Positions 1 to 64,000 of a stretch of DNA of 64,000 nucleotides are shown piece by piece. How positions within the stretch are numbered: position 1 is the stretch's first letter; each line of letters begins with the position of its first letter. This stretch comes from Candidatus Marinacidobacterium sp. (GTDB lineage Bacteria; Acidobacteriota; Vicinamibacteria; Marinacidobacterales; Marinacidobacteraceae): NCBI GenBank assembly GCA_965220965.1, contig CBDCRI010000001.1, forward strand, positions 299,303-363,302, given 5' to 3'. The position numbers and the translations under genes were made by a program. The notes under the pieces are model-generated. The model ran no database searches. It had not been told where the DNA came from and saw only the letters and a list, made by a program, of their open reading frames with translations.

Positions 1-3
1 GCG

Positions 4-3000
4 GTGTCCTGGCTGGAGGAGGCGGCGCTCCTGCGCCGGGAGGAGAACCGGGTGAAGGTGTTTCCGTCGTCGTTGCGGGTGCGCTCGGCGGACGAGGCGA
101 AGCGCAGGCTCGATGCGAAGGCAGGCCTCACCCAAAGCCGCCGCGATGCCCTGCTGCGCATCGTGCGGGCGCTGATTGCCGCGGACCCGGACGAGGGCGT
201 CTCCACCGACGAGCTGATGGGCATTGCGCGGCTGGACTCCCCCGGCGTTCGCAACGGCCTGCATGACCTGGAGCACTTCGGCTTGGTCGCCAACGACATG
301 GCCTTGACCGCGTACGTCCATGTGGCCATGAAGGAGTCATCCCAACGACGGCTGAAGCGGGCCTGCGAACTGGAGGCGGCGCTGATCGCGCTGATGCGGG
401 AGCAGTCCCCGGACCTCGCCAAGGGGGAGGCCCAGGACCTGCACCTGCGCGTCGCCGCGCAACGGCTGAGGAACGGCGGCCTCGCCCAAACGCCGCCCGA
501 TCGGCTGTCGCGCATCCTGCGCAGCCTCGAACGGGACGGGCGCGGCGATGAGCGGGCTGAGGAGGGGTCCGGGGGCAGCATCAAGCTGCACCGCCCGAAC
601 CGCGAACTGGCCCGAATCACGCTGCTTCGGTCATGGCGCGCCCTGGCCCGCACTGCGGAACGGCGCCGCGACGCGGCCGGCCTGCTGCTCGACCACTTGC
701 TGGCCGCCCTGCCCAAGGGCGCCCGGGGCGCCGACCAGCTGGCGGAGACCACCCTTGGCAAGCTGCGGCAGGCGCTGGCCGAGGACATGGTGCTGAACGT
801 CGAGGCCGGGAACTTGGGCAAGCTGCTCGACCGAGCCCTGCTCTGGCTGCATGAGCAGGAGGTCATCCGGCTCAATCGGGGGCTCACGGTGTTCCAGCCC
901 GCCATGACCGTCCGCCTTGAGGGCCGGCCCGGAACGGGCGCCCGCCGCCGGCAGTTCGGGCCCGCGGACTTCGAGCCTTTGGCGCTCCACTACCAGGAGC
1001 AGGTGCGGCAGACGCACATCATGGCGGAGTTCGCGGCCCGCGGCCTGCAGGCCCCCGCCGACGCGCTGCGCCTGGCGAGGGACTACTTCGGGCTGGAGCG
1101 CGGCGCCTTCCTCGACCGCTGGCTGCCCAATCGCGGTTCAGGGATCAAGCGCGAGACCACCCCGGACAGCTGGACGGCAATCGTTGGCGGCTTGAGCCCG
1201 AATCAGCGAGAGATCGTTGCCGACCCCCGGGAGCGCGCCGACGTGCTGGTGCTGGCGGGCCCGGGCGCCGGCAAGACCCGCGTGCTGGCGCATCGGATCG
1301 CCTACCTGCTGCGGGTTCGGCGCGAACGGCCCCAAGGCATCCTCGCCCTCGCCTACAACCGGCACGCCGCCGTTGAGATTCGGCGACGGATTGAGGGGCT
1401 GGTTGGGTCGGACGCCAAGGGCGTCACGGTGATGACCTGCCACGCCATGGCCATGCGCCTTGCGGGCGCCAGCTTTGCGGCCATGCAGCGCACCGACGCC
1501 GGGGATGCGCGGAACGCGTTCAGGAAGGTGCTGCGCGAGGCCACCGCGCTGCTGCAGGGCGAGGGGCTGCCGCCGGACGAGGCCGACGCCCAGCGCGACC
1601 GCCTGCTGGCCGGGTTCCGACACATCCTGGTGGACGAGTACCAGGACCTCGACGGGGACCAGTATGAGTTGATCGCCGCCATGGCAGGACGGACCCGCAA
1701 CGACCCGGACAGCAAGCTTGCGCTGTTCGCCGTCGGCGACGACGACCAGAACGTGTACGGCTTCATGGGCGCCTCGGTGAAGTTCATCCAGCGCTTCAAA
1801 GAGGACTACGACGCCGAGCCCGTCTACCTGACCGAGAACTACCGCTCAACCGCCCACATCATCGACGCGGCCAACGCCTTGATCGCGCCCGCCGAGCACC
1901 GGATGAAGCGGGAGCGCCCCATCGAGGTGGACCGCAAGCGGCGCAAGGCGGTGCCGGGCGGCACGTGGGCATCCTGGGACCCGGTCGGCCAAGGCCGGGT
2001 GCAGATCATCCCGGCGGGGGGCGACGACCGGACCCAAGCCCAAGCGGCCATTGCCGAGCTGACGCGCCTGCAGGGCCTGGCGGCCCCACGGAACGCCTGG
2101 GACTGGCGCAACTGCGCGGTGATAGCCCGACGATGGCAAACCCTGGAGCCGGTGCGGAGCCTGTGCGAACTCAAAGGCATCCCCGCACAGATGGCCTCCG
2201 AGGAGACGGGCTACTTCTGGCGGCTTCGGGAAACCCGCGCGCTGCGCGATTGGCTGGCGGAGCGCGCCGGCGGCTTGGTGACGGCCGGCATGCTGGAGGA
2301 CTGGGCGGACGCCCAGCACGCCAGCGGCTGGATGGATGCGCTGCTTGAGGCCGTGGCGGCGTTTCGAGCCGAACACGGCGCTGCGGAATGCGCCTTGGAG
2401 GCCTTTCTGGAATGGCTGGCCGAGTGGGGTCGGGACTTCCGGCGCGCCCAACGGGGCTTGCTGCTGGTCACGGCGCACAGCGCCAAGGGGCTGGAATTCG
2501 ACCACGTCGTCATTCTCGACGACCAATGGCGCGTGAGCGAGCGCGATGAGGACCCCGACGCCTGGCGGCGCCTGCACTACGTGGCCATGACCCGAGCCAA
2601 GCAAACGCTGGCGTTGGCAAGCCTCGACCGGGAGGGCCGCGCGCGCCGCCACGGCAATCCGCAGCCGCGCCAGCCGCGTGCCACGCCGGCAGTCCCTTTG
2701 GAACTGCGCGACCGGGCTTGCGCACTGCTTCGCCCGGCGGCGGAACTCCCGCCGCCACCGCCCGAGCTGGGCCGCATCCGCGAGGCGCTGACCCTGGCGG
2801 ACGTGAACCTGGGCTTTCCCGGCCGGCACGTCCCCAGCCACGCAATCCACGGCGCCATTCGCCGGCTGCGGCAGCATGACCCGCTAGACGTCCTCACCGA
2901 CCGCAGCCCTTGGGAACTGGCCACCAAGGCGGGACAGGTCATCGGCCGGCTGGCCAAGCAGTACGAGCCAAAGGGGCAAGTTCAATCGGCCCGGGTCCAC

Positions 3001-3132
3001 GCGGTGGTCGGCTGGGGGCGAGACGACAGCGCGCCCGAATTCCAGGAGGGCCTGCCATGCGACGAGTGGGAGGTGGTGGTCCCCGAGCTGGTGTTCGATT
3101 CGACAACTGGCGATGGGGCGCAAGGGCGCTAG
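4..3132 (+). CDS. C-terminal part of a large RecQ-UvrD/PcrA (SF1) fusion DNA helicase, probably truncated by the window start
   Basis: UvrD motifs VLAGPGAGKTR (Walker A), LVDEYQD, VGDDDQNVYGF, LTENYRS, TAHSAKGLEFD, YVAMTRAK. The RecQ N-terminus is inferred from the family architecture and is not in the window. Confidence 0.85.
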   Translation: MSWLEEAALLRREENRVKVFPSSLRVRSADEAKRRLDAKAGLTQSRRDALLRIVRALIAADPDEGVSTDELMGIARLDSPGVRNGLHDLEHFGLVANDMALTAYVHVAMKESSQRRLKRACELEAALIALMREQSPDLAKGEAQDLHLRVAAQRLRNGGLAQTPPDRLSRILRSLERDGRGDERAEEGSGGSIKLHRPNRELARITLLRSWRALARTAERRRDAAGLLLDHLLAALPKGARGADQLAETTLGKLRQALAEDMVLNVEAGNLGKLLDRALLWLHEQEVIRLNRGLTVFQPAMTVRLEGRPGTGARRRQFGPADFEPLALHYQEQVRQTHIMAEFAARGLQAPADALRLARDYFGLERGAFLDRWLPNRGSGIKRETTPDSWTAIVGGLSPNQREIVADPRERADVLVLAGPGAGKTRVLAHRIAYLLRVRRERPQGILALAYNRHAAVEIRRRIEGLVGSDAKGVTVMTCHAMAMRLAGASFAAMQRTDAGDARNAFRKVLREATALLQGEGLPPDEADAQRDRLLAGFRHILVDEYQDLDGDQYELIAAMAGRTRNDPDSKLALFAVGDDDQNVYGFMGASVKFIQRFKEDYDAEPVYLTENYRSTAHIIDAANALIAPAEHRMKRERPIEVDRKRRKAVPGGTWASWDPVGQGRVQIIPAGGDDRTQAQAAIAELTRLQGLAAPRNAWDWRNCAVIARRWQTLEPVRSLCELKGIPAQMASEETGYFWRLRETRALRDWLAERAGGLVTAGMLEDWADAQHASGWMDALLEAVAAFRAEHGAAECALEAFLEWLAEWGRDFRRAQRGLLLVTAHSAKGLEFDHVVILDDQWRVSERDEDPDAWRRLHYVAMTRAKQTLALASLDREGRARRHGNPQPRQPRATPAVPLELRDRACALLRPAAELPPPPPELGRIREALTLADVNLGFPGRHVPSHAIHGAIRRLRQHDPLDVLTDRSPWELATKAGQVIGRLAKQYEPKGQVQSARVHAVVGWGRDDSAPEFQEGLPCDEWEVVVPELVFDSTTGDGAQGR

Positions 3133-3367
3133 AGGCAGACCGGAAGCCGCGCCAACAAGCGCATCACCGCCCTTCGAGGAAAGGGCGCCCGGCGCCGAGT
3201 CCACCGGGCTCCCGATTCCGTCCGCTTGGCGACGCCGCCCTCGCCCAAGCGGAGCCTCCGAGCAGGACGGGGCGAGCAATGCGCCCACGAAGGGGAAGGC
3301 GCTGCAAGTTGCCCAAAACCGTGCTTTAGCGTTAAGCTTTTGGCTCGTTCGAACCGAGGCCTGCCTC

Positions 3368-3943
3368 ATGCGACTTCGCGATGCCGTTCGCGTCCTGGTC
3401 CTCGGCAAGGGGCGCCAAAGGCAGATATTGACCTCCAGCGACCTAGCCTGCCTCTTCCCTGAGGACTCTCCAGCGGCTCTCGCAAGGGGCGTTCGGTCGC
3501 TGGTTGACGTGGGGTTGCTGTCGCGGGTGACGCACGGCGTTTACGTGAACTGCGCCGCTGCGCCGATGGGGTTGGAGGCCCCCGGCCGCCTTGTGGCGCA
3601 CATCCGCCCCCACGACGTCAGCTACCTGTCCTACGAGTCCGCCTTGAGTTGGCATGGGGCGATCAATCCCATCCCGCACGTGGAGACGTTCGCCACCACG
3701 GGCCGTAGCGGTCGATTCAAAACCCTGGTCGCGCACTTGGAGCTGACGCACACCAGGCGCACGCCAAAGGAGATATTCGCCCGGACGCTCTTCAGGAAGG
3801 ACTTGCGCTGCCGGGTTGCGTCGCCCGACCTGGCCCTTGAGGACCAGCGCCGCGTCCGTCCCTACATGATCGGATGCCACGTCGAGGAGGTCTATCTGAG
3901 CGAAGCGCGCGCCGACTGGCGGGAGATGGGAGGCCCTCATTGA
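3368..3943 (+). CDS. abiEi: Type IV TA antitoxin, AbiEi-like (wHTH plus C-terminal domain)
   Basis: GLLSRVTHGVYVN, YLSYESALSWHGAI and ASPDLALED motifs; its stop overlaps the next ATG (TGATG). Confidence 0.8.
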   Translation: MRLRDAVRVLVLGKGRQRQILTSSDLACLFPEDSPAALARGVRSLVDVGLLSRVTHGVYVNCAAAPMGLEAPGRLVAHIRPHDVSYLSYESALSWHGAINPIPHVETFATTGRSGRFKTLVAHLELTHTRRTPKEIFARTLFRKDLRCRVASPDLALEDQRRVRPYMIGCHVEEVYLSEARADWREMGGPH

Positions 3944-4902
3944 TGAACAGCTTCATCCACGACCAAGCGGCGGCGATTGTCCAGAACAAAAAGGACCTCG
4001 TTACGCACCTTCGGTCCGTGCGAAAGGAGATCGTTCAGCTGCATGTCCTGCGCGCCCTCAACAGCAGCGGGATTCTCGATGAGATCACCTTCATGGGCGG
4101 CACCTGCCTGCGGCTTTGCCACGGCGGCATCAGGTTCAGTGAGGACTTGGGCTTTCGCGGCGGCGGCTTTGACGGCCTCGCGAACGGCTTGGGGGCCACG
4201 CTTCAAGACGCCCTTCTGAAGCGCGGCATCAATGCCGATGTCCGCCCTGCTGGGGCGCCCGGCAGGGCGAAGGGAGGCGTGGAGCGCTGGTGGGTGCGAG
4301 TCGTCGTCAGGAAGGATGCCCCCAAGGACCAGCCCTCTGTCGAGCGAATCAAAATCGAGATTAACGCCCGAACGCGTCCGGAGGAGCGCGAACTCGGCCA
4401 CTTGGCCGACCGTTTCGGCGAGCTGTCGGGAGACCTGTCGGAAGCCCCCCTGATCCATTGCATGCCCATGCTGGACATTTGCGCTGACAAGCTCGCGGCC
4501 TTTCCGTTGAGCGTCGTCCAGCGCCCAGAGAATCCGCGCTACAGGGATGTGTTTGACTTGGCTTGGGCGTTGCCCCGGCTTGACGATGGAGCCGTGCCGG
4601 ACCGTGCGGCGGAGGTGGCCAGCCAACGAGGACTGGCGCCGGACGTGCGCGACGCCATCTCAAAAACGCTGCCAAAGCTGCGCGCGATTGTGGAGTCCGA
4701 AGAATACCGACGCAAGATTTCCCCCTTTTTGACTGACAGCGTGGCTGAAAGGACAGTGCGCGACGCGGAGTACAGGCGCAATTCGATCCAAGCATTGAGG
4801 CGGCAGCTGGATCTGTTGGACCGAGCGCTCGCGCTCCTTGGCCGTGGCCAGCGCGGCAGGCCGACCCAAGGCGGCGTTCGCCGCCGGCCCCCTTCCCCCT
4901 GA
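3943..4902 (+). CDS. abiEii: AbiEii/AbiGii-family nucleotidyltransferase toxin
   Basis: FMGGTCLRLCHGGIRFSEDL, IKIEI, ADKLAA and RYRDVFDL motifs; coupled to the AbiEi-like gene. Confidence 0.85.
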   Translation: MNSFIHDQAAAIVQNKKDLVTHLRSVRKEIVQLHVLRALNSSGILDEITFMGGTCLRLCHGGIRFSEDLGFRGGGFDGLANGLGATLQDALLKRGINADVRPAGAPGRAKGGVERWWVRVVVRKDAPKDQPSVERIKIEINARTRPEERELGHLADRFGELSGDLSEAPLIHCMPMLDICADKLAAFPLSVVQRPENPRYRDVFDLAWALPRLDDGAVPDRAAEVASQRGLAPDVRDAISKTLPKLRAIVESEEYRRKISPFLTDSVAERTVRDAEYRRNSIQALRRQLDLLDRALALLGRGQRGRPTQGGVRRRPPSP

Positions 4903-5303
4903 CCGTCGGCGCATCGCCTAGACGCACGCGCAGGCTTGTGGCCGAACTGTCCAACGGACTGACCGCCCCCCCCTCCCGCATCCCAAGCGCATTGGCCATG
5001 CGAATTCGAGATGGCCTTGAGTTGGACAGGCCTGAGTCAAAGGGAGTGTGCGGGTTGTTGAAGACCGCTCGGGACAGCGCTATCATGCCGTCATCCGGAC
5101 GCGGCCTCATTGAAGCCAAGGCAAAGCCATCTGATCCGCACCTTCCGCGTTCGGCAGCCAGCTCCGCCGCTGGATGCGGCCAGCCACCTTGCTATGGCGG
5201 CGCTGGCGCCCTTCCCTTCCTTGTTTCGCGCGGATGCCCTCTGGCCCCAAACGCGGCCCCGGCTGAAGCCGAGCCGGGAGCGCCCCCAAGTCGGCCTCGC
5301 GCG

Positions 5304-6146
5304 CTAAAACCGCAAACCCACCGATGACCTGGCGCGGCGCATGCGATCCATTCGCTTGGTCTCGACGTCCCGCACCCGGCGCCATTCCCGGGTTCCTATC
5401 AATTGGGCTGCGCGGTCCCACCGGGCATCGCGGCCGCGGGTCCGCTCCTCGACGATCAACGTGTTGCCGATGCCCGGCATGGACGCGTTCAGCTTGTCGC
5501 CAAATCGAATCAACAATTCGCGTTCCTCATGCGGAGCCATCCGCGTGTTCGGCATGACCATGTTGACGGCGCATTGATGCAGGAACGGCTCGTCGGGAAA
5601 CCGCCTCCCGTGCCGGGCCATCAATTGCGCGACGCCTGGCGCGGGCTCCAGCATGAATGGCGAATTGCGCACGCCAGAACGGACAGCCCAATCATTGAGC
5701 ACATGGTGAAACATCGTGCCGCAGTTGTTGGTCATCAAGCCTTCCGCGCCGCCGGCCAGAGCATCCGCGACGATCAGCATGTCGTTGACGGCGCCCGCGT
5801 CCGTCCTTGCCTTGAAAGCCTCGGTCGGCAAGCGGTCGATCCATTGCTCCCGATCGCTTTCGGTCTTGGCTGCGCAAACGTCGAAGACGCCCGATGGGCC
5901 AAGAAAGTCAGTGTCGAGCCAATCCGTGACTCTTTCCCGCACCATGTCGCCATAGTCGTCGGACCACTCGGATGTGCGTTCGCGGATGAACTGGCGCTCT
6001 GAGTAAGCCACCAGCCTGAGCATTTCGGTGCGAACCGCAGGGGTGATGGCCAGGCGTTCGCCGGTTGCCGCGCTCAAACCCATCAGAAAGCGCCGCGGGG
6101 CCGCACAAGCGACCAAACTGCAGTCGATCACGCAGAGGGACGCCAT
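5304..6146 (-). CDS. PIN-like domain protein (paralogue 1 of 3)
   Basis: N-terminal CVIDCS, ITPAVRTE and NDMLIVADALAGGAEGLMTNN match the PIN acidic-residue pattern. Confidence 0.55.
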   Translation of the reverse strand: MASLCVIDCSLVACAAPRRFLMGLSAATGERLAITPAVRTEMLRLVAYSERQFIRERTSEWSDDYGDMVRERVTDWLDTDFLGPSGVFDVCAAKTESDREQWIDRLPTEAFKARTDAGAVNDMLIVADALAGGAEGLMTNNCGTMFHHVLNDWAVRSGVRNSPFMLEPAPGVAQLMARHGRRFPDEPFLHQCAVNMVMPNTRMAPHEERELLIRFGDKLNASMPGIGNTLIVEERTRGRDARWDRAAQLIGTREWRRVRDVETKRMDRMRRARSSVGLRF

Positions 6147-6373
6147 CGCTGCGCGAAACCGGGCGACCGGCCCACTCGCCTGCGGTCGATTTCGGCAAGG
6201 GTTTCAGGCATGTTTTCGCGATCGGCGAGCCATTCGGAAACTTGTTCGCCGGTCCATCCGAAACGGTTGGCAAGGCGTTCGGCCAAGCGGCCTGCAAGCC
6301 CGCCCTCAACGGCCCGAACCGCGTTCAGTCGGAGACCCTGCGCTTGCAGGGCGTCTTGGCCAGATGCGTTCAT
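6128..6373 (-). CDS. Small protein upstream of the PIN-like gene (putative antitoxin)
   Basis: 81-aa ORF overlapping the PIN-like start; same layout at the other two PIN-like loci. Confidence 0.45.
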   Translation of the reverse strand: MNASGQDALQAQGLRLNAVRAVEGGLAGRLAERLANRFGWTGEQVSEWLADRENMPETLAEIDRRRVGRSPGFAQRWRPSA

Positions 6374-6447
6374 GGCGGCAGCTTGTGCCCCCATGCCCGC
6401 ACTGTCAACTTCCGCTAGGGGGTGCCTGGAGCCACAACTGGGTCCGA

Positions 6448-6514
6448 TCCAAGCTTCAAGGCGCCCTTCTCAAGCGCGGGGTCAAGGCGGGCGTCCGCCA
6501 GGCCGGGGCGTCCG
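6448..6514 (+). pseudogene. Short fragment homologous to the abiEii gene at 3943-4902
   Basis: KLQGALLKRGVKAGVRQAGAS versus TLQDALLKRGINADVRPAGAP; DNA gcttcaaggcgcccttctcaagcgcgg versus gcttcaagacgcccttctgaagcgcgg (~4200). Confidence 0.6.
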
Positions 6515-6526
6515 CAGGACCGCGCC

Positions 6527-7393
6527 TCAGCGCAGGCCCGCGTCCTCCAAGGCGGCGCGCACGTCCGCCAGACGCCGGGCCTCCGCCGCACGCGCCCTGC
6601 CGGGCAGCGCGGCGCGCACCATTGCGAAGGTCGCCGCGGGGTCGCGGTCGGCCTGAAGCTCCTGAAGGACGCGCCGGCCCATGTAGTCCAGCCCGGCCTC
6701 CCTGAGCTGCGCGGCGTTCCGCTCGATGATGCGCAGGTCGTCCTCGGAGGGCGCCTCGGGCAGGAACGCGCCGAGCATCCAGTGGTAGAGCGCCTGGTCG
6801 CCCGCCGACTCCTCAAGCCTCTGGTGGGCGAGCCCGTTGGCCTGCACGAGCCGCCTTCGATCCGTCCAGCCGTTGTCCCTGAGCCAGTTGTTGAGGCGCA
6901 CGTGGCGGATGGTCCGCTCATCCTCCGTGAGGAGCAGCGTGCGCTCCGTGACCGCGGCCTCGGCCACCATGCGCCGGTCCACCTCCTTGCGCGGGCCGTC
7001 CTTGCCCACGAACAGTTCATCGGGCATCGCCAAGTAGAGCTCGAAGGCCGCCAGATCCTCCTCTGCGGAAAGCGGCTGCGTCGCGAACATGCCTCCCGGC
7101 CGGTCGAGCTCGGCCCTGAACCACGCCCGGGCCGCCCGCTCCGCGGCGACCAGCGCGTCCCGTTGCGTGGCCGGGGGAACCTGCGTTCGGCCGAACTCAC
7201 GCCTGAGCCGACGCCTCTCGGAGGCGCCCACGCAACGCTCGAGCTCATCCACGACCGCGTTCAGCACGCGGATGCGTCGGCGTCCGTTGTCCGCCATGGC
7301 CATGTTGACCCGGCGCTGCGGCGGGTCGGCAAGGTTGTTCGAATCGTGGGCGACGCTCGCCAGCTCGGGGGCATCGGGCCACATGCCCGTCAC
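6527..7393 (-). CDS. PIN-like domain protein (paralogue 2 of 3)
   Basis: VAHDSN, VLNAVVDE and VDRRMVAEAAVTERTLLLTED...LNNW; GGAGG upstream and a GTGA overlap with the upstream ORF (start could be ATG 7384). Confidence 0.55.
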   Translation of the reverse strand: MTGMWPDAPELASVAHDSNNLADPPQRRVNMAMADNGRRRIRVLNAVVDELERCVGASERRRLRREFGRTQVPPATQRDALVAAERAARAWFRAELDRPGGMFATQPLSAEEDLAAFELYLAMPDELFVGKDGPRKEVDRRMVAEAAVTERTLLLTEDERTIRHVRLNNWLRDNGWTDRRRLVQANGLAHQRLEESAGDQALYHWMLGAFLPEAPSEDDLRIIERNAAQLREAGLDYMGRRVLQELQADRDPAATFAMVRAALPGRARAAEARRLADVRAALEDAGLR

Positions 7394-7605
7394 AGCCTCC
7401 CCGTCTTGGCGTCCTCCCGCGCCCTGAACCGTCGGTCGGCCTCCCAAAGGTAGGCTGCGGACACCGGGCAGGTGGTGCGCACGACGGGGTCGTCATATCC
7501 CGCCATGACCGTCTCGATGTCGCCCTCGGTCACGCCCAGCGCCCTAAGGAGCGGCGGATAGCCGTCCCGGAGCCGGGCTTCGCTGGCGGATGCCTTGGGG
7601 GTCAT
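7390..7605 (-). CDS. Small protein coupled to the PIN-like gene (putative antitoxin)
   Basis: 71-aa ORF MTPKASASEARL...; TGTTACAAT extended -10-like box upstream (~7647-7655, minus strand). Confidence 0.5.
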   Translation of the reverse strand: MTPKASASEARLRDGYPPLLRALGVTEGDIETVMAGYDDPVVRTTCPVSAAYLWEADRRFRAREDAKTGRL

Positions 7606-7747
7606 GGGGCGCTTTGGCCTCGCGTCGCGTGGAACGTGGCGTCCATTGTAACAGCCACCGCGCGGCAGCCCACCGTTGGCCCCGGCCCGCGCCGGAATTG
7701 CTTGAATGCAGGCGCGAACAGCACTTTCAGCCGCCGGAGGCCCCGCC

Positions 7748-8326
7748 ATGAACACCGCCCCACCGCCCATCAGCCTGCTGCGCCTGGTCGAGACGGCCAT
7801 CGGCCACGCCCGCGACCTCGAGGCGGGCGGCAGGCACGTCCCGTCGTACGCCAGCTGGCACGAGCCGCATCGGGACGGCTGCCGCATCAGCCTGGCGGGC
7901 GCGTACGCGGCGGAGGCGCTGTGCGTGCGCCCCGACGAGCCGGGCGGCCCTGAGGACTTCGCGCCGCCGCTGCGACAGCAGGTCCAGGCGATCGGCGCGG
8001 CCGACAGGGGCCACGTGGGAATCGCCTACGGTCGGCTCGGGGAGCTGGCCTGCGGTCCGGACCGCAGGCGCTTGGCGCGGTGCGCGGAGGATTGGCTGGA
8101 TGAACTGGAGTCGCCCGCCGTCCGGGGCCGCATCGACGGCTTGAGGTACCACAGCTGGGACCAGTTCCTGCGCCACCTGGACCAGCTGGAGAGGGCTCTC
8201 CTGCCGGCGCTAGGCCGGATCGAGGCGGTGGCCCCGATGCCGGCCTACGCCCTGGACGCGCCGCGGATGACGGCGGACGCAGGCCGGCCCGGGGCGGCTG
8301 CCAAGGCTGGGCCGACCTCCCCGTGA
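7748..8326 (+). CDS. Hypothetical protein
   Basis: GGAGG RBS, upstream TTGCTTGAAT box (7698), globular-looking composition, ends KAGPTSP. Confidence 0.6.
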   Translation: MNTAPPPISLLRLVETAIGHARDLEAGGRHVPSYASWHEPHRDGCRISLAGAYAAEALCVRPDEPGGPEDFAPPLRQQVQAIGAADRGHVGIAYGRLGELACGPDRRRLARCAEDWLDELESPAVRGRIDGLRYHSWDQFLRHLDQLERALLPALGRIEAVAPMPAYALDAPRMTADAGRPGAAAKAGPTSP

Positions 8327-8417
8327 GGCGCGACGGCGATGGCGCGTGGCTGACCGAAGCGTTGCCTCCCAGCGCCACGCTGCGCTCCGCCTTGGCGCCG
8401 GGCCAGATTGCCCGCCG

Positions 8418-8466
8418 TGCCAATGCCGATTGAAATTTCCCCAAAATCGCCAAAGTAAAATTCCCC
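8418..8466. mobile_element. Orphan IS21-family-like terminal sequence
   Basis: TGCCAATGCCGATTGAAATTTCCCCAAAATCGCCAAAGTAAAATTCCCC: TG end with two AAAWTTCCCC boxes, as recalled for IS21 ends; no istA/istB nearby. Confidence 0.5.
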
Positions 8467-8525
8467 GGCTTTTCGGTTCCGGTCAGGTCGCCGCACTGAC
8501 GTTCCTTCGCTTGGTTGCGGGCGGC

Positions 8526-8930
8526 TCACGGCCCCGGCGCGGGGGGCCTCGGCCCGGCCAACGGACTGGCGGACAGGCCGGGGCTCCCGATGAACCTGCG
8601 CAGGCCCTCCGAGTGGAACGCCCTGATCGCCTCCACGGTGGGCTGGAACCCGCCTAAGCGCAGGGTTTCCCGGATGCGCTTCCAATGCCCGTCCTTGCGG
8701 ATGACGTCGAGGAACTCGGCGCCAGCCCACGTCAGGCGCGGCATCCAAACCTCGGCGCTCGTGTATTTCCGCGGCATCGCCTCCCCGTGGATCGAGGTGA
8801 TGAAGCCGGCGTCAAGCAGCAGCAAAAGCTGGGCCGACTCCGGCGAGTTGCTCTTCACTTCGAGGGGGCGGCCCGTCCCCGCCTCGACATCCAGAAGCAG
8901 CTTCCTGATCGCGTCCATGTCCCGCTTCAT
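8526..8930 (-). CDS. DUF2513 domain protein
   Basis: MKRDMDAIRKLLL...LLLDAGFI...RLTWAGAEFLDVIR signature. Confidence 0.85.
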   Translation of the reverse strand: MKRDMDAIRKLLLDVEAGTGRPLEVKSNSPESAQLLLLLDAGFITSIHGEAMPRKYTSAEVWMPRLTWAGAEFLDVIRKDGHWKRIRETLRLGGFQPTVEAIRAFHSEGLRRFIGSPGLSASPLAGPRPPAPGP

Positions 8931-9039
8931 GCGTTTCCCTCCCTTTCGGCCGGCATCGCCGACGTTGCGCAACGCGTCCATTGTAGGGTCCGCAATGGGC
9001 GGCGGCTCTTAAAGGCCGCCCACCGCGCCTGGGCGGACG

Positions 9040-9552
9040 CTAGGGCGACGGCGAGCACTGCTTGGGCGCGGCGGCCCGCTTGACGCGCTCCGCGTGCACC
9101 CCCTCAATGGCGGCTTGCGTGACCGGAACCTCCTTCGCGGCGAGCTGGCGCTTGATTATCCGCCACTGGCGGGGGTCGCGAATGATGTCGAGGAGCTCCG
9201 CGCCCGCCCACGTGAGGCGGACGCCATCCCAGACTTCGGTTATGGTGCTGTCCGCCTGCAAGGGGCCAATCCTCGGCTCGCCGGCCCGCAGCCGGATGAG
9301 GCCGGCGTCCCGCAGCTGCCAAAGGACGGCGGATCCGTCGGAGCCCCCTTCCGTCGAGACTGCGCCTGGCCCCTTCCCCCCTGCCGCCTCCACCTGCAGC
9401 AGCGCCACGCGCGCCTTGTCCATGGACCGCCTGCCGGGCGGCCCGAACATGCCCGTCGACCACCACCACTCGGACCATTCCGCCGGCTCGCGCCCGGCGG
9501 CCTTCCGCATGGCCTTCCACTCCAAGTACTCGGGATCACGTTCGACTTCCAT
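9040..9552 (-). CDS. DUF2513 domain protein, tandem paralogue
   Basis: RRSMDKARVALLQVE...LRDAGLI...RLTWAGAELLDIIRD. Confidence 0.75.
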   Translation of the reverse strand: MEVERDPEYLEWKAMRKAAGREPAEWSEWWWSTGMFGPPGRRSMDKARVALLQVEAAGGKGPGAVSTEGGSDGSAVLWQLRDAGLIRLRAGEPRIGPLQADSTITEVWDGVRLTWAGAELLDIIRDPRQWRIIKRQLAAKEVPVTQAAIEGVHAERVKRAAAPKQCSPSP

Positions 9553-9659
9553 GCGCTGCGCTCCTGCGGCCGGATTGGGTTGGGTGCGGCCATGCGCCGC
9601 AACGCGCTGGATTATAGTGACGAGCCGCCCGGCGGGGCCGCAGGACGCCTCCGGCGGCC

Positions 9660-10832
9660 CTACCGCCCCGGCGCGGGCGGGGTCCCGGCCCGACGCCGGG
9701 CCGCAGCCTCGCGCACGGCGTCCCTCAGGTTCAACAGCCGCTCGGCGCTGGCCGGGTGCGTGGACGCGTGCTCGATGGCCACCGGGTCGAGCTGGGCGAA
9801 TCGCCCCCACACGCGGGGCAGCGCGGCCACGTCCATGCCGGCCTTGGCCATGAAGCGGCTGCCGAGGCGGTCGGCCTCCAGCTCGTAGCGCTGCGCGTAC
9901 GCCAGCCGGCGCGACTCGTCGGCCTCCCACGGGGCGCGAAGGCGCCGGGCCGCCCGCGCCAGCAGCGGCCTGGGGCCGACCGCGGCCGGCCTGCCGACCG
10001 CGGCGGGACCGCCGACCGGCACGGTCGGCCCGTGGCCGGCGACGTTGTGGGCCAGCTCGTGGGCGAGGATGGCCTGGTGCTCGACGTCGGCGTGCAGGAA
10101 CTCCAGCATGCCCTCGGTGACGAGGATGGACCGGCCGTCGGCGAATGCGTTGACTGCGTGGGAGGTCAGCAGCCGGACCGGGTAGTCGCAGGCGCGGACC
10201 TGCGCCATGCGGATCGGCAGCCCACGGCCGCCGCGCTCGACCGTCAAGGCCAGGCGGCCGTCCTCGCCGCCGGCCCGGACCATGCGCCCGACCCGCGCCT
10301 TGGCGCGGGCGTGGGCGCCGTGGGAGGCCGGCTCGGGCGCGGGCCGGCCCTCGACCTCGAGCAGGCGGTCGCCGACCCGCAGCCCGGCGCGCTCGGCCGG
10401 CGAGCCGGCGGCGACGTGGGCGACCACGAAGCCGGTCCCGTCCATGCCGAGCGCCTCGCGGTGCGCGACGCCCTCGAACAGCGGCATGCTGAAGGACCGC
10501 TCCCACATGGACTCCAGCGTGAACCCGCCGCTCGGGCGCACGCGCGGGCAGGCGTCGGCGTTGGCCGCCAGCAGCCGGAAGGCGTTGTCGCGCAGCCGCG
10601 AGAGCTTCGCCAGCCGGGAGGCCACCAGGGGCCTGGCCTCGGCCAGGCCGCCCTCCGAGCGCTGCAGGCGGTCGAGCGCCAGCCGGTGGGCCGCCCCCGG
10701 ATCCGGCTGGCCGAGGGGCAGCGCGCAGCCCTGCAGGAGCATCCCCAGGCAGAGGGCGGCGCAGGCCGAAAGGCCGGTTGCCGAGGAGCGGCGGGCGGGC
10801 GTCGGTGCGGCGGTCCGGACGGGCTTGGGCAT
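9660..10832 (-). CDS. PDZ + M48 zinc metallopeptidase lipoprotein
   Basis: Lipobox-like LLQGC, PDZ motif GSPAERAGLRVGDRLLEV, VNAFA, HELAH, ELEAD and STHP. Confidence 0.85.
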   Translation of the reverse strand: MPKPVRTAAPTPARRSSATGLSACAALCLGMLLQGCALPLGQPDPGAAHRLALDRLQRSEGGLAEARPLVASRLAKLSRLRDNAFRLLAANADACPRVRPSGGFTLESMWERSFSMPLFEGVAHREALGMDGTGFVVAHVAAGSPAERAGLRVGDRLLEVEGRPAPEPASHGAHARAKARVGRMVRAGGEDGRLALTVERGGRGLPIRMAQVRACDYPVRLLTSHAVNAFADGRSILVTEGMLEFLHADVEHQAILAHELAHNVAGHGPTVPVGGPAAVGRPAAVGPRPLLARAARRLRAPWEADESRRLAYAQRYELEADRLGSRFMAKAGMDVAALPRVWGRFAQLDPVAIEHASTHPASAERLLNLRDAVREAAARRRAGTPPAPGR

Positions 10833-11115
10833 GCAGGGGGTCGCTTGCAGTGGCGGGCGCCTCCGACGCGGCGGGACTTCGAGAGAGGGAAGAACCAGAC
10901 CCATTGTGAATGGCCGCCGCGCCGGAGTGCCCGAGCGGAATTTTGCACAAGGCGGGCGGGCGGCGTCAACGGCCGCGTGTCCGGGGCGCCGCAATGGGAC
11001 GCGCGGCCGCCGCCTCACCAGTTGTTGCGCCGTGTCGACCGCCGCGCAAGCGTGGCGCTTGGCCCGCCGACCCGACTGCTTGGATCAGGGCGCACGGCGA
11101 CCGCAAGCTCCTGCC

Positions 11116-11790
11116 CTACGGCAGCTTGGCGGACCGGTTGCGATTCGGGTTGGGGGCCGGACCTGGCTCATGGGACAGACGGACCTTGGCCCTTACCATG
11201 TCGGCCCAGTGGTGCCCCGTGAAGTAGGTCTTTTGAAGCGCCCCTTCGACGGTTCTGAAAAGCAACGCCGGCATCTCTCCCTCGACGGAATTGTCATAGA
11301 CATAGGCTCGATCGACAATCGGGATGGCTCTGGCAAGATTGGTGACGGATTTCCCGTACCTGCTGATTATCTTGCTGATTGGCACGTCGTGCCCGCCTTC
11401 CATCACGCGAGCGGCCACCCGCGTGGCGTTGATCGTCGGCGAATCGGTCCCAACGAAGAACAGCCGGACGAAGAAGCCATGTGAGATCGCCCGCCGAACG
11501 AAGGCGAGTTTCTCTTCCGTGGAAAACACCGTCTCGAACGCCAGGGACTTGCCGCGTTCCAAGCACGCCTCGCGCCTCCGAGCGGCCTCACGCGCCGCTT
11601 CGAGGATTGCCTTTGGGTCATTCCAGTCTCCGAATGACTGCTGGGCGATCGCATCGGGGTTCACGTATTCGCAGCCTCCCAGCCAGTCGTGAGCCAAGGC
11701 GCGCTCAGTCAGGGTGGTTTTGCCGGCGCCGTTGGGGCCGGCGATCACGATCAGTTTTGGGCGAAGGGCGCTTGCCGATTCAGGAGCCAT
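11116..11790 (-). CDS. Zeta-toxin-like / AAA_33 P-loop protein
   Basis: IAGPNGAGKTT, YVNPDAIA, FETVFS, RVAARVMEGGHDVP and VYDNS. Confidence 0.85.
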   Translation of the reverse strand: MAPESASALRPKLIVIAGPNGAGKTTLTERALAHDWLGGCEYVNPDAIAQQSFGDWNDPKAILEAAREAARRREACLERGKSLAFETVFSTEEKLAFVRRAISHGFFVRLFFVGTDSPTINATRVAARVMEGGHDVPISKIISRYGKSVTNLARAIPIVDRAYVYDNSVEGEMPALLFRTVEGALQKTYFTGHHWADMVRAKVRLSHEPGPAPNPNRNRSAKLP

Positions 11791-11998
11791 ATCCGAAGCT
11801 GGAGGAAGCGGGGGGACTCACGGATTGCGGGTCATCCAGCATTGCCTCATCGATCGAATCAGCAAGGCTTTGGAAATAGGCGGCTTGCGCCGCGTCGCCG
11901 CGCATGGCGACCACGCGCTGGAAGTCGAGCATGAGAGCTTCGAGCTCCGCATCCGAAGGCTCAGTTTGCGCATCAAGCAAGTTGACTTTTGGAACCAT
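11780..11998 (-). CDS. Small acidic protein overlapping the zeta-like gene (putative antitoxin)
   Basis: 72 aa, EPSDAELEALM; 11-nt overlap with the downstream gene. Confidence 0.55.
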   Translation of the reverse strand: MVPKVNLLDAQTEPSDAELEALMLDFQRVVAMRGDAAQAAYFQSLADSIDEAMLDDPQSVSPPASSSFGYGS

Positions 11999-12294
11999 AA
12001 GACCCTGCTGGCTTACTCGGAACTGCAGCAATGGTAGCACGCTGCCCGCAAGATGGTCCGAACCGGATTTTTTTCGTGGCATGCGGATGCCCTCCAAGGG
12101 ACGGCCTCGCCCACCTCCCCGACACCGCCTGAAGCGCCTCTGCCCGATTGCGCCAGCCCTTGGCCGGCCGATTCGTTCCAGAGCGTCATAAGACCTGACG
12201 GCGCGGCTCAAGCTCTCTTAAGCCGGCAAGCTCGTGCAACATTCGGGCTAGGCAGCCGCGGGGGCCGCCCAAGGGGCTGCGCCGCGCCGGTCGG

Positions 12295-13278
12295 TCATCC
12301 GGGGGCGGGGCCGGCCGCCCTCCCCGCCTGCGAAGGCCCGTCCGTCGGCGCGGGCCGCCCCGCCCCGAGGCCATGCAGCGCGGCGGGGTCGTAGCGGTGC
12401 ACGGCGGACAGGATGTCGTCGACCAGGCGCGCCTCCCTCCCGGTCGAGGGCAGCGCCTCGGCCAGCGAGCCGTAGTGCATCTCGAGCGCGTCCATCAGGA
12501 GTCCGCGCAGCGCCTCCAGGTCCGGGGAGCGCGGCAGCGCGGTCCTCGCCTTCAGGGCCTCCAGCTCGCGCTCCTTGTCGGCGAACCAGTCCTTGATCCG
12601 CTGCTTGGACCACTCGCCGCGGCGCACCGCCTTGTACAGCTCGCGGTCGCGGTCGAGCACCAGGTCGCCGCCGGCGAGGATCTGCTCGCACTCGCAGGCC
12701 AAGCGCACGATGTGGTAGGCGAACTTGGTGTCGAAACCGTGGGCGTCGATCGCCGCCTGGCGCTGCGGATTGGCCCGCTTGGGCCGGCCGTCGAGCTTCT
12801 TCAGCTGGGCGTAGGCGTAGCCGCGGAACCGGGCGAAGGCGCCTTGGTGAAGGAACAAGCGGCGGTGGTCGCGCACGTGCTCGTAGAGCGCGGTGGAGTG
12901 GCGCACGCAGCGCCGCGGGCAGAACAGCGCGTCCACCATGTTGGGGTTGTTGTCGGCGCACAGGTCGAAGAAGCGCACGAGGGAGTAGATCGTGACATCG
13001 TACTGCCTGCGCGTCTGCGCAAACTCGACGTGGTGCTGCTGGAACTGGTCGAAGGAGGGCGGCGCCGGACCGAATCCCGGTATGTGCCCGGCGAGGTGCG
13101 GGAAGACCTGATGCTTGGGCGGCATGGCGAACCCGACGATGTCCTCGTCCGAGTTGCCTGGCTCCGCGCAGCCGTAGGCGACCGAGCCGGTGGTCGCCTC
13201 GAACATGACGTTGTGCGGCAGCCAGGGCGGCGGCGTGATCAGCCCCTCCCGGGCCAGCTTTGCGGTGATTGAGGCCAT
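12295..13278 (-). CDS. Pol-beta superfamily nucleotidyltransferase (RlaP/YcgL-like)
   Basis: GSVAYG...SDEDIVG, NNPNMVD and FDTKFAYHIVRL motifs; AGGAG RBS. Confidence 0.85.
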   Translation of the reverse strand: MASITAKLAREGLITPPPWLPHNVMFEATTGSVAYGCAEPGNSDEDIVGFAMPPKHQVFPHLAGHIPGFGPAPPSFDQFQQHHVEFAQTRRQYDVTIYSLVRFFDLCADNNPNMVDALFCPRRCVRHSTALYEHVRDHRRLFLHQGAFARFRGYAYAQLKKLDGRPKRANPQRQAAIDAHGFDTKFAYHIVRLACECEQILAGGDLVLDRDRELYKAVRRGEWSKQRIKDWFADKERELEALKARTALPRSPDLEALRGLLMDALEMHYGSLAEALPSTGREARLVDDILSAVHRYDPAALHGLGAGRPAPTDGPSQAGRAAGPAPG

Positions 13279-13350
13279 GTCGGACTCCTTCGCTCCGGTT
13301 GCGGGCCGAAGCGCCGCTTTCGTTGCGGTCGGGCTTGGGGCCGTCCGACG

Positions 13351-14880
13351 CTAGCGCGTCGCCTGGGCGCCCACCGCGATCTCGCTGTCGCGGGAGATCG
13401 CCAAGGCCAGAGCGCTTCCGCCCCCGCCCGGCTCGCCCTCCCGGTCGCCGACGGCGACGAGCAGCTCCACGTTGAGCGCGATGGCCGAGCAGTCCACCGC
13501 CACCGCACCCCGGTACAGGCTGAACGCCGGGTTGACGCCAGCGAGCGTCCCGGACAGGGCGCAGTCGTAGCCGCCCGCGTCGAGGGAGCCGCCCAGCCGG
13601 CCCTGCCCGTCGACCGTGAAGGCCAAGCCCTCAGCGGACCATTGGCCAGCCAGCGCCGCGGCGTCAGCACCGCGGCCGAAGCCGGCGAACGCCCGGCCGC
13701 TGAAAGCCCGGGAGACGCCTGCGATCGAGTACTCGCCCTTGATCCAGTCGCCTTGGCGGTAGGCGGCGCGCAGCTCGAACGGCTCGCTGCCGCCGCTGAC
13801 GCCGAGGCCCGCCACGTTGACGACGCCGGACTCGTAGGCCCTGCCGCTGGCGCTGAGGCTGCCAGCGCCGGAGTCGTAGTCCGCGTCGGCGACGCGCACG
13901 GTCCCCTCGCCTGGCAGCCAGCCGTAGAGGCGACCGTCCGGGGTGGCGACCAGGTAGCCGTCGTCCCCGCCGGCGGAGGGCAGCCGCCAGACGTTGGCGG
14001 CGCCCGCGTAGTCGGCCTTGGCGGCGGACAGGTTGGACAGGTGGCCGGTGGGCGTGTCCATCAAGCTCATTACGAGGATGGGGCGGTCCGCCGACACGGC
14101 CAAGCGCCACTTCACGGCGCCGTCGCCCAGGCGCCCCTCCAGGCCGTCGCCGCCGTTCTCCAGCTCCGCGGAGGTCACCGCCCGCGCGGCGTTGGCGGGC
14201 AGCGTCAGGGTGACCGGGCCGCCTGCCGACCCGGGCCGCCCCCGGTCGTCACGGCCGGTGACGGCGACCGCCGCCGGCTCATCGGACAGGTTGACCAGGC
14301 GCAGCCAGCTCCGCTGGCGGTAGTTGCTCGCGGGGTTGAAGATCGACACCCGGTGGCGCATGCGGCCTTCGGGGGCCACGGCGGACATGCTGGTGAGGAA
14401 GCCGTCGCGCCGGGTGCGGATGTAGGCCTGCGGCTCGATGTCCTGACGGCTGTGCAGGTGCAGGCGCCAGTTGCCCTCGGCCGGCCCAAGGCCGTCCGTG
14501 AGGCGCTTGCCGGCGTTGCCCTGCTCCATGTCCTCGGAGTTGAGGTGGATGGCCTGCAGGGCGGGCAGCGTCAGCCGCGCCGGTCCGCGCCGCCGGCCCG
14601 CGTCGTCGACGCCGAAGATGCGCACGGCGGCGTCCTCGTCGGAATGGTTGACGACCCGGACGAACCCCTGCTGGTCGAGGTTGGAGGTGGACATGAACAG
14701 CGGCAGGACGTGCTCGCGCCCGCCCGGCTGGCCGAGCGCTCCCCCGGACAGGGAGAACAGGGCCGCCGTGGCCGCGGTGGCGCAAATCACCGTCACGCAT
14801 CGATGGAACGGCAGGCGCAGTGACGGCCACTTCGCCCGCGGCGGGCTGCTGGGCAAGGCCCCGGCGGAGCGGGAGGTCAT
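13351..14880 (-). CDS. Predicted exported beta-rich protein with a duplicated domain
   Basis: Hydrophobic N-terminal segment; two repeats (GFVRVVNHS...GVDDAGR and SWLRLVNLS...GRDDRGR). Confidence 0.7.
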   Translation of the reverse strand: MTSRSAGALPSSPPRAKWPSLRLPFHRCVTVICATAATAALFSLSGGALGQPGGREHVLPLFMSTSNLDQQGFVRVVNHSDEDAAVRIFGVDDAGRRRGPARLTLPALQAIHLNSEDMEQGNAGKRLTDGLGPAEGNWRLHLHSRQDIEPQAYIRTRRDGFLTSMSAVAPEGRMRHRVSIFNPASNYRQRSWLRLVNLSDEPAAVAVTGRDDRGRPGSAGGPVTLTLPANAARAVTSAELENGGDGLEGRLGDGAVKWRLAVSADRPILVMSLMDTPTGHLSNLSAAKADYAGAANVWRLPSAGGDDGYLVATPDGRLYGWLPGEGTVRVADADYDSGAGSLSASGRAYESGVVNVAGLGVSGGSEPFELRAAYRQGDWIKGEYSIAGVSRAFSGRAFAGFGRGADAAALAGQWSAEGLAFTVDGQGRLGGSLDAGGYDCALSGTLAGVNPAFSLYRGAVAVDCSAIALNVELLVAVGDREGEPGGGGSALALAISRDSEIAVGAQATR

Positions 14881-15131
14881 GTCCGTCCCCATCCATTCAG
14901 AACGTCCATTGCGTAGCATAGCGCGTCATCCAGCCACCGCCGGGTGACGCCCGGATCGACCTGCCGCAATTTGTGGAACAGCGGAGCCAAAGGCCCAAAG
15001 TCGGCGATTGGATGAAGCTCGTTGGCCACCACTCTCGCTTGGTGGATTGTCTCGCCGGTGGCGGCGCTGACGAAGTCGAATCCGAGAACCCCCCTTTCGT
15101 CGCGCATCGCCGTCACGTGTATCCTGCTCAT
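14877..15131 (-). CDS. Hypothetical protein
   Basis: 84-aa ORF whose stop overlaps the next start (ATGA). Confidence 0.5.
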   Translation of the reverse strand: MSRIHVTAMRDERGVLGFDFVSAATGETIHQARVVANELHPIADFGPLAPLFHKLRQVDPGVTRRWLDDALCYAMDVLNGWGRT

Positions 15132-15164
15132 GCCCGGTCTGCCAACGGGAAGGCGCCGGCCGCC

Positions 15165-15371
15165 CTAGTCCACCGTGACGCAGGCGCACGGCCAGGGCAT
15201 GTCGTCGGTGTCGGGCCGGCTCCGCTCCGCGATGTGCGTCAGCCCGTGCTTGACGGCGTTGCGGGTGGCCTCCACGAACGGGAGGCACTTCGGGCAGGTG
15301 TCGACCTGATAGGTCTCCCCTGTGTCGCTGCGGGTCTCATAGGTCGTGATGACCTTGGATTGGGACGTCAT
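15165..15371 (-). CDS. Small hypothetical protein with CxxC and CxC
   Basis: GGAGG RBS; TGGTATAAT extended -10 upstream (~15408-15416, minus strand). Confidence 0.55.
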   Translation of the reverse strand: MTSQSKVITTYETRSDTGETYQVDTCPKCLPFVEATRNAVKHGLTHIAERSRPDTDDMPWPCACVTVD

Positions 15372-15437
15372 TGGCCGCCTCCCGGGGCATTGCTGGATGA
15401 TGTCCGCATTATACCATGGCCGGCGCCCCGCACCGCG

Positions 15438-16061
15438 CTAGGGGGCCGGCCCGGGAGTCCCGGGCTCGGCGGGCGACGGCGGGTTGGCCTCCTGCCAGGC
15501 GGCCTTGCGCTCGTGCAGCCAAGTTTGGGTGTGGGTGAAGGTCGGCCCCACGGACGTGCAGAAGGCGGCGCCGCCATTGAACCCGTCGGCCTGCGGCCTC
15601 GAGCAGTAGTCCGCCCAGGCGAACCCCACGGGGGGGAGCCCGAAGGCCTCCACCAGCCCCGAGGCGCAGTGGCCGGCGAGCTCAACGTCGCCGTACTCCT
15701 CGGCGTAGATGCTCACGCCCCCGTCCCATGTCTCGACCAGGAAGTCGTCGCTGAGCTCATCCAAGTCCTCCGTGTCCGCATCCTTCAGGCAGTTGGGGCG
15801 CTCGATGCATAGGCGCGCGAAGAGCTTGGCGGCCAGCTGCCGCGCAACCGCACGGGCCTCGGCGTCGAACCGCGGCCCGGGCGGCTCCGCCTCCGGAAAC
15901 ATGTCATCGAAGCCGAACGGGCGCCCGTGCTCAAGGGCCTGCAGCCCCTCGCGCCACCGGGCCGGGCCGTTCACGACCGCTTCAAGCGCCCACTTGGCGG
16001 CCTCGGCGCGCCCGCCCAAGTCCTCCACTCGGAACGAGAACTGGCGGTAGTTGTTGGCCAT
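15438..16061 (-). CDS. Hypothetical protein
   Basis: AGGAG RBS, TATAAT upstream, acidic globular sequence, ends PGPAP. Confidence 0.7.
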   Translation of the reverse strand: MANNYRQFSFRVEDLGGRAEAAKWALEAVVNGPARWREGLQALEHGRPFGFDDMFPEAEPPGPRFDAEARAVARQLAAKLFARLCIERPNCLKDADTEDLDELSDDFLVETWDGGVSIYAEEYGDVELAGHCASGLVEAFGLPPVGFAWADYCSRPQADGFNGGAAFCTSVGPTFTHTQTWLHERKAAWQEANPPSPAEPGTPGPAP

Positions 16062-16251
16062 GGACCTCTCCTGGTTGACTTGGCGGTCGCCGCCCGCGCC
16101 GCGGCCCGTGCCGGGCGAATGGCGCGCCCGGATTCATTATAGGAGGGCGGCCGGCCTTGGGCCGTTACCGTCCGCGGAAACGCCGCCATTGCCTGAGAGG
16201 GCTTGCCCAGAGGGATGGGGCGGCTCTGTGTCTGCCTGCTTTTCAGGTGGT

Positions 16252-17100
16252 CTAGGACGTCTCCAGCGCATGCTTCGTGTCCCACACCGGAGCCGAACTG
16301 CCGTCCCGCCTCCAACATCGACGCTCGGCCAGCTCCTGAAGCAGGTACGGCATTAGCGCTCGCCGGACACGGATGACGCGCTTGCCCGTTTCAGGAATGC
16401 CGTACTCGTGCTCGTAGCAGAGCCGCTCGTCATGGGAAAGCTCCTTGGAAAGGATGAACTCGCGTCTCTCGAACGAGTTCCAATCGTCGTCCCCATCGAG
16501 TCCGACAAAGGGCGCTTCGTCGTCTCGCCATGCATCGATGGACCGAGCAGGCACGACATCCACGTAGCGATCCTCGAGCGGCCGACTGAACTCGTCACGG
16601 CAACCCGCTCTGTACCCTCGCACGTGATAGCGCCCCCTTGTGCGAACGAGTTCGGATGGCGAAAAGACGAATTCCTGACGGCCGGTTTTGGCTGCGTAGA
16701 CCAGCCTCACTGGCTCCCTGTCGAGCCATGCAGCCACAAATTCCCGAACCGCAGCAGAAGGTGTCGCCGCGGTGAGCGACAAATCGTGTCCTCTGGCCTT
16801 GGGCACGGTCGATGCGAATGGGTTTCCCGGCAAGCCGTTGCCAATCAGCATCAGTGCAAACGCAACGCCCGGATCGATGACTTCGGGCGCCGGTTCAAAG
16901 CGTTCGTCCGGCACCAGACATCGTTCCGAACTCGGCTTATAAGGTGGCAAGAGGCCGCGAACCCGCCATTCGGAGATCAGGTTCCTTGCGGTGCGCTCGG
17001 AAACGCGCGCGAACCTCTGCACATCGCCCGCTTTGAGGCCTCCTCGCCAGAACAGCATGGTTTCAGCAAAACGGCGTGCAACTGCGCGACCAACATTCAT
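16252..17100 (-). CDS. wHTH-WYL domain transcriptional regulator, divergent from the cas operon
   Basis: LFWRGGL...VSERTARNLI HTH; FSPSELVRTRGRYHVRGY WYL core; RRALMPYLL tail. Confidence 0.8.
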   Translation of the reverse strand: MNVGRAVARRFAETMLFWRGGLKAGDVQRFARVSERTARNLISEWRVRGLLPPYKPSSERCLVPDERFEPAPEVIDPGVAFALMLIGNGLPGNPFASTVPKARGHDLSLTAATPSAAVREFVAAWLDREPVRLVYAAKTGRQEFVFSPSELVRTRGRYHVRGYRAGCRDEFSRPLEDRYVDVVPARSIDAWRDDEAPFVGLDGDDDWNSFERREFILSKELSHDERLCYEHEYGIPETGKRVIRVRRALMPYLLQELAERRCWRRDGSSAPVWDTKHALETS

Positions 17101-17126
17101 TACAGATCAAATCTAGGTCAACACCT

Positions 17127-17139
17127 GCAATATTTGCAA
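17127..17139. promoter_or_regulatory. Palindrome between WYL and cas6 (candidate operator)
   Basis: TGCAATATTTGCA in the AT-rich 105-bp divergent intergenic region. Confidence 0.4.
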
Positions 17140-17205
17140 GTTTCACTCTCATGCAGATCACGTATGTTAGTCGGCAGTTCGTGTTGTCCAGAGGATACAT
17201 TTGGG

Positions 17206-17934
17206 ATGCGATTCAGATTGACAGCGCCACGCGGTGAGAGTGCGCGGATTCGGTACTTGGACAGCCTCCACGCTGCACTGATCAACGCTTGGACCGCCAG
17301 TGGAGCGCAGCCCGAGCAATTGTTGGGGGGGCGTGCCGGCAACTGGTCCTTCGGGGCAGTGGGCGCCTCGAAATCCAGTGGCTTCGCGCTCAAGTCCGTA
17401 GTGATTGGGGCGGAAGACGGCGCCTTGGAGCCGTTCCTCCAAGACCTAGCTTGCGAAAACGTTCGAAAATCGTCTGTCAATGGCGACGTCATTGATCTTT
17501 CCGCTTGGGATCTGGCCCCGGAGGAGCTGCCGATTGAGTGTCCTCACGGCAGCTCGGCCGTCCTTCCGGCAATCATGCTCTCTCCGCTCGCCGTGTCCAA
17601 GCGCGGGGAAAAGAGGCGTTGGCATGACGATCTGACGAAGATCGGATCGAACCTCGAGCAGGCGGTCAGCGCGCGTCTGTCGCGACTGACTGGTCGAAAG
17701 GTGGACCTTGAGGTTGAACCCGACCGACTCTACCTTCGAGCGAATCCGAAGCACTCGACGCTGGTTCCTACCCGCACCGCCAGGGGAGCAAGGCCGGCAT
17801 TCGTGATCGGGACGCTTTGCCCGTTGCTCATCCGCGGAAGCATTGAAGACCTCCGTTCAGCCTGGGCACTCGGAATCGGCGAGAAGAATCGCTACGGATT
17901 CGGGTGCATTGGCTACGCAGGACAACGCGCATGA
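17206..17934 (+). CDS. cas6: CRISPR endoribonuclease Cas6
   Basis: C-terminal G-loop GIGEKNRYGFGCI; first gene of the cas operon. Confidence 0.9.
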   Translation: MRFRLTAPRGESARIRYLDSLHAALINAWTASGAQPEQLLGGRAGNWSFGAVGASKSSGFALKSVVIGAEDGALEPFLQDLACENVRKSSVNGDVIDLSAWDLAPEELPIECPHGSSAVLPAIMLSPLAVSKRGEKRRWHDDLTKIGSNLEQAVSARLSRLTGRKVDLEVEPDRLYLRANPKHSTLVPTRTARGARPAFVIGTLCPLLIRGSIEDLRSAWALGIGEKNRYGFGCIGYAGQRA

Positions 17935-20924
17935 CGGGCGCACCGCGGGGATTCGCTCACTCGGCAGCCGTTGAGGTCTACGGTGCCTTCCTAGACGAGT
18001 GTGTCATTGCGCACGTTGCCAAGGATCGCGTTGGCGCTCCCGCGAGGACTGCCAATGCAATCGTCGACGGCCGCCCAGTGCGCTTGGTGACGATCAGCGG
18101 GAAAGGAGGCTGGTCCCCCGATTCGCAATTGCGCGAGCGCTATTCGAAGAACCGCAACGTCAGCCTGCTGGACCACGCGCTCTCCGTGGCGCGCGGTGCG
18201 CTCATGTTCTGGCTTGCCAACGCGCCCAGAGCCTGGTCCGGCGAAAGCGACCTAAAGGAAATAGAGCAGCTAGGGTACAGTGTGGTCTGCATCGCGTTCC
18301 TTCACGACATCGACAAGGATCTGGGGTTGGCGCGCGGGGAGAAAATCCCCGCTGACGCGGTGGCCGAGCGCATGAGGCGCTACGGCATCGATGAGTTTCT
18401 CGCAAAGCATGACATCCGCATGTCGCCTGCAGCGATGCTCAACTACATCGAGGCTGTCGAGGGCACCCAAGTGGCCGGAAGCGCGCCGGCGCCGGATTTC
18501 AACGCGCGAATTGCATCCACCTGCCGTTACGTCGAGTTGGCCGACAAGCTCGATGGAACCTTCTCGAGCAATGAGCCGGGTGGAGGGGTCGAAGGAGTGG
18601 TTGCGTCACTGGGCGACCCAAACCGATGGCCGGTGCTTGGCGACGATTCGGCACTGAAGCGTTGGGAAAGGATAGAGGTTCACGATCATCTTCACCCCTT
18701 TCTCTTGGACGGACTTCAATCGGCACTATCCTCCGCCTGTGAGGACCTCTCCGGCCGCCTTCCCTTGGTCGAGGTGGTCCACGGCGGGCGCCTCCTGGCC
18801 GTGATTCCGCGAGAGCAAGCGGGACCGATCCAAGATCGTGCCCTGGAGCGCTTTCTGCAGGAACTTCCCTACGGCTTGGGCTTCTCGGTCAACAACCGGC
18901 TGGCGTGCGAGTTCGTTGGCGGAGCAGCCTCGTGGCAGGCGTGTCGCGAAGTCATGGACCAAACATCCAACTGGCGTGCCTTCGCAAACCTCCTCGCGCT
19001 CCCAAAGCCTTTTGTCCGTGAACACCGTCAAGCTGTGGACGAGCTTTTTGAGAGCGCGGGCATGTCGAGTTCGTGGAGTTCCATCGACGACGGCGGCGGC
19101 GCCACCGCGAAGCCCGCGCTGAATCACCCCGGAGGATACCCTGCTGACCTGGACATGGAGCCTGCCCATGCGCTGACGTTCCTTGCGATTGCGCTCAACC
19201 ACAGGGACAGCCCGCGCAAGGGCGGCGCGCCGGACGCCGCCTCGCGCGAACGGGAACTGACCGACCTGCTGGAGGCCAACGGCACGCCGTTGCCGCGCTT
19301 CATCGCGGCGAGCCTTGCGCGTGATGCGCGGGCGCGGCGGGTCATGCTCGCATTGTGGGCGGTGGCGGAGATATGGAAGCAGGCTGACGACGATCCAGAC
19401 TCGGCGCAGGAGCTGCTGGACCTCGTCGTTGGTCGCGGCGGCCTTGCGGGCCTGTGGATTGAAGGCGATGAAGCCCGGCCGGGGCTGGCGGCCCAGGTCG
19501 AGGATACGTCGAGTGAAATCACGAGCGCCCTTCGTGAGCGCTTTGGCGCTCAACTGAAAGGGGCCGCCGCGCGGCCGTTTGACGGCGACCAGCCCCGCAA
19601 GCGGTGCATTCTCTGCAACGAGCCGGTCCGCGAGTCACGGCGGGTGAGGACCGAATCGCGCGCCCACGGCATCAAGTCGTCCGCATTTTCGGGACGGGAT
19701 CTGCGCAACGACCACCTCGCCTCCCCTTCCGGCGACACCCACCTTTGCCTAGTGTGCCTCGCCGAGTCACAGCTGCGGCAAGATGCGCAGGAAGAGTTCA
19801 AGGGAAGCGGCGACCTTCCCGCACTCATGTCTTCCCCGACGACGACCGGCCTCTTCGGCGGGCTCGCGTTCCAAAGCGGAGGACCGGGGATCCCCATGGG
19901 CCTGAACGACCTCAATCGCCTCTCGATCAAGAAGGGACGCGTCTACGAAGGCCTCGACTGCCAGAAGCGCCGCATTCGCCTGGCCCGCCTGGAGGCCCAG
20001 CCCCGCAAGGATGGCGAGCTCGTCGCCCAGCTTCGGATGATTCTGCAAGCGGTTCGGCGGCTTGGCCGGCCGATCCACATCTTCCGTGGGGCGCCGCGCC
20101 AACACCCCGCCATCTTTCATTCCGATTCGTTGCCCACATGGCTCGAAAGGCTGCTCGGCGGCGACTCGCTGCGCATAGAACAGCTTGGCGGCGCCATGGC
20201 AAAACTGGAGTTGTTCGAGCGCATGGCCGACATGCCCGGCCTGGGAATCGAGTGGGCCAAGCAGCTTGCGGATCCCGACCACCTAGTGCGGCTCGGCGCC
20301 ATTTGCGTTGCGTGGAGCCTGGCGGTCGACCGGGAGGGCGCCAGGAACGGCAAACAAGCGCGGTCCAACATTGAAGCAAAGACGCGCGAGCACGCGCTCT
20401 CGCTCATCAGAAGCACCGGAGGTGAACCAGTGAACTTGAAAAACAACGCGGACCCCCTGATTCGGCTCGCATGGCTCGCGACACGCATCCAGAAGCGGAG
20501 AGGATTCAAAGATTCAACCGGGAAGCAGCTGCTTTGCTGGAAAATCGCCGTGGACTTCTACGCGGGCGCTAGGGCTTCGACAACGCAAGATCGAACCGCC
20601 CTGATCCTCGGGCTCGCCGGCACGCTTGAGGAGGAGCTAACGAGAAAGGATGACGCGGCTGCGAAAAAGCACCGCGACGATGAGCTTCGGAAGGACCGAG
20701 GGGCAAGTCAAGGCGGCGAGTCGCTTGCCGATGCTTGCGTCACGTTCGCCGAGCACTTTGCCGACAACGTGTGGGGTGCAGCATTCGGCTCGAAGGAGCC
20801 GACCTCGCAGGAGCAGCGGCGCGCGGCGTCCATTTACCGCTTCGCCTTGCTGGAATCCTATCGCGAGCGCGCGATAGCCGAGTCGGCAAGCGCGGCCTTC
20901 AACGACGAAAGCCCGGAATCCTGA
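17931..20924 (+). CDS. cas10d: Type I-D large subunit Cas10d/Csc3 with N-terminal HD nuclease
   Basis: SLLDHALSV...FLHDIDK...LADKLD HD domain, CILC...CLVC zinc finger, ~1000 aa, position before cas7. Confidence 0.85.
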   Translation: MTGAPRGFAHSAAVEVYGAFLDECVIAHVAKDRVGAPARTANAIVDGRPVRLVTISGKGGWSPDSQLRERYSKNRNVSLLDHALSVARGALMFWLANAPRAWSGESDLKEIEQLGYSVVCIAFLHDIDKDLGLARGEKIPADAVAERMRRYGIDEFLAKHDIRMSPAAMLNYIEAVEGTQVAGSAPAPDFNARIASTCRYVELADKLDGTFSSNEPGGGVEGVVASLGDPNRWPVLGDDSALKRWERIEVHDHLHPFLLDGLQSALSSACEDLSGRLPLVEVVHGGRLLAVIPREQAGPIQDRALERFLQELPYGLGFSVNNRLACEFVGGAASWQACREVMDQTSNWRAFANLLALPKPFVREHRQAVDELFESAGMSSSWSSIDDGGGATAKPALNHPGGYPADLDMEPAHALTFLAIALNHRDSPRKGGAPDAASRERELTDLLEANGTPLPRFIAASLARDARARRVMLALWAVAEIWKQADDDPDSAQELLDLVVGRGGLAGLWIEGDEARPGLAAQVEDTSSEITSALRERFGAQLKGAAARPFDGDQPRKRCILCNEPVRESRRVRTESRAHGIKSSAFSGRDLRNDHLASPSGDTHLCLVCLAESQLRQDAQEEFKGSGDLPALMSSPTTTGLFGGLAFQSGGPGIPMGLNDLNRLSIKKGRVYEGLDCQKRRIRLARLEAQPRKDGELVAQLRMILQAVRRLGRPIHIFRGAPRQHPAIFHSDSLPTWLERLLGGDSLRIEQLGGAMAKLELFERMADMPGLGIEWAKQLADPDHLVRLGAICVAWSLAVDREGARNGKQARSNIEAKTREHALSLIRSTGGEPVNLKNNADPLIRLAWLATRIQKRRGFKDSTGKQLLCWKIAVDFYAGARASTTQDRTALILGLAGTLEEELTRKDDAAAKKHRDDELRKDRGASQGGESLADACVTFAEHFADNVWGAAFGSKEPTSQEQRRAASIYRFALLESYRERAIAESASAAFNDESPES
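20430..20924 (+). CDS. cas11d: Putative Cas11d, translated from an internal start in cas10d
   Basis: GGAGGT (20418-20423) 6 nt before an in-frame GTG at 20430, giving a 164-aa helical product. Confidence 0.65.
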   Translation: MNLKNNADPLIRLAWLATRIQKRRGFKDSTGKQLLCWKIAVDFYAGARASTTQDRTALILGLAGTLEEELTRKDDAAAKKHRDDELRKDRGASQGGESLADACVTFAEHFADNVWGAAFGSKEPTSQEQRRAASIYRFALLESYRERAIAESASAAFNDESPES

Positions 20925-20943
20925 CCCGAGAGTTTCCAACCAC

Positions 20944-21954
20944 ATGGAGAACATGATGCTCGACCAATTCAATGCGTATCTCAACGACGGCGACCTTACC
21001 GAGGAGGTGACCGCCGCCAACGGCAAGGACACCTACGTGATGCCCAAGCGGCGCAATGCCGGACATGTGGCCATCGCACTCATCCGCGAGATCGTGGCGC
21101 CCACCGTCTTCCGCAATGCGGAGGAGGAAATCACCGACATCGAGGACCGGAAGGGCATTCGCCGCGTGCGGGCGACGCCGAACAAGTTCAAGTTCGGGGA
21201 GCGCGGCCGGGGCCTGTTGGTGCTGCGCGCTTGGAACGTCGGTGGCCGGCTGCCGCAAAACCGCACCGCGGTCGGTCAGCGAATGCCGGTCCGTGAGGCG
21301 TTGGACCTGAACACCCTAGTGTTCGGCGACTCGACCATGTTGGGTACGCGGGTCCTGCCGGTCAAGGCGGCCGTTCAGTACTCCGACGCGCTGAGCACCA
21401 CGCCGTACCGCGAGGCCGTAGGCGAGAGCTTTCACCACCGTGGCGACGAGACCGGAACGTTGTGGGACGCAGAGGGAAAGAAGAACACCGAAAACCTGTT
21501 TACGCGTCACTTCGTGCGACCCGGGACGACGCTGATCCAGATCCTCACCAGCAACGGCCGGCAGCTTCCGCCGATTGGCCTCGACCACCTGCTGCTGAGC
21601 CTTGGCCTCGCCGGCTCTTACGGCGGACAGACCTCGGTGACGGGAGTGAACGTGCGCACGCACATCGCTGGCATCTTCGCCTCGCGTCTTGAGGTGCCAG
21701 TTTCGTCACCTTACGAGTTGCTCCGCAAGGTGCCGGAATCCGGCTCCGCGGACAAGCTGGCAGCCGGGGTGTACCAGGAGATGAAGGAGCACTACCAAAC
21801 GCGCGCCGATGGCGCCGAAGCGTCAGCGCATCAGCGGCAGCTCGTCCATGCGTTCGAGCGCGACGACTCGGAGCTGCGGCGCCGGTATGAAGACGCTGCG
21901 CCCAAGATCGCGGACATGTTCGAGGGGTACTTCAACCCCGAGAAGAAGGCGTGA
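20944..21954 (+). CDS. cas7: Type I-D Cas7/Csc2
   Basis: KFKFGERGRG, LVFGDS, VKAAVQYSDALS, HFVRPGT and YGGQTS motifs. Confidence 0.85.
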   Translation: MENMMLDQFNAYLNDGDLTEEVTAANGKDTYVMPKRRNAGHVAIALIREIVAPTVFRNAEEEITDIEDRKGIRRVRATPNKFKFGERGRGLLVLRAWNVGGRLPQNRTAVGQRMPVREALDLNTLVFGDSTMLGTRVLPVKAAVQYSDALSTTPYREAVGESFHHRGDETGTLWDAEGKKNTENLFTRHFVRPGTTLIQILTSNGRQLPPIGLDHLLLSLGLAGSYGGQTSVTGVNVRTHIAGIFASRLEVPVSSPYELLRKVPESGSADKLAAGVYQEMKEHYQTRADGAEASAHQRQLVHAFERDDSELRRRYEDAAPKIADMFEGYFNPEKKA

Positions 21955-21957
21955 ACC

Positions 21958-22620
21958 GTGGCTGCGGCCCTCTTCCCGTTTAAACTGACTGCGCTGTCGC
22001 CCTGGGCATGGCACGGGCTCGCCGTGCCATCGGGAACCTCGACGCTGAACGATGTCGTCACCGACACCGCAATGGCGTTCGCGACGGCGGCGGCGCTGGG
22101 CATGATGCCCCGTTCGCCATGCCTGCCGTCGGCACCCGACTATCGGAACCACTTGGCCGCCTTGCCCTTCAAGACCGCGCTCTTCACGGGGACCGGCAAC
22201 CGGCTCAACCGGCCATTGGCGCGCCGCCTCAACCTCGATCCGGAGTGCGGGATGCCGAAGAGCGTTCACGATGCACGCAACAGCGGCAACGTCAAGGACT
22301 ACTTCCACATCCACGAGGTCGCGGCGGGAGCCGTTTTCCACGGGAGCTTTCTCCACGCCGATCCGATGGAGCTGGCATTCGAAGCCTATGGCGAGAGGCC
22401 GGAAGGGCTCGTCATCCGGCTGGGTTTGGGGAGAAACGGCATGGGACTCCTGCAGCGATGCGACGAACAGGCTCCCGTACGGCTCAATCTCCATACGGCG
22501 CAACTCTTCGATCCAGACGTCGATCTAAGGGCGGGGCCGTATCGCCTGCACAACATCCAGCCCAGCGAACCGCTGGATCCTGACGAGGCTTTGCGCATCA
22601 CCGCCGGTTGGCATCGGTGA
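21958..22620 (+). CDS. cas5: Type I-D Cas5/Csc1
   Basis: DTAMAFA and IRLGLGRNG G-rich loop; position after cas7. Confidence 0.75.
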   Translation: MAAALFPFKLTALSPWAWHGLAVPSGTSTLNDVVTDTAMAFATAAALGMMPRSPCLPSAPDYRNHLAALPFKTALFTGTGNRLNRPLARRLNLDPECGMPKSVHDARNSGNVKDYFHIHEVAAGAVFHGSFLHADPMELAFEAYGERPEGLVIRLGLGRNGMGLLQRCDEQAPVRLNLHTAQLFDPDVDLRAGPYRLHNIQPSEPLDPDEALRITAGWHR

Positions 22621-22627
22621 ACGGACA

Positions 22628-24682
22628 GTGATCATCCGTTCCCATTCAGTGCGCATGCTGCCCAGCGGCCTGTCGCCAATGCAGCAAAGCTTGCTGGACT
22701 CGGAGCGATTCGTCCGGCTGGTGTCGGCGCCCACGGGCTCCGGAAAGTCCTACGCATTCATGCGCGCGGTGCTGGAGCGCGATGCGCGCGTGCTGTTCAT
22801 CGTGCCCACGAAACGCCTGCTGCAGAACCTGATCGAGGATGCGCGTGAACAGGCGGACGAGCACTGGCGCGATCAGGGCCTCGACGAAGCGCGGCGCACC
22901 GCCTGGACCAATGAGCGAATTGTCGAGTGGTCCGGCAATCAGGCCGACGACGGCGGCGGGAGCCTGGCGGCCAAACGCGCCGGACAGCTCTTTTCGATCA
23001 GCGAAGAAAGAACCGGTGGGGTCATCTTCGCCATCCCTGAGGTGGTGGTCTCGTCGATCTCGGGAATCCGCATCAAGGGGGCAAGCGCAATCAACCCCTT
23101 CGAATTCGTGCACGCCTTCGACCATGTCGTGTTCGACGAGTTCCACACAATCGACGACCGCGCCTTTGGCCTGGCCAGCCTTCTGTCGCTGCTCGCGGTG
23201 ACGCAACGGCAAGGCAAGGTGTCGCTGCTCTCCGCCACGCCGATAGACGTGACCGGAGTTCTTGCCCGGTGCGGCGTGGGGCCAGACAAGATCGAGAGCA
23301 TCCCCGAGGAGATTGTCGATGGGCATCCGCCAGGGCATCGTGAGATACATGGCGACGTGTCGGTGTCCGTAGACCCGCGCACTTTGCCGGAATTGGTCGA
23401 GGCGAACATCGATTCCGTGCGAACCTCGGTCGCGGGCCAGCGCACGGTGATAGTCATCTACGACTCCCTGCAGCGCCTGCGGGAGGACGAGTCGAACCTG
23501 CGAGCGAAGCTTCGCGCCGCCGGCATCGGAGAGGACAGGATTTGCGCCATCAACTCCATCGAAGACTCCAGGCGGGCGCCAGACGAGCCCCGCCGCGGGC
23601 GAAGGTTTGCGGATCCGCGCGACTTCGACGTGCTCATCTGCACATCGACCGTAGAAGTCGGCGTCACGTTCCGCAGCGATCTCATGTTCATGGAGCCCGG
23701 ATTTGGAGAGGCCAGCTTCGTTCAGCGGGTGGGCCGAGTGTCGCGCGGCGCGGACGACGGGCAGGTCTTCGTGTCGTTGCCAGAACGCACGCGCGCGCGC
23801 AACGCATGGACACGACGTGTCGAGACCGTCATTCGGGAGAATGCGGAGCTGACGATTCAGGAGTTCACCGAGAATGTCCTTCGTGACGTTAGAAGGCGGC
23901 TTGAGCCGACGCGCAAGGAAGCCGAAGCCGACTGGTCCGCTCCCAACACCGCACTTTCGTTCTACCGGCGCCCCTCGTGGCGCGGCGCATTCTGGGCGGC
24001 GCTTTTCATTGTCGCGATCCGGCGGCAGAAAATGACGGTACAAAGGGCGGCGCGGGAGCGGCTGCGCGCGCTCTCGCCCAGCACCGTGAGGTTCGTCGAC
24101 GCCAAGATCGGCGACATCATGTCCGTGGATGCAGTGAACAACAACCTGCGCAGCGCGTCGCAGCCACACCGGGCATGGGCGAACGCTCTTCTTGCAAGCG
24201 CTCTGACCTACCGCGACATCGGCCGGACCATCCGTGTTGTCGATCCCGACGGCTGCAGCCATGTGGTGTCGGAATCCTATCTCCGGCGAGCCACCGATGT
24301 TCTAAGGCGGCACATCGTTTCCGACGACAGCGGGGAACCTGTGATCCAATTGCTGTCCCGCAGCCTTCGGGAGGAGGAGAGCAAGGGGTCCTCCGGCCAG
24401 CCGAGGGCGCAGAGGATGACGCTCTACGTCCGTTCCCCGATCGGCGAAGGAGACTTCGCTCTGCCGATCTACGAACGGGAAAGGGGAACCGAGCAGCTCA
24501 ACGTGCGTCTTGTCAAGGAATGGCGCAATCAGTTCGCCAACTTCCTGCCAGCGCCGGGCGAGAAAGACATGCATCCGCGGAAGAAAGTGATGGCCGCCGC
24601 CACGGCACTGGTCGAGGTCATCGGCCGGCCGCCGCATGAAGAGGACTATGAGGATTCTGCAGAAAGCGCGATGTTTGCGTGA
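22628..24682 (+). CDS. cas3: Cas3' helicase without HD domain
   Basis: APTGSGKS, DEFH, SAT, TSTVEVGV and QRVGRVSR; Walker A lies near the N-terminus, leaving no room for an HD domain. Confidence 0.9.
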   Translation: MIIRSHSVRMLPSGLSPMQQSLLDSERFVRLVSAPTGSGKSYAFMRAVLERDARVLFIVPTKRLLQNLIEDAREQADEHWRDQGLDEARRTAWTNERIVEWSGNQADDGGGSLAAKRAGQLFSISEERTGGVIFAIPEVVVSSISGIRIKGASAINPFEFVHAFDHVVFDEFHTIDDRAFGLASLLSLLAVTQRQGKVSLLSATPIDVTGVLARCGVGPDKIESIPEEIVDGHPPGHREIHGDVSVSVDPRTLPELVEANIDSVRTSVAGQRTVIVIYDSLQRLREDESNLRAKLRAAGIGEDRICAINSIEDSRRAPDEPRRGRRFADPRDFDVLICTSTVEVGVTFRSDLMFMEPGFGEASFVQRVGRVSRGADDGQVFVSLPERTRARNAWTRRVETVIRENAELTIQEFTENVLRDVRRRLEPTRKEAEADWSAPNTALSFYRRPSWRGAFWAALFIVAIRRQKMTVQRAARERLRALSPSTVRFVDAKIGDIMSVDAVNNNLRSASQPHRAWANALLASALTYRDIGRTIRVVDPDGCSHVVSESYLRRATDVLRRHIVSDDSGEPVIQLLSRSLREEESKGSSGQPRAQRMTLYVRSPIGEGDFALPIYERERGTEQLNVRLVKEWRNQFANFLPAPGEKDMHPRKKVMAAATALVEVIGRPPHEEDYEDSAESAMFA

Positions 24683-25211
24683 ACTGGCGGAGGAGCGCGG
24701 CCTGCACGGCCTTTACTTCCAGCATGTGGCCTTGTGCCGACGACGTGCCTGGCTGCACCTGATGGGCGCGACGCACGCCGCCCATCACTCTCGCGTCCAA
24801 AGGGGCCTTGCGCTGCATCAGACCGAGAAGCGCCCCGGAGAGGCGCCACGGGGACTTGGCATTGCGCCTGACGCAATCGACTTCAAGCGCCGCGTTGTCA
24901 TCGAAAGGAAGGGGGGCGCCGGAGCAAGCGACGCGGTTTCCAGGCAGGCGCTGTTCTACGCCGCATTCATGACGGGAGCCTCCGGAGAGCACTGGCAAGC
25001 GGAGGTTCACGTCTACGGATCCCGCGCGAAGAGGACCTACCATCTCACTGAGGATGCGCTGGACCGGCTCATCCGCGACGCGCAGGAGAGCCGTGGCTTG
25101 GCAGCCGGGCCGGCGCCACCGGCCCGTCGCATTCCGCTCTGCGAAGCCTGCAGCTGCAATCCCCTGTGCTGGGATGAGGAGCATGATGGACACAGTGATC
25201 GTACCGCGTGA
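24648..25211 (+). CDS. cas4: Cas4 exonuclease
   Basis: LCRRRAWL, PDAID, IERK, QALFY and CEACSCNPLC Fe-S cysteines. Confidence 0.9.
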   Translation: MRILQKARCLRELAEERGLHGLYFQHVALCRRRAWLHLMGATHAAHHSRVQRGLALHQTEKRPGEAPRGLGIAPDAIDFKRRVVIERKGGAGASDAVSRQALFYAAFMTGASGEHWQAEVHVYGSRAKRTYHLTEDALDRLIRDAQESRGLAAGPAPPARRIPLCEACSCNPLCWDEEHDGHSDRTA

Positions 25212-26154
25212 CGCACGGCTGAGCCGTCACGAAAACGCGCTGGTGGTCCTGTCTGACGCTGGGCGCAAGGCGATTCCCCTGCACGGGGTAAAGCACGTCG
25301 TGTGCATGGGCGACGGTTCGATCTCCATTCGCCTGCTCAAGGACATGGGACGAAACGGCATTCGCTTCTCGGTGCTCGATGCAGGGGGACGATTTCTGGG
25401 CGCATTCGAGCCTGAGGATGAAACGCCTTCGGGCCGAGTCCGAGTCGGCCAAGCTTCGCTGTTTCTGGATGAGGCGGCCCGCCTTCGTCTGGCCAAGCTG
25501 ATCGTGGCTGCGCAGGTGAAGTCCATGCGAGGGCTGCTGCAACGCTATCGGCGGAATGGCGTCACCGGCATCGAAGCATCCCTGGACGGCATTCAGAGCG
25601 CCCTCGCCCTGGCAAGTGAAGCCGCCAGCATCGAGCAGCTCATGGGCGCAGAAGGGCATGCTCGCGCATTCCTGCACGATGCGTTCAAGGAGGTTTCAAT
25701 GGATGCCCGCCTCGACCGCAGAGTTCGACGTCCGCCTTCAGATCCCGTCAACTGCCTGATGTCGTTCTTCAACATGCTGCTCTACTCCGCGTGCGCGAGC
25801 GAACTCGCCAAGACCCACCTGGATCGGAGCATTTCGTTCCTTCATGCTCCAGGCACCGGCAGGCGTTCGCTCTCGATCGACATGGCCGAGAACTTCAGGC
25901 CGGTGTTGTCGGACGCCCTTCTGCTGTCCATTTTTCGCCGGGGCCATGCGGACCGGTCATGGTTCGATCGGTCGCCCGGAGTATACCTGCTCAGCGAGAA
26001 GGGGCGAATCAAGGCCACGCAGCGCTTTTGGGGGCGCATCGAGGAAAGCGTCGGCGAACAGACGCTTCGGCAGGCGATCCACCGCCAGTGCCTGTCCTTG
26101 GAGCGCGAGGCGTTGGGAATCGGGCGGTTCAGGCCTTTCGTCTGGCGGGGTTGA
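25183..26154 (+). CDS. cas1: Cas1 integrase
   Basis: LMGAEG, RRPPSDPVNCLMSF, SFLH and SLSIDMAENFRP. Confidence 0.95.
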   Translation: MMDTVIVPRDARLSRHENALVVLSDAGRKAIPLHGVKHVVCMGDGSISIRLLKDMGRNGIRFSVLDAGGRFLGAFEPEDETPSGRVRVGQASLFLDEAARLRLAKLIVAAQVKSMRGLLQRYRRNGVTGIEASLDGIQSALALASEAASIEQLMGAEGHARAFLHDAFKEVSMDARLDRRVRRPPSDPVNCLMSFFNMLLYSACASELAKTHLDRSISFLHAPGTGRRSLSIDMAENFRPVLSDALLLSIFRRGHADRSWFDRSPGVYLLSEKGRIKATQRFWGRIEESVGEQTLRQAIHRQCLSLEREALGIGRFRPFVWRG

Positions 26155-26157
26155 TCG

Positions 26158-26457
26158 ATGTTCGTATTGGTTTCCTACGACGTGCCCGCCAAGCGAACGG
26201 CGATATTCAGGAAGCTGCTGAAGGGGTTCCTTGTGCACGAGCAGGCTTCCGTTTTCATGGGCGACCTGCCGGAGTCGGAACTCATCAAGTTGACTTCCGA
26301 GATATCGAACAAGATTGGACCGGATGATCGGATACTGAAGCTGGTGTGCCGAAACCGCCACAACGTGGAGGTGGAGCAGCTCAGCAAGGACGCCCTCGGA
26401 GGGCCGATGCGCCAGGACGAAGATGCGTGGCACGGAAAAAACTGGTCTGTGCTCTGA
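26158..26457 (+). CDS. cas2: Cas2
   Basis: MFVLVSYDV...EQASVFMG. Confidence 0.95.
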   Translation: MFVLVSYDVPAKRTAIFRKLLKGFLVHEQASVFMGDLPESELIKLTSEISNKIGPDDRILKLVCRNRHNVEVEQLSKDALGGPMRQDEDAWHGKNWSVL

Positions 26458-26586
26458 CCCATTCATTTACGCGCTTGGAAGAAAATCTGCCGATGGCCGG
26501 GCGTCAGGCGCAGTTTTCCAGCCTTTCCGGCGCGCAATGGTAACTACATGCTGCAATAGGGCAACAAAAACCCTATGATTTCGAGG

Positions 26587-28056
26587 GTTCCCAATCCCCA
26601 TGAGGGGTAATGAGGAGGACGTTCGAACGAAGCTTAAGCAGCATACGTTGTTCCCAATCCCCATGAGGGGTAATGAGGAGGTTGTGGAGTACACCCAGAA
26701 CCTAAAGAACATGAGTTCCCAATCCCCATGAGGGGTAATGAGTACTGCGACCCGCCCTATGTCAACAGCGCCGTGAACGGTTCCCAATCCCCATGAGGGG
26801 TAATGAGCCCGTCAACCTGCCGAAGCGCATCCCGTGGTTCAAAGTTCCCAATCCCCATGAGGGGTAATGAGCGGCAGCCTTGCGCTCGCGCTTGGCCGGT
26901 TGGTTCATGTTCCCAATCCCCATGAGGGGTAATGAGACGGACGCATTCACTCAAACCGTCAGCCAGAGCATAGGTTCCCAATCCCCATGAGGGGTAATGA
27001 GAAATGCTGAAAGGCGTGTACAAGTTGCTCAAGGAAAAGTTCCCAATCCCCATGAGGGGTAATGAGGGTTTGTTTCACCAATGAGGAAAGACAATGCTGC
27101 AAAGGTTCCCAATCCCCATGAGGGGTAATGAGTATGCCGTGTACTGGATCAAGCAGGCCGTGCAGCGCAGCGGTTCCCAATCCCCATGAGGGGTAATGAG
27201 TATCCCGCTGTGGCGCATCACGGCGTAAGCCGTCTGACGTCGTTCCCAATCCCCATGAGGGGTAATGAGCAGCGACTTCTGAACCGAACTGCCGGCAAGC
27301 GTTCCCGGTTCCCAATCCCCATGAGGGGTAATGAGGTTCAGGTCGATGGTCATCGCAGCAACTCCAGCAGCACGTTCCCAATCCCCATGAGGGGTAATGA
27401 GTCTAGAGCAAGGAGGCTCTAAGCAATGGAGAACAAAGGGTTCCCAATCCCCATGAGGGGTAATGAGCCAGTTGCACTCAAGTATGAAGGCATCGCCGAT
27501 CCGGGTTCCCAATCCCCATGAGGGGTAATGAGATGCAAACCTTCACTTTCGCCGAAACCCCTGCCGGAACGTTTCCCAATCCCCATGAGGGGTAATGAGT
27601 TGGCCAGCCCTCGGCAATGCGGGTCAAGGATGAGGTTGTTCCCAATCCCCATGAGGGGTAATGAGTTACGGACCGTGCTCTAGTCGCTTCGCGACCCAAG
27701 CCCTTTACCAATCCCCATGAGGGGTAATGAGATGGGAGCAGAGCCACCCGTAGAACTGCAGGACGGACAGTTCCCAATCCCCATGAGGGGTAATGAGGAT
27801 GACAAGCTGAGGCGCAAGGACGCCTGCAAGGGTGGTTCCCAATCCCCATGAGGGGTAATGAGAGGGTGACGTGCCTTATGGCTTTTGGTACTGTGAGACG
27901 TTCCTAATCCCCATGAGGGGTAATGAGGACTTCTGCGCCGACGTCGACGGGGGGCTGACGCGCGTTCCCAATCCCCATGAGGGGTACCCAGTTGAACGCT
28001 GACCGCTTCGAGGTTTGCGCGGCGGCCCGTTCCCACTCCCGATGAGGGGCATGGGT
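26587..28056 (+). CRISPR. CRISPR array of the type I-D system, ~23 repeats and 22 spacers
   Basis: 28-nt repeat GTTCCCAATCCCCATGAGGGGTAATGAG (CCCC-ATGA-GGGG hairpin); spacers ~35-41 nt; AT-richer leader 26458-26586; repeats decay at the cas-distal end. Confidence 0.97.
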
Positions 28057-28391
28057 GGGGCCGGTGGCCGCGTTTATGGGTTATGGCCTTCGTGCGGTTC
28101 TCGCCGCGCCCTACCTCTTGATTGAGGGCAGCCAAGCCGGCGCGGCGGGCACTCGCGGACGGACGACTTTTCGCTGATTGCGGAGGCAATGGCCACCTGC
28201 GTCTCACCGTCGGTCCCCGACCTGCCGCCATCGCCAAGTAGCGCTCAGTTGCGGTTGGAGCGGCGGCTTTGGGGAGAAAATCCGGGGGAAGTCAGCGCTA
28301 ACTTAGGGCGACAGAGGCCTCCGCCCGGCGTAGGAGGCAACTGTGGTAGGCCTTGTGGCTTGGGCACGGAGCATTCCCCGCCGCCGGACGC

Positions 28392-29213
28392 TCAGGGCCG
28401 CATTGCCCCGCTTGCCGGCGGCGCTCCCCGCAGGCACTTCAGGTGGCTCTGCAGTTCGGCGTCGGCCTCCAGGTTGGCCATGAGCGCCAGCAGCACGTCG
28501 TCGAAGTCGCATCTTGGCCAGGCCAGGGTCTCGTCCGCCTCGAAAGTCTCGCGCCACGCCCTCTCCTGCTCCCCGTCGAAGTTGAGCGTCCAATCGTGCA
28601 GGCGGACCTTGTTGTCCAGCGTGATCGCGTCGCCGTGCTTGGCCGTCAGCCAAGCGGCGTCGTAGAGGTCCCTGGCCTGAACGCGCCGGTCATCTCCCAC
28701 CAGCGCGTTCAGCTTGAGGCTGGCGAGCGTGGGCATGTCATAGACGGCGAGCCCGTCCACCATGACGATTCGGTCCTGGTCAAGGCGGGGCTTGCGGATG
28801 CCGTCGCGCACGTTGACGTCGATTTTGGCGCGGAAGGGCTCCGCGAATCCGGCGTGGCGGAACCAAAGGCGGACGTAGCCGCGCCCGTGCTGCTTGACGT
28901 CGAGCCGCTCGACTTCGAGGTCCTTGCGTTGCGCCAACGTCCTGCCGACCCTTTCCACCACGTCGACGCGCCTGGCCACGTCAAGGTCCAAGTCCATGGA
29001 AGGGCGCGTCAGCCCGTAGGCGGCCGCCAGCGCGGTCCCGCCCTTGAGCGCAAACCACCGCTGGCCCTGCGGCGGGCCAAGGGACAGCCCCCGGACGACA
29101 TGGACCAGCACGCCCAGCAGGGCGCGCTCGCGGGGCGAGAGTGCAACCTCCGGCGGCGGCGTGCCGCCGGTCAAGTCGAAAGCCCGTGGCGCATGTGCGT
29201 TCCCTTCTCCCAA
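28392..29213 (-). CDS. AbiEii-family nucleotidyltransferase toxin (start uncertain)
   Basis: LKGGTALAAAYGLTRPSMDLDLD, KIDV, LKLNAL and RDLYD. Confidence 0.85.
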   Translation of the reverse strand: MGEGNAHAPRAFDLTGGTPPPEVALSPRERALLGVLVHVVRGLSLGPPQGQRWFALKGGTALAAAYGLTRPSMDLDLDVARRVDVVERVGRTLAQRKDLEVERLDVKQHGRGYVRLWFRHAGFAEPFRAKIDVNVRDGIRKPRLDQDRIVMVDGLAVYDMPTLASLKLNALVGDDRRVQARDLYDAAWLTAKHGDAITLDNKVRLHDWTLNFDGEQERAWRETFEADETLAWPRCDFDDVLLALMANLEADAELQSHLKCLRGAPPASGAMRP

Positions 29214-29803
29214 TCCGCATCCGGCGACAGGTCGCGCGTCCAGCGGCTCCAGAGTCGCAGCGCCTCCCCCTCAAGGGCCGCCGCCAAGGCGCGCACCAGC
29301 CGGTGGAGGTGCCCGAACTGGGCCTCAGTCCACAGCCACTTGGCCACCGAAGGCCCGTCGTAGGGGCCTGGGAAGCCCGTTGGCCGGCTGGCCAACCAGT
29401 CCCATGCGCCGTCCGCGATGGCCCGGTCATGGCGCGCCGCCCACACGGGAGCCGCCGAGCTCCCCTGCGGGTGCCCGATCAGGCGCAGTGACGGCCGGGC
29501 GTCGAACAGCCGGTCCCAGCCAAGCAGATTTGCCGGCGTGCGCAACGTGAAGCCGTTTCTGGCCTTGTTGGCGAGCAGCATCTCCATCCCGTTTCCGGTG
29601 CGGCCTTCGGCGGGAACGAACCAAGAGCCCTCGGCGTGCCAGTCGCCGCCTGACGGGCAGTCGGGATCGACGAGGTTGAGCGCATGAATGCCGGTCAGGT
29701 ACTGGCTCACGCTGGTCGGGGGAATGCGAACGGGAATGGCCTGCGCCCAGGCCGGCGCGGGCGCATCAGGGCCTCTTCGGGTCGGTTGGTGCCTGTCGGC
29801 CAT
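29171..29803 (-). CDS. Putative antitoxin partner of the AbiEii-like gene
   Basis: YLTGIHALNL...GDWH...ARHDRAIAD; overlaps the toxin start. Confidence 0.6.
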   Translation of the reverse strand: MADRHQPTRRGPDAPAPAWAQAIPVRIPPTSVSQYLTGIHALNLVDPDCPSGGDWHAEGSWFVPAEGRTGNGMEMLLANKARNGFTLRTPANLLGWDRLFDARPSLRLIGHPQGSSAAPVWAARHDRAIADGAWDWLASRPTGFPGPYDGPSVAKWLWTEAQFGHLHRLVRALAAALEGEALRLWSRWTRDLSPDADWEKGTHMRHGLST

Positions 29804-29893
29804 GGCTTCACGGCTCCTGGGCGGTTGGCGCCGGACAGCGTATCACAGCGCTCCTGAAGGGCGCTCCCGCCCAGGCCCGGCCCAAGCGCCCCA

Positions 29894-30883
29894 TCAAGCC
29901 TGCGGCGCGCCCCCGCCGGCCAGCGCTGGCCGCGGACCCGACCCGGGGCGAGGCGCTTCCAGGATCGCCTCGCGGAGCATGCCGAACCGATGTTCGAGCT
30001 CCAACTGGACCGTGCCGGGCAGCAGCAGCTGGTTGCGCAGCCTGGCGGCAGGCAGGTCGAGCACGGTCAGCGGCGCGCCGCCCTCCCCGCCCTTAGCCAA
30101 GCCGATGACGAGGGCCTCCTTGCCGTCGGGCGCGCGCGAGGTCACGCAATCCTCGTCGTGCCAGTCCGCCGTCAGCCGGTCCAGAAGCGAAAGGCCCGTC
30201 TCCCCTGGGCTGAAGGACAGGCCGCGCCCGGGGAGGGCGCGCCGCCAGATGAAGCGGTTGCGGCGCTCGCCAAGGTCCAGCGCGAGCGCCCGAAGGGCCT
30301 TCAGGGCCTGCGAGTCGGGCCCTTCGGACAGGCCGCGGCAGACGGCCAAGGCCATGTGGCCAACGACCTCCCCGGCGCGGCCGGCTTCGCCGGAGCGCAC
30401 CGCCTCCAGCGCCAGCCGGCTGCAGTCCCGCACAACCTGCTTCGCGTACGTCGCTAGCGGCGGCCCGGCGGGATTGGCGTCCCCGGGCTGCGCGAGCTCG
30501 GCCAAGGGGGCCTCCAGCCGCTTGAACAGGGCCTTGACCTCGGCGGCGTAGGCCGCCTCCCGGCCCTTCGCGTCGGCGTCGGAGCCCTCCGGCCCGGCGG
30601 TCACCAACGGATAGCTCATGCGCAGGGCAACGAAGGTCCGCGACCAGTCCGTGAGGGCCGCGGGGGCAGCCCTCAACTCGAGCCGGAGGCCGCCCGCGCC
30701 CTCCATGAACAGGGGGGCGTTCCGGGTTCCCTTGGGCATGGTGAGAAACTTCGCCTTGGCCTTGATGGCCCGCTCGACGAGGGCGCGTCCCTCGGCCAGC
30801 CCCTCTTCGGGCGCGGCCGCCTCGCCGAGGACGGACGCCCGATACCCATACTCGGACGCCAAGGCCTTGCGAACCATGCTCAT
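29894..30883 (-). CDS. Hypothetical protein
   Basis: Long ORF with high GC3; TACAAT box upstream. Confidence 0.6.
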   Translation of the reverse strand: MSMVRKALASEYGYRASVLGEAAAPEEGLAEGRALVERAIKAKAKFLTMPKGTRNAPLFMEGAGGLRLELRAAPAALTDWSRTFVALRMSYPLVTAGPEGSDADAKGREAAYAAEVKALFKRLEAPLAELAQPGDANPAGPPLATYAKQVVRDCSRLALEAVRSGEAGRAGEVVGHMALAVCRGLSEGPDSQALKALRALALDLGERRNRFIWRRALPGRGLSFSPGETGLSLLDRLTADWHDEDCVTSRAPDGKEALVIGLAKGGEGGAPLTVLDLPAARLRNQLLLPGTVQLELEHRFGMLREAILEAPRPGSGPRPALAGGGAPQA

Positions 30884-31251
30884 CTCGGTCTTTCCCTGGC
30901 GGCTCGGCTGGCCGTTCCGGCGCATTGTAGTGGCTCCCTGCCGAACCGGCCCGCCTGGGCCCCTGGCCCGCGGACGCACGGACGTTCGCCGAGGCCCCGC
31001 TCAAGGATCAGCCCCGCGGCTCGGAGCAGGCGGGCGGCATGCCGAGCCGTCCATGCGCTGAGCGGACAGGCCTCGGCCGGGCGTTGCGGCTTTCCCTAGG
31101 CGACGGATGCCTCGAGCGGCGCGAGTCAAGGACTTGACGCTGGGCCTTCGCAACGTGTTGTAGACTGGGCGCCATTGGCCGTTTCGCCCCATGGTAGGAG
31201 ACGACATCGAATTGACGAAAACAACTGCGGCTCAGGCGCTTAATCGATAGA

Positions 31252-31645
31252 GGCTGCCCCGCCCGTGCGGGGATGACCCCTCAGAAGCCTAGATTTTCAT
31301 CACTTTCTGATAGGCTGCCCCGCCCCTGCGGGGATGAACCCAAACAGGCAGCCACGCACTTCGACGAATTGGCGGCCGCCCCGCCAGCGCGGGGATGGCC
31401 CTTGGAAACGGCGGGGTTGATCACTCGGGTGGAGGATGGCCCCGCCTGCGCGGGGATGGACCCTTCGGCGTGTGTTTCGACGGGCTTTTCATCGAGTTAG
31501 CCCCGCCTGCGCGGGGATGGACCCTCGGGTATTCCTCGTGAAATGCTTTTGGATCAATTAGCCCCGCCAGCGCGGGGATGAACCCACAGCCATGTTGCGA
31601 CCGGCCGAAAGCTGGCGATGGCGCCGCCCATGCGGGGATGGGGCC
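31252..31645 (+). CRISPR. Orphan type I-E-like array A (7 repeats)
   Basis: 29-nt repeat GTTRGCCCCGCCnGCGCGGGGATGGACCC, 61-nt period, ~32-nt spacers. Confidence 0.9.
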
Positions 31646-32177
31646 AGGCTTCTGTTGAAGCCTCGGCGAGGGGTCGCCGCGTGCCTGTCAGAGCGGGCGC
31701 GGACCGCAAAGCGGCCGCGCCGCATGCTTCGGTTCGCGGCCGGCGTGCATGCCACGTCCCCACCGGGTTTTCGCGAGGCGCCAGAGGCAGGCATGGGAGG
31801 CCGCTGAACCGTCGCTTGCCGCCTATGCCTGCCTCGACGTAAAGCCTGGGAAGCCCGCCCCTAAGTCAGGGAAGGCCCGGCGGTGGGGGCCCGACTTTCG
31901 GCGTGCCTGTCGCGCTCAAGGATCAGGGTGCCGGTCCGGGCGCGCTCCCACCCAGGATGGCCCATCCATGCCGTGACCGGGGAGGCTCCGTCCGATGACG
32001 CGGCCGGCTCGGCGCCGGCCTGCCACGCCGACCGATGGCGGTGGCGGCGGTGAGGAGCCGATCCCTGGCGCTGGGCCCACGCCAGGTGTTGTACACTGGC
32101 GGCGTTGCGCCGTTCATGGGGGAAATCGATTTAACGGATCAGACATTGTGAGTTTCAACAAGGACTTAATGGATAGG

Positions 32178-32390
32178 GTCGGCCCCGCCAGCGCGGGGAT
32201 GGGCCTTTGCCGCCGCACATGTCGATGAGGCGCGAGCCGTTAGCCCCGCCAGCGCGGGGATGGTCCCCGAGGTGAGACGGCCATTAGGTCGGAAGAAGAA
32301 GTTAGCCCCGCCCGAGCGTGGATGGCCCCTCGATTCGGACGCAGCTTGGTCTAATTGCTTCGTTAGCCCCGCCAGCGCGGGGATGGAGCG
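32178..32390 (+). CRISPR. Orphan type I-E-like array B (4 repeats)
   Basis: Same repeat; preceded by the shared leader ...gatcagacattgtgagtttcaacaaggacttaatggatagg. Confidence 0.9.
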
Positions 32391-32821
32391 AGCCTTCTGT
32401 TGCAGCCTCGGCGAGGGGAGGCTCTGTACCTGCCAGAATGGGCACGGACCGCGCGGATCACAAACAATGTCCGCCTCGACGTCAAGCGAAGGAAGCCCGC
32501 CACGATGTCAGGGAAGGCACGGCGGAGGCGGCCCTGACTCTCGGCGTGGCTGTCGCGCTCAGGGATCAGGTTGCCGGTCCGGGCGCGCTCCCACCCAGGA
32601 TGACCCGTCGATGCCGTGACCGGGGAGGCCCAGTCCGATGACGCGGCCGGCTCTGCGCTGGCCTGCCACGCCGACCGATGGCGGTGGCGGCGGCGAGGAG
32701 CCAAGCCCTGACGCCTGGCCTTCGACATGTGTTGTACACTGGAGGCGCGCCGTTCATGGGGGGAGGATATCGAGTTAACCGATCAGACATTGTGAGTTGC
32801 AACAAGGGCTTAAGGGATAGG

Positions 32822-33277
32822 GTTGGCCCCGCCAGCGCGGGGATGGACCCCTCTTGAACACCATCGGCGCAACGCTCAAGCCGTTGGCCCCGCCAGCGCG
32901 GGGATGGACCCGCTATGTTGGGGAAGGGTGTCTCGTCGAGAAGGTTGGCCCCGCCTGCGCGGGGATGGACCCCTCTTGGCAAAGATGAATTTTGCCACGC
33001 AATCGTTGGCCCCGCCTGCGCGGGGATGGACCCTGCATTCGACGGCAGCTTGCTCTCATTGCTTCGTTGGCCCCGCCAGCGCGGGGATGGACCCCTCATT
33101 GAAATGATGACCAGTGACTCCACCGAGCTTGCCCCGCCCGAGCGGGGATGATCCCTTGAGAAAGTGGCCAGCGACGCCAATGCTCCAGTTGGCCCCGCCC
33201 GCGCGGGGGAGAGCCCGTTGCATGTTGACGCCGCGATCGCGAGCGAAGCTTTGCCCCGCCCACGCGGGGATGGAGCG
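32822..33277 (+). CRISPR. Orphan type I-E-like array C (8 repeats)
   Basis: Same repeat and leader; the leader-proximal repeats are best conserved. Confidence 0.93.
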
Positions 33278-33821
33278 AGGCTTGTGTTGCAGCCTCGGCG
33301 AGGGGAGCCTCTCCAACTGCCAGAACGTGCTCGGATCGCTTGGATCGCAAAGCGGCCGCGCCACAAGCTTCGGTTCGCGGCCGGCGTGCATGCCACGTCC
33401 CCACCCAGGTTTTCGCGAGGCGCCCGAGGCTGGCTTTGGCGGCCGCTGAGCCGTCGCCTGCCGCCAATGCCTGCCTCGACGTCAAGCGAAGGAAGCCCGC
33501 CCCCGGAAGTCAGGGAAGGCCGGCGGTGGGGCCCCGGCCTTCGGCGTGCCTGTCGCGCACAAGGATCAGGTTGCCGGTCCGGGCACGCTCCCACCCAGGA
33601 TGACCCGTCGATGCCGTGACTGGGGAGGCCAAGCCCAATGGCGCGGTTGGCTCGGAGCCGGCCTGCCATGCCGACCGATGGCGGTGGCGGCGGCGAGGAG
33701 CCAACCCCTGACGCCTGGCCTGCGCCATGTGCTGTACACTGGAGGCGCGCCGTTCATGGGGGGAGGCTATCGAGTTAACGGATCAGACATTGTGAGTTGC
33801 AACAAGGGCTTAAGGGATAGG

Positions 33822-34512
33822 GTTGGCCCCGCCTGCGCGGGGATGGACCCACAAGAACCGCCTATGATGGATCTTGAGGCCGGTTGGCCCCGCCTGCGCG
33901 GGGATGGACCCTCGTGGAACATCCGCGTTGGGTAAGCGCGCGTGTTGGCCCCGCCTGCGCGGGGATGGACCCTTTCTAAACGGAAGTTGTGTCGCAGTTG
34001 TGTGGTTGGTCCCGCCGGCGCGGGGATGGACCCGAGAAGGGAGCGACATCAGGTCGGAAGAAGAAGTTAGCCCCGCCTGCGCGGGGATGCACCGGAGTCC
34101 AAGACCGCCTGTGTGCCTGCAGCGCGATTGCCCCGCCCGAGCGGGGATGGGCCGTTGGATGAGCAGGTCCTTTCCCGCAAGGCAAAGTTGGCCCCGCCCA
34201 TGCGGGGATGGCCCGCATTCAAAAACCGCATGCGCGCCTGCGTTGCGCCGGCCCCGCCCTTGCGGGGATGGTCCCTATGACGATGTGACGCTGCAGACAG
34301 CAGAGGAGCGTTGGCCCCGCCTGTGCGGGGATGAACCCACTCCTCGGTCCGCTTTGCCCACTGCACGGCTTCGCTGGCCCCGCCCAAGCGGGGATGGCCC
34401 TTTGTCCAAGACCGCATGCGTGGCTGCAGCGCCTTGGCCCCGCCCGTGCGGGGATGATCCCGGCGCGCAGTGGATGGCGCCTGCCTTCGTCGGTTTGGCC
34501 CCGCCCGCGCGC
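33822..34512 (+). CRISPR. Orphan type I-E-like array D (11 repeats plus a degenerate terminal one)
   Basis: Same repeat; leader nearly identical to that of C and exactly 1000 nt downstream of it. Confidence 0.93.
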
Positions 34513-34705
34513 TCCCCGCGTCCGCTTCGGACCCGCGAAAGCTGCGGCTGCGCCACGCGCCGCCGGAGAAGGCCCTTGCTGGCAAAGGCCTCCCGGCAGC
34601 CGGCCGGGACCGCCCGTGAACCCGAACCCGCCATGGCCGCCTGCGGGCGCGAAGGCGGCGGGATTTGCTTCAATCCGCCCTGAACACTTCCGGAGCGGAC
34701 GCCCG

Positions 34706-35878
34706 ATGAACGACGCCGACATCCTCCCCGCCCCCCGCATCGCCGATGCCTCCGACGCCTTGCACAGCTGGCTGCGGTCGCACCTTGCCGTCCCCACCAA
34801 GGCGAGGATGTGGGGCGTGGAGGGAACCTTCACCCCGCCGCTGTCCAGGGCGGTCTACGGGGACGGCGGCGCCATCCTCTGCGTCTGCGACAGGCGCGCC
34901 CGCCCCGCCTTCTGGCAGGTGCGCATCGACAGCAAGTGGCGCATCGGGACCGAGCCCGGCCGCGACCACGCCGCCCTCGACTTGGGCAAGGCCATCCGCG
35001 AGATCGCGGCCAACTTGGCGGCTGAGTTCGCGCCCCTGGACACCGAGGTCGAGGCCGCGGAGGAGAAGGCCCAGCAGGCGGACGACGAAATCGATTGGAT
35101 GCGGGACTGCGACCCGGAGGCGGCCTTCATGGACCCAGGCCTTCCCAGGGACGCGCACGGCAACTTGGCGATCGACATCAGCGACGGCGTGATGTTCTGG
35201 CGCGGCGGCGCGACCGCCGCGCCGACGGCCGTGCGCCACTGCGCGTTCGGCGAGGCGGGCGTCGGCGAGCTCGACGTGATGCACCACGGGATCGTGGAGC
35301 CGGTCAGGATCGGGGGCGTCCTAGTGATGCCCCGCGTCGCGGACGCCTCCGAGGCCGAGCACCTGCGCCTGCAGGCGCTCCTGTGCGCGCCTCGGGAGGG
35401 GCGCCTTTGGGAGCACTCCCGGCCGGTCAAGTTCACGCCAGCGCTGTCGCGCGCGGTCTACGGCGACGGCAAGGGCCTCATCGGCATCACGACCATCAGC
35501 GACCGGCCGCGGTACTGGCTGGTGCGCATCGACAGCCAGTGGATGGTGCCGGGCCGCAGCTGCGACGCCGAGCGCCGGCTGCCCCCCGACGCGCCGGACG
35601 TGGGCGAGGCCATGGAGGGCATAGAGGTGAACCTCATCGCTGAGTTCGGCTCCTCCGACCCGGAAGCCTACCTCGACGATGAGATCGCCGACTGCGACGA
35701 CTGCTGCGGCCGCGGGTGCGACGCCTGCGCCCACACCGGCTACGGGCCCGAGGGCACGCCGCCGGACTTCCCGGCCATCGATCTGACCGACGGGACCAGC
35801 TGGTGGCGCGAGGACTACCCGGCGCCGTCCGCGGACGCCCGGCCGCGCAAGGCGCGCCTTCCCGCCCCCGCCGTCTAG
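34706..35878 (+). CDS. Hypothetical protein with two copies of an FTPPLS-VYGDG-RIDSxW domain and a C-terminal Cys cluster
   Basis: Internal repeat; CDDCCGRGCDAC; TTGCTTCAAT box at 34665. Confidence 0.8.
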   Translation: MNDADILPAPRIADASDALHSWLRSHLAVPTKARMWGVEGTFTPPLSRAVYGDGGAILCVCDRRARPAFWQVRIDSKWRIGTEPGRDHAALDLGKAIREIAANLAAEFAPLDTEVEAAEEKAQQADDEIDWMRDCDPEAAFMDPGLPRDAHGNLAIDISDGVMFWRGGATAAPTAVRHCAFGEAGVGELDVMHHGIVEPVRIGGVLVMPRVADASEAEHLRLQALLCAPREGRLWEHSRPVKFTPALSRAVYGDGKGLIGITTISDRPRYWLVRIDSQWMVPGRSCDAERRLPPDAPDVGEAMEGIEVNLIAEFGSSDPEAYLDDEIADCDDCCGRGCDACAHTGYGPEGTPPDFPAIDLTDGTSWWREDYPAPSADARPRKARLPAPAV

Positions 35879-35955
35879 GCCGTAGGCGCCGGCCGCGGCA
35901 CCGTTGGTGGCGCGCTTCCTACAATCTCGGGCATCGCTTCACGTGGGGGGCCGAC

Positions 35956-37071
35956 ATGCCCGACCCGGCAGGCAGCAGGGCGCCATGCGGGCGCCTGGAG
36001 GACGCCGTCATCGACGGCGACCGGTTTTCGCCGCGGACCGCCGCCCCGTCGGACGCCGAGCACGGGCGCTGGCGCGCGCTGCTGGAGGCGCCGACCAGGG
36101 CCAAGGTCTGGGGCGCGGGGCCGGAGCGGGCGTTCATCCCGCCGCTCTCCTCGACCGTGTACGGCGACGGCGAGGCGGTCCTGTGCGTGTCGCCCATCAA
36201 GTCGCGGCCGGCCTTCTGGCAGGTGCGCATCGACAGCGAGTGGCGCCATGGCGACGGCGGCGGCCCGCCGCGGCGCAACAGCGACGTGGCCCAGGGGGTC
36301 CACGCGATCGCCCGCAACCTCGCGCGGGAGTTCGGCGCCGCGTTCGACCTCTCCGAAGGCTTCTCGTGGCAGCGCGGCGGCCCCGACGCCGCCGTCCCGA
36401 GGGATCCGGACAAGCCGCACTACCACCCGGTCCTGCGCTTCGGCCTCGAAGCGCCGGGCGCGATGGCGCGCAGCGAGCTCGACGGGAGGCTTGGGCACGT
36501 GGACGTGGGCCCGGGGAACGCCCTGCGGTCCGCCGAGGCCATCGCGGTCTGCCCGCGGGTCGCGGACGCCGCCGACGTCGAGCACGAGCGGCTGCGCGCC
36601 GCGCTGTGCGTGCCCCAGACGGGAGAGCTGCGGGGCCAGCCGGTCGAGTTCACGCCGCCGCTGTCCAATGCCGTGTACGGGGACGGACGCGCGCTGCTGT
36701 GCGTCTCCACCCGCAACGACCGCCCCAAGCACTGGCTGGTCCGCATCGACAGCCAATGGCGGGTCGTTGGGGATCCGCACCTGCCGCCGGACGCGCCCGA
36801 TGTCAAAGGGATGATCCTGGCCATCCTCGACAACCTAGAGGCGGAGTTCGGCGACGGCGGCCTCAACAGCCGCTTCACCGGGAAGCGCTGCGGCGCCTGC
36901 CCCGCTGAAGGCGCCTGCGAGTCCTGCCAGGGATGCGGCTTCGAGCCTTGCTGCGAGCCGCCCGAGTTTCCGGCGATCGACACCTCCGTCGGCTTCGGCT
37001 ACTGGCGGCAGGACTACCCGCAGCCGCCTGCCCCGAGGCGGCTCCCCAACGCTTCCGCCTGTGGGCCGTAA
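35956..37071 (+). CDS. Tandem paralogue of 34706-35878
   Basis: FIPPLSSTVYGDG...RPAFWQVRIDSEW, FTPPLSNAVYGDG...WLVRIDSQW, CGAC...CESCQGCG and PEFPAID. Confidence 0.8.
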   Translation: MPDPAGSRAPCGRLEDAVIDGDRFSPRTAAPSDAEHGRWRALLEAPTRAKVWGAGPERAFIPPLSSTVYGDGEAVLCVSPIKSRPAFWQVRIDSEWRHGDGGGPPRRNSDVAQGVHAIARNLAREFGAAFDLSEGFSWQRGGPDAAVPRDPDKPHYHPVLRFGLEAPGAMARSELDGRLGHVDVGPGNALRSAEAIAVCPRVADAADVEHERLRAALCVPQTGELRGQPVEFTPPLSNAVYGDGRALLCVSTRNDRPKHWLVRIDSQWRVVGDPHLPPDAPDVKGMILAILDNLEAEFGDGGLNSRFTGKRCGACPAEGACESCQGCGFEPCCEPPEFPAIDTSVGFGYWRQDYPQPPAPRRLPNASACGP

Positions 37072-37222
37072 GGCCGCAGCGCGGGGACGCGGCAGCGAAG
37101 CCGCGCGCTTTCGCGGGTTGCTGCAGGCAGGCGGTTCAGAGCCCCCGAACGCCCAAGGCCGAATCCCCCGCTGTGGCATAATCCCTGCCAGTGCCAAGGC
37201 GAGCCAAGGAACCGGGGGAAGC

Positions 37223-37540
37223 ATGCCGGAGGTGGACTCAGCAGCCGCGCGAAACGGCTTGGGCGCGGTCGAGGCCAAGCCGCCCGACCTGCGGGTTGGG
37301 CGCGCGCTCGACGCCGGCTGGCGGGCCACCGTCAGGGAAGGCCGCCCGGGACCGCTTCGAAAGGACTTCGAAGCGGCTTTGCAAGCCGTCGCCGAACAGG
37401 GCGGCCCGGTTCCCCTGGGGCGCATCCAGCGCCGGGTCGAGGCCGCCGTGAGGCGCGCATGCGGCCGGGCCGACGCGCGCGCGCATCGCGGGGCCGCGGC
37501 CGCAAGGCGGCCCAGGGCGCTTGGCGGGGCGGACTCATGA
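37223..37540 (+). CDS. Hypothetical protein
   Basis: ORF after a TGGCATAAT box; ATGA overlap with the next gene. Confidence 0.4.
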   Translation: MPEVDSAAARNGLGAVEAKPPDLRVGRALDAGWRATVREGRPGPLRKDFEAALQAVAEQGGPVPLGRIQRRVEAAVRRACGRADARAHRGAAAARRPRALGGADS

Positions 37541-37794
37541 TCTGGAAGACCACCAACGCCTCCACGCAGATCGACGACATCGCCTGGGAGCACGGCTTCG
37601 AGGGCGAGCTCGTCGACGCGGATTGCGTCAGGCACGACGCCAACGGCTTCGCGCCGCCCATCGACGAGGTCAAGCGCGGGCTCTGGACGCTTGCGGGCGC
37701 CGAAACCGCGCGCCCGCTGTGGGAGCGGGCCGACGGGGCGCCGGGCGGGCCGGCCAAGCGCCCCGCCCCCAAGGCCGCGCCCGGGCCGGCGTGA
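37537..37794 (+). CDS. Hypothetical protein
   Basis: 85 aa, high GC3, ends KAAPGPA. Confidence 0.6.
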   Translation: MIWKTTNASTQIDDIAWEHGFEGELVDADCVRHDANGFAPPIDEVKRGLWTLAGAETARPLWERADGAPGGPAKRPAPKAAPGPA

Positions 37795-37861
37795 GGGCTT
37801 GCGCTGCCGGCAGCCGCCGCCTGCCCGGAGCGCCCATTCACGACGCGGCACGGAGACGGGA

Positions 37862-38377
37862 ATGAACCGAGACGCAACTGACCTCCTGCCCGCCTGGGCG
37901 GTCGAGTACCCGCACCGCGGCGACCCCGTGGCCTACCGGATCGAAAGCCTGGAGAGGCTCGAGGCGCTCGCTCAGGAGGCGGTCGGCAACGGCAAGCATC
38001 TGCATCAGACGACCACGTTCGCCGAGGCGCTGGGGATTTTCGGGGACCTGGACGACATGCGCGAGGCCGGCGGCGCCTGGGCTCGGCTGGCCGACGAGCG
38101 CGCCGGCGTCGTGGTGCAGTCGCCGGGCGAGGACGAGTGGCTCGCGGCGATGCCCCAGCGCAGCTGGCGCGACCGCTACGAGGAGGCCGTCGATGCGCTC
38201 AGGAACGACCTGAGCCACCTCAAGCTGGTGCCGGAGTCCAGGCTCGACGCCGCGCTCGCGGACCCCGCGGAGTGGGAGGGCCGTTGGGGCCAGTGCGGCG
38301 GGCCGGCCGGCCAGCGGGCGCTGGCGGCCGAGACGGACGGCTGGCCGCGGACGCGGGCGCCCTCCCCCGCCCCGTGA
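37862..38377 (+). CDS. Hypothetical protein
   Basis: 171 aa, GGAG RBS, ends RTRAPSPAP. Confidence 0.65.
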   Translation: MNRDATDLLPAWAVEYPHRGDPVAYRIESLERLEALAQEAVGNGKHLHQTTTFAEALGIFGDLDDMREAGGAWARLADERAGVVVQSPGEDEWLAAMPQRSWRDRYEEAVDALRNDLSHLKLVPESRLDAALADPAEWEGRWGQCGGPAGQRALAAETDGWPRTRAPSPAP

Positions 38378-38594
38378 CGGGCCGCCGGCGCCGACGTCCC
38401 AGCGCCTGACCTCGCCGGGGGCCGCCGGACGGGGCGCGGCCGCCATCGCCCTCTCCGGATCCATCGCCCGCATCGCCGCCATGGCCCCTTCCCCCGCCGA
38501 AGCCCGCGGGCGCCCGCCTTCGCCCCCGCCGCGGCGCCCGCCCCGCGGGACGGCCCCGGCCCGCCGGAAGGCGCCCTGAGCCGGCCGGAGCGGT

Positions 38595-38674
38595 CAATCG
38601 AATCAAAAAGACGGCGTTTTTGATTCGATTAGGGGGCTTAATCGCATCAAAAAACGCTATTATTTGATTCGATT
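38595..38674. promoter_or_regulatory. Two tandem inverted repeats upstream of the Fic gene (candidate operators)
   Basis: AATCGAATCAAAA...TTTTGATTCGATT and TAATCGCATCAAA...TTTGATTCGATTA. Confidence 0.65.
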
Positions 38675-38692
38675 AGCGGGAGAACGTCGATC

Positions 38693-39925
38693 ATGTGGAT
38701 GTGGGAGAGGCCGGACTGGCCGGAATTCAGGTTCGAGGAGGGTCGCTTGGCGGACGCCATGAGGCGCTTCGCGGAGGCGGACGCGGGTCTCGTCGGCCGC
38801 TCGGAGGGCTTCGGGGACGAGTGGCGCCGGGAGCTGGCCGTCGAGCTGATGTTCGCCGAGGCGCTGGCGTCGCACGCCATCGAGGGCGAGGCGCTTGACA
38901 GCGAGTCGGTGCGCTCGTCGCTGCTGCTGGCCCTGGGGGGGCTGTCGGAGAGCCCGCGCCGGGACCCCCGGATCGCCGAGGGCGGCGCCGTCGCCCTGAT
39001 CCTGGACGCGCGGCGCCATTGGGACCAGCCCCTGACCAAGCAACGGCTGTGCGCCTGGCAGTCGATGGCGCTCGCCGGCCGGGCGAAGCCCACTCTGGAG
39101 GTCGGCGACTACCGGAGCGGCCCGGAGAAGATGGGCATCGTCAGCGGCAACGGCAGCCTGCACGGGTTCAAGCCCATGCGCGTGCACTACGAGGCGCCGC
39201 CCTCCGACCGCGTGCCCGCCGAGATGGCCCGCTTCCTTGAGTGGTTCAACGCCTCGCGCGGGCGCATCAACGGCCTGGCGCGCACGGCGGTGGCCCACCT
39301 CTGGTTCGAGAAGATCCACCCGTTCGACGACGGCAACGGCCGCGTCGGGCGGGCGCTGGCGGACCTGGCGGCCTCGCAGGCGCTCGGGCGCCCGACGCTG
39401 TCGTGCCTGGCCACGGCCATCAACCAGGACCGCGACCCCTACTACCGCGCCCTGGAGCAGGCCGGCCGGGACGGCATGGACGTCAACCCCTTCCTCGACT
39501 ACTTCGCGGGCGTGGCGCTGCGCGCCCAGGAGATCGCCCTTCGGGAGGTGCGCTTCGTGCTCGGCAAGGCGCGCTTCTTCAGCCGCTTCGACGCCCGGCT
39601 CAACGCCCGGCAGCGCAAGGCGGCGCTGCGCGTCTTCGCCGAGGGCTCCAAGGGCTTCGCCGGCGGCCTGTCGCGCAACAACTACCAAGCCATCACCAAG
39701 GCCTCCAGCGCCACCGCCACCCGCGACCTCGCCGACCTGGTGCGCATCGGCGCCATGACATCGGCCGGCGAGGGCCGCAGCGTGCGCTACGCGCTGGCGA
39801 CCGACCCGCCCCAGCACCTGCTGCTGGAGGCGCTCGCGGACGGCGCGCCCGCCGGCGCCGCCCCCGAGGCCGAAGCGCACGGCCAGCCGCGGCGCCGGTC
39901 GAGGAGCGCCTCCCCAGGCCCCTGA
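38693..39925 (+). CDS. Fic family protein (DUF4172 N-terminus, C-terminal HTH)
   Basis: MWMWERPDWPEF, SHAIEGE inhibitory motif, HPFDDGNGRVGR catalytic motif and SSATATRDL HTH. Confidence 0.92.
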   Translation: MWMWERPDWPEFRFEEGRLADAMRRFAEADAGLVGRSEGFGDEWRRELAVELMFAEALASHAIEGEALDSESVRSSLLLALGGLSESPRRDPRIAEGGAVALILDARRHWDQPLTKQRLCAWQSMALAGRAKPTLEVGDYRSGPEKMGIVSGNGSLHGFKPMRVHYEAPPSDRVPAEMARFLEWFNASRGRINGLARTAVAHLWFEKIHPFDDGNGRVGRALADLAASQALGRPTLSCLATAINQDRDPYYRALEQAGRDGMDVNPFLDYFAGVALRAQEIALREVRFVLGKARFFSRFDARLNARQRKAALRVFAEGSKGFAGGLSRNNYQAITKASSATATRDLADLVRIGAMTSAGEGRSVRYALATDPPQHLLLEALADGAPAGAAPEAEAHGQPRRRSRSASPGP

Positions 39926-40126
39926 CCGGCCGGCCGGCCCCCCTCGGGGGGCGCCCAACGCCGCGCCGGCGCGGGAAAGCGGCGGCATCCGGCGCAAGGG
40001 GCTCCCCGCCCGCCCTCGAACTGGGCCGGCTGCCGGCGGGGGCATGCCCGTCGGGGCCGGCCAAGGGCCCGGTTGCTAGAATCCGTGCCCGCGGCCCGCC
40101 CTGGGCCGCCCGGAGAAGGGGGGAGC

Positions 40127-41041
40127 ATGGCGCAGCGCACCGTCAGATTGCGGCCGGATGCGGCCCGCGAGGCCATCCTCGCCCGGACCTGCCCGCCGAA
40201 CGCCGTCGTGGCCGGCGACCTGTTCCTCACCGGGGAGCCGTGGCTGACCCGGCTGCCCGAGGGCCTCAGGGTCGAGGGCCGGCTGGGGATCAGCGGCTGC
40301 CACCGCCTCGCGGGGCCCATCATCGGGCTGTCGGCGGACTCGCTGGAGATCTCCGACTGCGCCGCCCTGGTGGGCTTGATCGAGGACTCCGCGCAGGGCC
40401 TCCTCGTGCCCGGGGACCTGGTCCTGCAGGACTGCCCCGTGCTGGACCTCTTTCCCGAGGTGGCCGCCATTCGGGGCGACCTCCATGTCAGCAACTGCGG
40501 TCTGGGCTGGATGCAAATGGGCCATGGGGAGCCTTGGAAGCTCGCCGTCGGCGGCTCCGCGACGATCGAGGGGTGCGTCGGCCTCAAAAGCCTGCCGCTG
40601 CAAATGGCCGTCGGCGGCGACCTGCACATCCTGGACTGCCCGCAGCTCGGCCGCAGCAGCTGGAGGCCGTCGCCGGACGTGTCCGTCGGCGCGGCCTGCC
40701 GCATCCAGCGCTGCCACGCCCTCCGGCGATTGCCGTCCATCGCGTTCCGGGGGGAGGGCCACCTGCGCATCGCCGAATGCCACAGCCTCTCCGCCGTCTG
40801 GGAGGACGTGCGGCCGCGGGGGTCCCTGCACCTCGATGACTGCCCGCTGCTGTTGCACCTGCCCGACGGGCTCGCCTTGAGCGGCAGCCTCCATGCGACC
40901 GATTGCCCCGCGCTGGAATGGCCGGACGGCCTTGACGTCCAGGGGGAGGTCAGGGCCTTGGGCACCACCCCGCGCCGGGTGCCGCCCTCGGCAGGCCCCG
41001 CCGAAGGGCGCGGCAAGGCGCCGGCCGGCCCGGCCCCCTGA
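40127..41041 (+). CDS. Cys-rich LRR protein, paralogue 1
   Basis: AREAILARTCP N-cap; LPxxLxVxGxLxIxxCxxL repeats; box TTGCTAGAAT at 40073. Confidence 0.85.
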   Translation: MAQRTVRLRPDAAREAILARTCPPNAVVAGDLFLTGEPWLTRLPEGLRVEGRLGISGCHRLAGPIIGLSADSLEISDCAALVGLIEDSAQGLLVPGDLVLQDCPVLDLFPEVAAIRGDLHVSNCGLGWMQMGHGEPWKLAVGGSATIEGCVGLKSLPLQMAVGGDLHILDCPQLGRSSWRPSPDVSVGAACRIQRCHALRRLPSIAFRGEGHLRIAECHSLSAVWEDVRPRGSLHLDDCPLLLHLPDGLALSGSLHATDCPALEWPDGLDVQGEVRALGTTPRRVPPSAGPAEGRGKAPAGPAP

Positions 41042-41132
41042 GGGCCTGCGGCCCGGCGCCGCCCAGCCGGCCCCGCGGTTGCTAGAATCCCGCCGGGCCC
41101 CGCGCAGGGCGGGGCGGCGACGGGAGTGAGGC

Positions 41133-42029
41133 ATGGCGAACGGCACCGTCATCATGGCCCCGGAGGAGGCGAGCGAGGCGATCCTGGCCGGGACCTGCCC
41201 GGCCGGCGCCGTGGTGGCGGGCCACCTGACGCTGCACGGCGAGCCCTGGCTGGCCGAGCTGCCCAAGGGCCTTTCGGTCGAGGGGCGGCTGCGCATCGCC
41301 GGCTGCCACCGCCTCAAGCGGCTGCCCGAAGGGCTGTCGGCCCTCGGCCTGGCCGTCGAGAACTGCTGCCTCCTCGAGGGGTTCGACCACGCGGCCTCGC
41401 TGCGGTTCGAGACGCCCGGCGACCTCTCCTTCAGCAACTGCCCTTCGCTGCGGCTGCTCCCGGTTGAGGCCGCCGCCGGGGGCGACCTGACCATCAAGGA
41501 CTGCCAGCGGGCCTTCGGCCACTCGACGGGAGGGCCCGCGCTTGCGCCGCGGGCGCTCCAGGCGGGCGGCAGCGCGTTCCTCGCGGGCCTCCCCGGCCTG
41601 GTCGAGCTTCGCGGCCGCATCCGCGTCGGCGAGAGCCTGGAGATCGACGGGTGCCCGTTCCTGGCCCAGGTGGGCGGCGGCCCCGAGCGCATCCGCGTCG
41701 GCCGGGGCTGCCGGATCGCCCGCTGCCACGCCCTCAGGACCGTGGCGGGCATCGAGTTCGCAGGGGACCGGGGGGAGCTGGCCATCCGCCACTGCACGGC
41801 GCTGGAGTCCATCGGCGACGACGTCCGCCCCTCGGGCAGCCTGGCGGTCATCGGCTGCCCCTCGCTCCCGCGGCTGCCGAGCGGCCTGGCCCTGGCCGGG
41901 AGCCTGTGGGCCAACAACTGCCCCGCCCTGCGCCTGCCCGACGACCTCGAGGTGCGGGGGAGGGTCTGGCAATGGGGCGTGGACATGCGCCGGGCGGCCG
42001 CCAAGGGCGGCCCCTCGCCCTCCCCCTGA
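41133..42029 (+). CDS. Cys-rich LRR protein, paralogue 2
   Basis: Same N-cap and repeats; box TTGCTAGAAT at 41079. Confidence 0.85.
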   Translation: MANGTVIMAPEEASEAILAGTCPAGAVVAGHLTLHGEPWLAELPKGLSVEGRLRIAGCHRLKRLPEGLSALGLAVENCCLLEGFDHAASLRFETPGDLSFSNCPSLRLLPVEAAAGGDLTIKDCQRAFGHSTGGPALAPRALQAGGSAFLAGLPGLVELRGRIRVGESLEIDGCPFLAQVGGGPERIRVGRGCRIARCHALRTVAGIEFAGDRGELAIRHCTALESIGDDVRPSGSLAVIGCPSLPRLPSGLALAGSLWANNCPALRLPDDLEVRGRVWQWGVDMRRAAAKGGPSPSP

Positions 42030-42101
42030 AGCGCGCCCGGCCACGCGCTCGGCTGCCGGAATCGACGGACCCGCGCGCAACGCGGACCGGAAGGAGCGAA
42101 C

Positions 42102-43025
42102 ATGGCGAAGCGAACCGCCCGGCTGGCGCCGGCGCAGGCCCAAGAGGCCATCCTCAAGGGGGAGTGCCCGCCCGGCGCGGTGGTGGAGGGGGGCTTGGCT
42201 TTCGTCAGCGAGCCGGGGCTGGCCGAGCTGCCCAGGGACCTCACGGTGCTGGGGCCGCTGCAGGTCGACGGCTGCCACCGGCTCAAGCGGCTGCCCAAGG
42301 GGCTGTCGGCGACCGCCCTCAGCGTCCGCGAATGCGCCTCCCTCGAAGGCTTCGAGCCCGCCCCCGGAACGGCGTTCCAAGTGGACGGCGACCTGCTGTT
42401 CAGCAAGTGCCCGTCGCTGGCGCGCTTCCCGGAGGCCCTGGAGGTCGGGCGCGACCTGACCCTCAAGGACTGCCACCAAGCCTGGACCAACCCGATGGGG
42501 CTGCCCCTTTGGGTGCCGGAGCGGGTTCGGGTGGGCCGCGCCGCGGTCCTCGACGGCTGCGTCGGCCTCACCGAGCTGCCGGGCCGCATGGAGGTCGGCC
42601 TGGAGCTGCGGATCATCGGCTCCCCCTTCCTTGCCGAGATCAGGGCGGAGGAGGGTTTCGGGACGCTCACGGTCGGGACCGCCTGCCTCATCAAGCGGTG
42701 CCATGGCCTGCGCCGCGTGGCGAGCCTTTCGTTCGCGGGCGAAGGCGAGCTTGCGGTCATCGACTGCGACGCGCTGGAGGCCATCGGCGACGGCGTCCGG
42801 CCCCAAGGGCGGCTGGCGCTCATGGACTGCCCGTCGCTGGCGCGGCTGCCCAGGCGCCTCGACCTGAAGGGCAGCCTGGTGGCCGACAACTGCCCGTCGC
42901 TGGGGGCGCCGCCGGCGGGGATCCGGGCGCGGGAGGGGCTCTGGCCCTCGGGGACGACGCCGCGCTGGGCGGACGCCCCGGCGGCTGCGGCGCCGGTCGG
43001 ACGCCCCACCCGCCAGGCCCCTTGA
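42102..43025 (+). CDS. Cys-rich LRR protein, paralogue 3
   Basis: Same family; AAGGAG RBS. Confidence 0.85.
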   Translation: MAKRTARLAPAQAQEAILKGECPPGAVVEGGLAFVSEPGLAELPRDLTVLGPLQVDGCHRLKRLPKGLSATALSVRECASLEGFEPAPGTAFQVDGDLLFSKCPSLARFPEALEVGRDLTLKDCHQAWTNPMGLPLWVPERVRVGRAAVLDGCVGLTELPGRMEVGLELRIIGSPFLAEIRAEEGFGTLTVGTACLIKRCHGLRRVASLSFAGEGELAVIDCDALEAIGDGVRPQGRLALMDCPSLARLPRRLDLKGSLVADNCPSLGAPPAGIRAREGLWPSGTTPRWADAPAAAAPVGRPTRQAP

Positions 43026-43126
43026 GCGGGCGCGGGGCGCCGTCCGGCGCCCGGTTGCTAGAATCCCTGCGCCGCCACCGCCCAGGCGACTGGGCCGGCC
43101 GCCCGCAAGCCAGCTGAGGGACGCCC

Positions 43127-44074
43127 ATGACGCAACCCGACCCACACGCCAGCGCCGGCCCATTCCACCCCGATGGCTTCCGGGAGGATGCGGTCCGCAC
43201 TGGCGCCATGATGTCTCCCGAGGAGGCGCACGAAGCGATCCTGAAGGGGACCTGCCCCCCCGGCGTGTCGGTGCATGGCAGCCTGGCCTTCCTCAACGAG
43301 CCCTCGCTGGCCGAGCTGCCCCGCGGCCTCGCGGTCGAGGAAGGCCTCGACATCCTGGGCTGCCACCGGCTCAGGCGCCTGCCGGCCGGCCTTTCGGCCC
43401 GTTCGGTCTCGGTCAGCCACTGCGACGCCTTCGAGGGGTTCGACGTCCACGCCTTCGACCGCTTCTTCGTGCCGGGCCACCTCGTGCTGCTCGACTGCCC
43501 CTCCCTGACCGCCTGGCCGCGGGAGCTTTACGTCGGGGGCCAGCTGCGGGTCGCGAGATGCCAGTGGGCCTGGGACAGGCCCGCGCTGCCAAGGGGGGCG
43601 GGGGCGCCGTTCAGGCTGTCGGTGGGCGGCCAAGCCGATCTCGAGGAATGCGCGGGCCTGCGCGAGCTGCCCCGGGAGGTCGAGGTGGGAACCTCGTTGA
43701 CGCTCTCCCGGTGCCCGCGGATGACGGCCCTGCCCGGGGCTCGCGGCGGGCGCCTCGTCGTGGGGGACCTCTGCGTCGTCGAGCGCTGCCACGGCCTGCG
43801 GGAGCTGTCGCGCGTCAGCTTCCGCGGGGAGGGCAAGCTGCGGGTGCGCGACTGCGCCGCGCTGGAGGTCGTCGGCGACGGGGCGAGGCCGGGCGCGACC
43901 CTGGCGCTGGCCGACTGCCCGTCGCTGTCGCGGCTGCCGAGCCCCCTGCCCCCGTCCTGCCGCCTGGCGGTCCGCAACTGCCCCAAGCTTCAGGCGGACG
44001 GCGAAGCCAAGGCGGCGCAAGGCCATGCCCGCCAGGCCGGCGCTGGGCCCCGCGCCCCGTCGCCCGCGCCATGA
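43127..44074 (+). CDS. Cys-rich LRR protein, paralogue 4
   Basis: Same family; box TTGCTAGAAT at 43055; the true start may be slightly downstream. Confidence 0.85.
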   Translation: MTQPDPHASAGPFHPDGFREDAVRTGAMMSPEEAHEAILKGTCPPGVSVHGSLAFLNEPSLAELPRGLAVEEGLDILGCHRLRRLPAGLSARSVSVSHCDAFEGFDVHAFDRFFVPGHLVLLDCPSLTAWPRELYVGGQLRVARCQWAWDRPALPRGAGAPFRLSVGGQADLEECAGLRELPREVEVGTSLTLSRCPRMTALPGARGGRLVVGDLCVVERCHGLRELSRVSFRGEGKLRVRDCAALEVVGDGARPGATLALADCPSLSRLPSPLPPSCRLAVRNCPKLQADGEAKAAQGHARQAGAGPRAPSPAP

Positions 44075-44201
44075 CGCGCCGCCCCGCCGGCCCGCGCAAG
44101 CCACTCGCCAAGCCCGTCCGGCCCCGCCCCTTCGGCTGCGCTGCGGGCGCTGCCGCCGCCATCGCGCCGCGCCCGAGGGCCGGACGCGCCAGGGGGGCGG
44201 C

Positions 44202-45134
44202 ATGGCGCAGCCAACCCTCCGAATGACCCCAACGGAGGCCCGCAGGGCCATCCTCGACGGCACCTGCCCGCCGGGCGCGACCGTCGAGGGCTCCCTGAGG
44301 ATCGAGCGGGAGCCGGGGCTGACGCGGCTGCCCGACGGGCTCTCGGTGCACGGCGGGCTGCGCATCGTCGGCTGCCACCGCCTGCGGCGGCCGATCTCCG
44401 GGCTGTCCGCGCAGTCGATCGAGGTCAGGTCGTGCAGCGCCTTCGAGGGCTTCGACGGCGGCAGGGACGGGGCGCTGCGCGTGCCAGGGCGCTTCGACCT
44501 GTTCGACTGCCCCTCCCTTGCCCGCCTCCCGCGGGCGCTTCACGTCGAGTTCGGGCTGTGGATCGAGCGCTGCCCATGGGGGTGGGCGAGCGCGCCCGGT
44601 TGGCTCCCGCGGGCGCCGCAGCGGCTCGAGGTGGTCGGGCCGGCCCTCTTCGCGGACTGCCCCGGCCTTGCCAGGCTGCCGAAGGCGATGGAGGTCGGCG
44701 GGGGCTTGACGGTGCGGCGATGCCCGCACCTTCGGGCCGTGGGGGGGCTGGACGCCGACGTGCGCCTGCGCATCCGGGGCGACTGCGTCATAGAGCAGTG
44801 CCATGGCCTGCGGGAGGTGGATTTCGTCGACTTCTGGCCGGGCGGCGACCTGCGCGTCACCGACTGCGCGGCGCTGGAGCGGATCGGCGACGAAGCGCGG
44901 CCGCAGCGCTGCCTCGTCGTCCGCGAGTGCCCGTCGCTGTCTCGGCTGCCCAGGCGCCTGTTCCTCGACGGCGACCTGGTGGCCCACGACTGCCCCTCGC
45001 TGAAGGAGAGGCCGCAGATCACCGTGCTGGGCGACATCCTCCCAACCGGCGCGACGCCCCGCTGGGAGGCCCCGCCGACGGCCGCCGAAGCGGCGCGCGG
45101 GCCAAGGCGCCGCGCCCCTTCGCCCGGAGCCTGA
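44202..45134 (+). CDS. Cys-rich LRR protein, paralogue 5
   Basis: MAQPTLRMTPTEARRAILDGTCP. Confidence 0.85.
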   Translation: MAQPTLRMTPTEARRAILDGTCPPGATVEGSLRIEREPGLTRLPDGLSVHGGLRIVGCHRLRRPISGLSAQSIEVRSCSAFEGFDGGRDGALRVPGRFDLFDCPSLARLPRALHVEFGLWIERCPWGWASAPGWLPRAPQRLEVVGPALFADCPGLARLPKAMEVGGGLTVRRCPHLRAVGGLDADVRLRIRGDCVIEQCHGLREVDFVDFWPGGDLRVTDCAALERIGDEARPQRCLVVRECPSLSRLPRRLFLDGDLVAHDCPSLKERPQITVLGDILPTGATPRWEAPPTAAEAARGPRRRAPSPGA

Positions 45135-45262
45135 GGCGCCGCCCGCCGAGCCGGCGGGCCATCCCGCGAAGCCGCGCGCAACGCCGCCCGCTCGGCCCCA
45201 CCGCGGGCGCGGTTGCTAAAATCCCGCAACGCTCAAACGCCAGTCCGAAAAAGGGGGAAGGC

Positions 45263-46192
45263 ATGGCGCAGTCACGCATCCGAATGGGGCCGACGGCCGC
45301 CCGCAAGGCCATCCTCGACGGCACCTGGCCGCCGGGCGCCGTGGTCGAGGGCGACCTGCGCCTCGATCGGGAGCCGGGACTGGCGGAGCTGCCCGACGGG
45401 CTGGCGGTGGAGGGCGAGCTGCGCATCGACCGCTGCCACCGGCTGGCGCGGCTGCCGAAGCGGCTGGCCGCCCAGGGGGTCCGCATCACGACCTGCGACG
45501 CCTTCCAAGGGCTCGGCCCCGGCGAGGCCGCCTTCTGCGTGCCCGGCGACCTCAACCTGATTGACTGCCCGGCCCTGGCCCACTTCCCAGGGGAGCTGGT
45601 CGTGGGGGGCGACCTGCGCATGGGGGAGTGCCCAAGGGCCTGGTCGGACCCGAGCCGGTCGGGCCAGGGCGCTCCGGAGCGGCTCATCGTGGGCGGGTCG
45701 GTGGCGATCGAGGAGTGCGCCGGCCTCGCCGGGCTGCCCCACGAGATCGACGTCGGCGGGGACCTGAACGTCGCGCGCTGCCCGAAACTGGTCGCGGTCG
45801 GCGGCGGGCCCGGCGCCCGGATCGCCGTCGGCGAGGGGCGCATGGTCCACATCGAGCGCTGCAACGGCCTGTGGCTCGTAGCGTCCATCGAGTGGCGCGG
45901 CGGCGGCACTCTGCGGATCACGGACTGCGCCGCGCTGGAGCGCATCGCCGACGGCGTGCTCCCGCAGTGGAGCCTGACGGTCCACAACTGCCACTCGCTG
46001 ACGCGGCTGCCGAGCCGCCTTGTCCTTGACGGCGACCTGGTGGCCCACGACTGCCCCTCGCTGAGGACCGTGCACCCCCCGGACGTGAACGGCAACATCA
46101 TGCCTACCGGCACCACGCCCCGCTGGGAGGTGCTGCCGACGCCCGCGGAGGCGCCCTATTCGCGGCGCCGCGGCCCGTCGCCTTCTCCCTGA
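45263..46192 (+). CDS. Cys-rich LRR protein, paralogue 6
   Basis: MAQSRIRMGPTAARKAILDG; box TTGCTAAAAT at 45213. Confidence 0.85.
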   Translation: MAQSRIRMGPTAARKAILDGTWPPGAVVEGDLRLDREPGLAELPDGLAVEGELRIDRCHRLARLPKRLAAQGVRITTCDAFQGLGPGEAAFCVPGDLNLIDCPALAHFPGELVVGGDLRMGECPRAWSDPSRSGQGAPERLIVGGSVAIEECAGLAGLPHEIDVGGDLNVARCPKLVAVGGGPGARIAVGEGRMVHIERCNGLWLVASIEWRGGGTLRITDCAALERIADGVLPQWSLTVHNCHSLTRLPSRLVLDGDLVAHDCPSLRTVHPPDVNGNIMPTGTTPRWEVLPTPAEAPYSRRRGPSPSP

Positions 46193-46226
46193 CCCGCCGC
46201 CCGCAAGGCCGCCCCGGGGAGGCAGC

Positions 46227-47147
46227 ATGGCCAAGGGAGCCATTCGAATGACCGGCGAGGAGGCGCGCGAGGCCATCCTCAAGGGGGAGTGCCCGCCCGG
46301 CACGACCGTCCGGGGCAGCCTGGCCTTCCGCCGGGAGCCGTGGCTCACCCAGCTGCCCCGAGGCCTGACCGTGGAGGGAACCCTGTCCATCGTCGAGTGC
46401 CACCAGATGCACTCGCTGCCGAGCAACCTAGCGGCGGAGGGGCTCACGATCTCCAACTGCGCCCAGATGCAAAGCCTGGGACGCGTCAACCGACCGCCCC
46501 TGCACCTCCCGGAGGGCCTGCTTCTGCAGGGCTGCCCCGCCTTGGCCGAGCTTCCCGACGACGTCGCCGTCGGGGGCGACCTGCACATCCAGGACTGCCC
46601 GTGGCTCTGGCCGGGGCCGCGCGTCGGGCGACCGCGCTCCGTGCATCTCATCGGGCCGCGGCGGCTGTCGGTGGAGGGATCCGCGACGCTGCGCGAGTGC
46701 GCGGGCCTCTACAGCCTGCCGGACCGCATGGCGGTGGGCGGCGCGCTGACGATAGCCGACTGCCCTGGGCTCTCCGGCATCGGCGGCCCGGACGGCGAGG
46801 CCGGCCTCGCCGTCGGCGGCGCCTGCCTCATCGAGCGCTGCCACGGCCTGCACGAGGTGAGCGGCATCGCCTTCGGAGGCGGCGGCCTGCTGCGCGTCGA
46901 CGACTTCAGCGGGCTGGAGGCGCTCGGCGACGGCGTGCGCCCGCCGCGCCGCCTGGAGGTGCGCGGCTGCCCGTCGCTGGTCCGGCTGCCGCGCCGCCTC
47001 GCGCTCGAGGGCGCCTTGGTGGCACACGACTGCCCGTTGCTCGAGGCCCCCGACGGGGCCGTCGCGCGCGGCGGCGTCCGGGCAACCGGCAGCACCCCGC
47101 GCTGGGAGGCCGCGCCCGATCGGCGCGCGCCCTCCCCCTCGCCCTGA
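46227..47147 (+). CDS. Cys-rich LRR protein, paralogue 7
   Basis: MAKGAIRMTGEEAREAILKGECP. Confidence 0.85.
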   Translation: MAKGAIRMTGEEAREAILKGECPPGTTVRGSLAFRREPWLTQLPRGLTVEGTLSIVECHQMHSLPSNLAAEGLTISNCAQMQSLGRVNRPPLHLPEGLLLQGCPALAELPDDVAVGGDLHIQDCPWLWPGPRVGRPRSVHLIGPRRLSVEGSATLRECAGLYSLPDRMAVGGALTIADCPGLSGIGGPDGEAGLAVGGACLIERCHGLHEVSGIAFGGGGLLRVDDFSGLEALGDGVRPPRRLEVRGCPSLVRLPRRLALEGALVAHDCPLLEAPDGAVARGGVRATGSTPRWEAAPDRRAPSPSP

Positions 47148-47159
47148 GAGCGCACGGGG

Positions 47160-48209
47160 ATGCTGGGCGTGGACCTGTTCGCCGGCGCCGGGGGGCTGTC
47201 CGCGGGCGCCCGGGCGGCGGGCGTGCGCATCGCCGTCGCGGTCGAGTCGGACCCGCGCGCCGCCGACGCCTACCGCCTCAACCACCCCGAGGCGGACCTG
47301 CGGGTCATGGACGTCAGGCGGCTGCCCGACCCGGCGCCCATTGCCACCTCCCAGCCCACGGTCCTGCTCGGCGGGCCGCCGTGCCAGGCGTTCTCCTCCT
47401 CCAACCAGAGGTCCCGAAGCCTGGGCAATCCGGCGAACCGCCTCTACGTAGAGATGCTGCGCGTGGCGCGGGCCATGCGGCCAACCCACGTCGTCATCGA
47501 GAACGTCCGGGGGTTCGTCGAGGCCCAAGGCGGGCTGTTCCTCAGCGACGCCCTGAAGCGGCTTCGCGAGCTCGGCTACCACGTCGCCCACGGCATGCTC
47601 GACGCCGCCGACTTCGGCGTGCCGCAGCACCGGCGGCGCCTGTTCATCGTCGGCTCCCGGGGACGCCCGCCGAGGCTGCCCCGGCCCGTCGGCGGGCCGC
47701 GGACGACGGTGGCCGACGCGCTGCTCGACCTGCCCGTGCTGGAAAACGGCGCCGCCCTGCCCCTGGCCCGCTACCGGCGGGCGCCCCACTCCGCCTACGC
47801 CCGGCGCCTGCGCGGGGACGGCGCCGCGTGCACCGGCCATCTCGTCACCCGCAACGCGCCCCACATCGTGGAGCGGTACCGGCACGTGCCGCCGGGCGGC
47901 AACTGGCGGGCGATCCCGGCCCGGCTCATGGCGGGCTACGCGGACCGCACGCGCTGCCACGAGGGCCTCTACCGCCGGCTGCGCTGGGACGCGCCCTCGG
48001 TGGTGCTCAACAACTTCAGGAAGAACATGCTGATCCACCCCTGGGCGCAGCGCGGCCTGTCGGTGCGCGAGGCGGCGCGGCTGCAGTCGTTTCCCGACGC
48101 CCACGCCTTCGCCGGGAGCATCGGCTTCCAGCAGCAGCAGGTGGCCGACGCCGTGCCGCCGCTCATGGCGCGGGCGGTGCTGGAGAGCGTCCTGCAGGGC
48201 GCGGGCTAG
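47160..48209 (+). CDS. C5 DNA cytosine methyltransferase, no adjacent restriction endonuclease seen
   Basis: DLFAGAGG, GGPPCQAFS, IENV, PQHRRRLFIVG and REAARLQSFPD. Confidence 0.93.
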   Translation: MLGVDLFAGAGGLSAGARAAGVRIAVAVESDPRAADAYRLNHPEADLRVMDVRRLPDPAPIATSQPTVLLGGPPCQAFSSSNQRSRSLGNPANRLYVEMLRVARAMRPTHVVIENVRGFVEAQGGLFLSDALKRLRELGYHVAHGMLDAADFGVPQHRRRLFIVGSRGRPPRLPRPVGGPRTTVADALLDLPVLENGAALPLARYRRAPHSAYARRLRGDGAACTGHLVTRNAPHIVERYRHVPPGGNWRAIPARLMAGYADRTRCHEGLYRRLRWDAPSVVLNNFRKNMLIHPWAQRGLSVREAARLQSFPDAHAFAGSIGFQQQQVADAVPPLMARAVLESVLQGAG

Positions 48210-48271
48210 GGGCCGTCGGCGGAGGGCTTGGTTCAACGGCCGCAGCGCCGGCTGCCGGCAGGAGGGCGAAA

Positions 48272-49035
48272 ATGGCGACATCCGGGACCCGCATGACCCC
48301 GGACGAGGCCCGCGAGGCCATCCTCGGCGGCGCCTGCCCCGACGGCGCCCAGTCCGCGAGGCCGGCCCGATCCGCCTGCCCGCCGGCCTCACGGTGGAGG
48401 GCGGCCTGCACGCCAACGAGTGCCCGGGGCTCAGGCACCTGCCGCGGGGGCTGTCGGCGGCGTCGGTGGCCGTCGAGGCCTGCGCGGCCTTCGAGGGCTT
48501 CGATCCCGAGTTCGAGGGGGCCTTCCGCGTGCCCGGGAACGCCCACTTCCTCGCGTGCCACGCCCTGGCCCGGTTCCCGGAGGAGGTCGCGGTCGGGGGA
48601 CACTTCGACCTCACGCGCTGCGCGCGCGCCTGGGCGGGGCCGTCCGGGACGCCGAGAAGGCTCACGGCGGGAGGCAGGGCGGTCCTCACCGGATGCGCGG
48701 GGCTCAGCGAGCTGCCGGAGGAGATGGCGGTCGGCCAGGCCCTGCTGCTGATCAAGTGCCCGAGCCTGCGCAGCGTGCCCCATGGCGAGGGGGCGGGCGC
48801 CCCCCGCGCGGGCGCCTACGCCGGCATCTTCCGCTGCGACGGCCTGGAGCGCGTTGACGGGATCTCGTTCGAGCCGGGCGGCGTCCTGGAGGTGGTGGGC
48901 TGCCGCAGGCTCAGGTCCATCGGCGACGGCGCGCGGCCGGAACGGCTGTCCGTGGAGGGCTGCCCGCTGCTGGAGCGGCTGCCGCAGCGGCCGGCCTCCC
49001 GCCCCGCCTCCCGCAAAGGCCCGCCGTTGCCCTGA
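48272..49035 (+). pseudogene. LRR paralogue 8, frameshifted by a deletion near 48350
   Basis: MATSGTRMTPDEAREAILGGACPDGA in one frame; the LRR body continues in another (48394-49035). Confidence 0.75.
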
Positions 49036-49301
49036 TCACGCAACCGGGGGCACGGCCTCGACCGGGAGGGAGTCCGGCGAACGCCCAGGCCGCCGCTCGT
49101 TCCGGGCGGCCAATGCCGATTCATCGCCAGCCGTTCACAGCCCTCGGGCAAAGCCGCCCCAATCCCCGACCCGCGGGAATTCGGGGTGCCTGCCAACCCA
49201 TTCGCCCCGCACCGCCAGGACCTGGAAGGGAAACCGGGTCCAGTGCTATGGTCCAAGCCGGCTTCAGGGATGCGCGCAGCGCAGCGAACCGAGACTCGAA
49301 C

Positions 49302-50648
49302 ATGCGCCTGTCCGTCCTCCTACACGATGAGCTTGCCGTCGAGCTGCAGGCCGATCCGCGGCAGCGGGCCGCCATCCTGACGCGGGGGGCCGCGATGCGG
49401 TGGCTCTCCGCCGCCTGGACGGGCGATGAGGGACTCAACCCCATGGTCAATTGGCTCGAGGCGCTCCTGCCGGAAAGCGGCAAGCTTGAGCGATGGCTGG
49501 GGCAGACGCGGGGGAGGCTGCTCGCAGGCGGCGTCGAGGACCGGCCCCACATTCCGGAAACGACGCTTTGGATGCATGCGGACGCGGAGTTTGCGGGCGC
49601 CGTGTCCCTCGTTCGGGACCAAGGCTCCCCCCGGAAGGCCCTGCCCATGGACTCCTCCGCCTATCGGAGGCTCGATGAGAAGGACGTTGGGCGGCTGCTT
49701 CTCGACGAGAACCAATTGGCCGGACGCGCGAAGGGCTCCCCCCGGGGCATTGAAGGGCGGGCGCGATCCTCGCTGTCCGGGATGCGTCCGAAGATCACCC
49801 TGACGGCCGTTGACGGCGATCCGGACCGGGGCTGGGCGCAAGGGGAGCCTGGGCAGCTGAACACTTGGATCGTCAAGCATGAGCACAGCCCGAACCTCCC
49901 CGGGGAGGCCGGCGTGGAGGCGGTTTGCCAAAGCGCGCTGGACCTTGCCGGGGTGCCGGCGGCCCGCACGCTGTCCCGGGTGATTGACGGCATGCAGTGC
50001 GTCCTGAGCGAGCGCAGCGACCGGGCCGTCAGGGACGGGGCGGTCGTGCCGGTCCACCAGGAGGACTATCGGCAGGCGGCGGGCAAGGGGATCGTGAAGT
50101 TTCGCGAGGCCGTCCAGCCGCGCAGCGAGTGGCCCTTTGCCTACCGGCTGCTGGACGGCGAGGCCGAGCGTGAGGCGCTGACCCGCTTCCTGGCGGGGTC
50201 GTGGCTGTTGGCGCACTGCGACCTGCACAGGGGCAACTTGGGCTTCACCATCACCCAACGGGGGGCGGGGCCGAAAAGGGCGTCCGTGGCGCCGGCGTAC
50301 GACGTGTCGAGCGCCGTCGGCACGAAGCTGAGCGCAAGGCTTGAGTTCCCCATCGCCGCGCAGGGCGACCCCGCGAAGATCAGCGTCCGCCAATGGGCCG
50401 CGCACGCCAGGGAGTGCGGAATCGAGGAGGATGCCACGCTGGAGGCGGTTTCGAGCGTCGCGCGGGCGATGCCTGGCGCCCTCGCCCAAGCCATGGCCGA
50501 CGCACGGGCGGGCCATGAGAACATCAGGCAGGATGCGGTCGATGCGCGGTGCGCGGCGGTGATGGGGCACGTCGTCGCCCGCGCCGACCGCTTCGAGCAG
50601 GACTTGGCACGGAGGATGAGGAGGGCCTTCGACGCGCCGGGGCCTTAG
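49302..50648 (+). CDS. hipA: HipA-like Ser/Thr kinase
   Basis: LEALLPE, SLSGMRPK, WIVKHE, HQED, DLHRGN and APAYDV; no hipB seen. Confidence 0.85.
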   Translation: MRLSVLLHDELAVELQADPRQRAAILTRGAAMRWLSAAWTGDEGLNPMVNWLEALLPESGKLERWLGQTRGRLLAGGVEDRPHIPETTLWMHADAEFAGAVSLVRDQGSPRKALPMDSSAYRRLDEKDVGRLLLDENQLAGRAKGSPRGIEGRARSSLSGMRPKITLTAVDGDPDRGWAQGEPGQLNTWIVKHEHSPNLPGEAGVEAVCQSALDLAGVPAARTLSRVIDGMQCVLSERSDRAVRDGAVVPVHQEDYRQAAGKGIVKFREAVQPRSEWPFAYRLLDGEAEREALTRFLAGSWLLAHCDLHRGNLGFTITQRGAGPKRASVAPAYDVSSAVGTKLSARLEFPIAAQGDPAKISVRQWAAHARECGIEEDATLEAVSSVARAMPGALAQAMADARAGHENIRQDAVDARCAAVMGHVVARADRFEQDLARRMRRAFDAPGP

Positions 50649-50894
50649 GCCGCGGGATTCCCAGCCCGCCCGAAGGTCGCCGGCGGCCAGGAGCGGAGGC
50701 CGGGGCGCCGCCGGTTCGGCATCAGGCCGCAAGGCGCCCCGGATTGCCCCAAGCCAAGGGCGCACGGGGAACCTGAAGGGCGAGCGGCGTGAACGGAAGG
50801 CGCCGGAGCCCGGCGGGCCGCCTTTCCCGAAGGACCGGCGTTGCTTTGATGGGGCAACGGGCGGCACGGCCCCCCACCCGCAGCGAAACGGCGA

Positions 50895-51135
50895 ATGCCC
50901 CATGGATTCACGCGCCTGACCACGGACGAGGCCTGGACGGCCATCCGGGCGGGCACCTGCCCCGACAACGCCTTCTTCGAGGGACGCCTGATCCTCGTCA
51001 GGCATGACGAAGCGACCGAGCCGCCCCGCAGCCTCGGGGCGGACGGGAAGCTCCGCATCATCAATTGCCGCCGCCTCCGGCTGCCGCCCCCGGGGCTGGC
51101 GGCCCACGCGCTCGGCGTCAAGGAATGCCCGTCGT
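50895..51135 (+). pseudogene. LRR paralogue 9, 5' fragment
   Basis: EAWTAIRAGTCP...LRIINCRRL...GVKECPS, after which homology stops. Confidence 0.7.
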
Positions 51136-51243
51136 CGGCGTTGCCGGTCGCGAGAGCAGGCGGAACATGCGTAGTGTGTTGCGAAGGCAGAAGCGTGATG
51201 TAATCAGCGAGTGGAATTGGCTCACAAGCGGCAGGTGGCCGAG

Positions 51244-51504
51244 ATGACGCGCAATCAGATGCTTAAGGCGTGGGCGCAACGCCCGCGAGTGGCTGGAAAG
51301 CCCCCCCGATCATGCGATGGGCAGCCGCCATGCAGCAAGGCGGCACGGGCGGAGCGCCGGATTGCGGCGGGCGTTGAGTCAGCCGTTCAGTCAGCCCTGG
51401 ACAGTTCCATTGACCTTCACCATGTCCGCGAGCGGGAGATCCAGCAGGCGGGCTTGAATCAGCCCTCGGAGTACGCGCTCGAAATGGCGGAGCGAACTCA
51501 GTAG
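51244..51504 (+). CDS. Small protein upstream of the PIN-like gene (putative antitoxin)
   Basis: 86-aa ORF ending 7 nt before the PIN-like start; lower-GC segment. Confidence 0.5.
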   Translation: MTRNQMLKAWAQRPRVAGKPPRSCDGQPPCSKAARAERRIAAGVESAVQSALDSSIDLHHVREREIQQAGLNQPSEYALEMAERTQ

Positions 51505-51511
51505 TTGGGCG

Positions 51512-52404
51512 ATGTCCGTCAAGCCGCTGCTCATTGCGTTCGACAGCAACATTCCAGCCCTGCCTTCAGTTCGGGCGTTCTGGGGAACGTTGTGCGAAGC
51601 GGTTGGGCAGCGAATGGCATTGACGCCAACCGCCGCCTCTGAACTTCTTCGCCGAGTCAGGCTAGAAACCGAACGTGAATGGGACAGCCGCTTGCGGCTG
51701 CTGAAGGCTGATGGCGAAATCAGCTTGCGCCCCGGCGACATTCGAAGGCTGTCCACTGCGGCGGGCAATGCCGCAAGAGACATGCTGCGCCACGAAATGC
51801 GCAACTCCAACGGCATTTACGCAGCGGCGCACGAAGCCGGCCAAGCGGTGCTCGCTCTGGAAGAGGCGCTTTACGAATTGATGCCCGAGGACATCTTCGA
51901 TCCAACCACCGACAACGGCATTCGAGACCGGAAGATCGTCATTGAGTCCCTCGCGCGCGGATTCAACGTCTTGGCCTCCAACAACACCCACAGCATTGAC
52001 CACAATGGGCTAAAGGACTGGGTTGAAACCGATGAGGCAAAGCGCTTGAAAATCCAATCCACCATACTGCGTCCCCAAGGCGCTGAACGAAAGCTGCGCA
52101 AGCACTATGGCAAGCCTGCGGATTGGACGGTTCGCGCCTTGGCGCGATCGTGCGTGACGGATCCCCACAACGCAAAGCGCGCGGTCAAGGAAATGGCCGA
52201 CGCGTTGCAGCCGTTCGACGAGCGGGGCATGGGCGAACTGCAAATGAGGATCAACAAAGTCCTGATGAACAAAAAAAACTGGACTCAGTGCTGAGCGCGG
52301 TTCGAACCCACGGCAACAGCATGGCAATGCGCACCAATGTCCTGATAGCGGAAAAGGCCACCAAGGAAGTGTCCAGACTATCAGGGGGCGACATCAGCCT
52401 CTAA
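51512..52404 (+). CDS. PIN-like protein (paralogue 3 of 3) with an apparent frameshift at an A8 run (52271-52278)
   Basis: IAFDSN, LTPTAASE and RDRKIVIESLARGFNVLASNN...LKDW. The ORF stops at 52294, but another frame continues LDSVLSAVR... to 52404. Confidence 0.6.
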
Positions 52405-52461
52405 ATCGTCAGTGGCTGGCGGCGTGGATCTTGTTTCGCATGTTGCGGGAGGGCGAAAGGG

Positions 52462-52760
52462 TTGGGCTTGTGCCGATGCCCCTTCCTGGTTCGGCAGCCG
52501 GCCGAACTCAACGTCGGGTTCGACCTCCGCATCCAGGGCCGCTCCCGCCTCTGGCAGTACGCCTTCGGCGCCCTAGGCGCGGTGCCAGAAAGCCACCGCG
52601 TCGGCGGCTCGGCGGAGCTGATCGGCAGCGACGGCCTTTCCGAGCGGCCGCAGCGCCTCCTGGAGGTCCGCTTCCGCCCCTTGCTGGCGCGCGTCCCGGA
52701 CCGCCCGTCCCCGGAGGACGCGTTCCACTCCCATGACTGCCCCCTGCCTAGGGCGGACCC
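52462..52760 (+). pseudogene. LRR paralogue 9, degenerate 3' fragment
   Basis: LCRCPFLVRQPAELNVGFDLRIQG...W...PESHRVGGSAELIG...HDCP. Confidence 0.6.
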
Positions 52761-52906
52761 CTGGCTCAAGGCCGAAGCGGGAGGCAGGCAAGCGCGCGTG
52801 CGGGCGCGGCCTCACTCCAGCGCCTTGCCCGCGCCCAAGCGGCGCGCCGTTGCTTAAATCAAGCCGGACCGGGGCGCACCGCCCCCCCCCCCCACGGAGA
52901 GGACGC

Positions 52907-54013
52907 ATGGCGCAGCGCACCAACCGAATGACCCCCGAGGAGGCCCGCGAGGCCATCGTTGCGGGCGCCTGCCCGGAGGGGGCGTCGGTCGACGGGCGGC
53001 TGCTGCTGGAGGACGCGGACTCGCTGACCGAGCTGCCGCGCGGCCTGCGGGTCGACGGCGAGCTTTGGATCCGCGGGTGCAACCGGCTGCGGCTGCTGCC
53101 CGCCGGGCTTTCCGCGCAGGCGCTGCGGGTGGAGGCCTGCTCCCTCATGGAGGGGTTCGCCCCGGACTTCGGCGGCGCCTTCGGCGCGCCGCGTTGGGTC
53201 CACTTCGAGAGCTGCCCATCGCTGCACAGCCTTCCCGACGCCCTGAGCGCGGGGGGCGACCTCTCGCTGGTCGGCTGCCATAGGCTCACGGCGCTGCCCC
53301 GAAGCCTGTCGGCGCGCTCGGTGCTGGTCGGCGACTGCGCCGCCTTGGAGGGGTTCCACGCCGACGCCAGCGCCTTCGAGGCCGCGGGGACCGTGAGGTT
53401 CCTGAACTGCCCCTCGCTGCACCGCTTCCCGGAAAGCCTGGCCGTCGGCCGCGACCTGCTGCTGATCGACTGCCCGCGCGCATGGGCGAGCCCCGCGGGG
53501 GAGCCCGGCGGCGCGCCGCGGCGGCTGTCCGTGGGCGGCACCGCCACCCTCGAGCGGTGCGCGGCGCTGTCGCGGCTCCCGGAGGACGCCGCCATCGGCG
53601 TGCGCCTCTACGTGGACCGGTGCCACCGCCTGGAGCGGCTGGGCGGGCTCGACGGGCCGCGCCCGCTACGCGTCGGCTTCGGCTGCAGCGTCGAGCGCTG
53701 CCAGGGGCTGCGGCGCATCGACCACATCGCGTTCAGGCGCTTTGGCTCGCTGGAGGTCGTCCACTGCCTGCGGGTCGAGGCCATCGGGGACGGCGTGAGG
53801 CCCCAGCGCAAGCTGCGCCTGGTGGGCTGCGGCGCGCTGGAGCGGCTGCCCGCCGCGCTCTCCCTCGACGGCGCCCTGGTCGCCCGCGACTGCCCCTCCC
53901 TGGCGGGGCCGCAGGGCGTTTCGGCCCCGATCGTGGCGGCTGAGGGCACGACGCCGCGCTGGGAGGGCGCGGAGGCGGCGGCCGCCAAGGCGGACGCCGG
54001 CCCCTCCCCCTGA
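52907..54013 (+). CDS. Cys-rich LRR protein, paralogue 10
   Basis: MAQRTNRMTPEEAREAIVAGACP; box TTGCTTAAAT at 52850. Confidence 0.85.
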   Translation: MAQRTNRMTPEEAREAIVAGACPEGASVDGRLLLEDADSLTELPRGLRVDGELWIRGCNRLRLLPAGLSAQALRVEACSLMEGFAPDFGGAFGAPRWVHFESCPSLHSLPDALSAGGDLSLVGCHRLTALPRSLSARSVLVGDCAALEGFHADASAFEAAGTVRFLNCPSLHRFPESLAVGRDLLLIDCPRAWASPAGEPGGAPRRLSVGGTATLERCAALSRLPEDAAIGVRLYVDRCHRLERLGGLDGPRPLRVGFGCSVERCQGLRRIDHIAFRRFGSLEVVHCLRVEAIGDGVRPQRKLRLVGCGALERLPAALSLDGALVARDCPSLAGPQGVSAPIVAAEGTTPRWEGAEAAAAKADAGPSP

Positions 54014-54068
54014 GCCGGCCCGGCCCGATTTGCTCTAATGGGGGCATCGCATTGCCAAGGAAGGCGCC

Positions 54069-54779
54069 ATGGCGGGAGGGAGCCGCAGCATGTCCCCGGC
54101 ACAGGCCCGGGCCGCGATCCTCGCGGGGGACTGCCCGGACGGGGCGGTCGTCGAAGGGCCTCTCTGGCTGCTGCCGGGGGACGGCGGGGGCGTGCTGCCC
54201 GAGGGGCTGACCGTTGAGGGGGAGATGGTCCTCGATGGCTGGGACGGGATCAGGCACCTGCCCCCCGGGCTGTCCGCGCGCTCGCTCTGGATCCAGCGGT
54301 GCGCGGCGCTGGAGGGCTTCCATCCGGCCTTCGGGGGCGCCTTCCACGTGCCCGGGGACCTGCTCCTGATCGACTGCCCCGCCCTGCACGCCTTTCCCGC
54401 CGAGCTGAGCGTCGGCGGCGGCCTGCGCCTCGAACGCTGCCCGAGGGCCTGGTCGGGCGGGGCGGGCGCCGCCGGGGCGCCCCCCGCAAGGCTCAGGGTG
54501 GCGGGCGAGCTACGGCTGAAGAGCTGCGGGCGGCTGTCCGCGCTGCCCCCGGAGTTGGACGTCGGCGGCAGCCTGCGGATCACCGATTGCCCCGCGCTCA
54601 AGGACATCCGCCCGCGGCGCTGCGTGGGCCAGGTCCAAATCGAGAGCCGCGAGCCGGTGCGGGGCGTGGGAACGCTCTCCTTCAAGCCCTTGGGGGCGCT
54701 GCTGCACCCGCCCGCCGGCAGCGCCCTGCGGCGGAAGGCCCGACCCAATGGAGGGAAGCCCCATGGCCCAGGCCATTGA
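54069..54779 (+). CDS. LRR paralogue 11, C-terminally degenerate
   Basis: Family N-cap and ~7 repeats, then the pattern is lost; box TTGCTCTAAT at 54030. Confidence 0.7.
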   Translation: MAGGSRSMSPAQARAAILAGDCPDGAVVEGPLWLLPGDGGGVLPEGLTVEGEMVLDGWDGIRHLPPGLSARSLWIQRCAALEGFHPAFGGAFHVPGDLLLIDCPALHAFPAELSVGGGLRLERCPRAWSGGAGAAGAPPARLRVAGELRLKSCGRLSALPPELDVGGSLRITDCPALKDIRPRRCVGQVQIESREPVRGVGTLSFKPLGALLHPPAGSALRRKARPNGGKPHGPGH

Positions 54780-55668
54780 ACTGACCGAGGCCGAGGCCCG
54801 CGAGGCCATACTGAAGGGGACGTGCCCGGAAGGCGCGGCGGTGGACGGGGGCCTCGCCTTCGAGCGGAAGGGCGCGTTGGTCGAGCTGCCCGAGGCGCTC
54901 AGGGTCCGCGGGACGCTGCGCATCAGCGGCTGCGACCGGATCAGGCGCCTGCCGGCCGGGCTGGACGCCGACGCCGTGCTGGTCGAGGAGTGCCCCGTTC
55001 TTGAGGGGACCGACCCCTCCAGGGGGGCGACCCTGACCGTGAGGCGCGACCTCTCCTTCCTCAACTGCCCGTCCCTGGCGCGCTTCCCGGACCGGCTCAA
55101 GGTCGGGGGCAGCCTGTCCATGGCGAACTGCCCGCAGGCCTGGTCGCAGCCGGCCGGACGGCCAGGAGGCCCGCCCGAGGCCCTGCGCACGGGCGGCGAC
55201 GTGACCCTGCACGCCTGCGCCGCCCTGCGGCACCTCCCGGACGCCCTTCGCGTCGGCGGCTCCCTCATCATCCTGGAGTGCCAGTCGCTGGAGGCCCTGC
55301 AAGACGGATACCCGGGCGGGCGCTGGCTCTTCGGCCATGCGGTCGTCATCAGGGGCTGCCACAACCTGCGCCGCGTCGGCGGGCTCAGGCACGAGAGCGC
55401 CGGCGAGCTTCAGGTCGAGCACTGCGCCGCCTTGGAGGAGATCGGCTCGGACGTCGGCCCGCTGCGCGTCCTCGGCCTGCGGAACTGCCCGTCGCTGCAG
55501 CGCCTGCCGGACAATCTGCCGGACGACGGCTGGCTCTCGGCCCGCGATTGCCCGTCGCTCCGGCCGCCGACGGGGTTGGCGGTTCGGGCCGCCTTCAAGC
55601 CGTCGGGCACCACGCCGCGCTGGACGGCGGGCGGCCCCGCGAAGCCGGCACGCCAGCCGGCCCCGTGA
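54763..55668 (+). CDS. Cys-rich LRR protein, paralogue 12
   Basis: MAQAIELTEAEAREAILKGTCP. Confidence 0.85.
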   Translation: MAQAIELTEAEAREAILKGTCPEGAAVDGGLAFERKGALVELPEALRVRGTLRISGCDRIRRLPAGLDADAVLVEECPVLEGTDPSRGATLTVRRDLSFLNCPSLARFPDRLKVGGSLSMANCPQAWSQPAGRPGGPPEALRTGGDVTLHACAALRHLPDALRVGGSLIILECQSLEALQDGYPGGRWLFGHAVVIRGCHNLRRVGGLRHESAGELQVEHCAALEEIGSDVGPLRVLGLRNCPSLQRLPDNLPDDGWLSARDCPSLRPPTGLAVRAAFKPSGTTPRWTAGGPAKPARQPAP

Positions 55669-55722
55669 CGGCGGCGAGGCCCGATCGGCAAGGCGCCCCG
55701 CCGGAAACCGCAACCCAGGGAG

Positions 55723-56637
55723 ATGAAGCGCATGGAGACGGCGATCGAACTGACGCGGGGGGTGCGCGAGGCCATCCTGAGGGGGGCGTGCCCGCAGGGC
55801 GCGGCCGTGGCCGGCGACCTCGTGCTCGAGGGCGAGGCCGCATTGACGGAGCTGCCGAGGGCGCTCACGGTCCATGGGACGCTGCGCATCGCCGGCTGCC
55901 ACCGGCTCAGGCGCCTGCCTGTCGGCCTGGCGGCGGACAGCATCCACATCGAGAACTGCGCCGTCCTTGAGGGGGTGGCCCCAGCCACCGGGGCGGAACT
56001 GCGCGTGCGGCGGGACCTGACGTTCAGCCGATGCCCCTCCCTTGCGCGCTTCCCGGACCAGATCACGGTGGGCGGCAGCCTGTCCATCGCGGACTGCCCG
56101 CAGGCGTGGGCGCAGCCGAACGGGCAACCCGGAGGGCCGCCCTACGGCCTCAAGGCGGGCGGGGACGTGTCCCTGCAACGCTGCGCGGCCCTGCGGCACC
56201 TGCCGACGCGCATGCTCGTCGGCGGCTCCCTCAACATCGCCGAGTGCCACTCGCTGAGCAGCGTTGGCGAGGCATGGCTCGGCGCCGCGCCCATGCCCGA
56301 GGTCGGCGCCGTCTGGATCACGAGCTGCCACGGCCTGCGTCGCGTCGGCGGGCTGGCGTTTGCGCAGGACGGGGAGCTTGACGTCGAGGACTGCGTCGCC
56401 CTGGAGGCCGTGGCGGACGACGTGGGGCCCCTGCACACCCTCGCCCTCAAGGGCTGCCCGTCGCTCAAGCGCCTGCCCCGCGGGCTGCCGCCCGACGGCT
56501 GGCTCTCGGCCCGCGACTGCCCGCTCCTCGAGCCGCCGCCGGAGCCTGCGGTCCGGGCCGCCTTGGAGACGTCGGGCACCACGCCGCGCTGGGCGCCGGC
56601 CAGCGCCGGGCGCCGGCCCCGGCCACCCTCCCCCTGA
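55723..56637 (+). CDS. Cys-rich LRR protein, paralogue 13 (closest to 12)
   Basis: Shares RRDLxFxxCPSLARFPD, GGPP and DGWLSARDCP with paralogue 12. Confidence 0.85.
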   Translation: MKRMETAIELTRGVREAILRGACPQGAAVAGDLVLEGEAALTELPRALTVHGTLRIAGCHRLRRLPVGLAADSIHIENCAVLEGVAPATGAELRVRRDLTFSRCPSLARFPDQITVGGSLSIADCPQAWAQPNGQPGGPPYGLKAGGDVSLQRCAALRHLPTRMLVGGSLNIAECHSLSSVGEAWLGAAPMPEVGAVWITSCHGLRRVGGLAFAQDGELDVEDCVALEAVADDVGPLHTLALKGCPSLKRLPRGLPPDGWLSARDCPLLEPPPEPAVRAALETSGTTPRWAPASAGRRPRPPSP

Positions 56638-56767
56638 GACCCTCGGCGAAGCCCGCGCCCCCGGCCGGACGCCGACGGGGACCGGACCTGCGGGGGGACG
56701 CCCGGCGCGCCCGTTTGCTTTAATGCCCGCAACGTCCCCGGACCCCATGCCCGAAGGAGCGGCCGCC

Positions 56768-57205
56768 ATGGCCAGCGCCACGACCCTGACGACGCCAGAG
56801 GCGGCGCGCGACGCCATCCAGAGCGGCGCCTGCCCGGAGGGCGCCGTGGCCGACGGCGACCACCGGTTCGCCGAGGCGCCGGGCCCTACCGAGCTGCCCA
56901 GGGGGCTGGCGGTTCGCGGCGAGATGCTGGCCTGGGGCTGCCATCGGTTCAGGCGGCTGCCGCAGGGGCTGTCCGCCGAATCGCCCGTCATTGACGACTG
57001 CGCCCTCTTCGAGGGGATCGCGGCGGACTTCGGGGGCGCCGTCGAGGCGGGCGGCGACACATGCTTCCGCAACTGCGGGTCGCTGGCCCGCTTCCCGACG
57101 CCGATGTCCGTCGGCGCGCGCTTCTCCCTGGTCCTGCGCCCAGTGGCCTGGGGCGGCCCCAACGCGCCGGCCGCAAGGCGCGCCGGCGGTGCGGCCTCCG
57201 CATGA
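56768..57205 (+). pseudogene. LRR paralogue 14, truncated and degenerate
   Basis: EAARDAIQSGACPEGA with eroded repeats, 145 aa; box TTGCTTTAAT at 56715. Confidence 0.7.
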
Positions 57206-57768
57206 CCGGGCGCGCGCCCTCCCCCGACGGGGTCGGCATGGGCCTTGCGCTCATGGGCCAGGCGCAGGCGCTGTGGCGATTCGCGGCGTTCGCCGAGGAC
57301 GCCGAGCGCGAAAGCGGGGACGCCCAGTCCGAAGAGGCGCTCTTCCTGGGCGCCTTGCTGGGCGTCCCAATCCTGCTCGCCTTGGCCGTCGAGATCGCGC
57401 TGAAGGCGTGGCAGGCCCGGGACAGCGGCGACCACGACCGCGGCCGCGACGGCCACCACCTGCTGAAGCTCTACGGCAGCCGGCGCATCAAGGCGGAATC
57501 CAAGGCCGAGATCGGGGCCGCCGTCGAAGGCGTGCCCTTCTGGACGGGCCATCCCGTCGCCGCTGGCGGCCCACCGGATCTCTTGATGCAATTTCCGCCG
57601 GACGCGGAGACGTACATCCGCGCCGTGCTTGGGGCGCACGCCACGACCTTCGTGGACGCCCGATACCACGTTGAGACCCTGTCGAGACGGAAGGGCATGA
57701 CGGTCTGGACCAGCCATCTGCACAGGGTGCTCAAGGCGCTCATTCAGGCCTTCCCGGGCGCCGCTTGA
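57202..57768 (+). CDS. HEPN-like domain protein
   Basis: LALAVEIALKA...GHHLLKLY...FVDARY resembles the HEPN ExxLKA / GHxL / RY pattern. Confidence 0.55.
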   Translation: MTGRAPSPDGVGMGLALMGQAQALWRFAAFAEDAERESGDAQSEEALFLGALLGVPILLALAVEIALKAWQARDSGDHDRGRDGHHLLKLYGSRRIKAESKAEIGAAVEGVPFWTGHPVAAGGPPDLLMQFPPDAETYIRAVLGAHATTFVDARYHVETLSRRKGMTVWTSHLHRVLKALIQAFPGAA

Positions 57769-57946
57769 AGGCGTCCGCCCCGTGAGACCCAGCACATGGA
57801 AGCACGCTCCAGTCGCCCTTCGCCTCCCGGCCGGCATGGAAGCAGGCAATGAAGGCCCCCTGCCCCCGGCACCGCACTCCGCCAAGGGCAAGGGGAGCCC
57901 CCCCCACCCAGCGCCGCCGTGACGGGGCCTGAACGGAGCCAGAGAA

Positions 57947-58474
57947 ATGAGCGACGAGACCACCTACCACTGGATCGACAGCCCGGACGCCGTTGGGCGG
58001 CAGGAGGAGATCTTCGGGGCCGGCGCGGCCCTGCACGGGGTTTGGCTGGACAGGGAGAACGCGGAGGCCGAGGCGGAGGACTGCGCCGCCGAGCTGGAGC
58101 AGATGGACGCGGACGGCAGCTACGCCGGGGTGACCTATCATGTTGAGTCAGGCCCCTGCCTGCCGGACTGGGCGCGGTTCGACGTTGCGGAGTACCTGAT
58201 CGACGCGCACGGGATCGAACACCCAACCCGCTGGCACGGCCCGGTGCGCACGATGGACGAGGCCAAGGCGCAGTTCTTCGAGGCGGTCCAGTCCGGCGCC
58301 TACCACATGGCCGACGACCCAGGCCCCGGGGAGCGGCGCGAGGTGACCGCGCGGCTGGCGCTGCTCGACCAGGACGATGAGGTGATTGAGGAGGCGACGG
58401 TTCGCACCGCGTACGAGCCGCAAGCCCATGGCGGGCGCCCGGGCGGAAGCCGGCCCCCCGCGATTGCCCCGTAA
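57947..58474 (+). CDS. Acidic hypothetical protein
   Basis: 175 aa, high GC3, ends RPPAIAP. Confidence 0.7.
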   Translation: MSDETTYHWIDSPDAVGRQEEIFGAGAALHGVWLDRENAEAEAEDCAAELEQMDADGSYAGVTYHVESGPCLPDWARFDVAEYLIDAHGIEHPTRWHGPVRTMDEAKAQFFEAVQSGAYHMADDPGPGERREVTARLALLDQDDEVIEEATVRTAYEPQAHGGRPGGSRPPAIAP

Positions 58475-58601
58475 GCCGGCAGCGGAAGCGGAAGGCGCCC
58501 GGATACGCCTCGAAGGGCGCCGCCGGCCGGCGGCCGCCCCAACCCGCGCGCCGGTTGCTTCAATCGAGGCGACGGGCGCCGGCATCGACACGGGAGGCCC
58601 C

Positions 58602-59864
58602 ATGGCGAAAGACCCCATCATCCTGACTCCGGAGGAGGCCCGCCGGGCCATTCTCAACGGCGCGTTCCCCGAGGGCGCCAGCGTAGAGGGCGACCTGTTC
58701 CTCGTGGACCGCATGGAGCTGGCCGAGCTGCCCGACGGCCTGCAGGTGCAGGGGATGCTGCGCGTCGCCCGCTGCCACCGGCTCCGCCGCCTGCCGAGGG
58801 GGCTGAGGGCCGCGTCGGTCTCCATCGAGGACTGCGCCGGGTTCGAGGGCTTCCCGGCCGACTGCCGGTCCTTCGAGGTCGAGATGAGCCTGCACTTCAG
58901 CGGATGCCCGGCGCTGCAGGCCTTCCCCGAGCGCCTTTCCGTCGGCGGCGACTTCGCCCTCACCGACTGCCCCAGGGCCTGGGACGGGGCGGACGGCGGG
59001 ATGCCGGGGCGCCTCTCGGCGGGCGGCTGCGCGTTCATCCTGGCGTGCGACCGCCTGACCGGGCTGCCGGCGGCCACCGCCGTGCGCGAAAAGCTCGAAC
59101 TGGCCGACTGCAACCGCCTGCGGCAGCTGCCTGCGCGGCTGTCAGCGGGCGGGCTGTCCGTGGAGCACTGCGCGTCCTTCGAGGGCTTCCACCCCGACGA
59201 CTGCTCCCGCAAGGGCCGGCAGCCGGCCTTCACCGTGCCGGGCGGCCTCCATTTCCAGGACTGCCCCGCCCTGGAGCGCTTCCCGAAGGCGCTCCACGTG
59301 GGCGGGGCATTCCGCATGGCGCGCTGCGCGCGGGCCTGGGCGGAAGCCGGACCTGGCGCGGGACCGCCGGAGGAGCTGCGCGTCGGCAAGTGGGCCCATT
59401 TGGAGAAATGCGTCGGGCTGGCGCGGCTCCCGAGGCGGATGGAGGTCGGGATGAACCTGGTGCTCCGGCGCTGCCACCTGATCGAGCGCATCGGCGGCGC
59501 GGGCGCAGGCCGCCCGCCCGTGGTGGGCGGCCACTGCACGGTCGATAGGTGCGACGGGCTCAGCGGCGTGGACGCCCTGGCCTTCACGGGGGAGGGTTCG
59601 CTCGACATCACCGAATGCCGGTCCCTGGAGGCCGTCGGGGACGGCGTGCGTCCCGAAAGCGAGATGGCCGTCGCGCAGTGCCCGCGGCTGTCGCGGCTGC
59701 CCCGCCGCCTCGTGCTGGCCGGAGTCCTGACCCTGGCCGACTGCCCGTCGCTTGCGCAGGCGGTGACTGTGGAGGGCGGCGGGCGTCTGGCCACGTCCGG
59801 CTCGACCCCCTGGCAGTCCGGGCTGCCGGCCCCCGGGCGCAGCGCGGGCCCGCCGGCCCCTTGA
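58602..59864 (+). CDS. Cys-rich LRR protein, paralogue 15 (long form)
   Basis: MAKDPIILTPEEARRAILNG; box TTGCTTCAAT at 58555. Confidence 0.85.
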   Translation: MAKDPIILTPEEARRAILNGAFPEGASVEGDLFLVDRMELAELPDGLQVQGMLRVARCHRLRRLPRGLRAASVSIEDCAGFEGFPADCRSFEVEMSLHFSGCPALQAFPERLSVGGDFALTDCPRAWDGADGGMPGRLSAGGCAFILACDRLTGLPAATAVREKLELADCNRLRQLPARLSAGGLSVEHCASFEGFHPDDCSRKGRQPAFTVPGGLHFQDCPALERFPKALHVGGAFRMARCARAWAEAGPGAGPPEELRVGKWAHLEKCVGLARLPRRMEVGMNLVLRRCHLIERIGGAGAGRPPVVGGHCTVDRCDGLSGVDALAFTGEGSLDITECRSLEAVGDGVRPESEMAVAQCPRLSRLPRRLVLAGVLTLADCPSLAQAVTVEGGGRLATSGSTPWQSGLPAPGRSAGPPAP

Positions 59865-59928
59865 GTGCACCCGACGAGACGCGGCCGAGCCGACCGCCCG
59901 GCACCCCAACCACCCAAGGAGAGGTCCC

Positions 59929-61101
59929 ATGTCCAAGAAAAACGCCCGAATGACGGTCGAGGATGCGCGCAAGGCCATCCTGGAGGGCGGCTGCCCGGAG
60001 TTTGCCGAAGTCGACGGCGACCTGTGGCTCCGGGCCGCGCCCTCGCTCGACCGGCTGCCCGTGGGCCTCAAGGTCCGGGGGAGCTTGTGGATCACCGGGT
60101 GCGACCGGCTCGAGCGGCTGCCGCATGGATTGGAGGCGGAGTCCCTCTTCGTCAAGGACTGCGCCGTCCTGGAGGGCTTCGCGGAGCGGCGGCGCTTCCG
60201 CGTGCCGGGGGGCCTGACATTCGAGGACTGCCCGGGCCTGCGCACCTTCCCGAAGCGCCTGGAGGTCGGCGGAGACCTGGGGATTGAGGGCTGCCCGCAG
60301 GCGTGGTCCGCCACCGGGCGCGCGCCGAAAAGCCTCGACGTCAGCGGCAGGGCCCACATTGGCCGGTGCGCCGGCCTGGCGCGGCTGCCGGCGGACACGG
60401 CGGTCTGGAGTGCTCTTTCTGTGTTCGGGTGCGACCGCCTCCTGCGGCTGCCGGAGCGGCTGTCGGTCGGGTCGCTGCACATCGTGGACTGCGCCGCCTT
60501 GCGGGGGTTCCACCCCGGCTACCAGGCCCGCGGCTTCCAGGTCCGCGGGGCGCTCTCCTTCGACGGCTGCCCCGCCCTGTCGGACTTTCCCGCCTGGCTG
60601 TCGGCGGGCTGGACGTTCACCATGCAGCGCTGCGAGCGGGCGTTTGGGCCGCCGGACCCGGCGCGCGGCAGCCACCCTCCGAAGGGCCTTTATGTGGGCC
60701 GATGCGCCACGATCAGGCTGTGCCCGTCGATGTCCCGGCTGCCGCAACGGGTGGAGGTCGGCACGACGCTGCGCATCGCGGAGTGCGATGGCCTGACTGG
60801 CGTTGGGGGCGGCGGGAAGGCCGAAGCCCCGGAGGTGGGCCATGGCTGCACGCTGCTTGGGTGCGCAGGCCTGCAACGCGTGGACGGCATCGCGTTCAGG
60901 AGCCCAGCCTGGCTGGAGGTCAAGCGCTGCCCTGAGCTGCAAGCCATCGGGGACGGGGTCGGCCCCCTCGACCGGCTGGATGTGGAGGGCTGCCCCGCCC
61001 TTGTTCGGACGCCGGCGGCGGGCGGGGGCGCAAGGGCATTGGCATCGAAGGACCAAGGGTCCGCGCCCGATGCCCGGCGGGCCGGCGCGCCCTCGCCCTA
61101 G
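59929..61101 (+). CDS. Cys-rich LRR protein, paralogue 16 (long form)
   Basis: MSKKNARMTVEDARKAILEGGCP. Confidence 0.85.
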   Translation: MSKKNARMTVEDARKAILEGGCPEFAEVDGDLWLRAAPSLDRLPVGLKVRGSLWITGCDRLERLPHGLEAESLFVKDCAVLEGFAERRRFRVPGGLTFEDCPGLRTFPKRLEVGGDLGIEGCPQAWSATGRAPKSLDVSGRAHIGRCAGLARLPADTAVWSALSVFGCDRLLRLPERLSVGSLHIVDCAALRGFHPGYQARGFQVRGALSFDGCPALSDFPAWLSAGWTFTMQRCERAFGPPDPARGSHPPKGLYVGRCATIRLCPSMSRLPQRVEVGTTLRIAECDGLTGVGGGGKAEAPEVGHGCTLLGCAGLQRVDGIAFRSPAWLEVKRCPELQAIGDGVGPLDRLDVEGCPALVRTPAAGGGARALASKDQGSAPDARRAGAPSP

Positions 61102-61172
61102 GCGCCGCCCGGGCGCGCTTGCGTTAACGTGATCCAAGCACCGCCCCAAGGCGGGATGGGGAAGGAGGCAAC

Positions 61173-62477
61173 ATGGCGAAGGGAAGCACCGAAGTGACGG
61201 CCGGCGAGGCGCGCAATGCCATCCACGAGGGGCGCTGCCCCGAGGGCGCCGAAGTCTGGGGCGACTTGGACCTTTTGGACGCGTCCTGGCTTGTCCGGCT
61301 GCCCAAGGGCCTCAAGGTCAAGGGGAGTTTGAGGATCACCGGGTGCCACCGGCTCGAGTGGCTGCCGGAGGGCCTGGAGGCGGACTGCCTCCAGGTCTCC
61401 AACTGCGCGTCGCTGCGGGGCTTCGCGGATTGGCGGCGCTTCCGCACGCCGGGCGACCTGACGTTCCTCGGCTGCCCCCTGCTGCACGCCTTCCCGGAGC
61501 GCCTCGAGGTCGGGGGCAACCTGCTGATGCAAGCCTGCCACCGGGCGTGGTCGCGTTGGACGGGCATGCCGGCCTCCCTCGACGTGGCGGGGTTGGCGAC
61601 CTTCGAAGACTGCGCGGGACTGGAGCTGCTGCCGGCGGACACGCGCGTGGGCCGCCGGCTCAAGGCGTCGGGCTGCGACCACCTCCAGCGGCTGCCGGAG
61701 CGGCTGTCGGCAGGGGAGCTGGCCGTCGTGGACTGCGCCGCGTTCGCGGGCTTCCACATGGACATGGACGGCCCGGACCAGGCGTTCCATGTGGACGGCG
61801 ATCTCGACTTCGCCGACTGCTCCGGCCTGAGGGTCTTTCCGATGGAGATATCGGTCGGCGGGGACTTCCGGATGCGGAACTGCCCGCGGGCCTGGCACCG
61901 GGAGCGCGGCACCCACCCGCCGGCCACCCTGCGGGTGCGCGGCTCGGCATTGATCGACGCCTGCTCCGGCCTGACCGCGCTGCCCGAACGGATCGAGGTC
62001 GGCGAGACGCTGAGCCTCTCCGCGTGCCACGGCCTGGAGGCCTTGCGCCTCCCGCCAGAGCCCGGCCGCGGCAGCCTGGAGGTGGGGCGTTGCGTCGACA
62101 TTGACAGCTGCCACGGGCTGCGGCGCATCGACGACATCGGGTTCAGGGACGTCGGCAGGCTGGAGGTCCTCCATTGCGACCTGCTCGAGGCCATCGGCTT
62201 CCCCGCTGGCACCTTGTCCAAGGCGCGGGTCATGGACTGCCCGGCGCTGTCGGAGCTGACCGGCCGGATCTCCCTGGAGGGCGACCTGACCCTGCACGAC
62301 TGCCCGCTGCTCGTCCAGGCGGTCGCGGTCGAAGGGGGCGGGCGCGTGGTCAGGTCGGGCTCCACCCCCGCCCAGCCCGCGGCGCCGGCCCCCCGGCCGC
62401 GGCGGCGCGGCGCCCTCCCCCTGACCCCGGCCGGCGCGCCCGAAGGCGCGCGCCCAGTCCGCCCGCGCTTGCTTTAA
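61173..62477 (+). CDS. Cys-rich LRR protein, paralogue 17 (tail frameshifted)
   Basis: Close to paralogue 18; reads past the homologous ccctccccctga stop at 62422-62424. Confidence 0.85.
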   Translation: MAKGSTEVTAGEARNAIHEGRCPEGAEVWGDLDLLDASWLVRLPKGLKVKGSLRITGCHRLEWLPEGLEADCLQVSNCASLRGFADWRRFRTPGDLTFLGCPLLHAFPERLEVGGNLLMQACHRAWSRWTGMPASLDVAGLATFEDCAGLELLPADTRVGRRLKASGCDHLQRLPERLSAGELAVVDCAAFAGFHMDMDGPDQAFHVDGDLDFADCSGLRVFPMEISVGGDFRMRNCPRAWHRERGTHPPATLRVRGSALIDACSGLTALPERIEVGETLSLSACHGLEALRLPPEPGRGSLEVGRCVDIDSCHGLRRIDDIGFRDVGRLEVLHCDLLEAIGFPAGTLSKARVMDCPALSELTGRISLEGDLTLHDCPLLVQAVAVEGGGRVVRSGSTPAQPAAPAPRPRRRGALPLTPAGAPEGARPVRPRLL

Positions 62478-62507
62478 TCGGGCAACCGAACCCGCACGGA
62501 GGCCGCC

Positions 62508-63755
62508 ATGGCCCGCAAGACCCCCCGAATGACGGCCGGCGAGGCGCGCAATGCCATCCAGGAGGGGCGTTGCCCCGAGGGCGCCGAAGTCTGGGGCGAC
62601 CTGGTCCTTTTTCACGCGTCCTGGCTTGTCCGGCTGCCCAAGGGCCTCAAGGTCAAGGGGAGCTTGTCGATCCACGGGAGCGACCGGCTCGAGCGCCTGC
62701 CGGAGGGCCTGGAGGCGGACTCCCTCGTCGTCTCCAACTGCGCTTCGCTGGCGGGCTTCGCGGAGTCCTGCCGGAGCTTCCGCACGCCGGGCGACCTGAC
62801 GCTCCTCGGCTGCCCCCTGCTGCACGCCTTCCCGGAGCGCCTCGAGGTCGGGGGCGACCTCCGGCTGGAACGCTGCCCGTTGGCGTGGTCGGCTTGGTCG
62901 GGCGTGCCGGCCTCGCTCGACGTAACGGGGGCGGCGACCTTCGAAGACTGCGCGGGACTGGAGCTGCTGCCGGCGGACACGCGCGTGGGCCACTGGTTCA
63001 AGGCAGTGCACTGCGACCGCCTCCTGCGGCTGCCGGAGCGGCTGTCGGCAGGGGCGTTGGCCGTCGAGGACTGCGCCGCGTTCGCGGGCTTCGACATGGA
63101 CTGCCGGGACCGGGCGTTCCATGTCCAGGGCGATGTCGTCTTCAACGACTGCCCCGGCCTGAAGCTCTTTCCGGGGGAGCTGTCGGTTGGCGGGGATTTC
63201 CGGATGCGGCGCTGCGCGCGGGCCTGGCACCGGGAGCGAGGCAGCCACCCGCCGGAAACCCTGCGGGTGCGCGGCTCGGCATCCATCGACGCCTGCGCCG
63301 GCCTGACCGCGCTGCCTGAATGGATCGAGGTCGGCGGGACGCTGAGGCTCTCCGAGTGCCACGGCTTGGAGGCCTTGGGCCTCCCGCCAGCGCCCGGGCG
63401 CGGCAGCCTGGAGGTGGGGCAATGCGTTAACATTGGCAGCTGCCACGGGCTGCGGCGCATCGACGACATCACGTTCAGGGGCGTCGGCTTCCTGTCGGTC
63501 GACCATTGCAACCGGCTCGAGGCCATCAGCGCCCCCGCAGGCACCCTGTACCGGGCCTTCGTTACGCACTGCCTGAGGCTTTCGGAGCTGACCGGCCAGC
63601 TCGCCCTGGAGGACGACCTGACCCTGGACGACTGCCCTCTGCTCCTCCATGAGGTCGCGGTCGAAGGGTGCGGGCGCGTGGTCAGGTCGGGATCCACCCC
63701 CGCGCAGCCCGCGGCACCGGCCCCCAGCCGCGGCGCCAAGGCGCCCTCCCCCTGA
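62508..63755 (+). CDS. Cys-rich LRR protein, paralogue 18
   Basis: Recent duplicate of 17; box TTGCTTTAAT at 62469. Confidence 0.85.
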   Translation: MARKTPRMTAGEARNAIQEGRCPEGAEVWGDLVLFHASWLVRLPKGLKVKGSLSIHGSDRLERLPEGLEADSLVVSNCASLAGFAESCRSFRTPGDLTLLGCPLLHAFPERLEVGGDLRLERCPLAWSAWSGVPASLDVTGAATFEDCAGLELLPADTRVGHWFKAVHCDRLLRLPERLSAGALAVEDCAAFAGFDMDCRDRAFHVQGDVVFNDCPGLKLFPGELSVGGDFRMRRCARAWHRERGSHPPETLRVRGSASIDACAGLTALPEWIEVGGTLRLSECHGLEALGLPPAPGRGSLEVGQCVNIGSCHGLRRIDDITFRGVGFLSVDHCNRLEAISAPAGTLYRAFVTHCLRLSELTGQLALEDDLTLDDCPLLLHEVAVEGCGRVVRSGSTPAQPAAPAPSRGAKAPSP

Positions 63756-63838
63756 CCCCGCCCGGCGCGCCGGAAGGCTCGCGCCCAGTCCGCCCGCGCT
63801 TGCTTTAATCGGGCAACCGAACCCGCAGGGAGGCCGCC

Positions 63839-64000
63839 ATGGCCCGCAAGACCCCCCGAATGACGGCCGCGGAGGCGCACCACGCCATCTTGGACGGCCG
63901 TTGCCCCGAGGGCGCCGAGGTCGACGGCGACCTGCACTTCCACTTCAAGCCGTCGCTGGCGGAGCTGCCCAAGGGCCTCAAGGTCCGGGGCCACTTGGCC
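63839..64000 (+). CDS. Cys-rich LRR protein, paralogue 19 (cut by the window end)
   Basis: MARKTPRMTAAEAHHAILDGRCPEGAEVDGDL; upstream region nearly identical to that of 18. Confidence 0.8.
   Translation, partial: MARKTPRMTAAEAHHAILDGRCPEGAEVDGDLHFHFKPSLAELPKGLKVRGHLA

Follow-up and report, generated by a model that had tools for sequence, protein, structure and literature searches.

Tailed genes of the window and their replicon

The DNA analysed here (the window) makes up the last 64 kb of C2, a plasmid-like contig 363 kb long in a genome of two contigs; the other, C1, is the chromosome, and C2 is a plasmid-like megaplasmid with a type IVB secretion system (T4BSS). Among the 51 genes called in the window, 19 encode proteins that end in P-x-P, namely seven proteins outside the LRR-like family and 12 of the 17 LRR-like proteins (Table 1). 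Every tail listed in the original prediction was found in place, and Pfam confirms the AbiEii, DUF2513, Fic and HipA assignments.

Table 1. Tailed, near-variant and untailed genes of the window, and coupling genes of C2
Feature	Position	Strand	C-terminal end	Support
AbiEii toxin-type nucleotidyltransferase	3943..4902	+	RRRPPSP-stop	Pfam
DUF2513 protein	8526..8981	-	RPPAPGP-stop	Pfam
Weak DUF2513 paralogue	9040..9552	-	KQCSPSP-stop (TAG)	
207-aa protein	15438..16061	-	GTPGPAP-stop	
171-aa protein	37862..38377	+	RTRAPSPAP-stop	
DUF4172-Fic (SoFic-like), ~40-aa disordered extension	38693..39925	+	RSRSASPGP-stop	Pfam
LRR-like paralogue	40148..41041	+	APAGPAP-stop	
LRR-like paralogue	41133..42029	+	KGGPSPSP-stop	
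LRR-like paralogue	43208..44074	+	PRAPSPAP-stop	
LRR-like paralogue, modelled (beta-solenoid, last ~25 aa disordered)	45284..46192	+	RRRGPSPSP-stop	
LRR-like paralogue	46248..47147	+	RRAPSPSP-stop	
Short LRR-like paralogue	48394..49035	+	RKGPPLP-stop	
HipA-type kinase	49302..50648	+	RRAFDAPGP-stop (TAG)	Pfam
LRR-like paralogue	52907..54013	+	KADAGPSP-stop	
LRR-like paralogue	54748..55668	+	KPARQPAP-stop	
LRR-like paralogue	55723..56637	+	RRPRPPSP-stop	
LRR-like paralogue, 420 aa	58602..59864	+	RSAGPPAP-stop	
LRR-like paralogue	59950..61101	+	RRAGAPSP-stop (TAG)	
LRR-like paralogue, 408 aa	62529..63755	+	RGAKAPSP-stop	
Near variant, uncharacterised protein	7748..8326	+	KAGPTSP-stop	
Near variant, 85-aa protein, motif plus one residue	37537..37794	+	KAAPGPA-stop	
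Near variant, LRR-like paralogue	44223..45134	+	RRRAPSPGA-stop	
Near variant, LRR-like paralogue	42102..43025	+	RPTRQAP-stop	
Near variant, uncharacterised protein	57947..58474	+	RPPAIAP-stop (TAA)	
LRR-like paralogue without tail, reads beyond sister copies' stop	61173..62477	+	PVRPRLL	
DotL/TrbC-like coupling ATPase	C2:120930-123329			Pfam/NCBIfam
DotM	C2:119535-120878			Pfam/NCBIfam

The LRR-like family has 24 members and supplies 18 of the 66 tails of C2. Its label, as originally proposed, holds at best at the level of fold class: the modelled protein (mean pLDDT 92) is a confident, repetitive beta-solenoid with the repeat consensus L..LP.GL.V.G.L.I..C..L, but the family has no Pfam LRR match at E<=1e-5 or at E<=0.01, and a Foldseek search with the model returned no match at E<=0.001, nearly all of the top weak matches being LRR proteins. 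The last ~25 residues of the model fall to pLDDT 54-68. When 19 paralogues are aligned the two terminal prolines are nearly invariant, with a linker variable in length and sequence, and two paralogues have drifted past the stop to read into sequence homologous to the 3'UTR of a sister copy.

Frequency, origin and anatomy of the tail

Genes were called on both contigs with our own codon-usage caller (309 on C2 and 2217 on C1), and where these proteins are also annotated publicly, their ends are identical. P-x-P immediately precedes the stop in 66/309 C2 genes vs 35/2217 C1 genes (OR 16.9, p=3.6e-38), P[SAG]P in 60/309 vs 13/2217 (OR 40.9) and PSP in 27/309 vs 1/2217. Open reading frames in the other frames end in P-x-P in 76/2890 cases on C2 (2.6%) and 317/21118 on C1 (1.5%), and the C1 gene rate of 1.6% sits at this off-frame level. 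With paralogue families collapsed after tail trimming, 39 of 233 C2 families retain at least one tailed member, and singletons are tailed in 22/203 cases (10.8%; OR 7.6 vs C1, p=1.8e-10). The original prediction carried the caveat that high GC favours such residues, a concern answered by the chromosomal and off-frame comparisons and by the nearly equal GC of tailed and untailed C2 genes (0.741 vs 0.737). The pattern is confirmed as real and far beyond chance, with GC content excluded as its cause. About five of the 66 C2 ends would be expected by chance.

As the original prediction held, the tail comes after the conserved domains. The Fic homologues examined at ~50% identity, 17 in all, each end 20-40 residues earlier and lack the extension, and none of six chromosomal Fic and HipA paralogues is tailed. 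The comparison with database homologues that had been suggested thus gives a divided result, with no tail on these distant proteins and chromosomal paralogues but tails on the nearest relatives. The closest Fic clusters in other assemblies end in PRPSP or GGTCPSP (7/13 members), a shorter Fic variant ends in KHSPSP, the nearest LRR-like relatives end in SASPAP and SPSPG, and PSP closes two of 78 foreign HipA homologues, compared with 1/2217 for C1. Two other assemblies carry the tail on both Fic and HipA genes; in these MAGs, which may be incomplete and gave no DotM_C or DotA match, it is restricted to this pair (2/142 and 2/102 of the genes sampled), and one of the genomes has 63% GC and a P-x-P background of 2/142. 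Judged by these comparisons, the tail is a gain relative to homologues.

The consensus is roughly [R/K][R/K]-x-[P/G/A]-[A/S/G]-P-[S/A/G]-P-COOH. P[SAG]P is fixed at the very end of 60/309 C2 proteins, compared with 1-8 at most other offsets, and terminal Pro is enriched even where no Pro stands at -3 (50/243 on C2 vs 179/2182 on C1). Basic residues occur at -7 in 25/66 bearers and at -8 in 23/66, D and E are rare across the last 14 positions, and the mean net charge of the last 15 residues is +1.48 in bearers, +0.65 in other C2 proteins and +0.15 on C1. Together with the low model confidence at the C-terminus noted above, this bears out the proposal of a common, basic, unstructured addition gained by unrelated resident genes.

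At the DNA level, information is confined to the first two positions of both Pro codons and the first position of the codon at -2; third positions hold 0.02-0.16 bit, the base directly after the stop 0.06 bit, and none of the 40 positions examined 3' of the stop exceeds 0.11 bit. A DNA element shared over gene ends (attC, MITE/REP or terminator) was rejected, since no nucleotides are conserved beyond what the amino acids need. All three stop codons follow tails, and the last Pro favours CCC (42/66 vs 37% for Pro across C2). Because shared DNA is absent and the Ser of the tail is encoded by both TCN (TCC, TCG, TCT) and AGY (AGC, AGT) codons, the tail is coded at the amino-acid level; by this signature, selection acts on it as a short linear motif of the protein.

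The C2 bearers span ~39 families and include many unrelated, soluble, plasmid-specific accessory proteins, among them the LRR-like proteins, a helicase, a methyltransferase, many uncharacterised proteins and the toxin-type Fic (two), HipA and AbiEii (three). The tail had been described as absent from Cas and methyltransferase proteins, which is true of the window but not of C2 at large, where Cas11e/Cse2 and a type I N6-methyltransferase are tailed. A hydrophobic 19-mer occurs in 4/66 bearers vs 49/243 untailed C2 proteins (p=0.005), and one bearer, a DotC-like lipoprotein, has an N-terminal hydrophobic segment. Defence models matched none of 44 of the 51 bearers scanned, and homologues on four other T4BSS megaplasmids were found for 4/66 bearers vs 44/243 non-bearers (p=0.02). 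The 20-60 kb and 80-120 kb bins of C2, which are T4BSS and backbone regions, are free of tails. The tail marks accessory cargo, not backbone.

The type IVB system and the endings of related megaplasmids

The original prediction noted that no T4SS gene lies in the window; at the scale of the replicon this caveat falls away, as C2 carries a full type IVB system of the Dot/Icm-like kind, and no other T4SS was detected in the genome. Pfam and NCBIfam searches identified DotI, DotH, DotG/TraO, DotA/TraY, DotD, DotB-like ATPases and DotM; a DotC-like TraI lipoprotein and a DotL/TrbC-type coupling protein are also encoded, so that every core component sought (DotL, DotM, DotA, DotG, DotH, DotI, DotD, DotC and a DotB-type ATPase) is present. 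The closest coupling proteins, at 40-50% identity, reside on MPF_I megaplasmids. The system is not of the VirB/VirD4 type that had been invoked, neither VirB4 nor VirD4 having been found. Of the coupling protein (virD4/traD) and tailed relaxase that were to be looked for on the contig, the former is represented by the DotL/TrbC-type protein and the latter gave no match in the genome to PF03432, the one relaxase family searched, so that conjugation, which needs a relaxase, is a putative function of the system.

Anchored C-terminal endings are also over-used by related T4BSS megaplasmids, but the endings differ. On pMPPla107, [LIM]GL ends 58/414 proteins vs 4/3229 off-frame, in families distinct by profile, and on pBASL58 it ends 47/407; DLGL is the anchored ending of both. 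P[SAG]P is weaker elsewhere (Bosea pANAM02, 9/371 vs 15/4286; pMPPla107, 6/414 vs 7/3229), P-x-P on pBASL58 is not significant (5/407), and none of the 504 proteins of the Vibrio T4BSS plasmid ends in it. Terminal AA is found on 24/504 Vibrio proteins (1.9 expected) and 24/371 Bosea proteins (5.4 expected), and on 13/309 C2 proteins vs 7.9 expected. P-x-P is not general to this plasmid class, and the T4BSS coupling proteins are the only machinery common to all the plasmids with anchored endings.

Candidate readings of the tail

Signals of VirB/VirD4 and conjugative T4SS resemble the tail in being C-terminal, unstructured and net positive on otherwise ordinary enzymes, those of Agrobacterium following an Arg-rich consensus, but they lack a fixed terminal tripeptide and their apparatus differs from the C2 system; none of the T4SS signals known to us is a tripeptide fixed strictly at the terminus. 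In the peroxisomal targeting signal PTS1 (-SKL) and the degron ssrA (-LAA) a free C-terminus is recognised, a flexible linker precedes it and unrelated proteins share the motif. These differ from the C2 tail in residues and in cellular system, and the likeness is an analogy, no homologous reader having been identified here. Among substrates of secretion systems, TA toxins (FicT, PezT) were drawn repeatedly into the cargo of conjugative T4SS when they acquired a C-terminal signal, and the majority of T4SS signals are very short and carry positive charge (excerpts of PMC5675462). VbhT (FicT-BID) and PezT-BID, like C2, place on toxin-type enzymes of a T4SS plasmid a C-terminal addition missing from their closest relatives (excerpts of PMC5675462), but that addition is a ~100-aa folded, relaxase-derived BID on few proteins, whereas on C2 it is a disordered linker with a tripeptide on ~39 families. 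Dot/Icm effectors share with the tailed proteins a DotL/DotM complex, a large soluble repertoire and a signal within the last ~20-30 residues, and the signals characterised there are acidic, Glu-rich stretches bound by DotM Arg patches (R196/R197, R217, R314/R315) (excerpts of PMC5802825). An E-block signal was rejected for C2, where tails are net positive, poor in D and E and strictly terminal, whereas the E-block is acidic and not fixed to the last three residues. Stalling at TnaC and in SsrA tagging likewise involves Pro directly before the stop (Hayes 2002, as cited in excerpts of PMC7246954), but these cases are single genes or leader peptides, against a fifth of the C2 replicon, and leave linker, charge and the -2 residue unexplained.

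The tail most likely marks proteins for recognition by plasmid machinery. Since it is specific to C2 and missing from the chromosomal Fic and HipA paralogues, its reader is probably encoded on C2. The identity of that reader and the downstream fate of the bearers are what we infer here: at a probability of roughly 0.4, the tail would be a recruitment tag for the coupling complex of the plasmid's T4BSS. The disordered, positively charged extension would present P-x-P at the free C-terminus, the coupling complex (DotL/TrbC ATPase and DotM) would read it as a cytoplasmic address tag, and the recruited proteins would then be exported into a recipient or host cell. Of the features of a generic positively charged T4SS signal, an unstructured position within the last ~20-50 residues, a net positive charge and a T4SS with a coupling protein on the replicon are found. 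The C-terminal extension of the C2 DotL is acidic (22 K+R vs 37 D+E), and the cytoplasmic part of DotM has 41 K+R and 44 D+E; in DotM the R314 equivalent is kept, R315 is Thr and the rest is too divergent to align. Several observations point the other way. The tailed Fic and HipA genes of the two MAGs described above count against a simple T4SS reading, the basic tail against reading as a characterised Dot/Icm signal, and against export stand Cas11e and the type I methyltransferase, which act in the producing cell, and the N-terminal segment of the DotC-like lipoprotein. The limited spread of P-x-P over the plasmid class and the missing PF03432 match weigh on the same side. In favour of the tag, the DotM authors suggest co-evolved interfaces for non-acidic tails (excerpts of PMC5802825).

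Should P-x-P-COOH instead govern stability, as a degron or as a cap that shields the C-terminus from proteolysis, it would be read in the cytosol by a protease or an adaptor and would set the level of costly or toxic cargo, with no export. We consider this unlikely, even though the motif is anchored to a free C-terminus as in C-terminal degrons, many bearers are toxin-type, Fic and HipA are tailed in assemblies where a T4BSS was not detected, and the AA ends enriched on the Vibrio and Bosea megaplasmids resemble ssrA-type ClpXP signals or degrons, which favours a role in stability for such tags in general. The degrons of this kind known to us end in non-polar residues, not Pro, and the tail thus departs from the non-polar -AA of ssrA-like ClpXP signals; no cytosolic AAA+ protease is among the C2 Pfam matches, the sole PDZ protease (M48-PDZ, 9660-10742) has a lipobox-like LQGC at its start and probably resides in the periplasm, and an off-frame rate on C1 would be unexpected for a host-protease reader. 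C-terminal residues do affect protein level and degradation in bacteria (excerpts of PMC7246954). According to the same excerpts, termination in E. coli can stall at a C-terminal Pro, which can lead to SsrA tagging (Hayes 2002, cited in PMC7246954), and abundant proteins are depleted of Pro at -1. A termination effect, in which release is slowed by a P-site Pro at the stop and a second Pro two residues back, so that the nascent chain end is selected to keep accessory expression low or to couple it to release factor or tmRNA, would suit the strength of terminal Pro with or without Pro at -3, the CCC preference and a short release-factor-like gene on C2. It is nonetheless quite unlikely: stop usage is that of the rest of C2 (TGA 49/66 vs 219/309), the base after the stop is unconstrained, and neither the small -2 residue, the basic -7 and -8 positions and the long disordered extensions nor the restriction to soluble proteins and the DLGL and AA endings of sister plasmids would be explained. 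In the one species assayed, C-terminal Pro left expression unchanged (excerpts of PMC7246954).

Restriction to one replicon, anchoring at the terminus and a disordered linker would also fit a motif that docks to another hub encoded by the plasmid, neither T4BSS nor protease, such as a chaperone, a hub of partition or replication, or a reader of the SH3-like or TPR-like kind. The SSB C-terminal tail and the PTS1 tripeptide are analogues, and the bearers are mostly uncharacterised, as the defence scan illustrates; this reading is improbable to us, as no candidate reader was identified and the coupling proteins alone are common to the plasmids with anchored endings. That the tail has no function, and follows from high GC, from stops that drift where the 3' region is rich in Pro, Ala and Arg, from paralogy or from a common DNA element (repeat, att site or terminator), is very improbable and largely refuted by the controls. 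High GC does enrich P, A, G and R, and the LRR-like family contributes many of the tails and shows drifting stops, but the off-frame rate and that of the equally GC-rich C1 are low, singletons are still tailed, tailed and untailed genes do not differ in GC, third codon positions and the DNA after the stop carry no signal, and Fic and HipA are tailed again in a genome of 63% GC.

The recruitment reading may extend to the plasmid class. It is conceivable, although doubtful, that each T4BSS megaplasmid lineage has its own C-terminal 'postcode' on dozens of otherwise unrelated, soluble accessory proteins (P-[S/A/G]-P for C2, D-L-G-L for pMPPla107 and pBASL58, and perhaps -AA for the plasmids of Vibrio and Bosea), co-evolved with DotL/DotM. 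If this were true, recipient or host cells would receive toxin-type enzymes (Fic, HipA, AbiEii) together with LRR-like proteins, and the effector repertoire of such a plasmid would be readable directly from its sequence.

Frequency and anatomy of the tail

The source genome consists of two contigs, a chromosome (C1; 2.88 Mb, 71.3% GC) and the plasmid-like contig on which the window lies (C2; 363,302 bp, 73.4% GC; window at C2:299303-363302). Genes were called with our own codon-usage log-likelihood caller, based on stop-to-stop ORFs with iterative training and greedy overlap resolution, which returned 2217 genes on C1 (coding density 0.91) and 309 on C2 (0.81). Doubt over start sites is irrelevant to tail counts because the C-terminus is set by frame and stop codon alone, and window proteins found in public collections have identical C-terminal ends.

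The original prediction was that unrelated window proteins share a C-terminal tail ending in P-x-P directly before the stop. All of the tails it named, on seven non-LRR and twelve LRR-like proteins, were found (19 of 51 window genes), and the frequency comparison it proposed placed C2 far above both chromosomal genes and off-frame ORFs. P-x-P terminates 66/309 proteins on C2 versus 35/2217 on C1 (OR 16.9, p=3.6e-38); the corresponding values are 60/309 versus 13/2217 for P-[S/A/G]-P (OR 40.9) and 27/309 versus 1/2217 for PSP. Among off-frame ORFs with a minimum length of 60 codons and the same GC content, P-x-P ends 76 of 2890 on C2 and 317 of 21118 on C1, and these controls, with the chromosome, rule out a GC or compositional artefact. 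When C2 proteins were clustered by BLASTP after removal of their last 12 residues, 39 of 233 families contained a tailed member and 22 of 203 singletons were tailed (OR 7.6 versus C1, p=1.8e-10), excluding paralogy as the sole cause. Double counting of LRR-like genes through assembly overlap is also ruled out, since the two C2 ends are only 85-87% identical. Fourteen tailed proteins have independent Pfam domain matches (T4SS_TraI, three AbiEii, DEAD helicase, N6_Mtase, Cse2, two Fic, HD_4, DUF3085, AAA_16, DUF2513, and HipA) and are therefore products of genuine genes. GC and GC3 of the bearers equal those of the rest of C2 (GC 0.741 versus 0.737), so that a compositionally foreign subset is not supported. 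The statistical pattern of terminal P-x-P on C2 is robust.

P[SAG]P is exactly C-terminal in 60 C2 proteins, with counts of 7, 19, 4, 6, 3, 4, 1, 3, 4, 7, and 8 at offsets 1 to 11 from the end, the 19 at offset 2 representing overlapping PxPxP; on C1 the counts are flat (4-13 at all offsets). The middle residue of the motif (-2) is S in 27, A in 21, G in 12, R in 4, and D and L in 1 each; position -4 is A, S, or G in most bearers, and R/K occupies -7 in 25/66 and -8 in 23/66. Terminal Pro is also over-represented in the remaining C2 genes (50/243 versus 179/2182 on C1), which indicates a motif with a degenerate fringe (TSP, IAP, QAP). The predicted model of one LRR-like protein, built on 19 paralogues, has a mean pLDDT of 92.3, with values of only 54-68 in the ~25 C-terminal residues. 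Alignment of the paralogues places the domain end at G-[ST]-T-P-[RW], followed by a linker varying in length and sequence; the two terminal prolines belong to the small number of positions that hardly vary.

Information near the stop is limited to codon positions 1 and 2 of both Pro codons (1.18 bit each) and position 1 of the -2 codon (0.75 bit), with 0.02-0.16 bit at third codon positions and at most 0.11 bit at every position of the 40 nt downstream. Serine at -2 is encoded by TCC (16), TCG (5), TCT (1), AGC (3), and AGT (2), and the TCN and AGY boxes cannot be interconverted by a single synonymous change. This mixture and the confinement of information exclude a shared DNA element at gene ends, such as a repeat, att site, or terminator. 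The last Pro codon shows a mild preference for CCC (42/66 versus 37% for Pro across C2), and the stop codons of bearers (TGA 49, TAG 16, TAA 1) follow the usage of the rest of C2. The tail is thus selected at the protein, not the DNA, level.

Plasmid gene content and the bearers of the tail

C2 encodes RepA_C, ParA, ParM-like genes, two DnaB, Pol III alpha, SSB, ribonucleotide reductases, RtcB, two CRISPR-Cas loci, and several C5 and N6 methyltransferases, with N4 and MT-A70 enzymes also present. The prediction had found no type IV secretion gene in the window and proposed a search of the contig for a coupling protein and relaxase. That search was borne out in part: C2 encodes a Dot/Icm-like type IVB system (T4BSS), but VirB4, VirD4, and a PF03432 relaxase have no match anywhere in the genome, the last being missing although the T4BSS is complete.

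Coordinates of type IVB secretion genes and other features on the plasmid-like contig
Feature	Position	Remark
DotI/IcmL	C2:39397-40140	
DotH/IcmK	C2:40696-41928	
DotG/TraO	C2:41931-43337	
DotA/TraY	C2:82012-84819	
DotM	C2:119535-120878	
DotL/TrbC-type coupling protein	C2:120930-123329	
T2SSF/T2SSE, T4SS_TraI (DotC-like) protein, DotD	C2	part of type IVB system
C5-cytosine DNA methyltransferases	C2:102991-106153, 174627-175835, 181518-182630; window 47160-48209	five paralogues
RtcB ligase	C2:138111-139346	
Release-factor-like gene	C2:189085-189834 (L011:2989-3735)	outside window; short, ~236 aa
CRISPR-Cas locus	window 16000-28000	Csc2-like, helicase, Cas1, Cas2
LRR-like array	window 34706-63755 and C2:1-8034	24 paralogues, nearly all + strand
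M48 metallopeptidase-PDZ fusion	window 9660-10742 (-)	near-variant end ...TPPAPGR

The release-factor-like gene is nearest to RF1 and keeps the GGQ motif, with one reading frame broken by a single in-frame stop; two full-length release factors are encoded on the chromosome. Together with the RtcB ligase it recalls the PrfH-RtcB pairing. The window's CRISPR-Cas locus lies in a segment of 0.60-0.64 GC, against about 0.70-0.76 elsewhere; none of its genes is tailed, and it is probably an island of more recent acquisition.

Judged by sequence, the bearers are soluble: a hydrophobic 19-mer occurs in 4/66, versus 49/243 other C2 proteins (p=0.005) and 919/2217 on C1. The mean net charge of the last 15 residues is +1.48 in bearers, +0.65 in other C2 proteins, and +0.15 on C1. 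Bearers seldom abut the next gene (4/65 versus 76/243, p=1e-5) and so tend to be stand-alone or operon-terminal. A PADLOC scan of 51 bearers, omitting 15 redundant paralogues, matched defence models in seven (DpdF-like helicase, type I MTase, Cas11e, two SoFic, AbiEii, and PDC-M03A [HipA]) and gave no match for the other 44. No tails occur in the C2 bins at 20-60 kb and 80-120 kb, which hold T4BSS and replication genes, and homologues on four other megaplasmids of the class were found for 4/66 bearers versus 44/243 non-bearers (p=0.02), the four homologues of bearers being untailed. The tail thus marks accessory genes and not the plasmid backbone.

The largest carrier is a 24-member LRR-like family with 18 tailed members. 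The label "LRR" may hold at the level of fold class only, the predicted structure being a repetitive beta-solenoid with weak Foldseek matches (best E=0.037) nearly all to LRR proteins, but no Pfam LRR match was obtained. The family is part of an extensive superfamily of repeat proteins (9734 representatives at E<=0.001), of which many remote members (P0300, P0307, P0325, P0347, P0348, P0362, P0365, and P0370) have another conserved C-terminal module (...C.QAAAW.AGF......Y.P..ET) with no relation to P-x-P. The array runs across the contig-end junction, and the similarity of the two C2 ends over about 2.6 kb fits a circular replicon on which a tandem family is diverging.

Comparison with homologues shows that the tail is a gain that moves with particular genes. 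In the homologue check that the prediction proposed, 17 Fic homologues at about 50-55% identity stop 20-40 residues earlier and lack P-x-P; among the best 120 Fic matches it occurs only in the query, P0002, and one other (EPCP). The extension is present in the two nearest clusters, both from other assemblies. In the cluster of P0002 (68% identity) 7/13 members end in PSP, one with altered preceding residues (GGPRPSP to GGTCPSP). The cluster of P0003 (64%) has five members with the ending GRGP and two shorter variants with KHSPSP. Of 78 foreign HipA homologues, three end in P-x-P with unrelated linkers, two of them in PSP (p=0.003 against the C1 rate). The 136 foreign proteins among the best 150 LRR-like profile matches include two with P-x-P, and the two nearest true relatives end in …KSASPAP and …RRRSASPSPG. 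The source genome also encodes six Fic and HipA paralogues on its chromosome, and none of them is tailed. In G001, the unrelated assembly (63% GC) that is the source of P0002, a compact island (contig C172, L074:14532-19405) has the order AbiEi-like, AbiEii, Fic (PSP), HipB-like, and HipA (…TEPSP); PSP is confined there to Fic and HipA, and the tail therefore accompanies toxin-type genes outside the plasmid. A genome-wide quirk of a donor lineage is not supported, as P-x-P ends 2/142 sampled genes in G001 (Fic and HipA) and 2/102 in G002, the other assembly with a tailed Fic.

Endings on sister megaplasmids

The nearest coupling proteins (40-50% identity) are encoded on MPF-I megaplasmids, 0.7-1.2 Mb in size, from Pseudomonas (pMPPla107, pBASL58), Vibrio, Piscirickettsia, and Bosea. 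A search of 60 relatives of the source genome, at ranks from genus to class, gave no match to the coupling protein (E<=1e-10) or to the LRR-like family (E<=1e-6). Genes were called on the first 400 kb of four sister plasmids, and endings were compared with each plasmid's own off-frame ORFs or composition rather than with host chromosomes. The pattern extends, unexpectedly, to these plasmids with a different motif. On pMPPla107 (NZ_CP031226.1, L115-L134, 53% GC), 58/414 proteins end in [L/I/M]-G-L versus 4/3229 off-frame ORFs (OR 131), with the consensus R-D-x-x-hydrophobic-[G/A/S]-x-D-L-G-L-stop; synonymous codons vary freely, all three stops are used, and nothing is conserved downstream. An iterated profile from the largest pMPPla107 family takes in 27 of these 58 proteins and nothing else, the other 31 belonging to other families and size classes; none of 14 tested matched Pfam. 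pBASL58 (NZ_CP032678.1, L137-L156) has the same ending (47/407 versus 6/3630). Many megaplasmid proteins appear to share this C-terminal ending, which seems not to have been described; neither "C-terminal" nor "C-terminus" occurs in the main text of a published comparison of the pMPPla107 family (PMC6482414).

Bosea pANAM02 (9/371 versus 15/4286, OR 7.1) and pMPPla107 (6/414 versus 7/3229, OR 6.8) show a modest enrichment of P[SAG]P ends, but pBASL58 (1/407) and the Vibrio plasmid (38% GC; 0/504) do not. A strong excess of -AA ends was seen on the Vibrio plasmid (NZ_CP015514.1, L157-L176; 24/504, 1.9 expected from composition) and pANAM02 (NZ_AP022849.1, L095-L114; 24/371, 5.4 expected), and not on C2. 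These -AA ends resemble ssrA-type ClpXP degrons.

Possible readers of the tail

The tail would require a reader of a free, Pro-terminated, basic, and flexible C-terminus, one that would come with the plasmid and not be used by the chromosome. The M48-PDZ protease was set aside because its lipobox-like start (MLLQGC) marks it as probably a periplasmic lipoprotein. The obvious candidate would be the T4BSS coupling complex that the plasmid itself encodes, and we tentatively favor it at a probability of about 0.4. T4SS substrates have been described as soluble proteins whose recognition in the cytoplasm depends on a C-terminal signal, often a short one with positive charge (PMC5675462; PMC11288057), and toxin-antitoxin toxins, including Fic, as repeatedly recruited to conjugative T4SSs through a gained C-terminal signal (PMC5675462). 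The C-terminal extension of the C2 DotL is acidic (22 K+R versus 37 D+E). For other species, the DotM structure paper proposes co-evolution of DotM interfaces with tails that are not acidic (PMC5802825). Complex prediction for the DotM cytoplasmic domain, the DotL C-terminal region, and a 40-aa LRR-like tail, run without controls, gave no answer (score 0.00) and speaks neither for nor against this reading. The C2 DotM was alignable in part only for comparison of the Arg patch.

Several points count against recognition by the coupling complex. Known Dot/Icm signals are acidic, whereas the C2 tail is basic. To our knowledge a strictly anchored tripeptide has no precedent as a T4SS signal, and DotM and DotA had no match in the two metagenome-assembled, possibly incomplete genomes with tailed Fic and HipA. 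For a few bearers the site of action is the producing cell itself, and the seemingly degron-like -AA ends on sister plasmids likewise weigh against export; rival explanations must therefore be considered. Those -AA ends speak for a stability tag, which we nevertheless regard as unlikely. An effect of Pro-stop on translation termination, for which the reported ability of C-terminal Pro to stall release provides a basis (PMC7246954), is rather doubtful, as is docking to another plasmid-encoded hub, and a functionless by-product is very improbable. Simple reporter fusions would test the function of the tail directly.

No terminal P-x-P tag, and no replicon-wide C-terminal tags on T4BSS megaplasmids, were described in the literature searched. 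T4SS substrate signals are notoriously hard to define, and effector repertoires have therefore been found mostly by screening; C2 presents some 60 proteins that share one sharply defined terminal motif. Were the tail instead a stability or termination tag, a mobile element would, unusually, be setting its accessory proteome apart for distinct treatment. As a T4SS signal, the tail would be a new and unusually sharp form of a known signal type, extending the repeated recruitment of toxin-antitoxin toxins as secreted effectors and providing simple peptide tags for probing T4BSS recognition. With the coupling complex as reader, the effector code would be readable from sequence for a widespread and poorly understood class of megaplasmids.

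Follow-up and report, generated by a model that had tools for sequence, protein, structure and literature searches.

Type I-E CRISPR arrays with a leader of their own have been described at the CRISPR-II locus of Escherichia coli, which consists of one array or of two (CRISPR2.2 and CRISPR2.3) lying 0.5 kb apart, has its leader adjoining the array and is also described in strains without cas-E genes (PMC3903273). For type I-B, the published account of Leptospira interrogans serovar Lai describes seven tandem arrays of one repeat type, each followed by a conserved 77 bp segment and separated by inter-array regions of 112–158 nt, with a first array whose flank is unlike the other flanks and one long pre-crRNA made from a single leader (PMC9372919). 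A survey published in Microlife in 2026 traces multiple arrays to duplication of arrays or array fragments, horizontal transfer and splitting, and describes how two arrays even out leader-proximal expression (PMC12814883). A variant of type I-E that is described as lacking Cas3, the Cas5–HNH Cascade, is also on record (PMC11794572).

Here, in a 64-kb stretch of DNA from Candidatus Marinacidobacterium sp. (the window), we describe four type I-E arrays at positions 31252–34461, arranged head-to-tail with one leader copy each (Table 1). The four tandem leader–array modules are genuine type I-E CRISPR arrays, and the locus represents a known system in an uncommon layout, not a new kind of system. 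It resembles E. coli CRISPR-II in the remoteness of its I-E arrays from the cas operon; in the portion of the CRISPR-II account drawn on here, however, a leader is described only beside CRISPR2.3, whereas this locus has four modules and a full leader with three motifs at the end of every inter-array unit. Unlike the tandem arrays of L. interrogans Lai, those described here belong to subtype I-E, lie 170 kb from Cascade and are separated by units of 431–544 nt that carry a leader copy each. The Microlife survey treats arrays statistically and, in the text consulted, contains no account of the leader itself being amplified in tandem; a search of the literature, supplements excepted, for duplicated, internal or second CRISPR leaders likewise returned no description of such amplification.

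Table 1 Features of the tandem I-E locus, the neighbouring I-D system and the distant Cascade operon. Positions are those of the window, except for the Cascade operon; arrays A–D were delimited by scanning for the 29-nt consensus repeat with mismatches allowed.
Feature	Position	Strand	Content
Type I-D operon	16408–26457	+	complete; cas6d, cas10d, cas7d, cas5d, cas3d, cas4, cas1, cas2
Type I-D array	26587–27991	+	22 repeats of 28 nt, spacers 35–41 nt
Leader A	31000–31251	+	diverged from leaders B–D; TGTAGACTG at 31159–31167; CTTAA at −13
Array A	31252–31645	+	7 repeats, 6 spacers
Unit AB	31646–32177	+	532 nt; trailer (31646–31707), ~113-nt segment, leader B
Leader B motifs	32090–32098; 32159–32168	+	TGTACACTG; CAAGGACTTA
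Array B	32178–32390	+	4 repeats, 3 spacers
Unit BC	32391–32821	+	431 nt; same trailer as unit AB, leader C
Leader C motifs	32733–32741; 32803–32812	+	TGTACACTG; CAAGGGCTTA
Array C	32822–33277	+	8 repeats, 7 spacers
Unit CD	33278–33821	+	544 nt; trailer, leader D
Leader D motifs	33733–33741; 33803–33812	+	TGTACACTG; CAAGGGCTTA
Array D	33822–34461	+	11 repeats; truncated twelfth repeat at 34494–34522
I-E Cascade operon	C2:155.5–160.3 kb		cas8e–cas11e–cas7e–cas5e–cas6e; ~170 kb upstream of the arrays on the same 363-kb contig

Repeats of 29 nt recur with a start-to-start period of 60–63 nt, mostly 61 nt, and the 27 window spacers, all distinct, are exactly 32 nt long in 20 cases (range, 31–34 nt), as are 40 of the 50 I-E spacers genome-wide (range, 31–36 nt), in agreement with the ~28–29-nt repeat, 32-nt spacers and 61-nt period of type I-E. 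The four short arrays of the preliminary description are thereby confirmed, with the repeat counts given in Table 1, as is its statement that their repeat is unrelated to the repeat of the neighbouring I-D array. The minimum-energy fold of the repeat is a hairpin of the I-E type, with a CCCCGC/GCGGGG stem closed by a tetraloop. Across the 56 I-E repeats of the genome, the stem positions (6–11 and 16–21) and the ATG that follows them are conserved at 95–100%, compared with merely 38–82% at positions 2–4, 13–15, 25–26 and 29, and all six stem pairs are intact in 52 of the 56 (28 of the 30 in the window). This retention of hairpin and cleavage site argues for continued crRNA processing; the 8-nt Cas6e handle, which we take by analogy with E. 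coli, would be ATGGACCC. In a search of positions 26000–35500 at E ≤ 1, the I-E repeats matched no CRISPR direct-repeat family of Rfam and only the I-D repeats gave a weak match, to CRISPR-DR37; such a match is not a defining feature of subtype I-E.

Repeat variants differ among the arrays. The first three repeats of array A carry the 5′ variant GGCTG or GGCCG and repeats 4–6 carry GATGG or GTTAG, repeats 1–5 of array C differ solely at loop position 13, repeats 1–3 of array D are identical, and the terminal repeats of arrays B and C have a GGAGCG end. The GC content of the window spacers (~0.56) lies below that of the contig (0.73), a difference suggestive of foreign DNA. None of the spacers could be matched to a protospacer in the databases searched: in the genome itself blastn-short gave no match outside the arrays, a search at E ≤ 1 of 50,697 phage records was negative, the matches in 28 of 72,556 plasmid records fell either on short G+C-rich stretches or on the repeats of further I-E arrays, from Streptomyces, Roseomonas and other taxa, matches in 400 genomes of the class were array-to-array or short and G+C-rich, and an exact search of IMG/VR with one leader-proximal spacer returned zero matches.

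Each inter-array unit ends in a full leader copy, and the three units are 84.4% (AB/CD), 86.6% (AB/BC) and 90.5% (BC/CD) identical. They differ by indels of 1–4 nt and by one deletion of ~113 nt, the corresponding segment being present in units AB and CD and missing from BC, a pattern that indicates that the units are non-coding; coding potential was rejected on the grounds of the 1–4-nt indels. No Rfam family was detected in the units, and for the open reading frames flanking the locus (29894–30979 on the minus strand and 34706–35878 on the plus strand) neither a Pfam family (E ≤ 0.1) nor a usable match in the ESM Atlas was obtained. Between leaders A and B, similarity detectable by BLAST is confined to ~50 nt at 80% identity and, more generally, the six good I-E leaders of the genome are too diverged for BLAST outside three retained motifs: TGTAMACTG at −88 to −103, CTTAR at −12 or −13, and ATAG adjoining repeat 1. 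The sequence TGTA[ACG]ACTG occurs seven times in the genome on both strands, and six of these occurrences are in the six leaders. A simple scan for promoters and terminators found no consensus σ70 promoter and returned zero promoter-like and two terminator-like sites, with no excess over shuffled sequences.

The preliminary description had also proposed a site for IHF in leaders B–D, and this holds in part. The motif CAACAAGGRCTTA precedes repeat 1 in arrays B, C and D, with the core CAAGGRCTTA at −19, and is absent from leader A; leaders B, C and D carry only the general core CAAN4TTR, at −19, and it is missing from leaders A and F. Among the leaders, the full WATCAANNNNTTR consensus is matched exactly only at −21 in that of the Cascade-adjacent array E2, outside the window; this is one of only 10 exact matches in the genome and the only one on this contig. 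The sites in leaders B–D are best regarded as putative. Three genes of the HU/IHF family are present in the genome, the best of them scoring 84 bits, where the cut-off for himA is 120.

Repeated arrays of this kind raise the question of assembly. CRISPR repeats often break assemblies, and arrays C and D do fall apart at identical repeats in short-read contigs, so that their internal spacer order is that of the assembly. Expansion of one or two arrays by repeat misassembly is nevertheless largely refuted, and we assign it a negligible probability: the units are 9–16% different and set apart by the ~113-nt deletion, all 27 spacers are distinct, and contigs of two public runs that belong to two studies, one of the runs being possibly the source of the assembly itself, match the locus with zero differences and bridge its unique junctions, from array A into unit AB, across the whole of array B with both flanks (32021–32601), from array C into unit CD and from array D into the downstream flank. 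The misassembly of a single array against which the preliminary description had cautioned is thus improbable.

The evidence favours an origin by local duplication. The three units resemble one another at 84–91% identity, and no further copy turned up in the rest of the genome or among 60 relatives, in which unit CD gave only chance G+C-rich matches and one repeat match in a single relative; searches of JGI metagenomes with two degenerate leader-junction motifs gave zero matches each. Amplification of the whole leader–array cassette, as first proposed, is thus upheld, together with the proposal that each copy then gained spacers independently. No leader-proximal spacer is shared between arrays, and the leader-proximal repeats are uniform within an array and different between arrays (repeats 1–2 of A, 1–5 of C, 1–3 of D and 1–2 of F). 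Farther from the leaders, spacers are related across arrays, as in the second of B and the fourth of D (B2 and D4) or the third of B and the fourth of C (B3 and C4). Among 1,225 spacer pairs, eight score 9–22, compared with a maximum of 7 in 4,000 shuffled pairs; they include, besides these, spacers 5, 7 and 10 of array D, which are copies of a single sequence that have since diverged, the pair formed by spacer 2 of E1 and spacer 7 of E2, and spacers 4 and 10 of F. Several related pairs also have rare flanking repeat variants in common, for example GATGATCCA in repeat 2 of E1 and repeat 7 of E2.

We propose that the cluster grew from an ancestral order of array, trailer, leader and array through unequal homologous recombination in which the CRISPR repeats of the two arrays paired. 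Each crossover would copy the block running from terminal repeat through trailer and leader to first repeat, and would leave a hybrid middle array ending in the terminal repeat and trailer of the upstream array. The model predicts that the upstream arrays share a terminal repeat and trailer and that the last does not: arrays A, B and C have a common degenerate terminal repeat and a common trailer of ~60–75 nt, and array D has a trailer and terminal repeat unlike theirs. After duplication, the modules would have diverged by acquisition of spacers at the leader end, duplication of internal repeat–spacer blocks and deletions. This recombination route is probable on the evidence of terminal repeats and related spacers. 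Two counterpoints concern the related spacers. They differ by 12–25%, compared with 9–16% for the leaders, and could have been acquired independently, at the same site, from related invaders instead of arising by duplication. The order in which B2 pairs with D4 but B3 with C4 requires, under a simple model, extra deletions or further recombination.

The machinery that these arrays would serve is encoded elsewhere. As the preliminary description stated, the window contains no cse1, cse2 or cas6e; Cas6e and Cas7e were matched in the genome solely outside it, in the host I-E Cascade operon that this description had anticipated (Table 1). Cas8e (384 bits) and Cas7e (322 bits) are accompanied by Cas11e, Cas5e and Cas6e, and all five genes have open reading frames, cover the full length of their profiles and bear the coding signature of the host. 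E. coli K-12 retains cas1, cas2 and cas3. In the present assembly (94% complete, two contigs), the search for I-E cas genes was answered in part: Cascade is present but cas1, cas2 and cas3 were not found. Across the genome, PF01867 and TIGR03638 detected only the I-D cas1 (the latter at E 0.008), PF09707 had no match, and TIGR01587 and PF18019 found the Cas3 of the I-G system, which is the only Cas3 with an HD domain in the genome, and generic helicases, but no I-E cas3; such family searches can miss genes, as PF09481 did with the Cas8e that PADLOC detects. With tblastn, the operon proteins of the closest relative (Cas7e 67% identical) matched for Cas8e, Cas11e, Cas7e, Cas5e and Cas6e, and its Cas1e and Cas3e, of confirmed identity, gave no match at E 1e-4. 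The place by Cascade where cas1–cas2 would be expected holds genes for a PIN-domain protein and for a prepilin peptidase on the opposite strand. The 230-position profile of Cas5e is matched over its entire length and, unlike in the Cas5–HNH Cascade, the protein carries no extra domain; family searches of the Cascade open reading frames revealed no HNH or other fused nuclease, and so no replacement nuclease is evident. The missing genes could lie on an unassembled replicon.

Taken together, these observations are best explained by four real arrays that arose by repeat-mediated duplication, would be served by the distant Cascade and are now most likely frozen memories, a reading to which we assign a probability of about 0.65. 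The arrays would be transcribed from their leaders, the conserved TGTAMACTG box ~90 nt upstream being the candidate promoter, and Cas6e would cut the transcript at the conserved hairpin, with the resulting crRNAs loaded into Cascade; such transcription and processing are probable from the retained motifs and hairpins. Extra crRNA output from each leader, as predicted at the outset, is plausible. Without Cas3, target binding would be the most that Cascade could achieve, barring a nuclease from another source. The lack of I-E cas1, cas2 and cas3 in the assembly makes frozen memories the most likely present state of the arrays; adaptation is probably inactive, acquisition in the I-E arrays today is doubtful, and the earlier suggestion that several leaders multiply acquisition sites is not sustained as a present function.

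The same absences would suit an I-E system in the course of being lost, its arrays and Cascade operon persisting as neutral leftovers, shuffled by recombination and with no current role. The unrelated genes in the place of cas1–cas2, the degenerate distal repeats, the decayed array E1 without a leader, the 12–25% drift of related spacers and the empty target searches all agree with such decay, but the contrast between the 95–100% conserved hairpin and cleavage-site positions and the widely varying remainder of the 56 repeats indicates selection on processing, the five Cascade genes are intact and three motifs persist in six leaders that have otherwise diverged beyond BLAST. We therefore regard wholesale decay as unlikely.

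A more active role is conceivable through the neighbouring type I-D system, which PADLOC identifies with scores of 743 bits for Cas10d, 414 for Cas3d, 227 for Cas6d, 198 for Cas5d and 149 for Cas4d, along with Cas7d, Cas1 and Cas2. Three type I systems (I-D, I-E and I-G) and twelve arrays share the genome with a single adaptation module, and the I-D operon holds the only Cas1–Cas2 found. In Listeria seeligeri, a promiscuous Cas1–Cas2 is described as serving an array of another type (10.1101/2024.10.25.620265), and here the sole adaptation genes adjoin the I-E arrays, ~5 kb upstream, the leader-proximal repeats of arrays C and D are identical, a state that recent integrations would leave, and the assembly, at 94% complete, leaves room for an unassembled I-E module. 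Ongoing acquisition in trans at several leaders from either source is nonetheless highly unlikely in our judgement: the I-D spacers of 35–41 nt imply an integrase ruler that misfits I-E spacers of 31–36 nt, 40 of 50 of them 32 nt, and the repeats and leaders of the two systems are unrelated. Also improbable, if slightly less so, is that cassettes multiply by repeat crossover and are kept for the promoter and the highly expressed leader-proximal slot that each provides, with the Cascade-only I-E module under selection either as a Cas3-independent, binding-only silencer of mobile elements or as a borrower of the I-D Cas4–Cas1–Cas2.

Related systems are present in the class. Scanning GTDB contigs with Cas7e yielded one locus at 42% identity, and the best match among 400 genomes of the class was 67% identical. 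Arrays were seen in 13 of 15 such genomes whose I-E loci (16 stretches) were inspected, and a simple detector found more than one array in five of the loci, with gaps of merely 25–124 nt in two of the five; in none of the five were the 400-nt upstream flanks related, repeats aside.

The locus, in which the leader itself has been copied three times in tandem, bears on the question of what leads genomes to maintain more than one array of a given type. It suggests a simple route to multiple arrays, crossover between the repeats of neighbouring arrays, which the terminal repeats and shared spacers fit. It also offers a natural test case for whether additional leaders increase the output of crRNA or divide acquisition among themselves, and the strain, with hairpins retained in its 56 repeats, would be useful for asking what role a Cascade with a large memory plays when it has neither Cas3 nor integrase.

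The genome comprises two contigs (3.25 Mb, 71–73% G+C), of which the 363,302-bp contig C2 ends with the 64-kb window. Here, a 29-nt repeat with the consensus GTTGGCCCCGCCTGCGCGGGGATGGACCC occurs 30 times within 31252–34461, in four blocks, arrays A to D, at a spacing of 60–63 nt. The 27 window spacers are all distinct, 20 of them being 32 nt long (range 31–34), and the repeat forms a hairpin, its CCCCGC/GCGGGG stem capped by a tetraloop. In size, period and fold, this is a type I-E repeat, unrelated, as first described, to that of the adjacent type I-D array, whose 28 nt are short for type I-D.

Features of the type I-E arrays and their surroundings (window coordinates unless marked C2)
Feature	Position	Details
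Array A	31252–31645	7 repeats
Array B	32178–32390	4 repeats
Array C	32822–33277	8 repeats
Array D	33822–34461	11 repeats, then truncated 12th at 34494
Type I-D operon	16408–26457	complete
Type I-D array	26587–27991	22 repeats of 28 nt, spacers 35–41 nt
cas8e, cas11e, cas7e, cas5e, cas6e	C2 155.5–160.3 kb	same strand as arrays, ~170 kb upstream
Arrays E1, E2	C2	adjoining Cascade genes
Array F	C2 190.8 kb	14 repeats
Two-repeat remnant	C2 283.7 kb	opposite strand
Leader element TGTA[ACG]ACTG	−88 to −103 from repeat 1	six leaders
Leader element CTTAR	−12/−13	six leaders
Leader element ATAG	leader–repeat junction	six leaders
Bridged: array A to unit AB		run contigs
Bridged: entire array B, both flanks	32021–32601	run contigs
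Bridged: array C to unit CD		run contigs
Bridged: array D to downstream gene		run contigs

The preliminary description of four tandem leader–array modules is borne out, and they are not a misassembled single array: copies of the units between them differ by 9–16%, and short-read contigs from two public runs of two studies, one at a depth of ~100 that may be the assembly's own source and one at a depth of 2–3, show zero differences from the window. These contigs break at identical repeats within C and D, where spacer order comes from the assembly alone. Over 31250–34340, a third public run yields contigs of depth 15–60 carrying near-identical I-E repeats with other spacers, alongside sequences of low depth that match leader D exactly; this run may contain a related strain or species whose spacer set differs.

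The units AB, BC and CD, named for the arrays that they separate, are 532, 431 and 544 nt long and share 84.4% (AB/CD), 86.6% (AB/BC) and 90.5% (BC/CD) identity. They are non-protein-coding, because indels of 1, 2, 3 and 4 nt interrupt their alignment and BC lacks a segment of ~113 nt. No Rfam family was found within them, and no further copy elsewhere in the genome or among 60 relatives searched. Each starts with a trailer of ~60–75 nt, directly after a common degenerate terminal repeat (ending GGAGCG in arrays B and C), and ends with a leader. Terminal repeat and trailer are common to A, B and C, whereas the last array, D, ends differently.

Among the spacers, 8 of 1,225 pairs score 9–22, against a maximum of 7 in 4,000 shuffled pairs. 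Related spacers (array letter and spacer number) occur between window arrays (B2 and D4; B3 and C4), within array D (D5, D10 and D7) and elsewhere on C2 (E1sp2 and E2sp7; F4 and F10; weakly, E2sp6 and F10). Some pairs may be separate acquisitions from related invaders, their 12–25% divergence exceeding that of the leaders; however, several pairs are also flanked by repeats with the same rare variants, which speaks for duplication rather than separate acquisition. Both patterns are what unequal crossing-over would predict: recombination between repeats of two arrays, one downstream and one upstream, would copy the block from terminal repeat through trailer and leader to first repeat, leaving a hybrid middle array whose terminal repeat derives from the upstream array. 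The order of the related spacers would need additional deletions under this model. The same architecture recurs beside the Cascade genes, where 529 nt, with a leader at their end, separate the decayed array E1 from array E2 after it. Unit copies, common trailers and related spacers together support the earlier proposal that the leader–array cassette was amplified.

Each module probably then gained its own spacers in the past, as had also been proposed. No leader-proximal spacer is shared between arrays, and leader-proximal repeats, counted from the leader, are uniform within arrays and different between them (A R1–R2, C R1–R5, D R1–R3, F R1–R2), as copying of the first repeat at each integration would produce. 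Window spacers average ~0.56 G+C versus 0.73 for the contig, as expected of foreign DNA. Searches of the genome itself, phages, plasmids and genomes of the class gave no target for any spacer, nor did IMG/VR for the one spacer searched there.

Aligning the flanks of all I-E arrays in the genome and then counting motifs revealed six leaders with three common elements: A to D, E2 (C2:163450) and F (C2:190769), which beyond B–D are too divergent for BLAST. TGTA[ACG]ACTG occurs seven times genome-wide on both strands, six of them in these leaders; a simple scan found no sigma-70 promoter, and position and conservation make TGTAMACTG a candidate promoter element. Of the IHF-like motif reported for leaders B–D, the core CAAGGRCTTA is present at −19, but the full consensus WATCAANNNNTTR, with 10 genomic occurrences, has its sole C2 copy at −21 of leader E2, and the CAA half is absent from leaders A and F. 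Three HU/IHF-family genes were detected, the best scoring 84 bits against the himA model, under its cut-off of 120; a role for IHF at the candidate leader sites is plausible.

The window holds no I-E cas gene, as originally stated, and the predicted distant Cascade, with matching repeats, was located on C2. Queried by tblastn with the operon of the nearest relative found, whose Cas7e is 67% identical, the genome yielded all five Cascade genes; the relative's Cas1e and Cas3e had no match in it. Genome-wide, Cas1 family models match the I-D gene only, the I-E Cas2 model matches nothing, and Cas3 models match only a chromosomal type I-G Cas3 and generic helicases, absences bounded by a genome completeness of 94% and by the reach of family searches, one of which (PF09481) missed the Cas8e that another profile library detects. 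The normal position of cas1–cas2 is between cas6e and the array; that interval, up to E1, contains a PIN-domain gene and a prepilin peptidase gene on the opposite strand. Upstream of this Cascade-only operon (G000:C2:146000-165000, G000 being this genome) lie an 836-aa ORF without family match, a UvrD/GajB-like helicase, an SspD-like/PAPS-reductase-like ORF and a NUDIX ORF, a set that could be a separate defence system.

With I-E cas1, cas2 and cas3 not found, the present genome lends no support to the suggestion that several leaders multiply acquisition sites. A complex lacking Cas3 could do no more than bind its targets, nor could it learn without a Cas1–Cas2 of its own type. The arrays might borrow the neighbouring I-D Cas4–Cas1–Cas2, the sole adaptation module found among the genome's three type I systems, and one study reports a promiscuous integrase that serves other types in Listeria (10.1101/2024.10.25.620265); we consider such borrowing unlikely because I-D spacers measure 35–41 nt against 32 nt in the I-E arrays. 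Across all 56 I-E repeats of the genome, the stem positions and following ATG are 95–100% conserved, versus 38–82% for the 5′ end, loop and parts of the handle, and all six stem pairs are kept in 52, indicating repeats that are old and varied and constrained exactly at the predicted Cas6e site. This constraint and the five intact Cascade genes argue for continued production and binding of crRNAs.

The arrays are located in a defence island. At 28392–29803 (−), in the stretch from the I-D array to array A, lie a gene for an AbiEii-type nucleotidyltransferase toxin and an overlapping upstream ORF, likely its antitoxin, and a Fic/DOC protein with DUF4172 is encoded downstream of the arrays (38693–39925, +). 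The genes directly flanking the cluster (29894–30979, −; 34706–35878, +) have strong coding signatures; searches gave them neither a Pfam family at E ≤ 0.1 nor a usable neighbour in the ESM Atlas. In the I-D operon, the annotated cas6d ORF has 508 aa, of which the Cas6d profile spans residues 267–505 only; its true start may lie later, or it may carry an N-terminal extension. Tandem paralogous genes (period ~1.3 kb, head/tail identity 85–87%) occupy both ends of C2 (window ~58000–64000; C2:1–6000). The contig break probably falls within this family, and C2 may be a circular replicon. On the chromosome, three arrays (C1:1450900–1465000; ~1457.6–1459.1, 1461.3–1461.8 and 1464.2–1464.9 kb) carry exact block duplications spanning up to four spacers.

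Published parallels, as far as the available portions of the sources extend, are partial. Escherichia coli CRISPR-II may carry two I-E arrays 0.5 kb apart with distant cas genes, a leader being described next to one of them (PMC3903273), whereas here a leader precedes each of four; Leptospira interrogans Lai has seven tandem I-B arrays, each followed by a conserved 77-bp segment, but these are transcribed as one long RNA from a single leader (PMC9372919) rather than having a leader each. A 2026 survey counts array duplication among the ways in which multiple arrays arise (PMC12814883). Related leaders upstream of each array occurred in none of five multi-array loci among the I-E loci of 15 class-level relatives, and in the main texts searched, a partial coverage of the literature, tandem amplification of a leader together with its array was not described. 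Here an ordinary system is arranged in an unusual way; a side issue of greater interest is the I-E module itself, which consists of Cascade alone and is accompanied by a large, constrained set of arrays.

Follow-up and report, generated by a model that had tools for sequence, protein, structure and literature searches.

A plasmid-borne tandem array of diversified leucine-rich-repeat-only proteins in Candidatus Marinacidobacterium, a possible repertoire of translocated binders

A 64,000-nucleotide stretch of DNA from Candidatus Marinacidobacterium sp. (the window) holds a long series of co-oriented genes for cysteine-rich leucine-rich-repeat (LRR) proteins, and raises the question of what so many related and diversified proteins do for their carrier. 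The initial annotation had counted about 19 tandem genes and proposed a mobile-element carrier. A family HMM built from eight copies, together with gene models, yields 20 family loci in the window, all HMM matches lying on the plus strand between 40154 and 64000, and the array is larger still. The last base of the window is the end of C2, a circular, plasmid-like replicon of 363,302 bp with conjugation genes, which supports the proposed kind of carrier. The array had been taken to end at 64000, but it is the contig that stops there: the contig ends share a 19-bp overlap, the cut gene g15 reads on in frame across the junction, and five further intact genes and one fragment follow at C2:1-8034. 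In all, the array comprises 20 intact co-oriented genes and six decayed copies over approximately 32 kb, the window containing 14 intact genes (g01-g14), g15 cut at the window end (start 63839) and five decayed copies. The plasmid here carries a family of LRR-only proteins that grew by tandem duplication. The DNA has a GC content of 75%. A Fic family gene adjoins the array on its upstream side and is counted here as a neighbour only. The features are as follows, in window coordinates unless C2 is named.

38693..39925, + strand: Fic family gene (DUF4172+Fic; SoFic-like); Pfam DUF4172 1.2e-21, Fic 2e-15; PADLOC SoFic 1.2e-34
40073..40083, + strand: first TTGCTnnAATC promoter-like box (motif)
Starts 40073, 41079, 43055, 45213, 52850, 58555, 62469, 63800: exact TTGCTnnAATC boxes in the array part of the window
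Starts 54030, 56715: TTGCTnnAATC boxes with one mismatch in the array part of the window
40127..41041, + strand: g01, LRR-only, 304 aa (HMM 295.8 bits; gene model)
41133..42029, + strand: g02, 298 aa (HMM, gene model)
42102..43025, + strand: g03, 307 aa (HMM, gene model)
43208..44074, + strand: g04, 288 aa (HMM, gene model)
44202..45134, + strand: g05, 310 aa (HMM, gene model)
45263..46192, + strand: g06, 309 aa (HMM, gene model)
46227..47147, + strand: g07, 306 aa (HMM, gene model)
47160..48209, + strand: C5 cytosine DNA methyltransferase, inserted within the array (Pfam DNA_methylase 2.9e-53; PADLOC MTase_II 3.7e-96)
48290..48990, + strand: decayed, truncated copy, N-cap in one frame and HMM positions 33-245 in another (frameshift)
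49113..50648, + strand: HipA-like kinase gene, inserted within the array (Pfam HipA_C 1.3e-19)
50916..51134, + strand: decayed copy, HMM positions 1-73 only (HMM)
52456..52848, + strand: decayed copy, HMM positions 89-155 and 225-290, internal deletion (HMM)
52907..54013, + strand: g08, 368 aa, three extra repeats (HMM, gene model)
54069..54779, + strand: truncated copy, HMM positions 1-210 (HMM)
54763..55668, + strand: g09, 301 aa, copy used for the structure model (AF2 pLDDT 88.7, pTM 0.86)
55732..56637, + strand: g10, 301 aa (HMM, gene model)
56792..57166, + strand: decayed copy, HMM positions 2-126 (HMM)
58602..59864, + strand: g11, long form, 420 aa (HMM, gene model)
59929..61101, + strand: g12, long form, 390 aa (HMM, gene model)
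61173..62477, + strand: g13, long form, 434 aa, C-terminal tail frame-shifted (gene model)
62508..63755, + strand: g14, long form, 415 aa (gene model)
63839..64000, + strand: g15, 5' part only, continuing over the C2 junction (19-bp end overlap, in-frame continuation)
C2:1180-8034: g16-g20, after g15 (gene models)

Including the genes beyond the window, nine proteins measure 288-310 aa, one 368 aa and ten 390-448 aa, the long forms deriving from an internal duplication of HMM positions ~45-167. The AF2 model of g09 is a high-confidence LRR-type β-solenoid, and the structures closest to it are LRRs (RPP1, Z 15.8; SlrP, 14.4; XopL, 14.0; YopM, 13.3), which upholds the assignment to LRR proteins. 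Each protein is a β-solenoid of 21-residue repeats with one buried cysteine per repeat, the consensus being L-x-V-x-G-x-L-x-I-x-x-C-x-x-L-x-x-L-P and the cysteine content 3.6-5.1% across the 20 array proteins. The N-cap, the repeat of ~21 aa, the variable loop after CPxAW and the GxTPRW C-cap had all been described from the sequence; every element was found, and the four quoted loops were all recovered. A hydropathy scan detected a hydrophobic N-terminal or transmembrane-like segment in none of the 20 proteins, and to the extent of that scan the reported absence of a signal peptide holds. No Pfam LRR family (LRR_1, LRR_4, LRR_8 and others) exceeded its gathering threshold in six proteins scanned, the best score being 11.7 bits for LRR_EndoS against a threshold of 27.9, and no fitting Pfam or NCBIfam family was found for the array proteins. 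The scaffold is kept, and three outward-facing main-strand residues per repeat together with one proline-rich loop vary between copies: entropy at positions -6, -4 and -2 from the repeat cysteine is 2.5, 3.0 and 2.9 bits, compared with 0.1-1.3 bits at scaffold positions. These exposed-face variants probably constitute a repertoire of protein binders, in which each copy would bind a different protein target via its variable face.

The genes are under purifying selection. In a codon-bias-aware codon model, whole-gene ω is 0.23-0.50 in all six independent pairs (2ΔlnL against ω = 1, 9.9-80.7) and scaffold ω is 0.11-0.23; for exposed sites the two youngest pairs give ω of 0.84 and 1.14, values that cannot be told apart from 1. 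With purifying selection overall and near-neutral exposed sites, positive selection is thus not demonstrated, and of the surface-focused selection expected under the reading of the initial annotation the concentration of variation on the exposed strand face stands and diversifying selection does not. All 20 genes have an ATG start and a GGAGG-type Shine-Dalgarno sequence, and most are preceded by an AT-rich promoter-like box. TTGCTnnAATC boxes occur 19 times in the window against 5.5 expected, a number reached in none of 100 shuffles; the exact motif is found 12 times in the array, six times in the rest of C2 and once in the chromosome. Judged by these predicted signals, each gene has what it needs to be expressed on its own, and together with purifying selection this agrees with the genes being maintained. 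The claimed birth-and-death pattern is borne out by the six decayed copies and by array neighbours resembling each other more than random pairs do. Duplication is likewise evident, although the duplicates called recent are only moderately so: g13-g16 share 68-79% protein identity (~85% in DNA), g09 and g10 60%, and most pairs 37-52%. The array proteins as targets of a diversity-generating retroelement can be set aside, as the reverse transcriptase RVT_1 is absent genome-wide and self-comparison revealed paralogue-level repeats only, with no template repeat seen.

The copies have more in common than their scaffold. A basic tail ending in P-[SA]-P is present in 16 of the 20 array proteins, two further observations being that two array tails are frame-shifted and that the last 20 residues of g09 are predicted to be disordered (AF2 pLDDT 52-60). 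With a crude ORF filter (at least 100 aa, GC3 > 0.85; uncurated genes), the last 25 residues of the array proteins carry a mean net charge of +2.3, versus 0.0 in 1,330 chromosomal ORFs (p ~2e-5), and the P-S/A-P ending occurs in 21 of 169 C2 ORFs outside the array, or ~1/8 of the other C2 proteins, versus six of 1,330 chromosomal ones (odds ratio 31, p 6e-16). The ending is encoded by 22 codon combinations, with TGA and TAG stops alike. The array copies appear to have a handle in common, a C-terminal tail that is disordered, carries positive charge and ends P-S/A-P-COOH. Its bearers outside the array include a RecQ-like helicase, an AbiEii protein and an HD-domain protein; Pfam gives no match for 15 of 20 such proteins, so they bear no effector mark. 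The full-length family is almost confined to this genome. Distant LRR-only relatives, present in several copies on two Acetobacter megaplasmids, end in a Pro-type sequence, and by the same rule such endings mark 15 of 86 Acetobacter megaplasmid ORFs versus 0 of 69 sampled pMPPla107 ORFs; the Acetobacter tails are acidic, not basic.

Such a tail is of the kind expected of type IV secretion substrates, and the same replicon encodes a coupling protein (TrwB_AAD_bind and TraG-D_C) with 45-50% identity to MPF_I megaplasmid counterparts, a VirB4-class ATPase that matches 3,780 plasmids, 3,219 of them typed as conjugative, and a T2SSE/VirB11-class ATPase; the marker profiles PF03135 and PF02534 do not detect the C2 components. 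The Bep proteins of Bartonella reportedly form a paralogous array of type IV effectors that arose by duplication and carry positively charged C-terminal tails. The Beps and the plasmid 'conjutome' resemble the array in being duplicated next to or on an element bearing a type IV system and in having a charged C-terminal signal; the Beps, however, are Fic-OB-BID proteins, and the array proteins lack BID, have a different signal motif and are only proposed to be translocated. The 'conjutome' denotes proteins encoded by a conjugative plasmid and co-transferred with it (PMC11288057), and conjugative systems are described as co-transferring many plasmid-encoded proteins, with translocation signals that may be C-terminal and positively charged (PMC11288057, PMC8406263). 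We tentatively regard the array as a plasmid-borne repertoire of binders translocated via the tail. The C2 coupling protein is only ~25% identical to that of Acetobacter, and pMPPla107, which has the closest coupling protein to that of C2, has no detectable LRR relative and no tailed ORF in the sample, so the tail does not track this type of system.

It is somewhat unlikely, though this is the main competing explanation, that the proteins are retained in the plasmid host's cytoplasm as a repertoire for defence or immunity. They would then either form a homogeneous 'polyimmunity' array, its LRR proteins inhibiting a diversified family of incoming toxins, or sense or inhibit phage proteins, and the tail that they share would couple them to one downstream partner. 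Export signals are missing from the array proteins, a Cys-rich scaffold suits a reducing cytoplasm, and the variation is concentrated on the predicted binding face. The surroundings are rich in defence genes (the SoFic-like Fic, AbiEii, a GajB-like helicase, MTase_II, HipA_C and type I-D Csc2), and the Acetobacter homologues adjoin type I-E CRISPR-Cas, RES, HipA, Fic and methyltransferase genes. Imm-LRR proteins occur in polyimmunity loci (Zhang et al., 2012; PMC3482391) and, in what that source says of them, are intracellular inhibitors lacking signal peptides and encoded in multi-gene immunity loci, a likeness by description. Those loci, however, are heterogeneous and lie beside T5SS toxins, and the array has no toxin partner among the neighbours scanned: no polymorphic-toxin domain was found, AbiEii and HipA_C (toxin-antitoxin types) being the only toxin-family matches, and the genome has no Rhs repeat (RHS_repeat). 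Because an orphan immunity array can do without a linked toxin, the missing linkage does not rule out the Imm-LRR family. In PADLOC the two array proteins and the distant paralogue scanned match no model, an NTPase or effector domain is neither fused to the array proteins nor visibly paired with them, the closest LRR relatives have NEL or J-domain fusions of effector-like character, and a defence role leaves the tail on unrelated C2 proteins unexplained. An NLR or a bacterial STAND-LRR sensor is ruled against: NB-ARC and TIR are absent from the six array proteins scanned, and neither these nor the neighbours scanned contain NB-ARC, NACHT or another STAND NTPase.

The initial annotation had likened the repeats to those of plant NLRs. 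The LRR of the plant NLR RPP1 is indeed the top fold match (16% identity) and shares surface-focused variation, but the sequence profile finds bacterial proteins ahead of plant NLRs, and by sequence the array is closest to effector-type LRRs that are fused to NEL or DUF6745: the 112 top profile hits scanned include NEL in 36, DUF6745 in 21 and a C-terminal J-domain in five. Effectors of the NEL (IpaH/SspH/SlrP) type have the same short repeat with Leu-Pro near its end, and with YopM they form multi-copy, diversified binder families, as the array probably does, the LRRs of SlrP and YopM being among its best structural matches. The array differs from them in having a Cys at the LRR Asn position, two strands per repeat, a distinct N-cap, C-cap and P-S/A-P tail, and a tandem arrangement on a megaplasmid. 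NEL (PF14496) is absent from the six array proteins scanned, and a genome-wide search gave no match, though its control too matched nowhere; the export gate FHIPEP (SctV/FlhA) was not found in the 94%-complete two-contig genome, its control matching in four of 14 genomes. For the array proteins scanned, membership among NEL effectors is rejected. Among named models, matches come solely from XopL and XopAE, Xanthomonas type III effectors (7e-7 at best, NCBIfam XopL), the LRR structure concerned being 4fcg; membership fails at 28.3 bits against a 500-bit cut-off (NF041351), and unlike XopL the array proteins lack an XL-box ligase domain and the genome lacks a T3SS. The closest architecture is that of the LRR+DUF6745 (PF20530) proteins P0008 and P0090, which share the repeat and an N-cap at the extreme N-terminus, the profile aligning from position 1-2; where they carry DUF6745 the array proteins end in GxTPRW and the tail. 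DUF6745, for which no function is known and no mention was found in the literature, is absent from the six array proteins scanned, and its genome search gave no match, though the control was also silent. As far as these searches go, no named prokaryotic system with this layout was found, in line with the initial annotation.

These relatives suggest LRR-only scaffolding effectors of the YopM kind, engaged in an arms race with the proteins of a eukaryotic host or grazer and delivered by the Dot/Icm-related (MPF_I-like) system of the plasmid or by uptake, a role we consider improbable. It draws on the LRR class shared with NEL ligase proteins and J-domain fusions, on the matches to SlrP, XopL and YopM and on a gene for a 1,195-aa ankyrin-repeat protein directly downstream. 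In YopM the LRR-only form can function, and cell entry independent of a T3SS is described for some LPX effectors (PMC9320238). The NEX1 and PEX1 families of the amoeba-associated Parachlamydiaceae are tandem arrays with birth-and-death evolution and purifying selection, as here; they belong to obligate intracellular bacteria, which secrete them by a T3SS, and have F-box, BTB or U-box domains (PMC4209131), whereas the array is LRR-only and plasmid-borne, in a genome without a T3SS. Weighing against such a role, searches of the genome for a T3SS or flagellar export gate, a T6SS sheath and a contractile sheath came back negative, the array proteins scanned lack NEL, the closest architecture has no known role, and the other tagged proteins look like bacterial-type nucleic-acid enzymes.

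The architecture itself, a variable binder with a disordered linker and an invariant terminal peptide, would also fit a repertoire of adaptors in which every LRR has its own protein to capture while the C-terminal peptide docks on a shared machine of the cytoplasm, for instance an AAA+ protease or chaperone, by analogy with terminal-peptide tethering adaptors and F-box-LRR substrate receptors, whose register the Cys-containing LRR recalls; this is quite improbable, as it is purely architectural, no candidate docking partner having been identified, and the only nearby PDZ protein (PDZ+M48) has a lipoprotein-type signal, and would thus be exported, and is absent from the Acetobacter plasmids. 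That the family is a functionless expansion, selfishly amplified or decaying, might be argued from the six decayed copies among 26, the frame-shifted tails, the low cost of keeping long ORFs in 75% GC DNA and a naive NG86 dN/dS of ~1, but is highly improbable given a codon-bias-aware ω significantly below 1 in every pair and the retention of scaffold, start codons, Shine-Dalgarno sequences, promoter-like boxes and terminal motif at ~40% protein identity.

If the array is indeed a translocated repertoire of binders, the tail would be the signal by which a single machine of the megaplasmid, most likely the C2 type IV secretion (conjugation) system, recognises and couples to the array's proteins. 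Among the plasmid proteins then co-transferred to target cells, whether bacterial recipients or eukaryotes, the array would make up the largest family, and its members may there bind and neutralise or redirect local proteins, for example the defence proteins of a recipient while the plasmid establishes itself.

Matches to an HMM built from eight copies of the leucine-rich-repeat (LRR) array genes lie on the + strand only, from window 40154 to the window end, in a region of 71-76% GC, and an HMM search of the genome showed that the family resumes beyond the window end at C2:2-8031, C2 being the contig whose last 64 kb (C2:299303-363302) form the window. The two termini of C2 share a 19-bp overlap, across which the gene interrupted at position 64000 runs on in frame; C2, of 363,302 bp, is therefore a circular replicon, and the array spans the junction. 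The HMM search found no array paralogue on the 2.88 Mb chromosome. A distant paralogue is encoded elsewhere on C2, adjoining the RepA-like gene. The features that define the replicon and the array are as follows.

Window 63982-64000 and C2:1-19, the 19-bp overlap of the C2 ends
C2:19133-19819, ParA
About C2:237.8-239.1 kb, RepA-like gene
C2:239791-241398 (L091:3792-5399 in locus numbering), distant 535-residue array paralogue with the same N-cap and C-terminal tail and an unknown C-terminal extension of approximately 250 residues
Window 47160-48209, C5 DNA methyltransferase, inserted in the array
Window 49113-50648, HipA-like kinase, inserted in the array

The gene models comprise 20 intact array genes (g01-g20), nine encoding 288-310 residues, one 368 and ten 390-448, the long forms carrying an internal duplication of HMM positions of approximately 45-167. 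Six further copies are decayed by frameshift, truncation or internal deletion, and intact and decayed copies together span approximately 32 kb. Four decayed copies adjoin inserted non-family genes, which include unknown ORFs in addition to the methyltransferase and the kinase. Right after the last array gene, and convergent with it, lies a gene for an ankyrin-repeat protein of 1,195 residues (C2:8192-11779, - strand; L090:8192-11779), in which the repeats occupy residues of approximately 465-545, with DARPin-like matches down to 1e-20, and the remainder has no match. Identical pieces of the array (window 40001-60000) occur at low depth in contigs from three further public runs that belong to other studies, indicating that the same strain was present in other samples; the contigs of the four public runs compared held identical pieces only and no variant arrays, and the joints listed for them, with sides of 20-44 letters, were treated as repeat noise.

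The AlphaFold2 model of g09 (pLDDT 88.7, pTM 0.86, from a 21-sequence alignment) opens with an N-terminal helix and continues as a beta-solenoid, to which each 21-residue repeat contributes two short strands. The top Foldseek matches were all LRR proteins, at weak scores (E >= 3e-3), and the exhaustive VIA structure search returned the RPP1 LRR (Z 15.8), SlrP (14.4), XopL (14.0) and YopM (13.3), interleaved with right-handed beta-helices at Z 13-14.7. The fold alone thus indicates a solenoid; it is the repeat motif and the related sequences that identify the proteins as LRRs. Among solved structures, the nearest small LRR of the g09 type is PDB chain 8z5u_0, a 180-residue 'leucine-rich repeat protein' of a polar flagellar motor structure, which superimposes on the g09 model with an r.m.s.d. 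of 2.8 Å over 174 residues at 23% identity. Sequence entropy reaches its maxima at positions -6, -4 and -2 from the repeat cysteine (2.5, 3.0 and 2.9 bits), compared with 0.1-1.3 bits at scaffold positions, and in the g09 model these three positions are the outward residues of the main strand. The loop that follows the CPxAW motif also differs in length and sequence among the copies. We infer that each array copy binds a different protein.

The paralogues diverged long ago: identity is 37-52% for most pairs and higher for g13-g16 (68-79%), g09/g10 (60%) and g17/g18 (56%), and DNA self-comparison revealed only three tracts of at least 85% identity, all within the g13-g16/g19 part. Copies adjacent in the array resemble each other more than random pairs do (51.8 versus 43.4% identity, a value reached in none of 10,000 permutations), which shows that the array grew through local tandem duplication. 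Nei-Gojobori (NG86) estimates of dN/dS were about 1 (0.66-1.27) but were rejected because a GC3 of approximately 92-95% biases the method, and GY94-F3x4 likelihood fits were used instead, on six independent pairs with kappa fixed at 2 and site classes set beforehand from the repeat motif. Whole-gene omega was 0.23-0.50 (2dlnL against omega = 1 of 9.9-80.7) and scaffold omega 0.11-0.23. For the exposed face, omega was limited to the two youngest pairs, the older ones being saturated, and came to 0.84 (n = 45 codons) and 1.14 (n = 39 codons), neither differing from 1. These values and the site-class pattern argue that the array genes are functional and that their variation is surface-focused. 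The exposed omega values, indistinguishable from 1, do not demonstrate positive selection and are also compatible with it.

Array proteins matched no Pfam family above threshold and no PADLOC model, and NCBIfam gave only weak matches to the XopL and XopAE LRRs (at most 28 bits, where the cut-off is 500). In a word-based search covering 5.8 billion proteins, the matches not from this genome were a single full-length relative (P0007) and a single LRR+DUF6745 protein. When 1.84 billion representatives were searched exhaustively with the profile, 9,913 matched at E <= 1e-3; of those not from this genome, only P0007 and a second database protein, P0020, are both short and full-length, and no close relatives of P0007 were found. 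Among the 112 of the 150 best profile matches that were scanned with Pfam, a set omitting most own-genome copies and fragments and most proteins longer than 1,100 residues, the domains were NEL (36), DUF6745 (21), C-terminal DnaJ (five), PcfJ (two), YbaB (one) and DUF4256 (one). The array N-cap also opens the LRR+DUF6745 proteins, and a whole-protein model of this type (pLDDT 83.5) matched LRRs only, DUF6745 not being separable. The family was not found in any of the 40 relatives examined, and when 400 genomes of the phylum were sampled, each with few scored candidates, seven had only weak partial matches of at most 57 bits. In a RecA comparison the best 80 loci listed were no more than 73% identical and belonged to many phyla, and a search for WhiB gave no match. 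A single-protein pattern search gave 163 pattern matches, none of them a relative, and there was no match in megablast of window 28000-40000 against plasmids or in tblastn of g09 against phages. Atlas look-alikes (low recognition, 1720) were LRR, DUF6745 and some viral clusters and are leads only.

Against 72,556 plasmids, tblastn gave matches of 26-29% identity on two megaplasmids of Acetobacter, one of 526 and the other of 471 kb. The array profile has 28 and 25 matches on them, spread over many small LRR-only ORFs that are all annotated as hypothetical. Four co-oriented genes stand behind an integrase gene, and a trio lies separately; the former group is in Acetobacter persici.

NZ_CP014688.1:24126-29170 (L104:6127-11171), site-specific integrase followed by four co-oriented hypothetical genes, of which three or four match the LRR profile and make up a mini-array

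LRR-only binder families are known from effector-injecting pathogens and symbionts, whereas the present one resides on a conjugative-type megaplasmid. As far as our searches of open-access main texts go, an array of 26 deeply diverged and still selected copies on such a replicon is undescribed.

The conjugative character of C2 follows from its own genes. Pfam matches in C2:80-140 kb include a coupling protein (TrwB_AAD_bind, TraG-D_C) and a T2SSE-class ATPase, together with a weak TrbC/VirB2 match, thioredoxin/DsbA-like proteins, SSB, Toprim, a ParM-like and a sigma-70-like protein; the first marker profiles for a type IV secretion system (T4SS), PF03135 and PF02534, were false negatives for VirB4/VirD4 in this genome. 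Marker searches of the genome for a T3SS or flagellar gate, TssC, a contractile sheath, Rhs and a reverse transcriptase gave no match. A 1,016-residue neighbour matches the large conjugation ATPase encoded by 3,780 plasmids, of which 3,219 are typed as conjugative. The coupling protein itself is 45-50% identical to those of Pseudomonas and Vibrio megaplasmids of approximately 1 Mb, including pMPPla107, a plasmid typed as MPF_I in which the genes are locally in the same order. The coupling protein, the conjugation ATPases and the shared gene order show that C2 carries a conjugative-type T4SS. Genes common to C2 and the Acetobacter loci are those for RepA, a Fic family protein, RNR, RNB, HipA and a coupling-protein-like product; RepA adjoins an LRR gene in both C2 and the Acetobacter replicon (approximately 4 kb from repA on pAC1084_1). 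The best-conserved common protein in the loci compared with the A. persici megaplasmid is a second Fic family protein. Upstream of the array, window 1-39925 is, judged from its predicted products, of defence-island content, and GC falls to 56-65% in the 16-28 kb stretch, compared with 70-75% around it.

C2:184.2-185.9 kb, - strand, second Fic family protein of 546 residues, 49% identical over 504 residues to the A. persici megaplasmid protein
Window 4-3132, GajB-like UvrD helicase, defence type
Window 12295-13278, - strand, RlaP-like
Window 20944-21954, type I-D Csc2
Window 28392-29213, - strand, AbiEii
Window 38693-39925, SoFic-like Fic, directly before g01

In all 20 intact copies a Shine-Dalgarno sequence of the GGAGG type precedes an ATG that lies 21 nt before the conserved Met-Thr start, and most start codons follow an AT-rich box, TTGCTnnAATC, at approximately 25-50 nt. 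With at most one mismatch allowed, the window holds 19 boxes where 5.5 would be expected, and none of 100 shuffles reached 19. The exact boxes of the genome number 12 in the array (all on the + strand), six elsewhere on C2 and one on the chromosome, the last preceding a gene that we take from its first codons to encode ribosomal protein L21. The box resembles, and may be, an extended -10 type promoter, and the sigma-70-family protein encoded on C2 might be its reader; 18 of the 19 exact boxes being on C2, the two may form a plasmid-specific regulon.

Window 20847, 34665 and 40073, examples of exact boxes
C2:116043-117137, sigma-70-family protein (Pfam)

A P-[SA]-P ending after a basic stretch closes 16 of the 20 array proteins, and two others have frame-shifted tails. 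The distant 535-residue paralogue and P0007 share the motif, and in P0020 the ending is no more than a looser S-P-S; among the Acetobacter family ORFs, four of the ten reachable end in a strict P-[STA]-P, or six when P-[ST]-L is included. In a crude, uncurated ORF set (at least 100 residues, GC3 > 0.85, GC3 > GC1 > GC2), the strict ending occurs on 21 of 169 non-array C2 ORFs compared with six of 1,330 chromosomal ones (Fisher odds ratio 31, p = 6e-16), on 14 of 23 in the array part, and proline is the last residue of 61/169 and 117/1,330, respectively. It is encoded by 22 codon combinations, followed by TGA in some genes and TAG in others, which shows that it is conserved at the protein level. 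Examples of tagged ORFs outside the array are as follows.

Window 15438-16061, - strand
Window 37691-38377, + strand
C2:125798-127417, - strand, RecQ-like helicase

Fifteen of 20 other tagged C2 proteins lack a Pfam match, the rest being a RecQ-like helicase, DUF3085, AbiEii, HD_4 and the distant LRR paralogue. The last 25 residues carry a net charge of +2.3 in array proteins versus 0.0 in the 1,330 chromosomal ORFs (p of about 2e-5); array tails are basic, Acetobacter tails acidic. Under a looser rule, a proline-type ending occurs on 15 of 86 ORFs of at least 150 residues in four Acetobacter plasmid loci (93 kb), and on nine of the 77 non-family ones. The same rule applied to 81 kb of pMPPla107 gave none among 69 ORFs, and none of 25 annotated CDSs of that plasmid carries the tail; the tail was accordingly rejected as a general MPF_I trait. 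The tail probably couples the array proteins to a common partner. A PDZ+M48 metallopeptidase (window 9660-11018, - strand) was considered as a cytoplasmic tail reader and rejected, given its lipoprotein-type signal and lack of co-occurrence.

C2 thus holds a selected LRR family with surface variation and the look of gene-by-gene expression, on a T4SS megaplasmid with a replicon-wide C-terminal motif. Our tentative preference, held at less than even odds, is that the array proteins would be co-transferred in a T4SS-dependent way with the tail as coupling handle, because numerous proteins encoded by plasmids are moved by conjugative systems, for which charged signals at the C terminus are on record (PMC11288057). 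An intracellular role in defence or immunity is nearly as likely, since pMPPla107 lacks the tail and the array stands in a defence-island setting; Imm-LRR (PMC3482391) offers a precedent. A bolder proposal, which we consider unlikely, makes the tail a dedicated translocation or sorting signal of Acetobacter-type megaplasmids, marking a cargo proteome of at least 35 proteins on C2, with the array as its diversified binder arsenal, an LRR library sent into recipient bacteria, each member neutralizing a different recipient defence or host factor. YopM-like effectors directed at eukaryotes are slightly less likely again. That the array proteins function as adaptors is improbable, and a functionless expansion, set beside the omega values, highly improbable.

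If the library is delivered, it would be the plasmid's own counterpart to a repertoire of immune receptors; should the array serve defence or immunity inside the cell instead, prokaryotic immunity would gain a new branch built on LRRs. More surprising than the array is the C-terminal motif, which recurs across C2, is 31-fold enriched there over the chromosome and is common to C2 and distant Acetobacter megaplasmids. Were the tail to direct sorting or translocation, one could predict from sequence which proteins make up a megaplasmid's cargo, giving a handle on what megaplasmids send into, or do in, their hosts and on the purpose of their 'hypothetical' genes.
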